Origin: Mobula birostris
Taxonomy: Eukaryota
Reading direction: 5' to 3'
NCBI RefSeq assembly: GCF_030028105.1
Contig: NC_092381.1
Location: 41,579,474 to 41,643,473 of the forward strand
DNA: 64,000 bases
In this document: in pieces, positions 1 to 64,000 of the stretch
How the letters are laid out: the number at the start of each line of letters is the position of its first letter
Numbering within the stretch: position 1 is the first letter of the stretch
Program-made: the position numbers and the translations under genes
The notes under the pieces: model-generated
The model's input: the letters and a program-made list of their open reading frames with translations, nothing else
Databases searched by the model: none
What the model was told of the DNA's origin: nothing

Positions 1-1444
1 TTACCTGTCATGGTGCAGTCTATGTAGATGTGCTTCTGGTTTTTCCTTGGAAAACGATATTCTCAAAGAGCCTGGACTGTAGTTGTTGCCATGAAGACCC
101 GTGCTGGTCTCTTAAGTTAAACATGGTGGCCACAGGACTCTATGCATTATGTCAGAAGGAAGATTCTGTTAGAATTAGCTTTCCCTACTCTCACCGTATC
201 TACTGTGCATTTCCAGAGGTTTGTATCTTTCACAACCCTGAGATTGAATGCAAACCTTGGATTTCGTATAGAAATCCTTCTTGTCCTTATCTCTAGTATT
301 CAGTTGGGCTAAATATATTGACAACCGCAGCATGACCTTTTTATATTGGAATAGACCAGTCATGAAATCTTCACCTCTGACAGGGGGAATTGATGAAATA
401 CAGGACTAACTTATTTTGGACAAACCCATTCCCTATTGATGACATTCCTTTTTGGTCTGTTGTATCTACCATTTTGTCCTTTGAAGTGACCAGATTAGTT
501 TAGCACCTCTCCAGCTTCTTTCCCTCACCACCTCACCACCAACCTTCCCCCAAATCCTCTGACATGCTGCCTTGTTTTCCAGCCAAAAGGTATCTGGCCA
601 CTGTTGAGGGGTGCAACTAATCGTCCAGTACTCAGTCTGTTAAGGACTACTCCTTATAACACAAAAAGTGAGGTCAGTGATAACTATGAGCATGAAGACT
701 GGAATTCCAGCTTGTGATCCTATTGTATCACCCTGCTTAGCTTAACAACAAAATACTTACAGGCTCTGTAAATTTACACAGTTAAGAAAAATAATGTGTT
801 TATGAAAATGTGAATATTTAAAGCAATATCCATTATTTAAAAATACATTGAATTGACCTAGAACTTTTTTCTTGTATTTTGTTGTGCTTTCAGGCACACA
901 GTGAATGTATTTAAGTTTAATAAGGCCATACTGAACTCTTAACCCTATACAGGCCTGTAAAGGTCCTCTGCATAACTTAGGGCTTGATCTTTGGTTTCAT
1001 TGTGGAACCAGTAGGTAATGTCAGTGACTGTCCTCTGCAAGAACTTCTATGTTTTTGTTTTGCCTCCATCCATTACAATGCATGCCTCAGCACCTCAAAG
1101 GCTTCGTGAGCAGAGACCTGCTTCCATCCGTTAGGTCAGTAGCACTTCCTTCACGCCCTGGGTTAAGATACTCTGGGGGATATCTGGGAGGCCCCATACA
1201 TTCAAACAGAACAGAAGACTATGCAACAACTTTGTTCCATTCCAAAGTAGTGCACACAACAGGAAATAGCATAAAGCATAAGCTGTATAATTTATTTTCT
1301 TTATTAAGTATAAACATATCTCCTTTATTGATTAACATTATTTGGTAGGATCCAAATAAACAAGGAATGGGATGATTTTAATCCCATTAAATGTGCTGCT
1401 GTGCTCTGTGTAGAATCAACAAATAATGGTAATATTTTTATTTA

Positions 1445-1690
1445 GACTCAACACACTAATGATTCAGGAACAGCTTCTTCCCCTCTGCCATCAAATTTCT
1501 GAATAGACATTGAACCCATGAACACCACCTCATTACTTTTTTGCATTACTTATTTAATTTAACTATTTAATGTACAGTAAATACTTACTGTAGTTCACAG
1601 TTTTTATTATTGTGTACTGCAATGTACTCCTGCCGCACAACAACAAATATCACGGTATATGCTGATGATATTAAACCTCATTCTGAGTCT
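1445..1690 (+). mobile_element. Rex/Babar-like LINE 3' end fragment
   Basis: GATTCAGGAACAGCTTCTTCCCCTCTGCCATC...GATATTAAACC; same 3' UTR as the end of the RT-bearing copy at 58920-59120. Confidence 0.6.
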
Positions 1691-1694
1691 TAAA

Positions 1695-1900
1695 CAGCAC
1701 ATACAAAATGCTGGAGGAACTTAGCAGGCCAGGCAGCATCTATGGAAAAGAGTACAGTTGATGTTTCGGGTCCTTATGAAGGGGCTCGGCCCACGGTGTC
1801 GACTGTTAACTCTTTCCCATAGATGCTGCCTGGCCATTGAGTTCCTCCAGCATTTTGTGTCTTTTGCTTGGATTTCCAGCATCTGCAGATTTTCTTGTTG
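1695..1900. mobile_element. Short Penelope-like (PLE) terminal-repeat palindrome
   Basis: Inverted arms (CAAAATGCTGGAGGAACT... / ...AGTTCCTCCAGCATTTTG); exact 12-bp TSD CTGAGTCTTAAA at 1683-1694 and 1901-1912; degenerate hammerhead at 1771-1805. Confidence 0.8.
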
Positions 1901-2445
1901 CTGAGTCTTAAAGGAGTGTTACCTTTAAAAGACAGTATATGCCAATCACAATGGTGAGTGATTATTGATTAAAGTCTGTCACGGTGAGAGGGAAGAATAA
2001 TCTTAACTCCAGTATATTCCTAACGGAAATCAAGTGACTGAGCAAATCTTTTCAGTCAGAGACTGGAAGCTACCCTATGGGTTATTTTTGGGTATAATTA
2101 AATTAAAATCACAATGCCATACCAGGAGAATAAGGCCGCTAGTGTCATAATAAGGGAGTTAAATTCAGACTGTGAATCTGGTTAGTTCTGCTGGATGTCC
2201 TTGAATTCTGATTTACATCACTCACCTTTCTGATCTCTGCATACTCTGACCCTGCCATGATTAATGATCTTTGTTCAGCAAAGAGTGGGAAGATGGACAA
2301 ATAAGGAGAAACAACTCAAAATGCTAAAAACTAAAAAAAAATCAAACAGCTCTGAAAATATGTATTAGACCAGTTAGGTTTTATAAAGAGAAAGAACGGG
2401 TTCCCTCTATCAGAGCAGAAGCATGAAAAGTAACAAATATACAGG

Positions 2446-2589
2446 CAAAAACAAGAGAAAATCTGCAGATGCTGGAAATCTGAGCAACACATACAAAATG
2501 CTAAAGGAACTCAGCAGCCAAGCAGCATCTATGGAAAGGAGTACAGTCGATGTTTCTGGCTGAAACCCTTCAGCAGGACTCAAGGACTC
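2446..2589 (-). mobile_element. PLE terminal-repeat fragment with degenerate hammerhead motif (2545-2580)
   Basis: Matches the 3' end of the PLE family; probable TSD AATATACARG at 2436-2445 and 2590-2599. Confidence 0.7.
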
Positions 2590-3309
2590 AATATACAAGA
2601 AAGTTAAATATTCTGAGGAAAAGAGGCAAAAAAAGCAAAGAGTAAACAACAGATACATCAGCCATTGACTGGGCCTTCATACTGTATGATAAAAAGGTAT
2701 TACGCCAATTGTTCTTGAAGTATAAAGGCAACTAAATTAAAGAAAAACTCTCAACCGCCTACGGAGAGTGGCCTTGGTATTTGCCTAATTGTGTCCTATT
2801 GTTTAGGATTATCACATAATAAGTTCATATTATTGTGAATAAAATGCAGAGCTTATCAAAAGTGTAAGTCATTAAAGGGAATGTTCAGACTTGACACCAA
2901 ACAACCAAATGGAGAAGCTGCTAATTCCTTTGAAGTCAGTATTAGCAGCCTTAGTATAGAATAAGGGACACAGAGATGTCAAATTGGAATTGGAGAGCGA
3001 TCACACTGGTGAAGATGATGAAGAAAATGATTGGCAAGTCTAAAGATATGCTTTGGTCACCAATGCCATTTAAGGGAATGTGAGACATTGCCACTTAGGG
3101 CAACTACTGTTAGCATAAAAAAATCTAGAACTAGATGTAATTAAGATCATAGGTAAAATAATTATTGCTCACTTCATATATCATATCCAATATGGTATAA
3201 AATAATTAAGCTCCTATAGGGAGAAGTGTAGGAATGAGAAATGAAGGAAACTGGGATGTACTTAGGCTGATAGAACATGACACATCGTCAGGTCCAACTG
3301 TCACACATA

Positions 3310-3846
3310 CACTCATTGGCTACTTTTGTAGTTACAGGAGTGGAGCCCAGTGTGATCTGCTGCTTCTGTAACCTACCCACTTCAAGACTTGATATTTTGT
3401 GCATTCAGAGATGCTGTTCTGCACACCACTCTTGTAATGTGTGGTTATTTGAGTTACTGTTGCCTTCTTGTCAGCTTGAAGCCGTCTGGCCATTCTTCTC
3501 TGGCCTTTCTCAAGACATGGTATTTTCACCCACAGAACTGTTGCCACTGTTTTGTTTTTTGTTTTTTGTATCATTCTCTTGAGATTCTAGAGACTGTTGT
3601 CCATGAAAATCACAGGAGATCAGCTCTTTCTGGGGTACAAACCAACCCATCCAGCATCAACAATCATTCCATGATCAAAGTCACTTAGATTGTATTTCTT
3701 CCCAATTCTGATGCTTTGTCTGAGCAACAACCTCTTGACTGTATCTGCATGCTTTTATGCATTGAGTTGCTGCCACATAACTGACTGATTGGAAATTGGC
3801 ATTAATGAGCAGGTGTACAGGTGTACCTAATAAAATGGCTACTATA
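3310..3846 (-). mobile_element. Internally deleted Tc1-type DNA transposon
   Basis: TA-CACTCATTGGCTACTTT start and GTGTACCTAATAAAATGGCTACT end (imperfect TIRs); ORF 3332-3574 encodes a Tc1 HTH-like peptide (ARRLQADKKATVTQITTHY...ISECT...GYRS...PLL). Confidence 0.75.
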
Positions 3847-4005
3847 TCCAATGCAATATTTTAATTTCACACCCATATTTGCAAAATGCACTTTATTATT
3901 GCCTATGTTATACCATCTTAAAACCTGTTGATGTATTTTCATGGATGTGTTACAATGCTCATTCACAATGGAAATTTCCCAGCCCAGACAGAATATAGTG
4001 TAGGG

Positions 4006-4888
4006 AAGATTCAAGTTTCATTTATTATCAAAGAATGTATAAATTATATAACCTTGAGATTTGCTTGCTCATGGGTGCCCACAAAGCAAGAACCCTGAAG
4101 AACCCATTTAAAGAAAAAAGAATAGAAAAAAATAAAAGACCAACCCTTGATGAGCAAGAACAAAAAAAATCATGCAAGCTATTGAAACGAACAATAGCAA
4201 ATCAAATCAAAATTGAGTCCTCAGATCTGAACCCCAAAGCAGCCCAGAGTAGGCCCAAAGCCTTGCTTATCAGTTCATCATCTTAGCAGGGATGGAGCAC
4301 AGCAGCTGGGACAGTCTTCATAGCCTCAGCGCCATGGAGATGACCATCACAGAGAACCAGCGAAATCTGCCCTTGCCTCCAATCTGGGCTGGCTGTTAAA
4401 TTGTCTCAACAGCGGATTGTACCTCACACTAGGACCCAGGCACCGCTACTACGAAAGGCTCCAGGCCTAAACCTATGCCTTCTAGTGACTCGCTCTGGTC
4501 CCGATTTTGCTGCCCAACCTGAAGCTAAGCTCTTCAAATGAGCTCAGCACCCAGAGCTATCCAACCTCACACCTGGACCAGTTGAATGAACACCAGAACT
4601 TCACTGCCCAGACCCTGACTTCTTTGAATGCCCAGAGTGATCCAACCTCGCTCCTGGGCCAGTTAAATGTGTCTCAGAACTTCTCTACCTAGTATTCTGC
4701 TACACACCATCTCGACTCATCCCCCGCTTTTGCCTCAGCCTCATTTGCCCCTTCACTGTTTGCAGTGTTAATTTAACACAATTTACCTCAGAAAAGGTAT
4801 TTTTAGTGATGTTTTTAGTCAGATTTCCTAGCTTTTTGACTACCAGAAGCTGTTGCACACGTTCAAAGGCACCATCTTAACTGGAAGT
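4006..4888 (-). mobile_element. Non-autonomous LINE-derived retroposon (ACTTCCAGT-AAGATGG 5' end)
   Basis: Minus-strand start ACTTCCAGTTAAGATGGTGCC; 3' end GATAATAAATGAAACTTGAATC; possible TSD AGTGTANGG (3997-4005, 4886-4894); internal ~80-bp duplication at 4549-4692. Confidence 0.55.
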
Positions 4889-4929
4889 GTATGGTCATAC
4901 ACTTTAGTAGAAGGAATAAAAGCATAGAA

Positions 4930-5650
4930 AATTCAAAAATCAAAGGTGCAAAGGGGCTTGTGCAAGATATCTTGTAGGCTCACTTGCAGCCTACACCTCA
5001 GGCTGAAATCCTTCAGCAGGACGGAAGAAAAAAAGCTAAGGAATAAATTTAAAAGGTGGAGGGAGGGGACAGAGAGCCACCAGGTGATAGTTGGATGGGG
5101 AGGGATGAAGTAAAGAGCTGGGAAGTTGTTTGGTAAGATGAGGTGAGAAATGGAAAAGGGGATGGGAAATGGGGGTGGTGGTGTTTGGGGCATTATCGGA
5201 AGTTAGAGAAATTAACGTTGATGGTTCTGGTCTTGTACTTGCTGGAGTTTAAAAGAATGACGGGAGATCGCATTGAAACTTAAAGAATATTGAAAGGTCC
5301 AGATAGAGTGAATGTAGGGAGGATGTTTCCTACACTGGGTGAGTCTAGGACAAGAGGCACAGCCTCAGACAAGTGGGATGTCCATTTAGAACAAAGATAA
5401 GGAGGAATTTCTTTAGTCAGAGGGGTAGTGAATCTGTGGAATTCATTGCCACAGGCAGCTGTGGAGGCTAAGTCATCGAGTATATTTAAAACAGGGGTTG
5501 ATTGGCTCTTGATTAGTTAAAGTGTCAAAGGTTACGGGGAGAAGGCAGAAGAATAGGTTTGAGAGGGATAAGAAATCAGCCATAATAGGATGGCGGAGCA
5601 GACTTGAATGGTCTAATTATGCTCCTATATTTTATGGTCAGATGGTCTTA
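4930..5650 (+). mobile_element. Decayed CR1 3' fragment interrupted by a - strand PLE repeat fragment (~4996-5222)
   Basis: CR1 RT C-terminal and 3' UTR motifs (GTGAATCTGTGGAATTCATTGCCACAG); purine-rich PLE repeat in the middle. Confidence 0.65.
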
Positions 5651-6121
5651 AATAAGCTGCATTTACTCACCAAGGTCATTCTGACAACACTACACAAACT
5701 TGAAAACTATATCACCTCAAAAAAAGAGAAGAAAAGAAGGAACCCCGGAAATTTCAGGATGCACTCCAAGTCAGGTACTACCCTGACTTGAAAACGTATC
5801 ACCTTCATTATCATTTCATTATCATGGCCCATATTCATCTTCTCAGGGGCAGTTATGGATGGACGATAAATATTTTAATTTTTGAAAAATTCTTACTGAA
5901 TGTGTGGAGTGAAGTGTGCCAATGGACAACCCTGCTTACATGTACTAGATGAAACAATTATTTTCCCTTCTAGTAGCAAGACATATGAACCAGTTTCAGT
6001 AATAGAATCTTTCCTACCCTTCTTGACATTTTCTTTGTAAAGTTCCTTCACTGTACTTTGCACATACAGGGACCCCTTGTGTTGTGGCATCTAGGTTATA
6101 GAAATTTGCCCTTATAGAATT

Positions 6122-6351
6122 GTGCGCACGTGGCCAAGTGGTTAAGGCGTTCGTCTAGTGATCTCAAGGTCGCTAGTTTGAGCCTTAGCTGTGGCAGCAT
6201 GTTTGTGTCCTTGAGCAAGGCACTTAACCACACATTGCTCTAGTGTCTGTGCAAGGAGTGGCGCCCCACACAGACTTCCAATCTGTGTCTTATAAGGCAT
6301 GAAAATGCCCGACGCAGGCCTCTCATGGTCCGAGTTGACGTTCCCCCGTTC
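6122..6351 (+). mobile_element. tRNA-derived SINE with CORE-like domain
   Basis: A box TGGCCAAGTGG, B-box-like AGTTTGAGCC, CORE-like GTGTCCTTGAGCAAGGCACTTAAC; exact 13-bp TSD CCCTTATAGAATT at 6109-6121 and 6352-6364. Confidence 0.85.
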
Positions 6352-6640
6352 CCCTTATAGAATTCATAGATCATTGCCTAAAAAAATGAGATATGGAATA
6401 AAATTCACTCTCACAGAATTTGTGTGAAAAAAGTAAATGATTCAACACTGTTGTTTTCAACTTGTGTTTCTTGATGACTATGCAGATTTGTGTTATGATG
6501 CAACCTATTTTCTATGAATGCAACCTGCACTGAAGTCGCCTGCAACAACAGGAATTCTGCAGATGCTGGAAATTCAAGCAACACACATCAAAGTTGCTGG
6601 TGAACGCGGCAGGCCAGGCAGCATCTGTAGGAAGAGGTAC

Positions 6641-6676
6641 AGTCGACGTTTCAGGCCGAGACCCTTCGTCAGGACT
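6641..6676 (-). ncRNA. Minimal type I hammerhead ribozyme motif (intact core)
   Basis: Reverse complement reads AGTC CTGACGA AGGGTCTCGGCCT GAAA CGTC GACT. Confidence 0.7.
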
Positions 6677-7096
6677 AACTGAAGGAAGAGTGAGTAAGGG
6701 ATTTGAAAGTTGGAGGGGGAGGGGGAGATCCAAAATGATAGGAGAAGACAGGAGTGGGAGGGATAGAGCCAAAAGCTGGACAGGTGATAGGCAAAAGGGG
6801 ATACGAGAGGATCATGGGACAGGAGGTCCGGGAAGAAAGACAAGGGGGGGGGGACCCAGAGGATGGGCTCTCACTCTCCTTTGTCCCTCTGAATATACCG
6901 CTTGCCCATCCTCTGGGTCCCCCCCCACCTTGTCTTTCTTCCCGGACCTCCTGTCCCATGATCCTCTCGTATCCCCTTTTGCCTATCACCTGTCCAGCTC
7001 TTGGCTCTATCCCTCCCCCTCCTGTCTTCTCCTATCATTTTGGATCTCCCCCTCCCCTTCCAACTTTCAAATCCCTTACTCACTCTTCCTTCAGTT

Positions 7097-7132
7097 AGTC
7101 CTGACGAAGGGTCTCGGCCTGAAACGTCGACT
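7097..7132 (+). ncRNA. Minimal type I hammerhead ribozyme motif (intact core; predicted cleavage after C7128)
   Basis: Stem I AGTC/GACT, core CTGACGA (7101-7107), stem II, GAAA (7121-7124), loopless palindromic stem III ACGT, GUC triplet. Confidence 0.7.
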
Positions 7133-9308
7133 GCACCTCTTCCTACAGATGCTGCCTGGCCTGCTGCGATCACCGGCAACTTTGATGTGTGTTGCTGAAG
7201 TCGCCTGTATTCTTTGTACCTTCAGTGGAATCACCATTTTCACCAAAATAAAATAACTTTTGATGCATTAAGAATAAACAAAACCTTCACATGTCTGTAA
7301 CCTCACTGGATTAAGTTCTGCCATTTACCTCCAGAACCCATGTGGCTCCAGTTGTCTTCTGTTTCCCCAGCTAACTGTACTGCTGGATAAGCATCCTGTC
7401 TTCATTTTCCATGCAGAGGTCAATACATTTCAGAGGTACATTTAGCCTTGTAAAACCTGGCAAGGGCAACCTCTTTAATTCTAACACATGCCTACTTGTG
7501 TCACTAATGGGCTAGGGCCCATGTTAGCTTTGATCATAATTTTTTTTTGATTAAAAGGCTTAAATGAAATAGCTTTTCAAAAGCTTTTAAATTATTCTGG
7601 GCACAATTCCCATTCTAGGAAGGATATATGTTTCTAAAGTATCTGGAGTAAGATTTTGCCTTAGGAGTACTACCTAGTAAAGCTTCTACTTAATTTTACA
7701 CTTGCTGAGCTCCATTTAGCCTAAACATTCAAGACTAGTAAGATCAAAGAAGATATCTTGGCACTTGTAAAAGATGACTGAGAGGTGCTGTTTTTGGAGT
7801 GTGTCTGTGATGCAAACTGAAGTCATTTTCCCACTAAATACAGGACGTGGTGTATCCTGTTCAAAAGAAACTTTTTTTTTGTAGCATGTTTACTTTGGCT
7901 TTGCACAGGCAGTGCACACTGGGATGTAGTTAGGGTAAAGGTGAAAACATCCTATTCAATCTCAGGTTATGTTTACAAGGATGTGACTTCTTGATATGTG
8001 GTTCACTCAGTTACATGAATATGTAATGGCACTGTGTGTGACTAATTAAATTTAGGATACTCAAGCCAATCAAAAGCATTTCCTGTTCACGTGTATTCAT
8101 GGCAGCCATGTGGGCCTCACACTGTTCAACTTCACATTTTTGACAAGTTCATTTTTCCCAAGCTATACTTTACTCAGTTAGATATTTTTAAGCTACTTCA
8201 CCATCAGCACAGCCATGTGCTATTTCATCTCATTTCTGAAGGAACTGCATTGCTCGGTAAACTCCTGCCTAAAGCCCATGTCATTAATGTAGATTTTCAA
8301 GGGTAGTGCCTTGCCTGCCTTCCAGTACACAGTTTTAACTGGTTTTATCAATTTTAATTTCTTCATATGTGAGTTAACAAATCATTCCTCTTCCATGCAC
8401 ACAAATGCTTTGGTATTCCAGCAATTTAGTAATCCATTGCAAAGTTTTGTTAGGCTCCAAGTGCAAACTTGCACATTTGAACAGATGTAGCTTATATGGT
8501 CCCTCGAGCAGATCATGATGTGTTTGCACTGCAGCTCCAATTTCCTGCCATTTTCTGTATTACTTAGTACGCTTAATTATAATGTTGACCTTGACCTTCA
8601 AAGGTTCTGTTGACACATCACCTGCTCCTGAATAGATGTCAATAAATTGGTAACTGCACTCTCTTGTTCTAAATTCTGAATTCAGAGGAAATAGCTTTTC
8701 TGTATCTGCCTTATGAAATCCATTTATTATCCTGGATAGCCCGATCTTCTCAATCCATAAATTCAAAGGAACTCAGTCTGTGTTTATTCAGTTTACCCCG
8801 GTGAAATTCAACTGAATGTGTACTGTAACACCTCCAAATGTAGCATGTCTTTCCTGTCCTCAAAAAAAAACAATGCATTGGTTCAAATACTATCTGCCAA
8901 GACCCTGTGCAAGTGAACTATACCTTCCACACGTTTATGTTCCAGCTTCCCTGAGATAATGGGCAACATTAGTCTTTTCAAGTCCTCCCTGTGCCTGTGC
9001 CTTCAATCCTAGTGATTTGTGTGCCTGTATTTGTTTTTTCACAGCAATTCTCAAATATTTTTGATCAACGAACCATAATTCAGACAGATTGACAATTTCA
9101 GGCTCTTGCCTACCTAAATATGGAGTATATGGAGGAATTTAAGGTGGGGGGTTATATGGGAGTCAGGGTTTGAGGGTCGGCACAACATTGTGGGCTGAAG
9201 GGCCTGTACTGTGCTGAACTATTCTATGTCTATGTCTAAATTAGAAAACATTGGTAGATTCATGATATGAAAGAGATGCATTGCAGACTGCTTCAATAAC
9301 ATCTTGTT

Positions 9309-10003
9309 GAAGGAGGAGGAGAAGATGGCGACGCGACTCAGTGCACGCGCCCTCTCCGGTGAATGATATCTGTAATTTGTCAAGTAGGGGACCGTACACA
9401 ATTCTGATTTGATGGAGACAGATGTGAAAGTATGGAGGAACATCTGGAGAAACTTCTGAAATCCTCCCTTCGCTGCCGCTGCTGTTGTGTGGTAACCGGA
9501 ACCTCTGGAGCAGAATGCCCCGAATCCTCGGCTTTGCTTGTTTCGGCAGCCGGGGCTAGGTCGAAGGCACTCGGCAGAGGATGGTGCTTGGGAGTCTGTA
9601 TCAGAGGGGCTGGTCGGAGGCTCGAAGTTTTCGGATGGACGGACTCGGCGTCGGCTGCGGTCAGCTGCTTCCAAGGCATTGGCAGTTGTTGGTGCCTGGA
9701 GATTTATGGCAGGCAGTTTCTCCCTTTTGCCACCTGCTATCGGGGACTCGGGAGTCGATTGGGACTTGAGACTTTTTCTTACCGTGCCCATGGTCTGTTC
9801 CTTATCAAATTATGGTATTGTTTTGCACTGCTGTAGCTATATGTTATAATTATGTGGTTCTGTCAGTGTTAGTCTTTGGTTTGTCCTGTTTTCTGTGCTA
9901 CCACTCTGGAGGAACATTGTATCATTTCTTAATGCATGTATACATTTCTAAATGACAATAAAAGAGGACTGAGTGTTCTCATAATCTAATCTAATCTAAT
10001 CTT
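9309..10003 (+). mobile_element. Non-autonomous retroposon with YY1-like 5' motif and (ATCTA)n tail
   Basis: AAGATGGCG at 9322-9330, CpG-rich body, AATAAA then ATAATCTAATCTAATCT; last ~190 bp shared with 61460-61641. Confidence 0.65.
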
Positions 10004-10018
10004 TCAGTAAACCTCCAT

Positions 10019-10521
10019 CGTTTGCTGTTGTGTGCTGGGGCAGCAGGCTAAGGGTAGCAGACTCCAACAGAATCAAGAAACTCATTCGTAAGGCCAGTGA
10101 TGTCGTGGGTGGAACTGGACTCTGTCACCGTAGTGTCTGGAAAGAGGATGCTGCCTAGGCTGCATGCCATCTTGGTCAATGTCTCCCATCCACTACATAA
10201 TGTACTGGGTGGGCACAGGAGTACATTCAGCCAGAGACTCATTCCTCCGAGATGCAGCACAGAGCGTCTTAGGAAGTCATTCCTGCCTGTGGCCATCAAA
10301 CTTTACAACTCTTCCCTTGGAGGGTCAGACACCCTGAGCCGATAGGCTGGTCCTGGACTTATTTCATAATTTACTGGCATAATTTACATATTACTATTTA
10401 ACTATTTATTGTTCTATTACTATTTATTATTTATGGTGCAACTGTAATGAAAACCAATTTCCCCCGGGATCAATAAAGTATGACTATGACTATGACTATG
10501 ACTATTACTATGACTATAAAC
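10019..10521 (+). mobile_element. 5'-truncated Rex1/Babar LINE
   Basis: Highly similar to 30150-30637; (ATGACT)n tail; 14-bp TSD CAGTAAASCTCCAT at 10005-10018 and 10522-10535. Confidence 0.85.
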
Positions 10522-10671
10522 CAGTAAAGCTCCATTATCTGGCATTCATTGGACATTGATGGTGTTGCAGTGGATGTGAAGATGTTATTTCCTTTAACAG
10601 GAGAGATCAGGATCTGAGGGCACAGTCTCAGAATACAGGTACATCCCTTTAGAACTAAATCAAGGAGGATT

Positions 10672-10972
10672 TATTGATTTATTTTGAGATACCACACAAT
10701 TAATCCTTCCGGCCCTTTGAGCCACACTGCCCAGCAACCACCAACACCTCAGTTTAACCCTAATCTAATCATGGGATAACTTATAATGCCCAATGAACCT
10801 TGCTAGTATGTCTTTGGACTGTGGGAGAAAACCAGAGGACCCAGAGAAGACCCACGCATTCCATGGAGAAGATGTACAGACTCCTCACAGAGGACACTGG
10901 GTTTGAACTCTGAACTTAAATGCCCTAAGCTGTAATAACATCGCACTAACCGCTATGCTACTGTGGCACCCC
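10672..10972 (-). mobile_element. tRNA-derived V-SINE-like element
   Basis: Minus strand: A box TAGCATAGCGG, B box GAGTTCAAACC, V-domain-like GGAGTCTGTACATCTTCTCC...GGTTTCTCCCACAGTCCAAAGAC; inserted in an old CR1 3' end. Confidence 0.75.
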
Positions 10973-11031
10973 AACCAGAAGGTGGTGAATCTGTGGAATT
11001 CGTTGCCACAGAAGGCTGGGGAGGCCAAGTC

Positions 11032-11898
11032 ATTCAAAGGTTCAAAGGTTCATTTTGTTATCAAAGTGTACAACTCTAAATTATTCTTCTCCAGAGAGCC
11101 ACAAGACCAAGAAAGAAAAGAATGGCAGCATGATCATCGATCCCCAAATTCCCCTTCCCTGCACACAAAAAAATGAGAAAGTTTGGGTGAAAAACACAGA
11201 ATATTTTAAAAAAACTGTAAGACCGATAAAAAGTCTATAGTCCAAGTCTATATCCAAGATGCAGAAAACCTGGGTAATATTCTCCAGATCTTTCCCTCTC
11301 CTTAGCAGAGTGATCTCACCTGCGATCAAAAGACAGTCTCCCCTCTCCAGCAGCAGAGCAATCCTACCAGCAGGCAGCCGGCGCTCACCTTCCGCACTTG
11401 ACTCAACGTTTCAATCTCCCTCTTATCAGCGAACAATGGAAATTTTAATTGGTGAAATGGAGTCAAACATCGGCTTACGCTGTCTCTGCCTCCTGGAAAT
11501 CCTTTCAGAGATGCAGAATGCTGAAACACTCAAACAATCTGCAAACGGCAAATCACAGGTTCCAGCAGTTCCAGAATGACATTCAAGATGAAAAACAAAC
11601 GTAAAAGACATAAAAGAAGTGAAGTTTATTGTTTTTTTGAGGCCAGTTCATTGGCTATATTTAAGAGGGAGTTAGATATGGCCCTTGTGGCTACGGGGGT
11701 CAGGGAGTACGGAGGGAAGGCTGGGGCGGTGTTCTGAGTTGGATGATCAGCCATGATCATAATAAATGGCGGTGCAGGCTCGAAGGGCCGAATGGCCTAC
11801 TCCTGCACCTATTTTCTATGTTTCTATGTTTCTATGATCTAGCCAGAAGATGTCGACTGAAGGAGCACTGTATGGAGGCGCCATCTTTACTGGAAGTC
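11032..11898 (-). mobile_element. Non-autonomous retroposon (GACTTCCAGTAAAGATGGCG 5' end, (TTTGAACC)n tail)
   Basis: 5' motif shared with 4006-4888; contains a nested CR1 3' end. Confidence 0.55.
11638..11836 (+). mobile_element. Young CR1 3' end with (TTTCTATG)n tail
   Basis: Nearly identical to the 3' end of the CR1 at 39977-43150; GGTGCAGG...CCTGCACC stem-loop. Confidence 0.9.
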
Positions 11899-12400
11899 GA
11901 TGTGGCAGGGATTGATAGGATCTTGATTGGGAAGGGGATTAAGAGGTACAGACAGAAGGCAGAGAATGGGGTTGAAAAAGTTTAGCCATGAGTGAATAGC
12001 AGAGCAGATTTGCTGGTCTGAATGGCCTAATTATATCCTATGGTCTTAGCAAATTTTTTGGACTACTGGATGCTATTCGTATTAATATTCCAAGTACTTT
12101 TAACTCACTTTTATTAGATAGTACAGGATGAAATAATAAATTTTCTGGTGAACCTGGTATGTGTAAGCAATGTGCAGGAAACATAACCAGATAAAATTGA
12201 AGGGAGTATCGGAAATAGGACCCCAATTAATTTAAAGACAGCACAGCAACTGGGGCCCTGATAAGTTTAAAGGGACTATGGGAACTGTCATTCTGATTAG
12301 ATTAAAGGGAATGGGAAATGAATTTAAAGGGAGCATGGTAACCAGTACCCTGGTATGTTAAGGGGAATATGAGTATCAACATTTGATTATTCAAATCAGT

Positions 12401-12636
12401 TTCGAAGCAATGAGTGAGATAGCAAGATCTGAGCAGAGAGGCAGCCAATTAAATACAAGCCTCGTTGGAGTGTATCATACTTCAAAGCAGCGAGTGAGAG
12501 AGTGTGATCTAAGCAGAGCGGCAGCCACTTAAAACAAGTCTCATTGAGAGCAAGTCATAATTCAAAGCAATGACTGAGAGAGCGGGATCTGACCAGAGTG
12601 GCAGCCATTTAAAAGCAACAAATCTCATTGGGAGTG
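12401..12636 (+). repeat. Three tandem 80-bp units in the CR1 5' region
   Basis: TTCRAAGCA starts at 12401, 12481 and 12561; each unit contains GATCT.A.CAGAG.GGCAGCCA.TTAAA. Confidence 0.85.
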
Positions 12637-15222
12637 AATTTTCCTTGAGTCAATAAAAAGGAGTGAGGTTTAAATGGTGCAGCCATTGCTGGAGTAGGCT
12701 AGGGTTAGAGAGGTCAGGCTTTGGCCCAACAGGCTTAGGCAAGAACAGGCAAGTTTCCAGTAAGTTTCTTTTTCTCTTTCTTATTCTATTAGTACATAGT
12801 TAGTGCATTGAGAATGGATCGAGGGTTAGTGGTATGTTCTTTGCGTGCGATATGTGAAGTCTGGGAGGCCTCCACTCTCCCTGATAACCACATCTACATG
12901 AAGTGCGCCAAGCTGCAGTTCCTTAGAGACTTTATTAAGGAACTGGAGCTGAAGCTGGATGACCTTTGGCTTATCTGGGACTGATGATTTGATAAGACAG
13001 GAACCACAGGGAGGTAGTCACTCCTAAGTTGCAGGAATCAGGTGCCTGGGTGACTGTCAGGAGAGGCAAAGGGAATAGGCAGCCAGTCCTGTGGCCATAC
13101 CCTCAGTAATAAGTATACCACTGCAGGATGGGGTTGACCCACCAGGGAGAAATTGCAGTGACTGCATATCTGGCACTGAGTCTCACACTGTTGCACAGAA
13201 GGGAACGGGGAAAGAAGAGGAGTGCAGTAGTAATAGGGGATTCTATAGAGGAGCAGACAGGAGATTCTGTGGATGTAAAAGAGACACCCAGTTGGTATGT
13301 TACGTCCCAGGTGCCAGGGTCAGTGCTATCTTTTATTGGGTCCACAGCATTCCAAATTGGGAGGGCGAGCAGCCAGAAGACCTACTTACATATTGGTACC
13401 AATGACATAGGTAGGAAAAGGAATAGGTCCTAAGGAGTAAATATAGGGAGTTAGGCAGAAAGCTTAAAAGCTGGACCTCAAGGGTAGTAACCTCTGGATT
13501 GCTGCTTGCACCATGCACTATGAGGATAAGAACAGAATGGCAGATGAATGAATTAGTGCAGAGAGCATTGTTTCAGATTTCTGGATCATTGGGACCTCTT
13601 CTGGTATGTCCCGTACAAAAGAGATGGGTTACACTTGTGCTTAAGGGAACCAGTATCCTTGCAGGCAGGTTTGGTACAGCTGCTGGGGAGGGTTTAAATT
13701 AATTTGACAGGGGATGGGAACCATAGTGATAGAGCTGACAATGGGGCAGTTGGTATACAAGCAGATGCAGTGTGTCATGAGACAGTGAGGAAGGAAGACA
13801 AATGATAGGGCAAAATTGCAGTGCGATAGGTTGAAATGTAAAATGGGGGCAAAATCAAAAGGGTGATTAATACAAACTGAAGGTGTTATACAGTATTTGA
13901 ATGAACACGGTATACAGAATAAGGCAGACGATTATGTAGTGCGGTTAGAAATATAACGTTGAAGGCATCACTGAGTCATGGCTGAAATAAGATCATAGCT
14001 GAAAGCTTAACATCCAAGGATACACATTGTATCAAAAGGACAGGTAGGCAGAGAATATGTAGTGGTTCTGTTGGTAAAAAATAATGAATCAAATCCTTCA
14101 GAAGGGGTGGTACAGGATCAGAAGATGTAGAATCCTTGTAAAAAGAATTAAGAAACTGCAAGCATAAAAAGACCCCGATGGGTGTTATATACTTATTCCT
14201 GAAAATAGCCTTTATATGGGGTACAAATGACAATGTGAAATAGAAAAGGCATTTAATAAGGGCAATGTTACAATAGTCATGAGGATTTCGATATGCAGGT
14301 AGATTGGGAAAATCAGGTTGGTGCTGGATCCCAAGGGAGGGAATTTGTAGAATGCCTACAATATGGCTTTTAGAGCAGCTTGTGATTGAGCCCATTAAGG
14401 TAAAGGCAAATCCCCAGTGGGTCTTCTGTCATAAACCAGATTTGATGAGGGAGCTTAAGATAAAGGAACACTTGGGAGACAGTGATCATAATATGTTAGA
14501 ATTCACCTTCCAGCTTGAGAGGGAGAAGCTAAAATCAGATGTATCAGCATTACGGTGGAGTAAAGGGAATTACAGAGGCACGAGAGAGGAGCTGGCCAGA
14601 GTTGATTGGAAACCAGCAGGAATGACAGCAGAACAGCAATCTTTGGAGTTTCTGGGGACAATTCAGAAGGCGTAAGATAGATTCATACCAAAGAGGAAGA
14701 AATATTGTAAAGGGAGGATGAGGCAACCATAGCAGACAAGGACGGTAAAAGGCAACATAAAAGCAAAAGAGAGCACATACAAGGTAGCAAAAATTAGTTG
14801 GAATTTACAGGATTGGGAAGGTTTTCAAAACCAACAGAAGGCAACTAAAAAGTATCTTGAGGAAAGAAAAAATGAAATATGAAGGTAACCTAGCTAAAGT
14901 ATCAAAGAAGATACCAAAGTTTTCATTCAGATACATAAAGAGTAAAAGCGGGGCGAGAGTGGATATTGAAATGATGGAAAATGATGCTGGAGAGGTAGTA
15001 ATGGGTGACAAAGAAACAGTGGTGAAACTTAATTGGTATTTTATGTCAGTCTTCACTGCGGAAGACACTAGCAGTATGTCAGAAATTCAAGTGTATCTCA
15101 GGTCTGAATTGAATGTAGTTGCTATGACTAAGAAGAAGGTGCTTGGGAAGCTGAATGTTCTGAAGGTAGGTGAGTCACCTGGACCAGATGTACTACGCCC
15201 CAGAGTTCTGAAAGAGGTAGCT

Positions 15223-15663
15223 CTCTATGGCTATCCATCCCATAGGATGATGATTCGGTTACTGGGGTTTAGGGTACCCCACACCTCAGAAAGGAACAGC
15301 GTGTGCGTGAATGGATTTTAGGTGAGTAGGGGGTTGCACAGGTCCAGACCCACCCTCTTGACATCCCCTCCCGGATCCAGTGGCATGGTGGGGTCCAAGA
15401 TGTCTGGGGGAAGTTCTGTTGCAGTGAATGGCCAGACCAAGCTTCGATGCAAGGGACGCCCTTTCCGCGCTTCACGGCACGTGTTTGCTAGATGGCTGTA
15501 GACCTTACGAGAGGGTTCATCTGCCCTTTGACAGGTCTTGTTTTTCGTCCTGCAGGGTGTCTAGCCACCCTCCTCACCGGGCAAGCCGACCACCCGACCA
15601 TGCGACAGGTAGTACTGGGTTACATGGTACCAGTAGCACTCAGATGAGTGATCTGACTATAAG
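15223..15663 (-). mobile_element. Unclassified ~440-bp GC-rich retroposon inserted in CR1 ORF2 (possibly RTE-derived)
   Basis: 9-bp TSD GAGGTAGCT at 15214-15222 and 15664-15672; host CR1 reading frame resumes after it; strand and family are tentative. Confidence 0.6.
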
Positions 15664-17070
15664 GAGGTAGCTAAAGAGATTGTGGAGGCATTAGTAGTGA
15701 TCTTTCAAGAATCACTAGATTCAGGAATGGTTCTGGAGGACTGGAAATTTGCAAATATCACTCCATTCTTTAAGAAGGGAGGGAGGCAGAAGAAAGGAAA
15801 TTATAGGCCAATTAGCCAAACTTCAGTGGCTGGGAAAATGCTGGAGTCCATTATTAAGGATGACCTTTTGAGGTACATGGAGGTTCATGGTAAATTAGGC
15901 CAAAGTCAGCATGATTTCTTTTGGGAGAAATCTTGCCAAATTTTTGGAATTCTTTGAGGAACTAATAGGCAGAATCAACAAAGGAGGGGGGATCAGTGGA
16001 TGTTATTTATTCTGATTTTCAGAAGACCCTTGACAAGCTGCCACACATGAGACTTCTTAACAAGATAGGAGCCCATGGCATTACAGGAAAGATAGAAGAT
16101 AGGAGGCAAAGAATGGTAAGATATCAGGGAGTCTGCAGAAGGAGATATTAGGAGAATGGGCAAAGAAGTAACAGATGGAATTTAGTGTCGGGATGTGCAT
16201 GGTTATCCACTTTGGTAGAAGGAATAAACCCATAGATTATTTTCTAAATGGGGAGAATATTCAAAATTCAGAGGTGCAAAGGGACTTGGGAGTCCTTGTG
16301 CAGGATTCCTTCCAGGTTAACTTGCAGGTTAAGTCGACGGTAAGGAAGGCAAACACATTCATTTTGAGAAGACTGGAATATAAGAGCAAGAATGTAATGC
16401 TGAGGTGTTATAAGGCATTGGTCGGACTGCACTTGGAGTATTGTGAGCAGTTTTGGGATCCTTATATTAAAAAAAAGATGTGCTAGCATTGGAGGGGGTC
16501 TAGAGGAGATTCACAAGAATGATTCTGGGAATGATTGGGTTAATATAAGAAGCGCTTTTGATGGCTCTGGGGCTGCACTCGAATTTAGAAGAATGAGGTA
16601 GGATCTCCTTGAAACCTATCGAATATTGAAAGATCTAGATAGAATAGATGTGGAGAGGATATTTTCTATAGTGAGAGAATCAATGACAAGGGAGCTCAGC
16701 CTTAGAATAGAGGGACATCCATTTAGAATAGAGATGAGGAGGAATTTCTTCAGCCAGAGGGTGTTGAATCTGTGAACTCATTGGCACAGGTGGCTGTGGA
16801 GACCAAGTATGAGTATATTTAAGATGGGTGTCAATAGGCTCTAGAATAGTGAGGGCATTAAAGATTATGTGGAGAAGGTGGGAGAATAGTGTTGAGAGGG
16901 ATAATAATTCAGCCATGATGAAATGGTGGAGCAGACTTGATGGGCTGAGTGGCCTAATTCTGCTCCTATGTATTATTGTCTTATGATTTTATGATGAGCC
17001 AGGTAACAAATAATCAGGATTCCAAGAAGTTGGATAGCAGATAACCAGCACTGTACATATTTACTGTACA

Positions 17071-17174
17071 GTCTTGACGAAGGGTCTCGGTTCAAAACAT
17101 AGACTCTTTATTCCTTTCCATTTTGTCTGTGTTACTTTGGATTTCCAACATCTGCAGAATCTCGCTTTTTTATG
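17071..17174 (+). mobile_element. Short PLE 3' fragment with degenerate hammerhead (17070-17105)
   Basis: AGTCTTGACGAAGGGTCTCGG...; TSD ATTTACWGTACA at 17059-17070 and 17175-17186. Confidence 0.7.
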
Positions 17175-17235
17175 ATTTACAGTACATATGATCATGCTTT
17201 TCAATGCTGAACGGTTTGTCTGAAGGTCCTTGTGT

Positions 17236-20190
17236 AAAGACCATAAGACATAGGAGCAGAATTAGGCCACTTGGCCCATCGAGTCTGCTCTGCCATTCCA
17301 TCATGGCTGATTTATTGTCCCTCTCAATCCTATTCTCCTGTCTTCTCATCTCTGTTCTAAATGGACATCTCTCTATTCTGAGGCTGTGCTCTCTGGTCCT
17401 TGACTCACCCACAATAGAAAACATCTCTACATGCACTCTATTGAAGCCTTTCAACATTTGATAGGTATCAATGAGATTTCTGCTCATTCTTTTAAACTCC
17501 AGCAAGTACAGTCACAGAACTATCAAACGCTTCTCATATATTAACGCTTTCATTCCTAGGATCATTCTCATGAACCTCCTCTGGGCCCTTTCCAATGCTA
17601 GTATTTTTTCTGAGACAAGAGGCCCAAAATTGCTCACAAAATTCCAAATGCAATCTGACTATTGGCTTATAAAGCCTCAGCATCACATCCTTTGTAGTAT
17701 GTTCTAGTCCTATCAAAATGAATGCTAACATTGCATTTGCCTTCCTCACTTCCAACTCAACCTGCAAGTTAATCTTTAGGGAGATCCTGCACAATGACTT
17801 CCAAGTCCTTTTGCAACTCTGAGTTTTGAATGTTCTCCCCATTTATAAAAATATTCTATGTCTTTATTCCTTCTACCAAATTGCTTGATCTTATACTTCA
17901 TTACACTACGTTCCATCTGCCAATTCTCCCAATCAGTCTATGCCTTTCTGCAGACTCCATGCTTCCTCAACACTACCTGCCACTCCACCTGTCTTTGTAT
18001 GGTCTGCAAGCTTGGTCACAAAGCCTTCAATTCCATCATCCAAATCGTTGACATATAATGTGAAACAAAGTGGTCCCAACCTCACCCTTAATAATGGATT
18101 CCAACATTTTCCCAGCCACTGAACTCAAGTTAACAAGCCTATAATTTTCCTTTCTCCTGTCTCTCTCCCTTCTTAAAGAGTGGAGAGATATTTGTAATCT
18201 TCCAGTCCCCTATTACTACCTCTCCAGTATCAATTTCCAGTGTTTCAATATCCACTCTTGCCTCTCTTTCACTATTCATATATCTGATAAAACTTTTTGT
18301 ATCCTCTTTGATATTATTGGTTAGCTTACCTTCATATTTTATCCTTTCTCTCCTTACAGCTTTTGTAGTTTCCTTCCATTGGTTTTGAAAAGCTTCAAAT
18401 CGTCTAACTTCCCAAGCAACACACAAAAAATGCTGGAGGAACTCAGCAGGCCAGGCAGCATCTATGGAAAAGAATAAACAGTCGATGATTTGGGCCGAGG
18501 CTCTTCATCAGGACTGGAATAAAAAATGGGAGGTCAGGGTAAGAAGGTAGGGGGAAGGGGAGGAAGAAGTACAAGGTAGTAGATGATAGGTGAAACTGGG
18601 AGAGGGGGAAGGGGTGAAGTAAAGAGCTAGAAAGTTGATTTGTGAAAGCGAAGAAGGGCTGCAGCAGGGGAATCTGATAGGAGAGGGTAGAAAACCGTGG
18701 AATAAAGGGAAGGAGGAGGAGCACCAGAGGGAGATGATGGGCAAGTAAGGAGATAAGATGAGCGAGGGAAATGGGAATGGGGAATGGTGAAGGGGGGAGG
18801 GGGGTCGACAGTTAATGGAAGTTTGAGAAATTGATGTTCATGCCATCAGGTTGTAGACTACCCAGACGGAACATAAGGTGTTACTCCTCCACCCTGAGTG
18901 TGGCCTCATTGCAGCAGTAGAGGAGACCATGGACTGACATGTCGGAATGGGAATGGGAATGGGAAGTAGATTTGAAATGGCTGGACACTGGGAGATCTCG
19001 CTTTTTCAGGGGAATGGAGTGTAGGTGCACAGTGAAGCGGTCTTCCAGTCTATATCAGGTCTCACCGATATACATGAGGCCACACTGGAGCACTGGATAC
19101 AGTAGATGACCCCAAAAGAGTCACGGGAGAACCGTCGCCTCACCTGGAAGGACTATTTGGGGCCCTGAATGGTAGTGAGGAAGGAGGTGTAAGGGCAGGT
19201 GTGGCACTTGTTCCACTTACAAGAGTAAGTGCCAGGAAGAAGATCAGTGGAGAGAGGTGAGTGGACAAGGGATCCCTACAGAAAGTGGAAAGTGGGATGG
19301 GAGAGAAAGGTGTGTTTGGTGGTGTAATCCCATTGGAGATGGCAGAAGTTATGAAGCCTAAACTCTCAGTTCTCACTAATTTTTGCAATATTATATGGCT
19401 TCTTTTTGATTTTATGCTGTCTTTTACTTCCTTTGTCAGCTATGGTTACCTCATCCTCCCTTTAGAAGATTGCTTCTTTTTTGGTATGTATCTATCCTGC
19501 ATCTTCTGAATCACTTCCAGAAACTCCAGCTATTGCTGTTCTGCTTTCATTCCTGCTAATATCCCCTTGCAATCCACTTTGGAACACTCCTCTCTCATTC
19601 CTTTGTAATTCCCCTCACTCCACTGTAATACTGATACATCTGACTTCAGCTTCTCTCTCTCAAACTACGGAATAAATTCTATCATGATCACTGCCTCCAA
19701 GGGTTCCTTCACCTTAAGTTCCCCAATTAAAGCAGTGCCATTACACAACCCCCAATCTAGAGTTGTCTATTCTCTAGTGGGCTCAACCACAAGCTGCTCT
19801 AAAAAGCCATTGTAGGCATCCTACAAATTCCGTCTCTTGGGATCCAGCAGCAACCTCATTTTCCCAATCTACCTGCATATTGAAATCCCCATGACTATTG
19901 TAACATTGCACTTTTACATGCCTTTTCTATCTCCTGTTGTCATTCTTATCCCACATCCTGGCTACCGTTTGGAAGCCTGTACATATATAACTCCCATCGG
20001 GGTCTTTTTAACCTTTCAGTTTCTGAACTCCATTTACAAGGATAATACATCTTATGATCCTACGTCACCTCAATCTGAGGACTTGATTTCTTTTTTTACT
20101 AAAAGAGCTACAGCATGTTCTCTGCCTACCTGCTTCTCCTTTTGATACAAGGTATGACATTGGATGTTAAACTCTCAACTATGATCTTCT
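17236..20190 (-). mobile_element. Decayed 5'-truncated CR1 LINE (APE-RT remnants)
   Basis: Minus-strand ORFs RLYKPIVRLHLEFCEQFW, WKITNISPLFKKG; tail at 17236-17255; interrupted by a PLE. Confidence 0.85.
18416..19358 (-). mobile_element. 5'-truncated Penelope-like element with GIY-YIG endonuclease remnant
   Basis: Minus strand ~19150-19020 translates to GVIYCIQCS..CGLMYIGET.YRLEDRF..H (frameshifted); followed by terminal repeat and degenerate hammerhead at 18480-18515. Confidence 0.85.
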
Positions 20191-20959
20191 CACCTGTTAC
20201 ATTTGATATGGTGACTAAGAAATAGACATTAGCTCACATGTTGCATGAGCTTATGGATCACAGTTTCCCATTTGTTTGTTATTTTCATTACAGCTGTTAT
20301 ATTGATGTACCAACTGCTGTTATTTGCATCATAGACCCCTTAATTAACAGACGAGCCATGATTTTATGACAGAGGCTATGCAGCAGTGACATTAATCCTC
20401 ACACAAAACTCATTTTGACATATTTCCTGTCAAATGGGACAGTGCTTTGTTAATGAACAGTGAATGTGAGCTTTGTATGGGAAATCATGTCTGGACAGTA
20501 TCTGTGCTTATCAAATAGATGCTTGATAACTTGATGCTCTACTGATGGCTTAACACATTATAGTTTATTGGGGGTCATGTGGGCTGCACTTTGCAGCTTC
20601 AATGGATTGAGGAAGGTCGAGAATAATTTTGAGGTAAAATCTTCAATATTAATGTTGAAACAATGGATTTTGGAAGTAATCCTTCTTGGCTTCCATATGA
20701 TTAGAATGGAAGGAGCAAGTTAAAAAGGCTTCCTGGAAGAACGGGAGATGGGCTCTGGTCGGAAGGGCCTATCTGCCAAGGGTCTTTTAGAAGCAATGTT
20801 CCTGCCTCTACCTGTCAACGCAGCATTCAGAGGTAGTGTTTTCAAAACAAGTGGTCACTGAGATATGTTCCTTACTGCAAGGCTTGGTAGCATTTGAAGA
20901 TTTTCTTCTTGACTTGGTAGACGTAGATTGGATTTAAAATTGACTTGGCTATAGAAGAG

Positions 20960-21968
20960 AAAGGCCTGAGATGGAAGCATGTTATTCTGACTGGAGGTGG
21001 TTCTCTGCAGAGATCAGTTCTGAGACCTGAGCTACTATGATATATACAAATGACCTAAATGAAAATGTAGCTTGGCTGATTAGTAAGTTTGCACACTTTA
21101 CAAATATTGGTGGACAGTGGAGACGGTTGTCAAAGGAAATAGCAGGATATAGATCTGTTACAGATAAGGGCAGAGGAATGGTCGATGGGGGTTTAATCCA
21201 CTCAGGTATGAGTTGCTACACTTTGGGGGACTAAAGGTAAGGGGAAAGTATACAATAAATGGTATATCCTTAAGCGCACTGGTGTGTAAAAGGATTCTGG
21301 TAAGTGGTCCAATCCCTTATTCCTTGAAGTCGCGAAACAAGTAGGTAGGATGCTACAGAGGGTGTAAAAGTATGCTTGCTTTCATCAGTTGAGGTATTGA
21401 GTATAAGAGTCAGGAAGTCATAGCTGTATCAAACTTCTATTCATTCACATTTGGAATACTATGTTCAATTCCCTTCACCCGATTTCTAGAAGGAGTTGGA
21501 GGGTTTGGAGAGGGTGTGGGACAGGTTACTGGTTGAATTGGAGGGCGTGTGTCATAAGGAGAGGCTATACAAACTTGGATTGTTTTCTCTGGAATATCAG
21601 AGGCTGAGATGAGATCACATGGAGTCCAACAGATTATGAGAGATGTAGAAATGGTAGATAGGCACTCTTTCTCCCAGGGTAGGAATGTCAAATACTAAAC
21701 AGTGTGGGTTTAAAATGGGGTGTGGAACTGTAAAGTAAATGTGGTGGCGTCATTTTATACAAAGAGAGGCTGGTGTCTAGAACATGTTGCCAGGTGTGGC
21801 ATTGGAACCAGACACATTCATGGTGTTTGAGAGGCATACAAAACTGGCACATCAACATGAATGGAGGGATATGGACCATGTACAGGCTAATTTAATGTAG
21901 CATCATGGTCAACACAGACCTCATGGGCTGAAGGGCCTGTTCCTGTGTGTGCTGTTCTATGTTCTATG
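20960..21968 (+). mobile_element. Old CR1 RT 3' half
   Basis: IYTNDL...ISKFA motif; 3' UTR GGGCTGAAGGGCCTG and TGTTCTA tail. Confidence 0.75.
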
Positions 21969-22026
21969 CAGGCACTCTGTGGGAGAGATGTTTATAATGG
22001 CGCTGAACTTCTTAGTCTCCATATTA

Positions 22027-22175
22027 CGTGGCTACGGGGGTCGGGGGTATGGAGGGAAGGCTGGGGCGGTGTTCTGAGTTGGATGATCAGCCATGATCAT
22101 AATAAATGGCGGTGCAGGCTCGAAGGGCCGAATGGCCTACTCCTGCACCTATTTTCTATATTTCTATGTTTCTAT
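22027..22175 (+). mobile_element. Young CR1 3' end
   Basis: Same sequence as 11690-11836; TTTCTATG tail. Confidence 0.9.
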
Positions 22176-22389
22176 TAGTTCTGTTGATAATGGCTGATGT
22201 GTACTACAATCTCTGTTTGCAAATCAACATAATGTGTTGGTGGTTCATTGCTCACTGGAAGCTCTCTTTCCTTTAATTCTCTTTGGATAGAGAGCAACAG
22301 GAAGCCTGGACTTGCAGATACAGCCAGACCACAGGAGTACCAACAGCCCAAATATATGATAGATGCACTAGTATGACCCACGGTCTGTG

Positions 22390-22925
22390 TCCACATGTTT
22401 TCACCATCTGGTATGGAAACTGAAAGGCATCTGGCCACAACACCCTACAAAGGATTACAAGGACTGCTGAGAGGATCATCTGGGTCTCTCTTCCACCCAT
22501 CGGAGATATTTATCAGAAGCGCTGCATATGTAGGCCCCAGGCAATGTCAAAGTTCCCTCTCTTCCGTACCACAATCTCTTTGATCGTCTATCATCAGGCA
22601 GGAGGTTCTGTAGCATTAGAACAAGGATTGTTAGGATGGGAAACAGCTTCTTCCTTTAGGCCATGAGACTACTGAACTTCCCTCCACCGCCCAGCTCTCA
22701 TCACCCAAGCACCAGCAGCATTGTACTGTTTACTTTCTGACTTGTGTCATTAATACACCTTATGCTAAATGTCAATCCTCTGGAATATATTTTATTACTT
22801 GTTAACTTATTTGTGGTAACCTTACTTTATGTGTTGTGTGTGAGCTATCTGCACTGTGTCTTAGGCCTTGGCCTGGAGGAATGAACATGTATGCAGTTGA
22901 CTGACAACAAAATTGAACTTGAACT
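22390..22925 (+). mobile_element. Old Rex/Babar-like LINE 3' fragment
   Basis: Degenerate W.G...LQ...AERIIG..LP coding end, AACAGCTTCTTCC, (TTGAAC)n tail. Confidence 0.55.
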
Positions 22926-22939
22926 TTTGTTCATTCATG

Positions 22940-23345
22940 GAATTTAGGTGTTAGTGTCACGACAGCATTTATTGTCCCATGCTTGTTGCTATCAAGAAAG
23001 TGACAGTGAGCTGTTTTTTCTTTGCTTCAGCAGTGCAAGCATTCTACAAGCTCCAGGTAGGGTACACAATTGTTTGAAATATTGTATATTTTACAAGATG
23101 ATACCCGTCAAACTAGCCACTTTGTCCTGGAGGGGTAGAGCTTCCTAAGTATTGTTGAAGTTGCACTCATCCACCTAAGTGCAGAATATTCTGTTACATC
23201 CCAGACTTTTTGCATTGAAAATTGGTGGTGTCAGGAAACGAGTTAGTTACTGCAGGGTACTGAGGTTCCAGTGTGCTCTTTAGTTACAGTATTTATGCAG
23301 TCAGTCCAATTAAGTCGCTGTTCAATGTTGAACGACTCACAAAAT
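22940..23345 (-). mobile_element. Ancient CR1/L2-group LINE 3' fragment
   Basis: Reverse-complement similarity to 44500-44790 and similarity to 26450-26850. Confidence 0.5.
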
Positions 23346-24879
23346 GTTGTGGATGAGTACCACCTAGCCTTGCATATTACTTCTCAGCAATCACAGTCCA
23401 TTTTCTTTCCTTCCATCCTGTGCCCCATCCAGTAATCGAGCCATGTCACCCGCCCCCGCCCCCCACCCGTCGTTCCTAGCACTCTTGTTTTTGAACCAGC
23501 TTTCTTCTCATTTTCACTGTCAACTTGGATTAGATTTCCAATTTTGATCTCTATGGCACAGTCCTAAAATGACTTCCAACCAATCAGGAGTGGGAACTAA
23601 TTCCCAAGAATATTTGTCAATGCTGCTGAATCTGCTCAGAATAACATGAGCAGGAAGGATCTGACTTGAAGCCACTTATTCTGACACTTATTAGTAAAAT
23701 TAAGTAAGAGACATTTGAGTACAGGTATATCTGAGACAATCTTGCCAGCTGTGATGGAATGAAATCTAACCCCTTATACCAAAGGCTACCTCACACTGAG
23801 TTTCTGTTTCTAGTGTTTATATAACAGTCATTAGAACTGCACTTAAGACAAGCATTTACTTTTGTTTCTCCCTTCAATGATGTTATCATTCTAATCCCTC
23901 AGCTCCCTTTATTGTGATACCTACTTTTTATGGCCAGACAAGCTTGTGCACTTTGCACAGTATATTTGCCTAAGGAAACCAATTCAATTTTCATTCATGA
24001 AAAGTAAATAAGATAAATTTCATCACTTGGCAATCAAATGCTTTTCAATGGCTTTTGCATGTTACCTTTTACATTTACCAGAGGTAAAATATCACATTCC
24101 AGAACTGACAAGGGCATGACAGAGAATCTCAGGGACCTGTGTACAATGCTAATAGTGTTAGGATGTCCTTAAGTATCCTAAGATAGCAACCTCCACCATA
24201 CCGTGGGGGCCAGATCCGAAGCAACTCTTTCAGTACATAATTGGCAGCATTTCTAATAGTTGGCATTCTGTAGCAAAATGAAACACAGAAGGCTTATTGT
24301 CAGCAAGTTTATTGCAAACTGTTCATATAGCCACATGATGGTATTTTCCCCCCACAAATTTATCAGCATGTACTGGCTGGAGTTAAAGAAAACACATCAG
24401 ATAAATTCACAAAAGAAGTGAAGTATGCTGTGCAGGCAGAAAAGCTGGATTGGGCATGTGTTACTAACACAAACAATTCCAGGTGAAGGAATTGCCAATG
24501 TGGGAAAGGTCTAATTTGTAAAGGGATTGGATTTCATGCCTTCAGTGCTGGCAGGGTTGTCTCAGACATAGCTGTACTTCAATGCCTCTGAGAATACTGA
24601 TGAGTGGCAATAATAATTTGAAGCAATTGTGCAATGCAATGCACAGCATAATTTGGTTTTAAGATAAACATATTTCTGGAAGCTTAACAGTCATTGAGGT
24701 AGGACTTTGAACTCTGACTCATCATGATATATTTTGTTCATTGCACAACCAAAAATTATTTCTAGCTGAAATAACTTGTGTTCTCTTTTATCTTTGAGGA
24801 AAGACATTCTTAGGCCATGTGTTCCACTGATTTTTTTTTCTGTGGTACTCAAACAAAATAGTCTTTGACATACCATGCA

Positions 24880-25152
24880 GTGACTGCTTACCTGTGGACT
24901 CTCTTTCAAGGGCTCTCATGTTCTCGATATTTAGTGTTTATTTATTTATTGTTATTATCTCTCATTTTCTTTCTTTTTATATTTGCACAGTTTGTTGTCT
25001 TCTGCATACAGTTGTTCACCCTGTTAGAGCAGTCTTTCATTGATTCTATTATGGTTATTGGATCCATTGAGAATGCCTGCAAGAAAATGAATCTCAGGGT
25101 TATATATGGTGACATATATGTACTTTGGTAATAATTTACTTTGAACTTTGAA
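24880..25152 (+). mobile_element. LINE-tail-derived SINE-like fragment ((ACTTTGA)n tail)
   Basis: AAAATGAATCTCAGGGTTATATATGGTGACATATATGTACTTTG...TTTACTTTGAACTTTG; same family at 51537-51745 (-) and 49362-49552. Confidence 0.6.
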
Positions 25153-25336
25153 TTTTGAAGCATGCACTAATCAATTTCCAATTCTTGCCATTTTGAAGAT
25201 ATTTTAATACACTCTAAGGTATCTGAGATTGATTGGGGTGCCCAATATTATTGGCTGTTTTAATGGTCTTGAAAAGATGGTGGTGACATATCCTCATGAT
25301 CATCACTGATGATAAAGAACAGCATTATATTTCTGA

Positions 25337-26433
25337 TGAACGCAGTAGGCCAGGCAGCATCTCTAGGAAGAGGTGCAGTCGACATTTCGTGCCGACACAC
25401 TTCGTCAGGACTAACTGAAAGAAGAGCTAGTGAGAGATTTGAAAGTGGGAGGGGGAGGTGGAGATCCGAACTGATAGGAGAAGACAGGAGGGGGAGGGAT
25501 GGAGCCAAGAGCTGGACAGTTGATTGGCAAAAGGGATATAAGAGGATCATGGGACAGGAGGCCCAGGGAGAAAGAAAAGGGGGAGGGAGGGAAAACCCAG
25601 AGGATGGGCAAGGGGTATAGTGAGAGGGACAGAGGGAGAAAAAGGAGAGAGGGAGAAAGAATGTGTGTATATAAATAAATAACGGATGGGGTACGAGGGG
25701 GAGGTAGGGCATTAGCGGAAGTTTGAGAAGTCAATGTTTATGCCATCAGGTTGGAGGCTACCCAGACGGAATACAGGGTGTTGTTCCTCCAACCTGAGTG
25801 TGGCTTCATCTTTACAGTAGAGGAGGCCGTGGATAGGCATATCAGAATGGGAATAGGACGTGGAATTAAAATGTGTGGCCACTGGAAGATCCTGCTTTCT
25901 CTGGCGGACAGAGAGTAGGTGTTGGAGGAACGACGCCTTATATTCCGTCTGGGTAGCCTCCAACCTGATGGCATGAATATTGACTTCTCAAACTTCCGCT
26001 AATGCCCCACCTCCCCCCTTACCCCATCTGTTATTTATTTATATACACACATTCTTTTTCTCTCTCTCCTTTTTCTCCCTCTGTCCCCCTCACTATACCC
26101 TTTGCCCATCCTCTGGTATTTTCCCCACGCCCCCTTTTCTTTCTCCGTAGGCTGTCCTGTCTCATGATCCTCTCATATCCCTTTTGCAAAGCAACTGTCC
26201 AGCTCTTGGCTCCATCCCTCCCCCTCCTGTCTTCTCCTATCATTTCAGATCTCCACCTCCCCTTCCCACTTTCAAATCTCTTACTAGCTCTTCTTTCAGT
26301 TAGTCCTGATGAAGGGTCTTGGCCCAAAATGTCGACTGTACCTCTTCCTAGAGATGCTGCCTGGCCTGCTGTGTTCACCAGCAACTTTTATGTGTGTTGC
26401 TTGAAATTCCAGCATCTGCAGATTTCCTCGTGT
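25337..26433. mobile_element. PLE inverted-repeat insertion (~455-bp arms) with GIY-YIG C-terminus
   Basis: Arms ~25337-25793 and ~25921-26377; exact 12-bp TSD TTATATTTCTGA at 25325-25336 and 26434-26445; peptide VATHFNS...RLEEQH..FRLGSLQPDGINIDF; hammerhead motifs at 25377-25412 (-) and 26302-26337 (+). Confidence 0.9.
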
Positions 26434-27727
26434 TTATATTTCTGAGTCAGGATTATGTGTTACTTGTAGAGAACTGAGGGTGATAGTAGGTATCCCACAC
26501 ATTTGTTCTTCTTGTCCTTCTTTGATGTGGTGACCTGAGGTTTGGGAGGTCCTGTAGTCAAGGCTAATAAATACAGTGCATTTTCTACTCAGTACATAAT
26601 CCAACAACTCTGTGCCTGCGATGGAAGGAATAAATGTTTAGGATGGTGGATGTTGTTGGACTGCACTCATTCAGGCAGGTGGAAATGATTGCATCACATT
26701 CCTGACTAGTACCTTCTGATACTTTGTGGTATCAGGAAGGGAGTCAGTTAGTACGTGATTTCAAGCGATTGACCTATTCTTGCAGACATAATATTTTTGT
26801 TGCTGCTTTCTGGTCTAAGATGACCCCTGGATTTTGATAGTGAGGGCTGAGCATACACATGTCAGTAATGCAGATTTAATACCCTTGTTGCTTTGTGTGA
26901 ATATTTGTGTGTTATTGACCAAATTTTCAATAAATCCATTATTTGGAACAGATGTAAAAGATAGGGAATTATAAATGCTAATTTTAGTTGCAAATAAGTT
27001 ATATCAGGCTGTGCACAGTAAACTATCAAATTCTATGAGATTTATTGAAGTGTTGTTGTAACTGGGGAATGGGCTGTTTGTATGATAATATCATCAACAA
27101 TTTCTCCCATTAAAAATCACATACTCAAAATGGCAGTATACAAAAGGTGCTGAGATGAAGCAGACATAAAAATTAACCTTAATGATTGGAAGTGCAATCC
27201 CAAACAGATTAATGTAATTATACATGTTGATGTCTACTTGGACTTCACTTTTTGTAGAAAGTAACAGCATTCTAGTCAAGTCATCAGCTTGTTTTCCATC
27301 GTGTAGAACAGACATATTTTATGTTCAACCTGGTGTTAGTTGGCAAAAAAAAAGCTTTTGAATAATGATCTATTTTGTCTTTAAATTTAATTTAAATGTA
27401 TGACATACTGTTTTACTCAAATGCAGGTTTTTTTACAGCCTACTTAAGAAGCTCAGTTGTTGGTAAAATGTGAGTTAGATTTTAAACCAGCCTCTGAATG
27501 TTCAGTCCAAAGGTAAGATTGTAGGTGTGCATAGTTCAGTGGTATGTCAAGAAGAGGAGCTTGTACAGTTTCTCCATTTTCCTAACACACATTACAACAA
27601 GAAAAATACATTTTCCACACAACATTTACCCTAATTAATTTTGGCAGAGAGTTTTAATAATTAACATCTAATGATTGTTTACATATTCTGTCTACTCTAA
27701 AATTTAAAAGCCTGCTTACTCAGCTTT

Positions 27728-27878
27728 TGGATCTCCCCCTCCCCCACCCACTTTCAAATCTCTTACTAGCCCTTCCTTCAGTTAGTCCTGACGAAGGGTC
27801 TCGGCCCGAAACGTCAACTGTACCTCTTCCTAGAGATTCTGCGTGGCCTGCTGTGTTCACCAGCACATTTGATGTGTG
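27728..27878 (+). mobile_element. Short PLE terminal-repeat insertion
   Basis: TSD TTACTCRGCTTT at 27716-27727 and 27879-27890. Confidence 0.8.
27784..27819 (+). ncRNA. Minimal hammerhead ribozyme motif (intact core, one stem I mismatch)
   Basis: AGTC CTGACGA A GGGT-CTCG-GCCC GAAA CGTC AACT. Confidence 0.65.
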
Positions 27879-28206
27879 TTACTCGGCTTTATTTTCAGAT
27901 TAATTAATTTGGACAACAAGAATTTGAAATTGACACAACTATTAAAAACAAAATCTATAGGAATCATAATAGTAAGCAGTGTAAATTTTCAGAATTAAAC
28001 ACTGGCTTGTCTCTTTGTAGATCTTACAGCTACAATGGGATACATTGATGGTAAAAATCTGAATTAATAGATTGCCTACAGTATTTAAGGACAATAGGAG
28101 AGCTTCATAGAATGAATATTAAATATAGGTCATGCATGTTTTAAGCCATAATGAATTGAATCATGCTTCATTCCACTTGTTGTGTAAACTCACGTCTTGC
28201 ACTTAC

Positions 28207-28253
28207 CCTATGTCCAGATCACGGTCCAATTTTCCATCCTTCATTTTTGAAAC
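28207..28253 (-). CDS. Candidate isolated 47-nt internal exon of an unidentified host gene (VSKMKDGKLDRDLDIG)
   Basis: Minus strand: pyrimidine tract CTCTCTCTTCATTTCTCTTTGGCAG acceptor and AGG|GTAAGT donor; only one frame is open; lies in non-repetitive DNA. Confidence 0.35.
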
Positions 28254-29362
28254 CTGCCAAAGAGAAATGAAGAGAGAGTTAATCACAACAAGCATTTCAG
28301 ACCTAAAGAAATGTTTGTATCTATGCTCTTGGTTTTGGATAATTAGTGATAGCATTAATAATCAAGTTTGCTTTGGCAATGGTGGAATTCACTTTTAATT
28401 GAAATATTTCTTTTTCGATTGAATATGATGGTGGTAGTGAATATAGGAGGCAGAGCTGAGGTTTGGACTGATAAAATTTGTAACTTCAGAAGTAGGGCAT
28501 ATTTGTTTTTCTTCAACAGCCAACATTACCTGGAGCTACAGTATGTTACTTCGGTATCAGCGGGAATTAATCTCTTAGTCCTCTAGTATTTTGTACTCCC
28601 TTTTTTAAACTCAGTTTTTATTTTCTGGATTCTACTAAAATCAATGTAATGCAGCAGAACACCTTTTGGGCAACTTATTGCTCTGCACATTAAATTCCTT
28701 TTCAGAGCAATTGCTTGCTGTGTGCACTGTTGTTTTCAATAGCGAGTTTTCCAAAACTTTCATCAAAAGGTGGCAGGTTATATTACCTCCAAAATTATCA
28801 TCAACAGTTCAACAATGGGAAACATGTTTCATCTGTTTGGTTTTTACATCTTGTCACTTACTATATTTAGTACATTTTATTACCAAAAGATATGTTGCTC
28901 ATTGTAAGAATTTTTTTATTCTGCATCCAGTGTTTAGCAAGATTTTTATTTGGCCTTGTAAGTGAGCTGTGTTTGTGTATGAGGAATGTGTGAGCACATG
29001 ATGTACTTGTAAGGTTTATAAGACCTGTATGTGCTTGTATACATAAAATGCATTTGGCTGAACAGTATGTAGTAAAGTGTAATATTTTGTCTGAGGATTT
29101 TCTGAAACGGAACTAGAGAGGAAAACTCCTGGCCCTCAAATACCAAATTGATACGACAAATGCAGTTACTTTCCTCAAGCAGTAAGACTGACAAACACTT
29201 CCACTCACTAACCCACCCCACCACTACTACTTTATCATTTCCTGTCAGAGTCTCTTTATGTACCAACACCCCTGTACTTAGTGTCACTTTATGTATGTAC
29301 TATCAATCTCTGTATATAAGGTATCTTATGTATCTATATTATTGTATCTTTTACTATGTTTA

Positions 29363-30637
29363 CAGAACTTCCAGCCTATTGTTAGGCCACACTTAGATCC
29401 CCTCCAGTTCACCTACCAGCCCCGACTAGGAGTTGAGGATGCCATCGTCTTCCTGCTGAACCGTGTCTACGCCCACCTGGACGAGCCAGCGAGCACTGTG
29501 AGGGTCATGTTTTTTTGACTTCTCCAGTGTGTTCAACACCATCCGCCCTGCTCTGCTGGGGGAGAAGCTGACAGCGATGCAGGTGGATGCTTTCCTGGTG
29601 TCATGGATTCTTGATTACCTGACTGGCCGACCACAGTACGTGTGCTTGTAACACTATGTGTCCGACAGAGTGATCAGCAGCACTGGGGACTGTCTTGTCT
29701 CCCTTTCTCTTCACCATTTACACCTCAGACTTCAACTACTGCACAGAGTCTTGTCATCTTCAGAAGTTTTCAGATGACTCTGCCATAGTTGGATGCATCA
29801 GCAAGGGAGACGAGGCTGAGTACAGGGCTACGGTAGGAAACTTTGTCACATGGTGTGAGCAGAATTATCTGCAGCTTAATGTGAAAAAGACTAAGGAGCT
29901 AGTGGTGGACCTGAGGAGAGCTAAGGCACCGGTGACCCCTGTTTCCATCCAGGGGGTCAGTGTGGACATGGTGGAGGATTACAAATACCTGGGGATACGA
30001 ATTGACAATAAACTGGACTGGTCAAAGAACACTGAGGCTGTCTACAAGAAGGGTCAGAGCTGTCTCTATTTCCTGAGGAGATTGAAGTCTTTTAACATCT
30101 GTTGGACGATGCTGAGGATGTTCTACGAGTCTGTGGTGGCCAGTGTGATCATGTTTGCTGTTGTGTGCTGGGGCAGCAGGCTGAGGGTAGCAGACACCAA
30201 CAGAATCAACAAACTCATTGGTGATATTGTGGGGATGGAACTGGACACTATGACGGTGGTGTCTGAAAAGAGGACGCTGTCCAAGTTGCATGCCATCTTG
30301 GACAATGTCTCCCATCCACTACATAATGTATTGGTTGGGCACAGGAGTACGTTCAGCCGGAGACTCATTCCACCGAGATGCAACACAGAGCGTCATAGGA
30401 AGTCATTCCTGCCTGTGGTCATCAAACTTTACAACTCCTCCCTTGGAGGGTCAGACACCCTAAGTCAATAGGCTGGTCCTGGACTTATTTCCATCTGGCA
30501 TAATTTACATATTATTATTTAATTATTTATGGCTTTATATTGCTATATTTATACTCTATTCTTGGTTGGTGCAACTGTAACGAAACCCAATTTCCCTCAG
30601 GATCAATAAAGTATGACTATGACTATGACTATGACTA
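29363..30637 (+). mobile_element. Rex1/Babar LINE, RT 3' half
   Basis: LDPLQFTYQ, VRVMFFDFSS.FNTI, LSPFLFTIYTSD, KFSDDSAIVG, YKYLG; (ATGACT)n tail. Confidence 0.92.
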
Positions 30638-30644
30638 TTTTATA

Positions 30645-33600
30645 GATCCTGGAAAGGTCTAATAATAACAGAGTTGTCGTGATGGGAGATTTTAATTTCC
30701 CAAATATCGATTGGCATCTCCCTAGAGCAAGTGGTTTAGATGGGGTGGAGTTTATTAGGTGTGTTCAGGAAGGTTTCTTGACACAATATGTAGATAAGCC
30801 TACAAGAGGAGAGTCTGTACTTGATTTGGTATTGGGAAACGAACCTGGTCAGGTGTCAGATCTCTCAGTGGGAGAGTATTTTGGAGATAGTGATCACAAT
30901 TCTATCTTCTTTACAATTACACTGGAGAGAGATAAGAACAGACAAGTTAGAAAAGCATTTAATTGGAGTAAGCGGAATTATGAGGCTATCAGGCAGGAAA
31001 TTGGAAACTTAAATTGGAAACAGGTGTTCTCAGGAAAAAGTATGGAAGAAATGTGGCAAATGTTCAGGGGATATTTATGTGGAGTTCTGCATAGGTACAT
31101 TCCAATGAGACAGGGAAGTTATGGTAGAGTACAGGAACCATGGTGTACAAAGGCTGTAATAAATCTAGTCAAAAAGAAAAGAAAAGCTCACAAAAGGTTC
31201 AGAGAGCTAGGTAATGTTAGAGATCTAGAAGATTATAAGGCTAATAGGAAGGAGCCTAAGAAGGAAATTAGGAGTGCCAGAAGGGGCCATGAGAAGGCCT
31301 TTGGCCGGCAGGATTAAGGAAAACCCCAAGGCATTCTACAAGTATGTGAAGCGCAAGAGGATAAGACGTGAAAGAATAGGACCAATCAAGTGTGACAGTG
31401 GGAAAGTATGTACGGAACCGGAGGAAATAGCAGAGGTACTTAATGAATATTTCACTTCGGTATTCACTATGGAAAAGGATCTTGGTGATTGTAGTGATGA
31501 GTTGCAGAAGACTGAAAAGCTTGAGCATTTAGATATTAAGAAAGAGGATGTGCTGGAGCTTTTGGAAAGCATCAAGTTGGATAAGTCACCAGGACCAGAT
31601 GAGATGTACCCCAGGCTACTGTGGGAGGCGAGGGAGGAGATTGCTGAGCCTCTGGCGATGATCTTTGCATCATCAATGGGGATGGGAGAGGTTCCGGAGG
31701 CTTGTGGACGTTGTTCTGTGACTAGTGGTGTGCCACAGGGATCAGTGCTGGGTCCATTGTTATTTGTCATCTATATCAATGATCTGGATGATAATGTGGT
31801 AAATTGGATCAGCAAGTTTGCTGATGATACAAAGATTGGAGGTGTAGTAGACAGTGAGGAAGGTTTTCAGAGCCTGCAGAGGGACTTGGACCAGCTGGAA
31901 AAATGGGCTGAAAAATGGCAGATGGAGTTTAATACTGACAAGTGTGAGGTATTGCACGTTGGAAGGACAAACCGACGTAGAACATAGAGGGTTAATGGTA
32001 AGGCACTGAGGAGTGCAGTGGAACAGAGGGATCTGGGAATACAGATACAAAATTCCCTAAAAGTGTCGTCGCAGGTAGATAGGGTCGTAAAGAGAGCTTT
32101 TGGTACATTGGCCTTTATTAATCGAAGTATTGAGTATGAGAGCTGAATGTTATGATGAGGTTGTATAAGGCATTGGTGAGGCCGAATCTGGAGTATTGTG
32201 TTCAGTTTTGGTCACCAAATTACAGGAAGGATATAAATAACGTTGAAAGAGTGCAGAGAAGGTTTACAAGGATGTTGCCGGGACTTGAGAAACTCAGTTA
32301 CAGAGGAAGGTTGAATAGGTTAGGACTTTATTCCCTGGAGCGTAGAAGAATGAGGGGAGATTTGATAGAGGTATATAAAATTATGATGGGTATAGATAGA
32401 GTGAATGCAAGCAGAATTTTTGTCACGGAGGCAAGGGGAGAAAAAAACCAGAGGACATGGGTTAAGGGTGAGGGGGGAAAAGTTTAAAGGGAACATTAGG
32501 GGGGGGCTTCTTCACACAGAGAGTGGTGGGAGTATGGAATGAGCTGCCAGACGAGGTGGTAAATGCAGGTTCTTTTTTAACATTTAAGAATAAATTGGAC
32601 AGATACATGGATGGGAGATGTCTGGAGGGATATGATCCGTGTGCAGGTCAGTGGGACTAGGCAGAAAGTGGTTCGGCACAGCCAAGAAGGGCCAAAGGGC
32701 CTGTTTCTGTGCTGTAGTTTCTATGGTTCTATGGTTCTATGGTTCCTTTATTTAAGAAAGGGAGTAGAGATAACCTTGGAAATTATAGACCAGTGAGTCT
32801 TACCTCAGTGGTTGGTAAGGTGATGGAGAAGATCCTGAGAGGCAGGATTTATGAACATTTGGAGAGGCATAATATGATTAGGAATAGTCAGCATGGCTTT
32901 GTCAAGGGCAGGTCATGCCTTACGAACCTGATTGAATTTTTTGAGGATGTGACTAAACACATTGATGAAGGAAGAGCAGTAAATGTAGTGTATATGGATT
33001 TCAGCAAGGCATTTGATAAGATACCCCATGCAAGGCTTATTGAGAAAGTAAGGAGGCATGGAATCCAAGGGGACATTGCTTTGTGGATCCAGAACTGGCT
33101 TGCCCACAGAAGGCAAAGAATGGTTGTATATGGCTCATATTCTGCATGGAGGTTGGTCACCAGTGGCGTGCCTCAGGGATCTGTTCTGGGACCGTTACTC
33201 TTCATGATTTTTACAAATGACCTGAATGAGGAACTGGAGGATGGGTTAGGAAGTTAGGATGACACAAAGGTTGGAGGTGTTGTGGATAGTGTGGACGGCT
33301 GTCAGAGGTTACAGCAGGACATTGATAGGATGCAAAACTGGGATGAGAAGAGGCAGATGGAGTTCAACCCAGATAAGTGTGAAGTGGTTCATTTTGGTTG
33401 GTCAAATATGATGGCAGAATATAGCATTAATGGTAAGACTCTTGGCAGTGTGGAGGATCGGAGGGATCTTGGGGTCCGAGTCCATAGGACGCTCAAAGCA
33501 GCTGCGCAGGTTGACTCTGTGGTTAAGAAGGCATATGGTGTATTGGCCTTTATCAATCGTGGAATTGAATTTAGGGGCTGAGAGGTAATGTTGCTGCTAT

Positions 33601-34170
33601 ATAGGACCCTGGTCAGACCCCACTTGGAGTACTGTGCTCAGTTCTGGTCGCCTCACTACAGGAAGGATGTGGAAGCCATAGAAAGGGTGCAGAGGAGATT
33701 TACAAGGATGTTGCTTGGATTGGGGAGCATACCTTATGAGGATAGGTTGAGTGAAGTGAGCCTTTTCTCCTTGGAGCAACAGAAGATGAGAGGTGACCTA
33801 ATAGAAGTGTATAAGATGATGAGAGGCATTGATCGTGTGGATAGTCAGAGGCTTTTTCCCAGGCTGAAATGGTTGCCACAAGAGGACACAGGTTTAAGGT
33901 GCTGGGGAGTAGGTACAGAGGAGATGTCAGGGGTAAGTTTTTTACGCAGATAGTGGTGAGTGCGTGGAATGGGCTGCCAGCAACGGTGGTGGAGGCGGAT
34001 ACGATAGGGTCTTTTAAGAGACTTTTGGATAGGTACATGGATCTTAGAAAAATAGAGGGCTATAGGTAAGCCTAGTAATTTCTAAGGCAGGGACATGTTC
34101 GGCACAAATTTGTGGGCTGAAGGGCTTGTATTGTGCTGTAGGTTTTCTATGTTTCTACGTTTCTATGTTC
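30645..34170 (+). mobile_element. 5'-truncated CR1 LINE (APE C-term to 3' tail) with nested CR1
   Basis: [49 protein letters not shown]; TTTCTATG tail; TSD TTTATA at 30639-30644 and 34171-34176. Confidence 0.92.
31717..32741 (+). mobile_element. Second CR1 subfamily 3' fragment nested in CR1
   Basis: Starts at [13 protein letters not shown], contains KFADD, ends in (GGTTCTAT)n; GTTC duplicated at 31713-31716 and 32742-32745. Confidence 0.88.
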
Positions 34171-34514
34171 TTTATATGATTGTGCTTCATTTTTATGCTG
34201 CATCAGATTTAGAGTAGTAATTATTTCATTCTCCTTTACACATGTGAAATAGAAAAGACATTATAAAATCTTGAATCTGAAATACTAAGTAGAAATTAAG
34301 GCTATGTTATGGAGGCCCAATATATAAAAGGGGCAAACACACTTTGGTTAGGTTTTCTAAATTTGCCATCTTTACACAAACATTTGCGACATGTCCAAAG
34401 CTTGACATGCTTTTTCACTTGGGTGTGAATTTTCTTGTGAATAATGATTAATCAATAAAACAGACACCTTCCTGTTATGTCTTTTATTTTCTATACTTTC
34501 TGCAAGGTTTTTAT

Positions 34515-35528
34515 AAGGTAGGTAAGTCACCTGGAGCAGATGGTGTACAAACCAGGGTTCTGAAAGTGGTGGCCGAGTAGAATCGAGAATCAAATGATTC
34601 TGGCATGGTTCCAAGAGAATGGAAAATTGCAAATGTGACTCCACTCTTCAAGAAGGGAGAGAAGCAGAAGAAAGGAGACTATAGAACCGTTAACCTGACC
34701 GTCGTGGCTGAGAAGATATTGGAGTTGATTATAAGGATGAGTTCTCAGGGTACATGGAAGCACATGATAAAATAGGGCATAGTCAGCATGGTCTTCTCAA
34801 AGGAAGATCCTGCCTGTCAAATTCTGTTGGAATTCTTTGAAGAAATAACAAGCAGGATAGATGAAGGAGAATCAGTTAATGTTGTGTACTTAGATTTTCA
34901 GAAGACCTTCGACAAGGTGCCACACATGAGGCTGCTTAACAAGCTACAAGCCCATGGTATTACAGGAAAGATTCTAGCTTGGATAAAACAGTGGCTGATT
35001 GGCAGGAGGCAAAGAGTGGGAATACAGGAAGCCTTTCTGGTTGGCTGCCAATGACTAGTAGTTTTCCACAGGGGTCTGTGTTGGGACCAATTCTTTTTAC
35101 ATTATATGTCAATGATTTGGATGATGGAATTGATGGATTTGTTGAAAAGTTTGCAGATGATATGAAGCTAGATAGAGGGGCATGTAGTTTTGAGGAATGA
35201 AAGAGGCTACAGAGGGATGTGGAGAGGATGTTTCCTACATTGGGAGAGTCTAAGACCAAAGGACACAGCTTCAGAATAGAGTGGCATCCTTTTAGAATGG
35301 AGATCAGAAGGAATTTCTTGGGCCAGAGAGTAGTGAATCTGTGGAATTCTTTGCCACAGGCAGCTGTGGAGGCCAAGTCTTTATGTATATTAAGCCAGAG
35401 GTTGATAGATTCTTGGTTGGTCAGCGTATGAAGGGGCTAAGAAGAAAATTGGATCACCCATGATGAAATGGCAGAGCAGACTTGAGGGGCCAAATTGCCT
35501 CATTCTGCTCCTCTATCTTATGGTCTTC
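34515..35528 (+). mobile_element. Decayed CR1 RT fragment with internal deletion
   Basis: [28 protein letters not shown], then jumps to the 3' end. Confidence 0.85.
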
Positions 35529-36612
35529 TATTTGTAAAGGTTGCTAACATCCACTTTGTATTCCATGTCCTGATTACTGAGGCAGTCTCATGAGATTGAT
35601 AACTGAAACAGCAAGGCCAGTGGCCAAAGTAACTTTATCACTTAACTCCATTCAGCGTTATAAAAGGAGTGTTATAAGAAGAGCAAACAACAAAACATGT
35701 GTTTATAATGATCCTCTTAGGACCTGTAAAAGTATATCCATTATGAAAAGTATACTATAGTATATCAGATACTCCTATTAAACAATCATCAGATGAAAGC
35801 CTAGCTTGCAATGGCATTTTCAAGTTAGATATTTTAACTCAGCATAAATCCATCTATCTTTCATGCACCTTTACTACATTTAATTGATTATTATACAAAC
35901 ACATACATTTCATTCATCAGTTAGAGAGAATGGGATTACACTGAATGGAAACATCCTGCTATTGTCTTGTCAGCATTGCCACGTAGGTAATAGTTGTAAG
36001 ATTACAGGAAGCCAGTTCTTTTTTATTGGAAAGTTGCTTAAGTTTCCAATTGAAGGATAATTGGGGGTAGATTCTATCACTCACACCAAATTAGAGCACA
36101 CAGCTCCTTTAGGTACAGCCATAGCAATCAGGTTTGTTTTGTTCCTTCAGAAAATCTACTGCTATTGTAAATTCTGCAGCTATGATATTTAGCAATTATT
36201 CTACTTTGGTTATAAAGATGCTATCTGGTGCAAATTATTGCTAAAGAAGTGCTAAATACGAGATGCAGAGTAAAAACACCTTCCCTGACTAGTAAAGTAA
36301 GTTTTGTTAATAAAATATAACCCCAAGCTTTCAATTAGGTGGTTGATTTACATGTCCTTAATGGAAATGTCACATTGAGTGCACAACCACATCAGCAGAA
36401 AATGTTACGCCAACTCTTCCTACTCTCCTCACACTCAAAAATGCCTATGATAAAATTGTGTCTTTTAACCAATCAGTTAACCATACCTTCGGCATTCTGT
36501 CCCCATCAAAAGTTCCTTCCTCATGTTGTCTAATTTAGTACCATATGTTAAGAGGCCAGTTACCACCAAGTTCTACTGAAAGGACAAAGCAGGGATAATA
36601 TGAACATGAGCT

Positions 36613-37393
36613 TTCAATTTAAAGTGGTTCATAGGGCTTATATGACCAAGGATAAGTTATCTCCTTTTTATATGGATATATCTCCCTACTCTGATAGGCG
36701 TAACAATGGAGAAGCTTCACTTATTCATATGTTTTGGACGTGTCCAAGTTTTGGAAAATGTTGGAAGGAAGTATTCCAAACTTTTTCTGTACTCTTTAAA
36801 GTAAATTTTAAGCCTAATCCTTTGACTGCCATATTTAGTATTGTTGGAGGGAAAGATATCCTCTTGAAGACATCTGATCTGCATATTCTGGCTTTTATTT
36901 CTCTTATGGCTAGGAGGGCGCTTTTGTTTAAATGGAAGGATGCTGTTCCGCCTAATCATGCTCAGTGGTTACAAGATGTTATGGCATGCCTAAATTTAGA
37001 AAAGATTCGTTGTTCAATTTCTGAATCTAACCAAAATTTTCAAAATCTGTGGGGACCATTTTTAAATTATTTTCATAACGTTGACTTCTTGTTAAAGTAC
37101 AGAAGTTGGTTAATAGTATATGTTATTATCTGATAATTTTTTTTTCTTTTTTCCCAAACAGCTTCGACTTTGGTAGTGGGTGTAGATCTTTTTTAAAAAT
37201 AAAATTGCATATATTCTAACACACAAATTAATCTAATCTATATGAATATAGAGTAAGGAGTTCATTAATGTGATTCAATATACTGTATCTGGTATTATTA
37301 TATTTTTTCTTTCATTTTATAATATTTATTCTCTTGGACTCTGTATTCTTCTATATAGAAATCAATAAAAATATTGGAAAAAGAAAAAGAAAA
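36613..37393 (+). mobile_element. L1-clade LINE 3' end (ORF2 C-terminal zinc-knuckle region, 3' UTR, A-rich tail)
   Basis: QFKVVHRAY...ASLIHMFWTCP...KWK...PP..QWL...LEKI...WGPFL; AATAAA plus A-rich tail; TSD GAAYATGAGCT at 36602-36612 and 37394-37404. Confidence 0.85.
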
Positions 37394-38053
37394 GAATATG
37401 AGCTCTGTACCCAGTAAAATCTCACATTGATGTATCTGCACAAGGACAACACTTTATCCATTCTTCATGGCTTCATGAGAGGCAGATTTCTCTTATCCCT
37501 GCTGATATGCTGGAATGGCTGTAGGTTTAGCCTCTGTTTTCTGGAGCCTTGAAAGCTCTGGCAATTTTGGATCTTGCTTTACTTATACAGGGCAGACTTG
37601 ACTACTGGGAGCCATGGCAACAACAGGATTTCTGACTAAGAGGTAGGTTGAGAAAGGGAGATTGAGCTATTTAAGTGGAATTCACAGATCTATGATCTTT
37701 GCCTGTAGCCCCTTCCTTCTTTGGTATTATTTCCCCCTTATGCTGGAGGACGCATCAGTGCAGACCTATAAAACAAAGGCTAAGACATCCTGAGTTTGTA
37801 CAGCCATATTGAAAGCATGCAAGAACTCATTTAACTGGGGCCAATTACAAGCAAAATGCAGGTATACTTTACAAAGAGGATAATATCATCTTATTGGCCT
37901 GTGACATCAAACTCCATCTTGTTTGAAACAGGTTCCATTCAACAACTGTAAACTTCCAAAACTAAAATCAGAAAATGCTGGAAATACTCAGCAGATTAGG
38001 CTGGTGAGAGAGAAATGATTGAAATCATAAGCACTTCATCAGGTTTTCACTTA

Positions 38054-38448
38054 CACAGGAAATTCTGCAGATGCTGTAGATTCAGAGCAAGACACACAAA
38101 ATGCTGGAATTATTCAGCAGGCCAGGCAGCATCTGTCAGGAAGAATAAGGAGTCAACGTTTCTAGCTGAGAGCCTTCATCGGGACCGGAAAGGAGGGGGA
38201 AGCAGCCAGAGCAAGAAGGTTTGGGAGAGTGGAAGGAAATCAAATTGGAAGGTTATAGGTGAAGCCAGGTGAGGGGGAAGATAGGTTGGTGGGGGTTGGG
38301 GAGGAATGGGAGGATGAAGTGAGAAGCTGAGAGGTGATTGGTGAAAAAGAAAAGGGATGAAAAAGAAGGAATCTGTTAGGAGAAGAGAGTTGACCATGGG
38401 AGAAAGAGAAGGAGAATGGGCACCAGAGGGAGATGATAGGCATGTACC
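38054..38448 (-). mobile_element. Older PLE terminal-repeat fragment with degenerate hammerhead (38151-38186)
   Basis: Similar to 18416-18750; 15-bp TSD TCAGRTTTTCACTTA at 38039-38053 and 38449-38463. Confidence 0.8.
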
Positions 38449-39592
38449 TCAGATTTTCACTTATTTGTGGAGATTTCATGTGAAGGCCAGCTAGTGTGTT
38501 CACTTAACATAACTTGGTTGAACTGTTGCTAAACACCTTATTTGTGTGCATGAAGAATGGCAGACTCAAAGCAGTTCTAAGGCAGTTCCAGGCTACTCTC
38601 ATAATGTTCACTGGCAGTTCTGTTTAGAACTTAATTCTTCAAATGTAATGTCCAACTGGCCCGATTTTAGAATGTAAAAAGTTTTTTTTTCCCCTATTTA
38701 TTTCTAGGTATTCTGTATAAGGAACATTTTCAATGAAGAAATTCATTTGAAAGTCCTGTCATTAGGTTTGAAAATAAAAATATTAATTGTTTCGTTATAC
38801 ATTTGCAAGCATTATTTAAAGCAAGTTTTCATTTCTTAAAACATGTTTTCACCAAGGTCAGCTAGTGCCCCAAGGAATTCACATCTGCTTCAACATGAAC
38901 CTATCCCAGTAATTGGTTTGCCAGATTTTCAGCAGGGGGTTTGCAACAACCCTGTAGTGCTGTTTCAGGAAGAGAGCCAGCCCCAGACCTCCTCAGTGCG
39001 ATGCCAGCAGCTCTGACCACTCAGTCATTTCCTCCCACTGAAAAGAAGTCAAAAAAAGTATGTGAAGATTCGCAGATGTTACCAATTTAAAGTTCCCCCA
39101 ATGCCAATGTTTTCAGGGGGTTGATAGGATAGCTTCTAATGTCATATGCTAAGTATAAAGTTGTGACTTTCTGCCACAGTGTGAAGGATTATGCCTCTTT
39201 TAGCAAAGACATTAATGATTGCGCACTTAAATCAGGCTAATTGAGAGTATCTCAGAAAGCTCTGTTCTTTTCTTCCAGAAAATCCCATGTGTTTTTTGGT
39301 CTAACACAAACAGGCAGACAAGAACTAGATTTAATGTTTCAGGTAACATCCAGAGTCTTTGACAATCCCATACCAATATGTTAGCCTAGATCTGCAGTGA
39401 TGCCCGCTCTGATACCTTGTTACTGATGCCCGGCAGCTTTTAGAAACAGTTCATGATCCACAATTCCAGAAACTGATCGACAATATAGTGTCCCAGTATG
39501 TTTTAAGAACACCTTGGTTTCTTAAATATACAAGCTTTCCATAGATAGAGCAAAGCGATCCCACGCCAATGGATCAGGTCCAATGAACCTGA

Positions 39593-39753
39593 ACGAGTTA
39601 GATATGGCCCTGGTGGCTAAAGGGATCAGGGGGTATGGAGGGAAGGCTGGTGCAGGGTTCTGAGTTGGATGATCAGCCATGATCATACTGAATGGCGGTG
39701 CAGGCTCGAAGGGCCAAATGGCCTACTCCTGCACCTATTTTCTATGTTTCTAT
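39593..39753 (+). mobile_element. CR1 3' end
   Basis: Same family tail as the adjacent - strand CR1. Confidence 0.88.
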
Positions 39754-39976
39754 GATCTGCCTTGCAGTCCTGCTGTGTCCGGTAGTGAATGGAGGTGGGC
39801 AATTAAACAACTTACTGGAGGAGGAGGCTCTACAAATATCCTCATGATCAACAATGGGTGAGCTCAGCACCTCAGTACAAGGCATACGATATAGAAAGGG
39901 CTAAGGGCCCTCACAACATTAAGACTGTAAAACTAAAGACTTGCAAAGTGTCAGAAGGGGCAATCAATAGTGTTAC

Positions 39977-42900
39977 AGAAACATAGAAACATAGAAAATA
40001 GGTGCAGGAGTAGGCCATTCGGCCCTTCGAGCCTGCACCGCCATTTATTATGATCATGGCTGATCATCCAACTCAGAACCCCACCCCAGCCTTCCCTCCA
40101 TACCCCCTGACCCCCGTAGCCACAAGGGCCATATCTAACTCCCTCTTAAATATAGCCAATGACCTGGCCTCAACTGCTTCCTGTGGCAGAGAATTCCACA
40201 GATTCACCACTCTCTGTGTGAAGAAGTTTTTCCTAATCTCGGTCCTAAAAGGCTTCCCCTCTATCCTCAGACTGTGGCCCCTCGTTCTGGACTTCCCCAA
40301 CATCGGGAACAATCTTCCTGCATCTAGCCTGTCCAATCCCTTTAGGATCTTATACGTTTCAATCAGATCCCCCCTCAATCTTCTAAATTCCAACGAGTAC
40401 AAGCCCAGTTCATCCAGTCTTTCTTCATATGAAAGTCCTGCCATCCCAGGAATCAATCTGGTGAACCTTCTTTGTACTCCCTCTATGGCAAGGATGTCTT
40501 TCCTCAGATTAGGGGACCAAAACTGCACACAATACTCCAGGTGTGGTCTCACCAAGGCCTTGTACAACTGCAGTAGTACCTCCCTGCTCCTGTACTCGAA
40601 TCCTCTCGCTATAAATGCCAGCATACCATTCGCCTTTTTCACGGCCTGCTGTACCTGCCTGCCCACTTTCAATGACTGGTGTATAATGACACCCAGGTCT
40701 CGTTGCACCTCCCCTTTTCCTAATCGGCCACCATTCAGATAATAATCTGTTTTCCTATTTTTGCCACCAAAGTGGATAACTTCACATTTATCCACATTAA
40801 TTTGCATCTGCCATGAATTTGCCCACTCACCCAACCTATCCAAGTCACCCTGCATCCTCTTAGCATCCTCCTCACAGCTAACACTGCCCCCCAGCTTCGT
40901 GTCATCCGCAAACTTGGAGATGCTGCATTTAATTCCCTCATCCAAGTCATTAATATATATTGTAAACAACTGGGGTCCCAGCACTGAGCCTTGCAGTACC
41001 CCACTAGTCACCGCCTGCCATTCTGAAAAGGTCCCGTTTATTTCCACTCTTTGTTTCCTGTCTGCTAACCAACTCTCCACCCACACCAATACCTTACCCC
41101 CAATACCGTGTGCCTTAAGTTTGCACACTAATCTCCTGTGTGGGACCTTGTCAAAAGCCTTCTGAAAATCCAAATATACCACATCCACTGGTTCTCCCCT
41201 ATCCACTCTACTAGTTACATCCTCAAAATATTCTATGAGATTCGTCAGACATGATTTTCCTTTCACAAATCCATGCTGACTTTGTCCGAACATTTCACCG
41301 CTTTCCAAATGTGCTGTTATCACATTCTTGATAACTGACTGCAGCAGTTTCCCCACCACCGACGTTAGGCTAACCGGTCTATAATTCCCCGGTTTCTCTC
41401 TCCCTCCTTTTTTAAAAAGTGAAGTTACATTAGCCACCCTCCAATCCTCAGGAACTAGTCCAGAATCTAACGATTTTGAAAAATTATCACTAATGCATCC
41501 ACTATTTCTTGGGCTACTTCCTTAAGCACTCTGGGATGCAGACCATCTGGCCCTGGGGATTTATCTGCCTTCAATCCCTTCAATTTACCTAACACCACTT
41601 CCCTACTAACATGTATTTCGCTCAGTTCCTCCATCTCACTGGACCCTCTGTCCCCTACTATTTCTGGAAGATTATTCATGTCCCCCTTAGTGAAGACAGA
41701 ACCAAAGTAATTATTCAATTGGTCTGCCATGTCCTTGCTTCCCATAATCAATTCACCTGTTTCTGTCTGCAGGGGACCTACATTTGTCTTTACCAGTCTT
41801 TTCCTTTTTACATATCTATAAAAGCTTTTACAGTCCGTTTTTATGTTCCCTGCCAGTTTTCTCTCATAATCTTTTTTCCCCTTCCTAATTAAGCCCTTTG
41901 TCCTCCTCTGCTGAACTCTGAGTTTCTCCCAGTCCTCAGGTGAGCCACTTTCTCTGGCTAATTTGTATGCTTCTTCTTTGGAATTGATACTATCCCTAAT
42001 TTCTCTTGTCAGCCACGGGTGCACTACCTTCCTTGATTTATTCTTTTGCCAAACTGGGATGAACAATTGTTGTAGTTCATCCATGCAATCTTTAAATGCT
42101 TGCCATTGCATATCCACCGTCAATCCTTTAAGTGTCATTTGCCAGTCTATCTTAGCTAATTCACGTCTCATACCTGCAAAGTTACCCCTCTTTAAGTTCA
42201 GAACCTTTGTTTCTGAATTAACTATGTCACTCTCCATCTTAATGAAGAATTCCACCATATTATGGTCACTCTTACCCAAGGGGCCTCTCACGACAAGATT
42301 GCTAATTAACCCTTCCTCATTGCTCAAAACCCAGTCCAGAATAGCCTGCTCTCTAGTTGGTTCCTCGACATGTTGGTTCAAAAAACCATCCCGCATACAT
42401 TCCAAGAAATCCTCTTCCTCAGCACCTTTACCAATTTGGTTCACCCAATCTACATGTAGATTGAAGTCACCCATTATAACTGCTGTTCCTTTATTGCACA
42501 CATTTCTAATTTCCTGTTTAATACCATCTCCGACCTCACTACTACTGTTAGGTGGCCTGTACACAACTCCCACCAGCGTCTTCTGCCCCTTAGTGTTACG
42601 CAGCTCTACCCATATCGATTCCACATCTTCCCGGCTTATGTCCTTCCTTTCTATTGCGTTAATCTCTTCTTTAACCAGCAACGCCACCCCACCTCCCCTT
42701 CCTTCATGTCTATCCCTCCTGAATATTGAATATCCCTGAACGTTGAGCTCCCATCCCTGGTCACCCTGGAGCCATGTCTCTGTGATCCCAACTATATCAT
42801 AATCATTAATAACAATCTGCACTTTCAATTCATCCACCTTATTACGAATGCTCCTTGCATTGACACACAAAGCCTTCAGGCGCTCTTTTACAACTCTCTT

Positions 42901-43150
42901 AGCCCTTATACAATTATGCTGAAAAGTGGCCCTTTTTAATGCTTGCCCTGGATTTGTCGGCCTGCCACTTTTACTTTTCTCCATAGCACTTTTTGCTTCT
43001 ACCCTCACTTTACACCCCTCTGTCTCTCTGCACTGGTTCCCATCCCCCTGTTGTGAACTAACCTCCTCACGTCTAGCCTCTTTAATTTGATTCCCACCCC
43101 CCAACCATTCTAGTTTAAAGTCACCTCAGTAGCCCCCGCTAATCTCCCTA
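39977..43150 (-). mobile_element. Young CR1 LINE, truncated in the last codons of ORF1
   Basis: GRLAGATEVTLN* ORF1 end at ~43150-43110; complete ORF2; 3' stem-loop and (TTTCTATG)n tail. Confidence 0.95.
40073..43104 (-). pseudogene. CR1 ORF2 (APE endonuclease + reverse transcriptase) with a single frameshift near 41473
   Basis: 545-aa ORF (NARSIRNK, GITETWL, YRPP, GDFN, SDH) plus 454-aa ORF ([33 protein letters not shown]); adding one base restores FQ.SLDSGLVPEDWRVANV. Confidence 0.93.
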
Positions 43151-43176
43151 TCAAGCAGGACTTACTTAAAACTAAC

Positions 43177-43328
43177 ACTCACAACACGCTGGAGGAACTC
43201 AGCAGGTCGGGCAGCATCCGTGGAAACGATCAGTCGTCGTTTCCACGGATGCTGCCCGACCTGCTGAGTTCCTCCAGCATGTTGTGAGTGTTGCTTTGAC
43301 CCCAGCATCTGCAGATTGTTTTGTGTTC
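43177..43328. mobile_element. Short PLE palindrome of a divergent subfamily
   Basis: 56-bp arms 43174-43229 and 43237-43292, 7-nt loop; TSD ACTTAAAAMTAAC at 43164-43176 and 43329-43341. Confidence 0.8.
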
Positions 43329-43396
43329 ACTTAAAAATAACTTCAGTACAGCTTCAATCCAGACATAGCTGAATTCCAGAGGTGAAGTGGGAGTAA

Positions 43397-44114
43397 AGGC
43401 TGATTTATACTTCTATGTAGTAGCCTACGCTGTTGTGAGAATTTAAACTTGTGCATTGGTGTGTCTGCGTTGCTCTGCAATTCACCGCCAAATGCTAGTT
43501 GGCAGTGGGGTTTCTATGCCACAGTGTTGAGTTTCTTCGTGTTGAAACTCAACACGAAGAAACTCAAACTTCAAACAATGGCGACTGAAACTGAAGGAGG
43601 GTGAATTTTCTGTGCTTGTCTGGCCACTGAGAGACAGGGACGAGGAAATGCATTTCAAATATTTTCAGATGTCGGCAGGTAGATTTGATGATTTGGTTCA
43701 TCGTCTCCAACCACTTATTTCGCATCAGTGTACGCATGGTATACTCAGAGACTGACAATGACCATTCGAGTTTTAGCTTCAGGTGGAAGTTAATAGGCTG
43801 TAGCAGCTAGCTACAAACTGGCATCAAGCACAGGGTCCTCCATAATTTCAGAGGTCTGTAAAGCTTTATGGAAAGCATTGTAGCCAGAGTTCCTTCCCTG
43901 CCCTTCAGTTGCCCAATGGGAAGCTTTTGCAGAGTAGGAGGAAATGCGATGCTACCAAGCGGACCAATCACAGTTGTTGCGGTCTGTGTCGCAGCGACAC
44001 GTAGATACATTTTTGGGGGAGGTGTGCATCAGGGTAGGGCATAGGGTATGGTGTAGGGTATGCAGGTACGCCGTACCTACAGCGTCGATTTGTCGCAGAA
44101 GTATAAATTGGCCT
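43397..44114 (+). mobile_element. PIF/Harbinger deletion derivative
   Basis: 18-bp TIR AGGCYRATTTATACTTCT, TAA TSD (43394-43396, 44115-44117); internal transposase remnant FKYFQMS..RFDDL...RL..TIRVLASG.S....STGSSIISEVCKALW. Confidence 0.88.
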
Positions 44115-45944
44115 TAACTGCCCCTGACATCAAAGTAGCATATGATCAAGTGTGTCATCAAGGAGCCCTGGCTGTACTGTGATCTATGGGAATCAGGGAG
44201 AGGGCCCTCTGCTGGGTGGGAGATGACTCGGCTGGCTGGAGGTCAATCATTTCAGCACAGGACATCTGTACAGCAGTTCCTCAGGGGAATGCCCTAGGTC
44301 TAACCATTGACAATGGCTTCATAAATGACATTTTAATTAATTTATTTATTTTATTGTCAGGTCAGAAGTGGGAATACTGGCTGCTGATTGCACAATGTTC
44401 AGCACCATTTGTGACTCCCAGATGTGGACAATACCTAGGCCTGGACTGAAACATTTCTGCCATACAAGTGCTAGACCACAACAAAATCCAACAAGTGAAG
44501 ATCCAGTTATCATCATTGACCAGAAACTGAACTGGAGCAGCCATATACGTACTGTTACTACAAGAATAAGTCAGAGGCTAGGAATCCTGAAGCAAGCATC
44601 TCACCTCCTAATTTCCCAAAGCCTATCCACCATCTCAAGTCAGGAGTCTGATAGAATGCTCTCTACTTGCCTGGATGCATGTTACTTCAGCAAGAAGTAT
44701 AGGGCATAAAAGCTCATTTGGTAGGCACCACATCCACAACCATTCACTCACTTTATCACTGTTGCACAGTAGCAGCAGTTTAACCATTTACTGCACTTCT
44801 GTAGATTTTCTTGTGCCTACAGAGCTATAGCATTCAATGTGGTAAAATAGAGGCACAGTATTTGAGTTTTATCCTTAGATACTTTTAGAAGTACTAGCAA
44901 ACAAGAATTATCCACTATGGCAAGGCATTTTATATCAATTTGGTTTCAGCTTGGATCAACATCAACAACAACAGAACAGGTGCTGAGAAGCCTTAAAGAT
45001 TTTATTGTTTTTATTTCCTCATCTAAGATGCATTCTATTGCTAGTGTCTAATTTCTTTCATCTGGTTTCACATCTGAAATTTTACTGAAACGAAGTATCC
45101 CTCTGTAACTACTGAAATTATGCTTATTCATCAGGAACGTTATTCGAAATTATAACAGTGCGACATTCAAAACTTTATCAAACAGCTGACACAGGGACCA
45201 AGCAGGTAAGAGAAAGAGCTGAGGTACTATTTGCTCAGCCCAATATTGGAAGTACAGTGCAAAGCTTAGTTTTAGATCAATGCAATTTCTCTATTATAGC
45301 TACTGGACTAGTACGTTATAGCAATAGCTCCTCACCCCAATGTATTTTATTAAGGTCAGTAGCTGGAAGTGTTTCACATTCTCAACAAAGGCAGATTAAT
45401 CCTGAGATGGTCAGGAGTATGTGTAGAATTCAATATGTAGCAAGGAAGGATTATTGTAATTTGTTAACTTTAAGTAATTGGATTTTATTTACCATTTACT
45501 TTAAGTTCCTCTTCAGGGTTTCTGTACAGCTGGTGATAATTCATATATCAGCAAATTATAAATGGAAAATGATAGGGAAGAAAACTGTCTCACAGAATAA
45601 AACTTCAGCTGTGACTTTCCTCCATGTTCATGGTATATTACAGTTTTGTTACATTTTACAAATAGAAATTGCATACGAGTAAGTGTAAACTCTAGATAAT
45701 TCCGATTTGTAAGTAGGTAAAGTCCCGAAGATATGGGTGTCATGAAAGACTGACTTTTTAAAAACACAACCTTGAAACACCGTGAGTTAAGTTAGAGCAA
45801 TTTATCTCTCTGTTCCACTCAGATCTCTAAAATTAATGTTGACAACCATTTGTTAATGCAGCTGATCTCTGTACATTTGGGCGAACTGATCAAAAAGGTG
45901 AAAGACAGCGGCTAATCTTATCAAGTCAAAATATTCTTCAAAGA

Positions 45945-46220
45945 CATAACAGAGTAGATGGATTGTTTTCGCTGGTTGAGGTGTCTAGGATAACCTAGAA
46001 CAAAAATGAGGAGGAATGTCTTCACTCATGAAATTAAGTATCTAAGATGGCTGGGGAGGCTTGGTCCCTGAGTATTTTCAAGATGGTTATTCATAGATTT
46101 TTAAATAATAAAAAAGATCAAAGGATATTGACTGCAAGAAAAAGGCGCTGCTGCACTAAATGATCACCTGTAATCTTATTGCATGACAGAGCAATTACAA
46201 GAGGCTGACATGTTCTTATG
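45945..46220 (+). mobile_element. Very old CR1 3' fragment
   Basis: Degenerate ATGAGGAGGAATGTCTTCACTCA...ATAGATTTTT motifs. Confidence 0.5.
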
Positions 46221-46350
46221 CTTCGTGCATGAAGTCTAACCTCTAAGGTCTTTAAACTCATGAGATGGGGGACCAAGTGATTATTGCCTGGAGTAAAGTG
46301 GCACTGGTGCTGTCAACAGTTCTTCTGCTTACAAGACACTAGATATTCTT

Positions 46351-48732
46351 TAAAAACGCAAACACGAGGAAACCTGCAGATGCTGGAAATTCAAACAACA
46401 CACATAAAATTTGCTGGTGAACGCAGCAGGCCAGGCAGCATCTGTAGGAAGCGGTACAGTCAACGTTTTGGGCCGAGACCCTTCGTCAGGACTAACTGAA
46501 AGAAGAAAAAGTAAGAGATTTGAAAGTGAGAGGGGGAGGGGGAGATCCAAAATGATAGGAGAAGACAGGAGGGGGAGGGATGGAGCTAAAAGCTGGAAAG
46601 TTGATTGGCAAAAGGGATACGAGGCTGGAGAAGGGAGAGGATCATGGGACAGGAGGCCGAGGGAGAAAGAAAGGGTGGGGGGAAGCCCAGAGGATGGGCA
46701 AGGAGTTATAGTGAGAGGGACAGAGGGAGAAAAAAGAGGAAAAAAGGGGGAATGGAAAAAAACATAATAAATAAATAAACAAACAAACAAACAAACAAAC
46801 AAATAAATAAATAAATAAAACGAATAAATAAATAAATAAATAAATAAATAAGGGATTGGGTATGAAGGGGAGGTTGGGCGTTAATGGAAGTTAGAGAAGT
46901 CAATGTTCATGCCATCAGGTTGGAGGCTACTGTGAGGGGATCCAGGAGTACCCCTATTAACTGCAGAGTGACATTTATCATTGATGGTTTGTTTGGGAAG
47001 GAGAGAGAGACAGAGTTATTTACCACCGATATGTTGCTTTTGAAAAGAGAGAGAGGGAGATACGAAGATCAACAGTTGGACTGTCACTTTAAGGCATTGG
47101 AAGTAACCTTGGATTTCTACTGAGTTTGGAGTTGGAGACAGCACTGAGCAGCTCGAAAGTTGCTATAGTGACCGAAGACTGGTTGTTGATGTTACTTTCG
47201 AGGACTTGTTGCCTGCTTGTGCACTTTTTTGCAGACAAGGGAAGGAGGGCCTCTTAATGACAGGTGATGGTCAGCCTGGTGAAATAAATGGGAGGTCAGA
47301 TGATACAGACCACAGACACATGATCTGGACACTGAATGAGCATTGTTGTGCCCGCAGAGAAAGTGGGTTTTGGAGGATCAATCAGGCGGATTGATCCAAA
47401 TTGCTATTCCAACAGTGAAGAAGGGGTTGACTGGTGGGGAGTTGTTTATGTGTCCACCCTCGCCTGGGTGATAGCTCCACCACAGGAAAACCGGTCCCCC
47501 TAGTTAAAGTCACAGTCGGTGACTTGTAAAGGATTTCGGAGGACGACGAGAAGATCGACAGCATCAGCTTACCTGAAGATTCAACTCACTCTCTCTCTCT
47601 CTCTCTCTCTCTCCATCACTACTCAACTCAATACCACGAACTGAACTGAACTTTACTCAACATCGTAAAACTGTATCTTTTTACCCCTAGACTTAAAGAA
47701 GCTTGGTTTTCATACATATATGTATATATTCCACACTTACTTTTATATATAATCATTGCTAACCTGTTTGATTTATCTACATTTATATTACTGTATTGTG
47801 TAGTTACTAATAAATATTAGTAGTGTATAGCAATACGAGACTCCAAAGTGCTTTCCATCTCTGCTGGTTCTTTACTCCCGTCACAGGGTACGTGACACTA
47901 CCCAGATGGAATATAAGGTGTTGTTCCTCCACCCTGAGTGTGGCTTCATCTTGACAGCAGAGGAGGCCGTGGATAGACATATCAGAATGGGAATGGGACA
48001 TAGAATTAAAATGTGTGGCCACGGGGAGATCCTGCTTTCTCTGGTGGACAGAGCGTAGGTGTTCAGCGAGACGTTCTCCCAGCCTGTGTCAGGTGCTCCC
48101 AATGCGGCCTTCTATATATTGGCGAGTCCACATATTTTAATTCTACATCCCATTCCCATTCTGATATGTCTATCCACAGCCTCCTCTACTGTCAAGATGA
48201 AGTCACACTCAGGTTGGAGGAACAACACCTTATATTCCATCTGGGTAGCCTCCAACCTGATGGCACGAACATTGACTTCTCTAACTTCCGTTAATGCCCC
48301 ACCTCCCCTTCGTACCCCATCCTTTATTTATTTATCTATCTATCTATCTATCTATCTATTTATTTATTTATTATTATGTTTTTTTTTTCTTTCCCTTTTT
48401 TTTTATCTCTCTTTTTTCTCCCTCTGTCCCTCTCACTATAGCTCCTTGCCCATCCTCTGGGCTCCCCCCCCCATTGCTTTCTCCCTAGGCCTCCTGTCCC
48501 ATGATCCTCTCCCTTCTCCAGCCTCGTATCCCTTTTGCCAATCAACTGTCCAGCTCTTGGCTCCATCCCTCCCCCTCCTGTCTTCTCCTATCATTTTGGA
48601 TCTCCCCCTCCCCCTCCCCCTCCCACTTTTCAATCTCTTACTTTCTCTCCTTTCAGTTAGTCCTGACAAAGGGTCTTGGCCCGAAATGTTGACTGTACCT
48701 CTTCCTATAGATGCTGCCTGGCCTGCTGCGTT
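46351..48732. mobile_element. PLE inverted-repeat insertion with GIY-YIG fragments, interrupted by a solo LTR
   Basis: Exact 14-bp TSD CACTAGATATTCTT at 46337-46350 and 48733-48746; ORF 48013-48294 RCSQCGLLYIGES...RLEEQHLIFHLGSLQPDG; hammerhead motifs at 46458-46493 (-) and 48659-48694 (+). Confidence 0.9.
46931..47897 (+). mobile_element. Solo LTR (967 bp; Gypsy- or ERV-like)
   Basis: TGT...ACA termini; 4-bp TSD CTAC at 46927-46930 and 47898-47901; AATAAA near 47809; host PLE sequence resumes exactly. Confidence 0.85.
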
Positions 48733-48799
48733 CACTAGATATTCTTAACTACTTGGGTAAGGTGAATTAATTATCCTTCTTCCTTTCCTCTTGACTGGT

Positions 48800-49552
48800 C
48801 TCCCTCTCCCTCTTACTTGCTGCTGCCAGAGGAAGGCACAGGGATCTTGGGTCTTGTGCAAGGTTTGATCGGTCTCATTTGTGGAATAGACTCATTTTTA
48901 GAGGACCCTGCAGTTCCTGTTATATGTGTCTCTGGTTTCTCGTTACTCCTTCTTTGATTGCTATTTTGTGTGATCTTGGTGGAAGTGATCTGTGGCCTGT
49001 GGACATTGAATGACACAGTGCTAAATTGAACTGAACTGAACTGAACTGAACTGAACTGAACTAAACTGACCACTCCTAGATGGTTTCAAGGATTCTGTGG
49101 TTTTGTAGCGGTGTGCTACACACAGCACTAGAATAACAACACGTAGTCGGTGAGTTGGAATTGAGATAAAAGGGATTTATTCAAACTTCGCGGCCTCCTT
49201 TAAAGCCTTTCCGTTCCTGCCCTCCCGGGGCGGGACTGCTGTGGGGAATGCATATTCGCAGACCCTTCCCACGCGTGGGTTTTTTCCCCTGCTGGTGAAG
49301 ATGGCCTGGCGCCATTTCGTGAACTGATTCGAGTGTGCTGGAAAGTGGGTCGCCACAGTTTGATATTTAATATTCTGTGTTTATTTGCTTGTTGTTTTTG
49401 GCATTTGCTTGATTTGTTTTTTTTTTGCCTGTGATGCTTTCTGTGAACAGGTTCCATAGTGTTTCTTTGTTTAGTGGCTGTCTGCAGGAAGACAAATGCC
49501 AGGGATGAATACTGCGTAAATATTTTGATAATAAATGTGCTTTGATCTTTGA
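48800..49552 (+). mobile_element. SINE-like LINE-tail element with (CTGAA)n microsatellite
   Basis: (CTGAA)n at ~49027-49069; tail GATAATAAATGTGCTTTGATCTTTG. Confidence 0.55.
49104..49357 (-). mobile_element. Short solo LTR (254 bp, Gypsy-like)
   Basis: TGTAGCG...CGCCACA imperfect inverted termini; 4-bp TSD GTTT at 49100-49103 and 49358-49361; AATAAA on the - strand. Confidence 0.8.
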
Positions 49553-51259
49553 AGTCAAAACTCAGAGTCTACATTGCACCCCAAGTATTAACTAAATAGT
49601 TGTGCCAGAACAAAGTCCTGTGGCCCCAGAATGCCCTTACATTCTAGCAGCTGGTAGACTGCACAGAAGGATATGAAGGTGCTGTAATTGATCGATTGAT
49701 GAAAGGTTCCTACACAAAGTGCCTGATATTGTTTCTTGCAATGCTGTTTTAGAACACACATGGATTACATTTCAGTTGAACACTTTCTGCTTTATTTTTC
49801 ATTATTTTGTGTTTGGACAATCACAAAGTCTGAGGTTAATTTTGCACAGATATCTAGTGGCAGTCAACTAAATTCTCGAATCTTGATCACTGAGGATTAA
49901 ACCTATGATCGTGGATCAAAGTTCAGAAGGTAACCGGCAAAGATCCTTAAAGCATCCTTCCAGAGATTCAGAAGAAATTTGCTGTAGAGATCGATGGCTT
50001 ATACACACATTAGTGACAACTATACTTAACGCTTTGCCATACTACTTGACTGCCCTTTTCTGTACACACTGCGGCTGGATGTTGGTGAATGTGAATAGCA
50101 CTGTTTTGCTGAAAAATTCCTATCACATTATAAATAAAATAATAGAACCACAGAGGGAAGTAGGAAGATATACCACAATGTGGCTCCTCCAGTTGTTCTC
50201 CTGCTCTTCTGTTATTGACATGCAATTTACTTCCCATCCTGTATTTATCCAAGTTTGTTTGTAAAATTACTATTCAAGCTATTGCACCACAGTTTGGGCT
50301 GTGTCTTCTGGATCACATCAAATTGCTGTGTAGAGGGACTATTTCCTCCTGTTATCACCAGGAACAGTTAATCCTGATTTATTTTGTGTAGCATGTCAAT
50401 CATAAAACACAATTTTAGAAATTTTAATAATAATTCCCAGTGTTACTTTTCAGATAGGTTATCATAGAATCAAGGTTCCTGTAGACCGTAGTAGGTGTCT
50501 TGTTGCTGCAAGGCTGGCTTTATACTTCGTGCTGTCGGAAGAAGTTCTCTTCTAGTTTCTTCATATCCTGTTTACTTACAAATCAGTTCAATTAGAGTTG
50601 GCCTTCTGGTAGTGTCCTATGTAGAGAATTTTTTTTAGCTTTTGCTTTTATAAAATCTAATCATTTGGTATATTCTTTGCAAAAACAAAGTCAAAATATA
50701 AGCCAAAAATATATATACCGGATGAAAGGATTAGAAAAAAGAAACATCACAAAGAGTGCAACAAATTTAAAATAAATATTCCAAACAATCTAGCTTTTAA
50801 GTTCTCCATTAATCTCCTTGCATTATTGCTATCAAAAACATAAAATCCCCCTGACCTCTCTCCTCTACCAGCAAACCTGGTGCTGTGATTGACAGGAGCT
50901 CAGGCTGTGGGGTGGAGGTCAACATTATTGACTTTGTGATAATGTCAGTACTGTAGTAGGAAGAAACAATTTGGGCTCATGGATTTATTTATTCTCTAAC
51001 CAAGTCACAAGAGATTAAATGAACAGCGCAGCTTAAAAAAAATGGAACTTCTGTGGGTAAATTGGAACTCTGATTTTGTTTTCCTGCATCCTGGATAGGT
51101 TTTGGAATCACATGTAAAAATTAAAATCAATTAAAGCGCTACTGCTACCTTCAGATTAAGAGCTTGTGCATGTCAATTGGCCCAGAAAGATAATGAACAA
51201 TTATGGTGAATCACCTTTAGCCTGTGATCTATTTTCTCCAATAAACTTTATTATTTTAG

Positions 51260-51745
51260 AGGCATCGAGTTATGGAGCAATAAAGCAGGAAAGCAAATGT
51301 TTTGACCCACTATGTACTGCTGACCACCAACCACCTATCCTATATTGATCCTTTTTTATTCTCATCAACTCCCGCCAGATTATACCATCCACCTTCACAC
51401 TAGGGACAATTTACAATATCCAATTAATTAACCAATGCTCATATCTTTGGGATGTGGGAGCAAACTTGACCAATCGGAAGGAACTCATGTGTTCAGAGGG
51501 AGAATATGCAAATTCCACACAGACAGCACCGTAGGTCAAAGTTCAAAGTTCAAAGTAAATTTATTATCAAAGTGCATATATGTCACCATTTACATACAGC
51601 CCTCAGATTCATTTTTATGCAGGGAGGCATTCACAGTAAATACAAGAAATACAATAGAATCAATGAAAGACCATTCCCAACAGGATGGATGTACAATCAA
51701 TGTGCAAAAGACAACAAACTGTGCAAATACAAAATAATAATAATA
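51260..51745 (-). mobile_element. Old V-SINE fragment plus adjacent LINE-tail SINE-like element
   Basis: TCTTTGGGATGTGGGAG...GGGAGAATATGCAAATTCCACACAGAC; (TCAAAGT)n tail at 51537-51555. Confidence 0.6.
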
Positions 51746-51749
51746 ATAA

Positions 51750-52452
51750 CAGAAGGAGGAAGAGGAATAACATACATAAAGAATTTACACAAAAGGTAAA
51801 TAAAACTTCTAAAGATATATTTTCATCACTGAAAATTGGATTCAGCACGCCATGTGATCATATACGATTCTGGTAAGGTATACACATCACTAAATTTATA
51901 CGAAAGCACAATACAGTAAAATGAAGTTGTTATCGCTACAGAAGAAAAAGGAAGAGAAAGACCCTTCATGGAAGACACCCCCACAATCGGAGCATACTAA
52001 GTGCCAACAAGGAAGCATCGAATGGCTGGCTCAGAGTTGGAGACCTCTTTCCAGATACAGAGGAGTTCCTTGTGGGGATACAGGATCAGATGATTAGCAC
52101 AAAAAAATTATCGAAAGTACACAATAAATTTCCAGCAAAGATGACAGGTGCAGAAGATGCCAAGAAAAACTCAAAACAATCTAACACATTACAAAATCCT
52201 GTAGCAGTTTAGCTCAATCTGGTTACTTACACAGACACAATCAACTGGCAAACATCACTCACCAAAATCTTGCTTTAAAATACAAACTCACAAAAAACAA
52301 CATACCTTACTATAAATACAAGACTGATCCAGTTTATGACCAGAACTTGGGATAGGCCAAAGATCCAATGGTCAAGGGAAGGATACTCCATTCCAGCATA
52401 TTTTCAGATTAGAAAGAACACCAGGTTAAATTCAGAATGATAAAAATAATAA
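51750..52452 (+). mobile_element. R4/Dong-clade (restriction-like endonuclease) non-LTR retrotransposon fragment
   Basis: Frameshifted translation 51961-52335: LHGRH...GWLRVGDLFPDTEEFLVGIQDQMIST.NYRKY...CRRCQEKLKTI*HITKSC (C-x2-C-x8-H-x4-C)...YLHRHNQLANITH...YYKY; flanked by (TAA)n. Confidence 0.8.
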
Positions 52453-52524
52453 TCTTTACACAGCAGTACAGAAGCACAGCTAGTAGACCTGCTACTTCAT
52501 GGCACCATAAATTGGGTTCCATAT

Positions 52525-52945
52525 TGAATGGAAAAGCCTACAAAAAGTAATGGATATCGCCCAGTCCATCACAGCTAAAGCCTTCTCCACCACTGAGCAC
52601 ATCTACCTGGAGCACCATCACAGGAAAGCAGTATTCATCATCAAGAACCTTCACCATTCAAGCTATGCTCTCGTCTCACTGCTGCCATCAGGAAGAAGGG
52701 ACAGAAGCCCCGGGACCCCCAACACCAGGTTCAGGAACAGTTTTTATCCCTCAACCATCAGGATATTGAACCAGAGAGGATAACCTCACTCAATTTCACT
52801 CGCCCTATCACTAAACTGTTCCTAAGCTATCACTAAATGCTACCGTGAAGCAGCGTCAGCAACCTGGTTTCATTTCTGCCACTGGCTGTAAGGAGTTTGT
52901 ACATTTTCCCCATGACTGCATGACTTTCCTCCAAGTGCTCAAAGA
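52525..52945 (+). mobile_element. Rex-like 3' fragment followed by V-SINE fragment
   Basis: AQSIT...IIK..HH....SLLPSGRR...RFRNSFYP; then GTAAGGAGTTTGTACATTTTCCCC. Confidence 0.6.
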
Positions 52946-54704
52946 TACTCTGAGGTATGGTTCTAATTAGCTTAAGATATTTTAGAAAGGGAAGTGGCTA
53001 TTACTGTTTGACAAATTTGCTGCCTTTTGACACTAATTACCTCCTAACATGAGTAGATCTGTTCCTTTGGTGGGATCTTCCTCCGTCTTCCCTTGACACC
53101 ATTACAAATGGTTCAGTTTTCCTCCTATACATCTGATTGACGTATTATCCAACTTGGATCAAATTGCAACTCAGATTTCCTGTCCAGATACAATCTTGGT
53201 TACTTTGTTTCTTTCAGAGATTGAACTTTCCAAAACGTAAGGCACCAGTTAAATTTTGTGCTTCCTTTAATAGATTTTTTAATTCCATCTGTACTTAATG
53301 TATTCCATTATCTCTCAAACATATGGATTGATTCAAGTTACCTGAGGCTATTTTGCACTGTACCTCTCCATCTCATTTCTGTTTTGTTGATATCTTTTAA
53401 AATAGCTAACTGAAGTCATACTTTGTTTTTGAAATATATCTGTAGGGGACCAACCAGATCATGAAACCCAAGACTTAAAGTCAGGGGCATAAAATAATTT
53501 TTAGTAGATCTAAGTGTTATAGTGCTAGCAACCTCTTTATTCCATTAGTTTCACTTTTTGGTAATTGGATAAAAATATATTTTCCTGTTAGAGTGTCACT
53601 ATAAAAGTTAAGCAAGAACCATGCCTGCAATATTTTTCTCTAACATATAAAATGTTATGTCACAACATTAGTCTTCTTTGCCCTCTTTCTTAACGCTCAG
53701 AAAAGGAGGGGAGAAAGGAACAAATTTCTCAGCTGAAATTTAACTGGGGTTCTTCTGGTCTCTCACATTGTCAGGATCTTTGGATCTTCCATGTTTTATT
53801 TCAATTGGAATCCAAAAGCAAGAAATTATCTCCTGGATAACACTTAAAAAATTTCTTTTAAAAATTCACTGTTGCAGCTCTTTTATCAGAACAAGTTGTC
53901 CAAAGAAGCAAAGAGCATAATGTCAAAAGATTATCACAGGCCTGAACTTATAGATGTACGCTGAAGTTAAGGAAGGAGTGAAGAATTTCATACAATGTGA
54001 TATATTTGTCAAACCTTCACAGAGTGCTTAGGCAACAGCCAGCCTGTGAAAAGACTATAAGGTAGTCCTAAACTAAGCTGTAGACAATGAGCGATGCACC
54101 ATGCCCACATTGCATGATCTTCCTGCTGATTTTGCATGAGCCAAATTCTTTACCAAACTTGATCTATCTCATGCTATGCATAACTAAGTGCAGACAAAGA
54201 AAGCCACACTTTGTTGAAATACCAACTCTCTTAAAGTGTGAAGTCACCACCCAAAATACCTCAAGGCACCATTGTCAGGATGCTAAAGGAAGTCGGATGC
54301 TGTCTCTGCATCCAAGGAGAAATTTTGGTTGCAACTGTCACAGAGGAGAATCCTGGAATATATGAAAATGTATTGAAGAAGCATCAGAAAAGTAAACTGT
54401 ACCGAAGCAAGTGGCCTCTAAGGTAGATACATATTGTCTGCAACCAGTCCACATAAAGATTAAGACTTTTGTCAAGACCAGAAACTTGAAAATGTCAACA
54501 GATTTTGATGTTGTCTTAGCATGGGTCAATATTAATTGGTAATTGGCTTATTACTAAGATACAGCAAAAAATTTTGCTTCCTCTGCCATCCAGACAGTTC
54601 ACTCCATACATAAGAACATAAGAAGTAATAGAGTCATACAGTACAGAAACTGACCCTTCAGCCCAATTAATAATATCAATAATAATAATAACTTTAGGTA
54701 TAGT

Positions 54705-54799
54705 GGTGTGGCACCCCACACAGACTTCCAATCTGTGCCTTGTAAGGCATGAAAATGCCCCACGCAGGCCTCTCATGTCTGAGTCGACGTTCCCTCCCC
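54705..54799 (+). mobile_element. 5'-truncated copy of the SINE at 6122-6351
   Basis: CCCCACACAGACTTCCAATCTGTG...GACGTTCCC match; TTA.GTATAGTG repeated on both sides. Confidence 0.8.
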
Positions 54800-55226
54800 C
54801 TTATGTATAGTGCACTTTTCATACAATGTAATGCAGAGTGCTTACAATCAGGTAAAAGTACAAACATAAAAATAAAATAAAAAATAAAAATAAAAATAAG
54901 CATTAAAATAAAAAAAAGATGGTAGTTAAAAGCAAGCTTAAATAAATAGTTTTTGAACTGGTTTTTAAAAGTGTCAACTGAGGGCACCATAGTCCCTCAT
55001 AGTTTTAGGTATCGAATTCAACAGTTTAGGAGCGTGGTTCAAAAAAGCTGACCTGCCAATTATCTTTTGAGAGAGAGTGTTTGAATCTAAGAGACAGGCA
55101 GAAGAAGACCTTCGAGCTCGAGCAGGATTATAAACATAAATGATTCTTTGTTGTCAATAGATTGCTATGGAAGCCAGTAAAAAGTGCATTGCAGTATTCT
55201 AGAATATTCAATATAAAGGCATGAAT
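54800..55226 (-). mobile_element. L2-clade LINE 3' fragment
   Basis: HAFIL..LEYCNALFTG and PSVDTFKNQFKNYLFKLAF peptides typical of L2 ORF2 ends. Confidence 0.65.
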
Positions 55227-55735
55227 TAGCCCATGCCAACCAAGATTCCCATCTGCTAGTCCCATTTGCCTCTGACTTACTGTATGTCCCTTTGATCCTT
55301 TTCTATCCATCTACATGTCCAAGTACCTTTAAAATATTGTGAATATACCAGTGTCAACCACTTCCTCTGGAAATTCATTCCATATTCTGACCACCTTCTG
55401 GGGAAAGAATTGCCGTTTTAGATTCCTATTAAATCTCTTCCCCTCATCTTAAACCTATGTCCTCTAATTTTTGATCCCAACCTTGCGTATTCACTCAATC
55501 TGTACCTTTCATAATTTCACACCTCTATAAGATCATCCCACATTCTTCTGTACTCCAGTGAATAATGTCACAACCTGCTCAGTCTCTATCAATGTTTTGA
55601 CCCTCAAGTCCTGGCAACATCCTTGTGAGTCTCCTCTGCAATTTGTCCAGGTTACTGGCATGTTTCCTATTTCTGATGACCAAAACTGAACACAATGTTC
55701 CAAATGCACCCTCCTCAATCCCATGTACAACTCTT
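55227..55735 (-). mobile_element. Old CR1 3' fragment
   Basis: VHLEHCVQFWS peptide; CR1 3' UTR. Confidence 0.7.
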
Positions 55736-57689
55736 ACAAGATGTTGGTCTAGTACAAAAGGAAAATAAGGTCAGAATGCAGGATATTTTGTTACAGTGAC
55801 AAAGAGAGTACAGTGCTGATAGACAAAATAAAATGCAAGGACCATGACAGATAGGTTGAGAGATCAAGAGTGCATCTTTGGTGCATAAGAGGTCTGTTCA
55901 AGACTTTTATAACATTAGGATAGAAGCTCTCCTTGAGCGTGGTGATATGAGATCCTTTCTAAACAAACATTCCATTATATGCATATAAACTACTGGAAGA
56001 AGCTTCCTGGCATCTGGGGACAGTAATTCAAAACGTATTAAGAGGTCATGCACCACCATTTAATGCTCTATGGGGGAACTTGGTTCCATTCCCTGACACA
56101 TAGGTTTCCAGAGAACATAATGGCCAACAATTTGTGTTATTTCAATTTGAATAGTTTGTGGAATTAAAGACAGACTCACTGATTTTCTTCTGAGCTGCGG
56201 ATTATCACTGCATTCTGTGATGGGATTCAATTCTGCAGGAGTTTTGGTGCACAGAAAACTGAGGGCATGTGTGAGTTTGACTGAGGCTAAAAGTGAAAGG
56301 TAAAAGAAAAGCAAATCTCATGGCCCACATGATTAAGGAAAGCAGCTCAGATTGCATAATAAATTAATGTGTAGTTATGACCAGGTGGTCAGGGACCTAA
56401 ATGTGGAATATCAGGCAGACTGTGGACCATGGCCAATGGGAGTGTGCAATTTAAATGGAGTCCGCATGGACTAGATGGGCAGAAGAGCCCGTTTCTGTAC
56501 TGTACTTTTCTACGACTCTATGACTCCATATAAGTTTTCAAGGATTCACTCACAAGACGAACTGAAAGTTTCTTACATCGACTGCTCATTTCATATCACT
56601 TTGTATCATACCCAATAAAAGAGTACGGATGAGTATGTGTCTGAACATAATCTTGAAATAAGCTTTCTGGATAAAAGTAAAAGCTGCATCAACATCTGTT
56701 GAGTATGTTATATTGGGGATCGACAAGAGCAAGATCAGTGCAGTTACAAAGGTCAAAGGGAATTCAAAATCTAATCAAAGGGAGAAGCAGTGTAGTTTAT
56801 ACATGCAAATCCAGCATCACTCTAAGATATTTGTTCACATGTGTTTTACTGTCTGTGTGTGAGCTGAAGGAGGAGTCAATAACCCTAAATGCATCATATA
56901 GTTTTCTGGATTTTCAATGTATTACTCTGCATACATTGCAGTTTATTACATGAGATATGGGGTAGTATTGCTACAGAAATATGGCAGGTCTTCAAGTAGG
57001 TATGTTCTGCCACACAGCCTTTAAGAAATTTAGGACACCTGATGACATTGCTCTGAGGGTCATGCAAATGCAAAAACCTGTCCACTGTCGTCTAGGAAAG
57101 CATTTCTCAGTGCTCTCTTATAGGGATTGCTTAATGAGGAATTCCCTCTGGCCTTTATGTGTTAAAAGGATAGGACTTGCTAATTCATAACCTAACATGG
57201 TAATCATTTTGAATGCCCCAATCACCCTAAAGGCATGGCTTCAGAAATATAAAACACTGGAAGCTGGGAAACGGTTTTAGTACCATTGCCTCCCTCATTA
57301 GTGCCTCTGATAGGATGGGATTTCTGTGGAATTTTGTTATAGCATCAGAAGTTTCAGATTTCTTTTAAATATTTACACTATAATAATTTGCTTCTGAATA
57401 GGGTTGAATGTGTAAGGCTTCTGACATAATTAAGGTGCGGAGATCAATTTGGATTGGGATTAAAAAAACAATCAAACACGATATACAGGAAAACGTGGTT
57501 ATGTATAATGCACAATATATAGGAAATTCGCTATAGATTTATATAGGAAATGATGGATACTGGGACTACATCACAGAAAAGAATTTTAACATTTAAGTGC
57601 CTTGCATTCAGAAAAATAAAGAAAAAGATCATACAGCATGTTGAAACAGTTAGCTTTAATTAAATATAATAAGCATATAAGTTTGTTTC

Positions 57690-59125
57690 TTAAGAGAAAG
57701 TCCATCCAGTAACACTTGCATCAGCTGTGATGAAGTGCTTTGAGAGGTTGGTTATGACTAGAATTAACTCCTGTCTCGGCAAGAATCTAGACCCACTGCA
57801 ATTTGCCTATCGCCACAATAGGTCTACAGTGGATTGGAACTCATTGGCTCTTCACACCAATAACACGGGAAGGAAGATGATGTATTTGAACATATTCTTG
57901 AAGTAAGCTTCCTAGACACTGAATGTAACTATTATATTGTCCAGGATCATCTGGACAATAAAAATATCTGTTTAGGACTGTTAGGCTGTGTTAGGTTGTT
58001 TATTGACTACAGCTTAACATTTAACACAATCATTCCTACAGTTCGGATCAAAAAGCTCCAGAACCTGGGCCTCTGTACCTCCCTCTGCAACTGGACCCTC
58101 GACTCCCTAACCGGAAGACCACAATCTGTGTGGATCAGGACCAACATATCCTCCTTGCTGACAATCAACACTGGTGCACCTCAAGGTTGTGTGTTTAGCC
58201 CACTGCTCTACTCCCTCGATGCCCATGATTTTGTGGCTAGGCACAGCTCAAATGCCATCTATAAATTTGCTGATGATACAACCATTGTTCACAAAATTTC
58301 AGACTGTGACGAGAGGGCATAGGGTAGTGAGATATGTTAGCTAGTAGAGTGGTGCTGCAGCAACAACCTTCCACTCAATGTCAGTAATACCAAAGAATTC
58401 ATTGAGGACTTCAGAAAGGGTAATACAAGGGAACACACACCAGTCCTCATAGAGGGATCAGAAGTGAAAAGAATGAGCAATTTCATGTTCCTGTGTGTCA
58501 ATATCTCGGAGGATCTCACCTGGACCCAACATATCAATTCAGCTTCAAAGAAGGTACAAAAGTGGCTTTATTTCATCAGGAGTTTGAAAAGATTTAGTAT
58601 CATCAAAACCACTTGAAAATTACTACAGATGTATTGTGGAGAGCATTCTAACTGGCTGCATCACCACCTGGTACTGGGGGTGGCGGGAGGTGGGGTGATT
58701 CAGTGGCTACTGCACAGGATCGAAGTACGCTGTAGAGAGTTGTAAACTTAGTCAGCTCCATCATATGCAATAGCCTCCGTAGTATCCAGGACATCTTCAA
58801 GGAGTGATGCCTCAAAAAGGTGGAGTCCATCTTTAAGGGCACCCATCACGACCCAGGTCATGCCTTGTTCTCACCGTTACCATTAGGAAGGAGGTACAGA
58901 AGCGTGAAGGCACCCACTCAATGATTCAGGAACAGCCTCTTCTCCTCTGCCATCCTATTTCTGAATGGACATTGAACCCATGAACACTACCTCACTACAT
59001 TTTATTTCTATTTTTGCACTATCTATTTAATTTGACTATTATATATATATATATATATCTGTAAGTCAACAAAGTCAACAAATTTCACAGCATATGCTGG
59101 TGATATTAAACCAGAGTCTGATTCC
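57690..59125 (+). mobile_element. Decayed Rex/Babar LINE RT 3' half
   Basis: [58 protein letters not shown]. Confidence 0.88.
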
Positions 59126-60874
59126 AATTTTGAGGTGTAATTGCATTTCATTAAGGAAAGCTCTCTGCTCAGTTTGCCTGTTCCTTTGTGCTCCCATAGT
59201 CATCAATAATTCAGCTGAATAGAGAGACAAACTCAATGTAGTTGCTGAGCCAACGATGAAGCAGATGAAAAGCTGTTAAATATTTTGCCTCAATTAAGGT
59301 TATATCAACAAACCTTTGCAGTTAATTTTAAGCTATCTGCAGCAATATGATAGTAAGAAAATGCTTGTTAAAGGTAATCAAGAGGTAAACTTGTATAAAA
59401 CTACATTCACATTTACCGTTTGGACAAATTCACATCCTTTTGATTTGATTATCTCAGTAAATGCCAATAGACAATTCAATAGTTCAGTGCAAGAACTCTG
59501 CTGAATTGCCAATCTGTATGTAGGAGCAGCTGAATGAAAAGTATTTTCTTTTATTTGAAATGAGTAGTAAAGGAACATTAATGGATATGTGTGAGTTGTC
59601 TGCAATTGTTATAGTTTAAATATAATGGAGAGGAGGATAAAACATTTGAATGAGAATAATGGGATAAATTAAATAAAAACAGTGTCAATTGGTATTGGTT
59701 TATTATTGCCACATGTACTGAGATACAGTGAAAAACTTTTGTTTGTGTACCACCAGATAGTATAGTTCTTTAATTTTTGTGCGTTTTTAGGTTTGCAATT
59801 ATCATTCTTTCCATTTTGTTCTTTTACCCAGAAAGGTGTGATTCTTGATTTCAGGGCCAAGTGGCGGAACTGCTTTACAATTAAAGTCTCTTGTTATTTC
59901 CATTGGGAACAAATCAAAGGGATAGCATGGAAATACAAAGCCTCATAATACAACAGCTCATTTCACTCGGCATTAAGGAAATGTTTTATGAAGGTGACTC
60001 ACATAATTGTGGCAAGGCATTGACCAGAATTAAGTCTTGTGAGTTAAACTGTACAATAAAGAAGAAATGAGGGATGATTGATGAACCTAAGTATGTAGAA
60101 ATAAAGTCAATCTGTGTGGAGATGATACTGAAGCAATCTTTGGATGTTTGAAGGTCAAATCAAATGTCAATTGGAAAGATGGTAACAGCATTAAGTGTAG
60201 GACTTCCATATTGTGACCCAAACGATGCTGTCAAGGTGATAGTTAATCTAATGATGCTCACCATTATTTTAGTGGAAATTCCGCTGTGACTTCAGGAGAC
60301 AAGCAATTGTCTCATTATCACAAACTCCTCCTTTATTTTCACAAAACTGGCCAGCTGGCCCATCGGGCAGATTGAAAGTTATAAATTTTGCACGCTAAAT
60401 CCAGACTGAATTTATCACAGAAAGTTAAGATTTGTGTATTTAAGTTCAAGTACATATTTCACAATGAGGTATTAAATACTGCCAATTAACTTTTTGACAA
60501 AAAAAGAGTTGAGGTGGTGGGTTCTAATTCCTTTCAGTTTCAATTGTTGTCATAGATACTAAAATTTGGAAATTACATGTTTATTTTTTTCTGTACCTCA
60601 GTAGATTTAGTCTGTCATTCTTCTTGCTTTGCCTGGTTTTGTTATTGACCTCACTCATAATAGACAGGACCATATGCCAAATGGATGGCAGTCCCTTTGA
60701 GGAGTATCACCTATCCACCCTCCGATATTCAGAACCAGAATCTGGATTATTATCGCTGGCATGTGTTGTGATATCAGCACATCTTTTACTTGTACATCTG
60801 TGCACTGAAGTGCAGAAGCTGGCCCATTTGACCTTCTGCTCTGTCACTGGATGAGGCACTGTCCTTGTTCTGAG

Positions 60875-61190
60875 CTGAAAGAACTAGAATTAGGGGACAT
60901 AGCCTCAAGATTTGGGGGAGTAGATTTAGGACGGAGATGAGGAGGAATTACTTTTCCCAGAGGGTGGTGAATCTGTGGAATTCTCTGCCCAATGAAACAG
61001 TGGAGGCTACCCCTGTAAATATAGTTAAGACAAGATTGGATAGATTTTTGCATGGTTGGGGAATTAAGGGTTATGGGGAAAAGGGAAAAGGCAGGTAGGT
61101 GGAGATGAGTCCATGGCCAGATCAGCCATAATCTTATTGAATAGCGGAGCAGGCTCAGCAGGCCAGACAGCCTACTCCTGCTCCTATTTC
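60875..61190 (+). mobile_element. CR1 3' fragment (tail resumes at 61643-61660)
   Basis: GGTGGTGAATCTGTGGAATTCTCTGCC; GGAGCAGG...CCTGCTCC stem-loop. Confidence 0.85.
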
Positions 61191-61642
61191 ATTGGGCAGA
61201 GAATTCCACAGATTCACCACCCTCTGGGAAAATCCCCGGCCTTGCCTGCTTTTGGCGATTGAGAAGGAGGTCAAATCGTTCGGACAGAGATGGCGCTCAG
61301 TACTCAGTGTCGGAGAGCTGATCAGAGCTCAAAGTTTTCAGATGACTCAGAGTCGGATTGTGGTCGGCATGGCAGGGAGAGTTTTTCTTCCTTCTCCCGT
61401 CTGCGTGAGATGTGGGACATTTGAGAAACTTTGAACTTTACTGTGCTCATGGACTTCTTCATCAAGTTATGGTATTGTTACACTGTTTGTAACTATATGT
61501 TATAATTATGTGGTTTTGTCAGTTTTTTTAGTCTTGGTTTGTCCTGTGTTTTGTGATATCACACCGGAGGAAATAATGTATCATTTCTTAATGCATGCAT
61601 TACTAAATGACAATAAAAGAGGACTACGTGTCTTCATAATCA
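61191..61642 (+). mobile_element. 5'-truncated non-autonomous retroposon with templated 5' filler
   Basis: 3' end shared with 9309-10003; TSD TATTTC at 61185-61190 and 61643-61648. Confidence 0.7.
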
Positions 61643-61689
61643 TATTTCTTATGTTCTTACCTTCAGTTTTATGTCAATGATGGTGAATG

Positions 61690-62080
61690 TGTAATGCATG
61701 GCCTCATTCAACTATGCTGACCAAGTTATCTACTCAAACAAAATCCATTTCTCTGCATTTGGCCCATTTTCCTACAAACCAGTTCAGTTTGTGTACCTGT
61801 GTAGATGTCCTTTAAATATTATAATTGTACCGGTCTCTACCACTTCTTCTGGCAGATCATTCCATATATCCACCACCTTCTGTGTGGAAAAAGTTACCCC
61901 TCAGATCCCTTTTGGATCTTTCACCTCTGACCTTAAACCTATGCCTTCTAGATTTAGACTCCTCTACCCCAGGGAAAAAGATGATGATCATTTATCTGTT
62001 GACTTTATAAACTTCTGTAGGGTCACCCCTCAGCCTCCTACACACCAGGGGAAAGAAGTCCCAGACTATTTGGTCTCTGA
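61690..62080 (-). mobile_element. Old CR1 3' fragment
   Basis: TCTACCACTTCTTCTGGCAGATCATTCCATATATCCACCACC...CCTTAAACCTATGCC. Confidence 0.7.
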
Positions 62081-64000
62081 AGGGACTCTATGACTTGGAT
62101 GGATAAATAAGTGAAAGTAGTGTTTAAGTAGTGTCTGTATTTTAAATATTGTTAATGTTCTCAATAATCTATATAAGTACACTTTTCAGTATCTTTTTGG
62201 AACATGCCTTGTGTTTTTCAAAATTATTTATTTTAACTCTATCAGAGAATTGAGAACAGGTAGTTCATTTAGATAGTCCAAAAGCAGACTGCCGGTTTAT
62301 AGGCTGGGGCCTAGTTGTTGCTCTTTCATCACCCCACTTTGCAGGATGGCCACATCAGTCAGGCCTCAATTTCAATTGGACCCGCGGGGCTGCAAATGGA
62401 ATTGTGTGGGTGGTGGGGTGATGAATTCAAGGCTCAGACCAGGTCAAGCAGAATCCAGCCCATTAATTCCTTCTTGGTCGTTGAGCTGTTAATTTCATAG
62501 CCTTTCAACCTGATTTGTTATGGGTATGCACAGTTGCTTGGCCTGTTCACTGGGACTCCAGGTGACCTGTTTTCTTTGCTGCCCCGTTAGCTTGTACACT
62601 CAGCAATTTGCCACGCAAAGACTTTTTAAGATGCAATGGCACATCTGATTAACACCAGATGGTGTTAAAAGCCCTGCTTTAGCAAACTATGGAATCATGA
62701 AATAGACATATAATTCAGAACCGAAGGGGGTAGTTTGAAACATCATAATTGTAATGAGTTTTGATAAGATGCATTAAGTTAATCACAATTTCTTGTTCTT
62801 TCCGTGCTGCCTTGCAAATTTATCACCTGCATCAAATGCCCTTTTGAAAATTACTATTTTTAGCTGATGTATTTAATTATTATTCATGATAATTGGAAAG
62901 GTACCATCCAGCTTGGTGAGGAAAGGGACACCTGCTGTTAATAATCTCAATTTTATTAATAATATCAATCAATTTTTATTTCCTGATGTCCATACCACTA
63001 GCTACGCATTTTCTACTAAGGAGAGAAAACCCAATGGCCGAGTCATCCCATGCACTGTGTGCACGGTATCTTTTGTATCCCAATGGCTGGCTATAGAAGA
63101 GATTGGCTTGTCCCTGCTTTCACCAATAAACAAATGCATCTGTGATTTTACTACTTTAAAAACAAAGAGGCACGTATAAATTAATGAGGTTTTCTCTTCT
63201 CTCTCCTTGAACAAGTTAAACAATTGTTTCATTCAAAAGCTTCTCTTTGATATATTTATACATCAAAACGTGTGTAACCTTTACTGAGATCTCAATTTCA
63301 AATTGTGCATTTCATAAATATTAGCTTGAATTAGTTTGCTCACTTAATGATCACCAGAGCTGGTTAGGCAGCTGGAAAGAATTGGCCCTTTTGGCATTTT
63401 TTATTTGGAAGGTCTTCAAAGCATCAGCTCCTTGTGATCACTACACTGAACAGAAAATAGAAGAGGGCCACATATGAAGAAATGTTAAAATTTGCAAACT
63501 GCCTTTTTCAAATGAGTTCAAGTCGGACTTGTGCATAGTCTGGCAGTGAAATAAACGTTGGGAACGATTCTGCAGTCAACACGTTCCTTTGCAAAGTTTA
63601 CAATTCCACCAATACCTCTTATTGACCATGTTCCATGCCACAGCTGGTTTGGGTTTGTATTTCTGTGTGGCCCCCCTCAGCAGTCAACGAACTGGTGGTC
63701 CTGCAGATTTTCCTGCTTTGTCTCTCTCCAAAAGAAAAACAATTAATTCAGTGCACAACTCTTTCTGCAAGCTGAGTAAAGAATTTGGCCTAAATATTAG
63801 ATTCTTGTCATGCTGTTTTTTTTCTCAGTACAATGGAATAATTAAGTGACAAAATGATATCTGTATTCATTTCTGTTGTGGTTTACACCATTCAGGATAC
63901 TAGATCAGTTCCTTCGAGCATTATTTCATTGTTATACTGAGCATATGAGCAGTGTACTTCAATAATATAATTTCACATGTTCTTCATTGTGAGATTCTTC

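What the first reader, a model, noticed from the sequence alone, without database searches (positions are those of the whole stretch)
1695..48746. Dispersed family of 36-nt minimal hammerhead ribozymes carried by Penelope-like elements
Seen: at least 11 copies of AGTC-CTGAyGA-A-GGGTCTCGGCCC-GAAA-CGTC-GACT, at 2545, 6641, 7097, 17070, 18480, 25377, 26302, 27784, 38151, 46458 and 48659, plus a broken one near 1771. Each sits at the same position near the element 3' end, downstream of a GIY-YIG coding end where that is retained. The motif has the hammerhead core (CUGANGA...GAAA...UH), stems I and II, and a loopless stem III that is just the palindrome ACGT. Established: PLE terminal repeats in many eukaryotes carry minimal type I hammerheads, some cleaving as dimers through a palindromic stem III. 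Inference: this genome is saturated with such ribozymes (about one per 5-6 kb here), and copies at 6641, 7097 and 27784 keep an intact core and may cleave as dimers or in trans, including inside host pre-mRNA. I cannot tell whether this specific family is already described.
Basis: partly seen in the sequence, partly recalled or inferred. Interest (0 to 1): 0.8.

Follow-up and report, generated by a model that had tools for sequence, protein, structure and literature searches.

The report
Decayed Penelope retrotransposon tails with hammerheads
The repeated 36-base motif is real and is the already described minimal hammerhead ribozyme found near the end of Penelope-like jumping genes; here most copies are mutated relics, so the finding is correct but ordinary.

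Summary
Observation confirmed. All 12 listed sites hold the 36-nt motif. A covariance model adds one degenerate 13th copy at 4988-5023(-). The core pattern occurs 4 times against 0.09 expected.

The motif fits the 'min-HHR' of Penelope-like element (PLE) terminal repeats, as defined by Cervera & de la Pena 2014 (PMC4209133). It lies 46-100 nt from the 3' end of 5'-truncated copies. Five of these keep the C-terminal end of a GIY-YIG endonuclease ORF about 300 nt upstream. Several copies are head-to-head inverted pairs, a known PLE signature.

Four of 12 copies keep every invariant core base (7097, 6641, 27784, 25377). The other eight are hit at core positions, mostly by CpG decay (window CpG o/e 0.26). 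Between diverged subfamilies the hammerhead is the best conserved segment (0.78 identity, against 0.35 just upstream). That points to selection on the elements, not on the host.

Cleavage could not be tested. The two best copies sit in one 652-bp palindromic insertion that folds as a long hairpin. Trans cleavage of host pre-mRNA has no support.

The kind is known. First readers of this scan noted the same thing on other pieces of this genome.

The parts
7097..7132 (+). min-HHR copy with all core bases kept and G10.1-U11.1 wobble. Predicted cleavage is between 7128 and 7129.
6641..6676 (-). min-HHR copy with the same 36-nt motif as 7097, on the opposite arm of the palindromic insertion
27784..27819 (+). 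min-HHR copy with intact core and perfect stem II. G1.1 is changed to A, giving a C-A mismatch in stem I beside the cleavage site.
25377..25412 (-). min-HHR copy with intact core. Stem II pair 10.2-11.2 is changed on both sides to U-A. C15.2 is changed to U, so stem III reads AUGU.
26302..26337 (+). min-HHR relic: G12 changed to A, C15.2 changed to U
46458..46493 (-). min-HHR relic: G12 changed to A, position 17 is U
48659..48694 (+). min-HHR relic: G8 changed to A
2545..2580 (-). min-HHR relic of a diverged subfamily: A6 changed to C
18480..18515 (-). min-HHR relic of a diverged subfamily: G12 changed to A, A15.1 changed to U
38151..38186 (-). min-HHR relic of a diverged subfamily: U4 changed to C
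17070..17105 (+). min-HHR relic: C3 changed to U, G12 changed to A. Its tail has a 36-nt deletion.
1692..1869 (.). Head-to-head pair of two tails joined inside the hammerhead. The broken HHR is at about 1769-1804 on the + strand.
4988..5023 (-).
6543..7194 (.). One insertion made of two 5'-truncated tails head to head. The arms are 277 nt long and 97% complementary. It is flanked by an identical 13-bp target duplication at 6530-6542 and 7195-7207. Only the - arm has the extra 36-nt tail extension.
25330..26435 (.). Head-to-head pair. The - arm reaches into the GIY-YIG coding end (25715-25930). The + arm starts at about 25922.
46360..48758 (.). Head-to-head pair. The - arm is split into 46360-46941 and 47894-48103 by about 950 bp of other DNA. 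The + arm runs from 48049 to about 48758. Both arms keep the GIY-YIG coding end.
27725..27890 (+). Solo 5'-truncated tail of 166 nt that carries the 27784 hammerhead
18415..19356 (-). 5'-truncated PLE copy. It holds the linker with a C-x4-C-x2-C motif and the GIY-YIG end (18818-19356, with stops and a frameshift), then about 300 nt of 3' UTR, the hammerhead and the tail.
43169..43297 (.). Tiny head-to-head pair of tails from another subfamily. The arms are 61 nt long, 95% complementary and 7 nt apart. The - arm starts at C17/G1.1, the predicted cleavage site.

Best explanation
These are copies of the terminal module of Penelope-like retrotransposons: 3' UTR, minimal type I hammerhead, then a tail of 46-100 nt. 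The zinc-finger-like linker suggests the Neptune or Nematis clades. The copies were scattered by target-primed reverse transcription as 5'-truncated insertions, often as head-to-head pairs.

In the source elements the RNA motif reads: stem I AGUC/GACU; core CUGAYGA; one unpaired A; stem II GGGU-CUCG-GCCC; GAAA; stem III ACGU; C17. This is the published 'min-HHR'. As a monomer it has no stable stem III. Two copies can pair through the ACGU palindrome into a double hammerhead, each core cutting after C17.

The cleavage step is inferred from published work, not shown here. It would happen in transcripts of tandem master elements and is probably helped by the element's own protein.

The copies in this window are dead relics. 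The motif holds 5 CpGs in 36 nt, and the genome is strongly CpG-depleted, so 8 of 12 copies have lost a core base.
For: Motif anatomy:
- All 13 invariant core positions are in the majority sequence, and 4 of 12 copies keep them all.
- The unpaired A between positions 9 and 10.1 is invariant in 12 of 12 copies.
- G10.1-C11.1 is G-C in 8 copies, G-U in 2 and other in 2. In total 93.8% of 96 stem cells pair, against 15.6-49.0% when the partner is slid.
- One pair is changed on both sides (U-A in 25377).
- These are the features that Cervera & de la Pena list for PLE min-HHRs, including dual motifs on opposite strands 100-700 bp apart (PMC4209133, text parts 1-2 read).

PLE context:
- tblastn with proteins found from the 93-aa fragment maps C-terminal endonuclease remnants about 300 nt upstream of five hammerheads: 18480, 25377, 26302 (26 aa only), 46458 and 48659.
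- Of 10 homologues scanned, 4 match Pfam GIY-YIG: P0071 at 34.7 bits (cut-off 22.6), and P0003, P0075 and P0081 below the cut-off. P0075 also has a weak RVT_1 match.
- 18 of 30 Atlas hits are GIY-YIG clusters.

Insertion signatures match the passages of PMC8557442 read:
- Inverted 5'-truncated partners.
- A 36-nt tail extension on one arm only.
- A 13-bp target duplication.
- A contig in run X19 joins the two flanks with 14 letters where the window has 670.

Selection at the element level:
- Between subfamilies A and B the matched fraction is 0.35 just upstream, 0.78 in the hammerhead and 0.63 in the tail. Random segments give 0.23-0.30.
- In family A, non-CpG cells changed 3/182 in the hammerhead against 81/1385 in the flanks (p 0.014).
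Against: - No PLE reverse transcriptase domain lies in the window. The RT ORFs present are LINE-type, with an APE endonuclease.
- Pfam does not recognise the window's own endonuclease fragments: 0 GIY-YIG hits among 4 fragments at E up to 10. The assignment therefore rests on homologues.
- Rfam finds no hammerhead: 0 hits at gathering score in the window and none at E up to 10 in 27700-27900.
- Covariation is thin. One compensated pair; 53 of 500 shuffles reach the observed paired share.
- Overall change rates in the hammerhead and the flanks do not differ: 17/252 against 106/1460.
- Folding does not favour the active form. The monomer hammerhead fold has -6.0 kcal/mol against an MFE rod of -10.0, in which GACG of the core pairs with CGUC. 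The double hammerhead has -9.5 against a dimer MFE of -28.3.
- No cleavage evidence was obtained. The runs laid are contigs, and no begin or end places were listed.
- In Anolis, hammerhead mutants did not affect insertion in vitro, and no RNA-seq ends were seen at the site (PMC11167929, passages).
Confidence: 0.85

Rival explanations
1. The motif is kept in PLE termini for a job other than self-cleavage. Examples would be a binding site or folding unit for the element's RT/EN protein, part of the pLTR promoter region, or a selfish passenger on PLEs. The hammerhead likeness would then be vestigial.
For: - The MFE rod sequesters the core.
- The conserved block continues about 100 nt past the hammerhead, into a tail with a 9-bp long-range helix.
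- Published in vitro activity is low (PMC4209133).
- Insertion in vitro does not need the ribozyme (PMC11167929).
- PLE clades without a hammerhead proliferate well, and the ribozyme 'may simply parasitize PLEs' (PMC8557442, passages).
Against: Every invariant catalytic base is kept between subfamilies whose neighbouring UTR is no longer alignable. A plain binding site would not need that. The Anolis PLE hammerhead does cleave when the protein is present, and C3/G8 mutants behave as expected (PMC11167929, passages).
Confidence: 0.12
2. The short copies are a separate non-autonomous family, either retrozyme-like or SINE-like. They would be mobilised by PLE proteins and would not be 5'-truncated copies of autonomous PLEs.
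For: - Several copies are only 70-300 nt long: 27725-27890, 2512-2580, 17070 onward, and 43169-43297.
- 2545 and 17070 share no upstream similarity with the other copies.
- A 2026 preprint derives animal retrozymes from PLE pLTRs (10.64898/2026.07.22.740005; abstract and Results part 1 read).
Against: - Longer members of the same subfamilies run without a break into the GIY-YIG coding end. The lengths therefore form a truncation series.
- No tandem array of hammerhead units exists in the window: 9 TRF rows, none with the motif.
Confidence: 0.08
3. Some intact copies act on host RNA, cutting pre-mRNA in cis or in trans.
For: Four copies keep the core. Copies are dense in the window (12-13 in 64 kb).
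Against: - Individual copies show no conservation beyond neutral decay: 17/252 cells changed against 106/1460 in the flanks.
- The two best copies are locked in a palindrome.
- 27784 has a mismatch beside the cleavage site.
- The stems are only 4 bp long.
- Published activity is low.
- I did not establish that the window lies in a gene.
Confidence: 0.03

Closest known systems
min-HHR of metazoan Penelope-like elements (Cervera & de la Pena 2014, PMC4209133)
   Same: - Type I topology with a short stem I of 4 bp.
[quoted passage not shown]
- A G10.1-C11.1 pair.
- No loop 3, and a palindromic 15.2-16.2.
- Location in the PLE terminal repeat.
- Many solo copies from truncated elements, and pairs on opposite strands a few hundred bp apart.
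   Different: Stem II here is 4 bp with a CUCG loop. The Schistosoma families in that paper have 7-8 bp. The figures and supplements that show the fish, coelacanth and frog motifs were not available to me, so I could not compare sequences directly.
Poseidon element of Anolis carolinensis (PAc) and its hammerhead (PMC11167929)
   Same: A hammerhead lies in the pLTR close to the site where reverse transcription starts inside the RNA, which gives the genomic 'tail'. Both target strands are cut and extended, which would explain head-to-head pairs. Targets are AT-rich.
   Different: In PAc the hammerhead overlaps the ORF start. Here it lies about 300 nt after the endonuclease stop, and no ORF start was seen after it in the copies at hand. 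The clade is probably different, because a C-x4-C-x2-C linker is seen at 18480.
Non-LTR retrozymes of animals (PMC7229834, listing only; 10.64898/2026.07.22.740005)
   Same: Type I hammerheads related to PLE pLTRs, in vertebrates other than birds and mammals.
   Different: Retrozymes are tandem arrays that give circular RNAs. Here there are no tandem arrays, and the copies continue into PLE coding sequence.
Rfam hammerhead families
   Same: The catalytic core consensus is the same.
   Different: No Rfam model matches, even at E up to 10 in a 201-nt slice. The cause is probably the missing helix III and loops.

Membership tests
Hammerhead ribozyme (core) | Invariant C3 U4 G5 A6 N7 G8 A9, G12 A13 A14, A15.1-U16.1, H17 | tested here: met
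   All are present in the majority sequence of alignment A1. Four of 12 copies keep them all (7097, 6641, 27784, 25377). Eight of 12 have at least one core change.
Hammerhead ribozyme (core) | Three helices around the core, supported by covariation | tested here: inconclusive
   Stems I and II pair in 93.8% of 96 cells, against 15.6-49.0% for slid controls. Only 1 pair is changed on both sides, and 53 of 500 shuffles reach the paired share. Stem III exists only between two molecules.
Hammerhead ribozyme (core) | Site-specific self-cleavage after position 17 | not testable with these tools
   The runs were held as contigs, and no begin or end places were listed. Folding energies do not favour the active fold.
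PLE min-HHR (Cervera & de la Pena 2014) | [quoted passage not shown] | tested here: met
   A in 12 of 12 copies; the column is invariant.
PLE min-HHR (Cervera & de la Pena 2014) | G10.1-C11.1 pair | tested here: met
   G-C in 8 copies, G-U in 2, other in 2 of 12.
PLE min-HHR (Cervera & de la Pena 2014) | No loop 3, and palindromic 15.2-16.2 | tested here: met
   ACGU in 5 of 12 copies (7097, 6641, 27784, 46458, 38151). The rest differ mostly by C-to-T or G-to-A changes at the CpG.
PLE min-HHR (Cervera & de la Pena 2014) | Lies in the terminal repeat of a Penelope-like element | tested here: met
   The motif is 46-100 nt from the copy's 3' end. It is about 300 nt downstream of endonuclease remnants at five loci.
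Penelope-like element | C-terminal GIY-YIG endonuclease | tested here: met
   The window's fragments hit 95 proteins. Of 10 scanned, 4 match Pfam GIY-YIG: P0071 at 34.7 bits (above cut-off), and P0003, P0075 and P0081 below cut-off. Atlas: 18 of 30 hits are GIY-YIG clusters. Pfam on the fragments themselves gave 0 of 4.
Penelope-like element | Telomerase-like reverse transcriptase upstream of the endonuclease | tested here: inconclusive
   There is no PLE RT in the window, because all copies are 5'-truncated. One homologue, P0075, has a weak RVT_1 match (17 bits, below cut-off) next to GIY-YIG.
Penelope-like element | Insertion signatures: 5' truncation, an inverted 5'-truncated partner, a 30-40 bp tail at one end, target duplication | tested here: met
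   Five head-to-head pairs: at 1692-1869, 6543-7194, 25330-26435, 43169-43297 and 46360-48758. A 36-nt extension on one arm and a 13-bp duplication at 6530-6542 and 7195-7207.
Non-LTR retrozyme | Tandem array of hammerhead-bearing units | tested here: not met
   TRF gave 9 rows, none containing the motif. The nearest same-strand copies, 26302 and 27784, are separate insertions 1482 nt apart.

The most novel reading that the evidence does not exclude
The genomic copies may carry a fossil record of hammerhead cleavage in vivo. The tiny head-to-head insertion at 43169-43297 has one arm that starts at C17/G1.1, the predicted cut. That is what is expected if reverse transcription ran to the 5' end of a ribozyme-cleaved RNA.

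If a genome-wide tally of the 5' ends of these copies shows a spike at G1.1, it would be in vivo evidence that PLE hammerheads process the template RNA. RNA-seq in Anolis did not show this, and the literature calls the point unclear.
Probability: 0.15. Interest if true: 0.6.

Novelty: new member of a known kind. Interest (0 to 1): 0.2.

Why it matters
The finding matters little on its own. It shows that this CpG-depleted genome is loaded with PLE tails, and that the standard RNA family library (Rfam) does not flag their hammerheads. Annotators will therefore meet this motif again and again.

Two points are useful:
- The motif is CpG-dense, so it decays fast. Counts of 'intact ribozymes' will greatly understate past PLE activity.
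- The abundance of copies makes a genome-wide test of 5' ends at the cleavage site feasible. That test bears on the open question of what PLE hammerheads do.

Tried and rejected
**Searches that found nothing**
- Rfam at gathering score on the whole window, and at E up to 10 on 27700-27900, gave no hammerhead family. I take this as a limit of the models, not as evidence against the motif.
- Pfam on four of the window's endonuclease fragments gave nothing relevant. I went through homologues instead.
- The large ORFs at 40073-43104(-) and 29695-31987(+) are LINE-type (APE endonuclease plus RT), not PLE.
- TRF found no tandem arrays of the unit.
- A search of paper texts for a 20-nt tail string and a 28-nt hammerhead string found 0 papers. 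Supplements are closed and Repbase is not on hand, so the family may still be listed there.
- A search for 'hammerhead ribozyme' plus 'Penelope' plus 'shark' gave one paper, which uses 'shark' only for the shape of the motif.
- Lunse, Weinberg & Breaker (RNA Biol 2016/17) is not held. I saw only its title in the reference list of PMC6765202 and that review's summary.

**Tests that were inconclusive**
- RNA evidence: the runs found are held as contigs, and their RNA label is a guess. They show abundance and an apparent empty site, but no RNA ends.
- The tail's long-range helix, AGAUGCUG... pairing with ...CAGCAUCU, is invariant. It shows no covariation either way.

**Not attempted**
- I did not determine the organism or whether the window lies in a gene.

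**Rejected**
- Chance resemblance.

Full report
**Observation**

All 12 are present at the stated places and in a consistent orientation (alignment A1).

The core pattern CTGAYGA-N13-GAAA occurs 4 times, against 0.09 expected; 0 of 100 shuffles reach 4. A 28-nt core string with up to 3 mismatches occurs 4 times, against 0.00 expected. A 20-nt box about 15 nt downstream of the motif occurs 12 times, against 0.00 expected.

A covariance model built from the 12 copies finds them again, by construction, at 53.6-78.6 bits. It adds one degenerate copy at 4978-5033(-) (16.6 bits, E 0.015); the next hit has 11.6 bits. Read on the - strand, that 13th copy has CUGCUGA and a broken GAAA.

**Anatomy of the motif**

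In alignment A1 the motif reads:
- stem I AGUC/GACU
- core C3-A9 = CUGAYGA
- one unpaired A
- stem II GGGU, loop CUCG, GCCC
- G12 A13 A14
- A15.1 C15.2 G16.2 U16.1 with no loop
- C17

The unpaired A is invariant in 12 of 12 copies. Stems I and II pair in 93.8% of 96 cells, against 15.6-49.0% when the 3' partners are slid. Only one pair is changed on both sides (U-A at 10.2-11.2 in 25377), and 53 of 500 column shuffles reach the observed paired share. The structure is therefore supported by conservation and register, and only weakly by covariation.

Four of 12 copies keep every invariant core base:
- 7097 and 6641, both with a G10.1-U11.1 wobble
- 27784, with a C-A mismatch at the stem I pair beside the cut
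- 25377, with AUGU in place of ACGU

The other eight each have at least one core change:
- G12 to A in 26302, 46458, 18480 and 17070
- G8 to A in 48659
- A6 to C in 2545
- U4 to C in 38151
- G5 to U, and a broken GAAA, in the copy at 1769-1804

**What carries it**

A self-comparison shows a unit of about 300 nt around the motif and a set of inverted repeats. One subfamily ('A') accounts for seven hammerheads:
- a head-to-head pair at 6577-6853 / 6920-7196, 97% complementary
- a pair at about 25330-26435
- a pair at about 46360-48758, whose - arm is interrupted by about 950 bp
- a solo 166-nt copy at 27725-27890

The other copies (1771, 2545, 17070, 18480, 38151) belong to more diverged subfamilies.

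Upstream of five hammerheads there are remnants of an ORF end: 18480, 25377, 26302 (26 aa only), 46458 and 48659.

Pfam does not recognise these short fragments (0 relevant hits among 4). A full HMMER search with the 93-aa fragment 48013-48291 found 95 proteins at E up to 0.001. Of 10 longer hits scanned:
- P0071 matches GIY-YIG above cut-off (34.7 bits)
- P0003, P0075 and P0081 match GIY-YIG just below cut-off; P0075 also has a weak RVT_1 match
- three are host-gene models with a PLE piece attached
- three have no relevant match (P0001 and P0032 none; P0004 only a weak RNase H match below cut-off)

tblastn with eight of the hits maps endonuclease remnants at 18818-19356(-), 25715-25930(-), 25922-26041(+), 47894-48103(-) and 48049-48340(+). 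It finds no PLE RT anywhere in the window. The protein atlas gives GIY-YIG clusters for 18 of 30 hits.

The 18480 copy also shows C-K-W-N-K-C-H-T-C just before the GIY-YIG part. A zinc-finger-like motif in the RT-EN linker is what PMC8557442 gives as the mark of the Neptune and Nematis clades (passage). I read it by eye and did not test the clade.

The big RT ORFs of the window are LINE-type and unrelated.

**Ends and insertion signatures**

Downstream of the hammerhead, all subfamilies share a tail of about 100 nt. The copies end at about +46, +66 or +100 nt after the hammerhead.

The 6543-7194 pair is flanked by an identical 13-bp duplication, at 6530-6542 and 7195-7207. Only its - arm carries the last 36 nt of the tail.

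One contig of run X19 lies on 6352-6534 and then on 7205-7280, with 14 of its own letters between, where the window has 670. That looks like an empty site, so the pair went in as one event. The 14 letters are more than the 5 a perfect empty site would leave, and the run's organism is coded, so I treat this as suggestive.

Three features are the published PLE signature (PMC8557442 passages): 5' truncation, an adjacent inverted 5'-truncated copy, and a 30-40 bp tail at one end only. PMC11167929 (passages) reports that the Anolis PLE protein cuts and extends both target strands and starts reverse transcription inside the RNA. That would produce exactly such pairs and tails.

**Match to the known family**

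Cervera & de la Pena 2014 (PMC4209133; I read text parts 1 and 2 of 4) define the min-HHR of PLE terminal repeats. [quoted passage not shown] They also report:
- a short helix I of 4-5 bp
- mostly solo motifs from truncated PLEs
- dual motifs on opposite strands 100-700 bp apart
- thousands of copies in coelacanth and Xenopus
- presence in fish Xena, Poseidon and Neptune elements

Every one of these features is met here. Stem II is 4 bp here, against 7-8 bp in their Schistosoma families. I could not see their figures or supplements for the vertebrate motifs.

Rfam's models do not detect the motif.

**Is the motif under selection?**

Between subfamilies A and B the matched fraction is:
- 0.35 in the 100 nt upstream
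- 0.78 in the hammerhead
- 0.63 in the next 65 nt
- 0.23-0.30 for random segments

Contigs in run X19 that match only 6639-6676 and diverge on both sides (72 and 97 loose ends) say the same.

Within subfamily A, non-CpG cells changed 3/182 in the hammerhead against 81/1385 in the flanks (p 0.014; the cells are not independent). CpG cells changed 14/70 against 25/75 (p 0.09). All cells together changed 17/252 against 106/1460, which is no difference.

The window's CpG o/e is 0.26, and the motif holds five CpGs. So the source elements conserve the hammerhead, while inserted copies decay at least as fast as their surroundings. That is the pattern of a function for the element, not for the host.

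**Would these copies cut?**

This was not testable here, and the indirect evidence is against much activity.
- In the nearest-neighbour model the monomer prefers a rod in which G5-A6-N7-G8 pairs with C15.2-G16.2-U16.1-C17: MFE -10.0, against -6.0 kcal/mol for stems I and II alone.
- The double hammerhead (-9.5) is far from the dimer MFE (-28.3), which is a stem II duplex. The model ignores tertiary contacts and proteins.
- The two best copies, 6641 and 7097, are on opposite strands of one palindrome. Either transcript holds one sense ribozyme and its complement, and the 652-nt RNA folds into a hairpin of about 290 bp at -628 kcal/mol (z -64).
- Published min-HHRs cleave poorly even as dimers (PMC4209133).
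- The Anolis PLE hammerhead cleaves only with the element's protein, is not needed for insertion in vitro, and leaves no visible RNA-seq ends (PMC11167929 passages).
- PMC8557442 calls the function 'still unclear'.

The runs I could lay are contigs of uncertain type. They show thousands of pieces on the repeat arms (9689, 7066, 18 and 18984 laid in X1, X5, X9 and X19) and almost nothing on the unique flank 7202-7500, but no begin or end places.

**A lead**

At 43169-43297 there is a tiny head-to-head pair of tails from another subfamily: arms of 61 nt, 95% complementary, 7 nt apart. Aligned to other tails, its - arm begins at C17/G1.1.

The pair at 1692-1869 is joined inside the hammerhead.

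This is two of about 11 insertion events, too few to weigh. A genome-wide tally of 5' ends would test whether templates are cut at the ribozyme site in vivo. The scan's note s1-894261 makes a similar claim on another piece of this genome. I saw its title before I noticed this pair, and I did not test it.

**Verdict**

The thing is a typical member of a kind described since 2014. First readers of this scan noted it on several other pieces of the same genome, and the palindrome at 6530-7207 on this window. The inference of active, host-directed ribozymes is not supported.

I found the exact sequences in no paper text. Supplements and repeat libraries were out of reach, so 'new member of a known kind' is the most I can claim.

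Noticed in passing
window 43169-43297: A tiny head-to-head pair of PLE tails with 61-nt arms, 95% complementary and 7 nt apart. It lies just upstream of the LINE ORF at 41467-43104(-). The - arm starts at C17/G1.1 of the hammerhead, the predicted cleavage site. This may be a footprint of a ribozyme-cleaved template.
   Followed up: partly
window 6530-7207: The 652-bp palindromic insertion has an identical 13-bp target duplication. A contig in coded run X19 joins the two flanks with only 14 letters between, which looks like an empty site. Flank identity is about 94-97%.
   Followed up: partly
window 7133-7194, 6543-6640, 26338-26435 and the other tails: The tail after the hammerhead is conserved across subfamilies. 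It holds an invariant long-range inverted repeat: AGATGCTG..., then about 50 nt, then ...CAGCATCT. RNAalifold pairs it as a 9-bp helix with an inner 4-bp helix. No covariation was seen. It might correspond to the stem-loop where PLE reverse transcription starts.
   Followed up: partly
window 2545-2590, 17060-17105, 1769-1775: Three copies seem to begin within a few bases of the 5' edge of the hammerhead. 2545 has a duplicated GAGTCCTT/GAGTCCTG at the junction. I could not tell flanking DNA from unalignable subfamily UTR.
   Followed up: partly
window 46942-47893: About 950 bp of unrelated DNA splits the - arm of the third head-to-head pair. It was not identified. (AATA)n and similar simple repeats lie at 46756-46851 and 48325-48375, inside the PLE 3' UTRs.
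   Followed up: no
window 40073-43104(-) and 29695-31987(+): LINE copies with an APE endonuclease and RVT_1. One RT fragment also matches ALKBH8_N. A further LINE endonuclease-like stretch abuts the 5' end of the truncated PLE at about 19400-20300(-).
   Followed up: partly
proteins P0006, P0034, P0041: Gene models of a 7tm receptor, a RecQ5-like protein and a NYAP-like protein in public protein sets carry a piece of PLE endonuclease. This is either exonised PLE or mis-annotation.
   Followed up: no
window 12401-12614: An 80-bp tandem repeat with 2.7 copies, unrelated to the finding.
   Followed up: no
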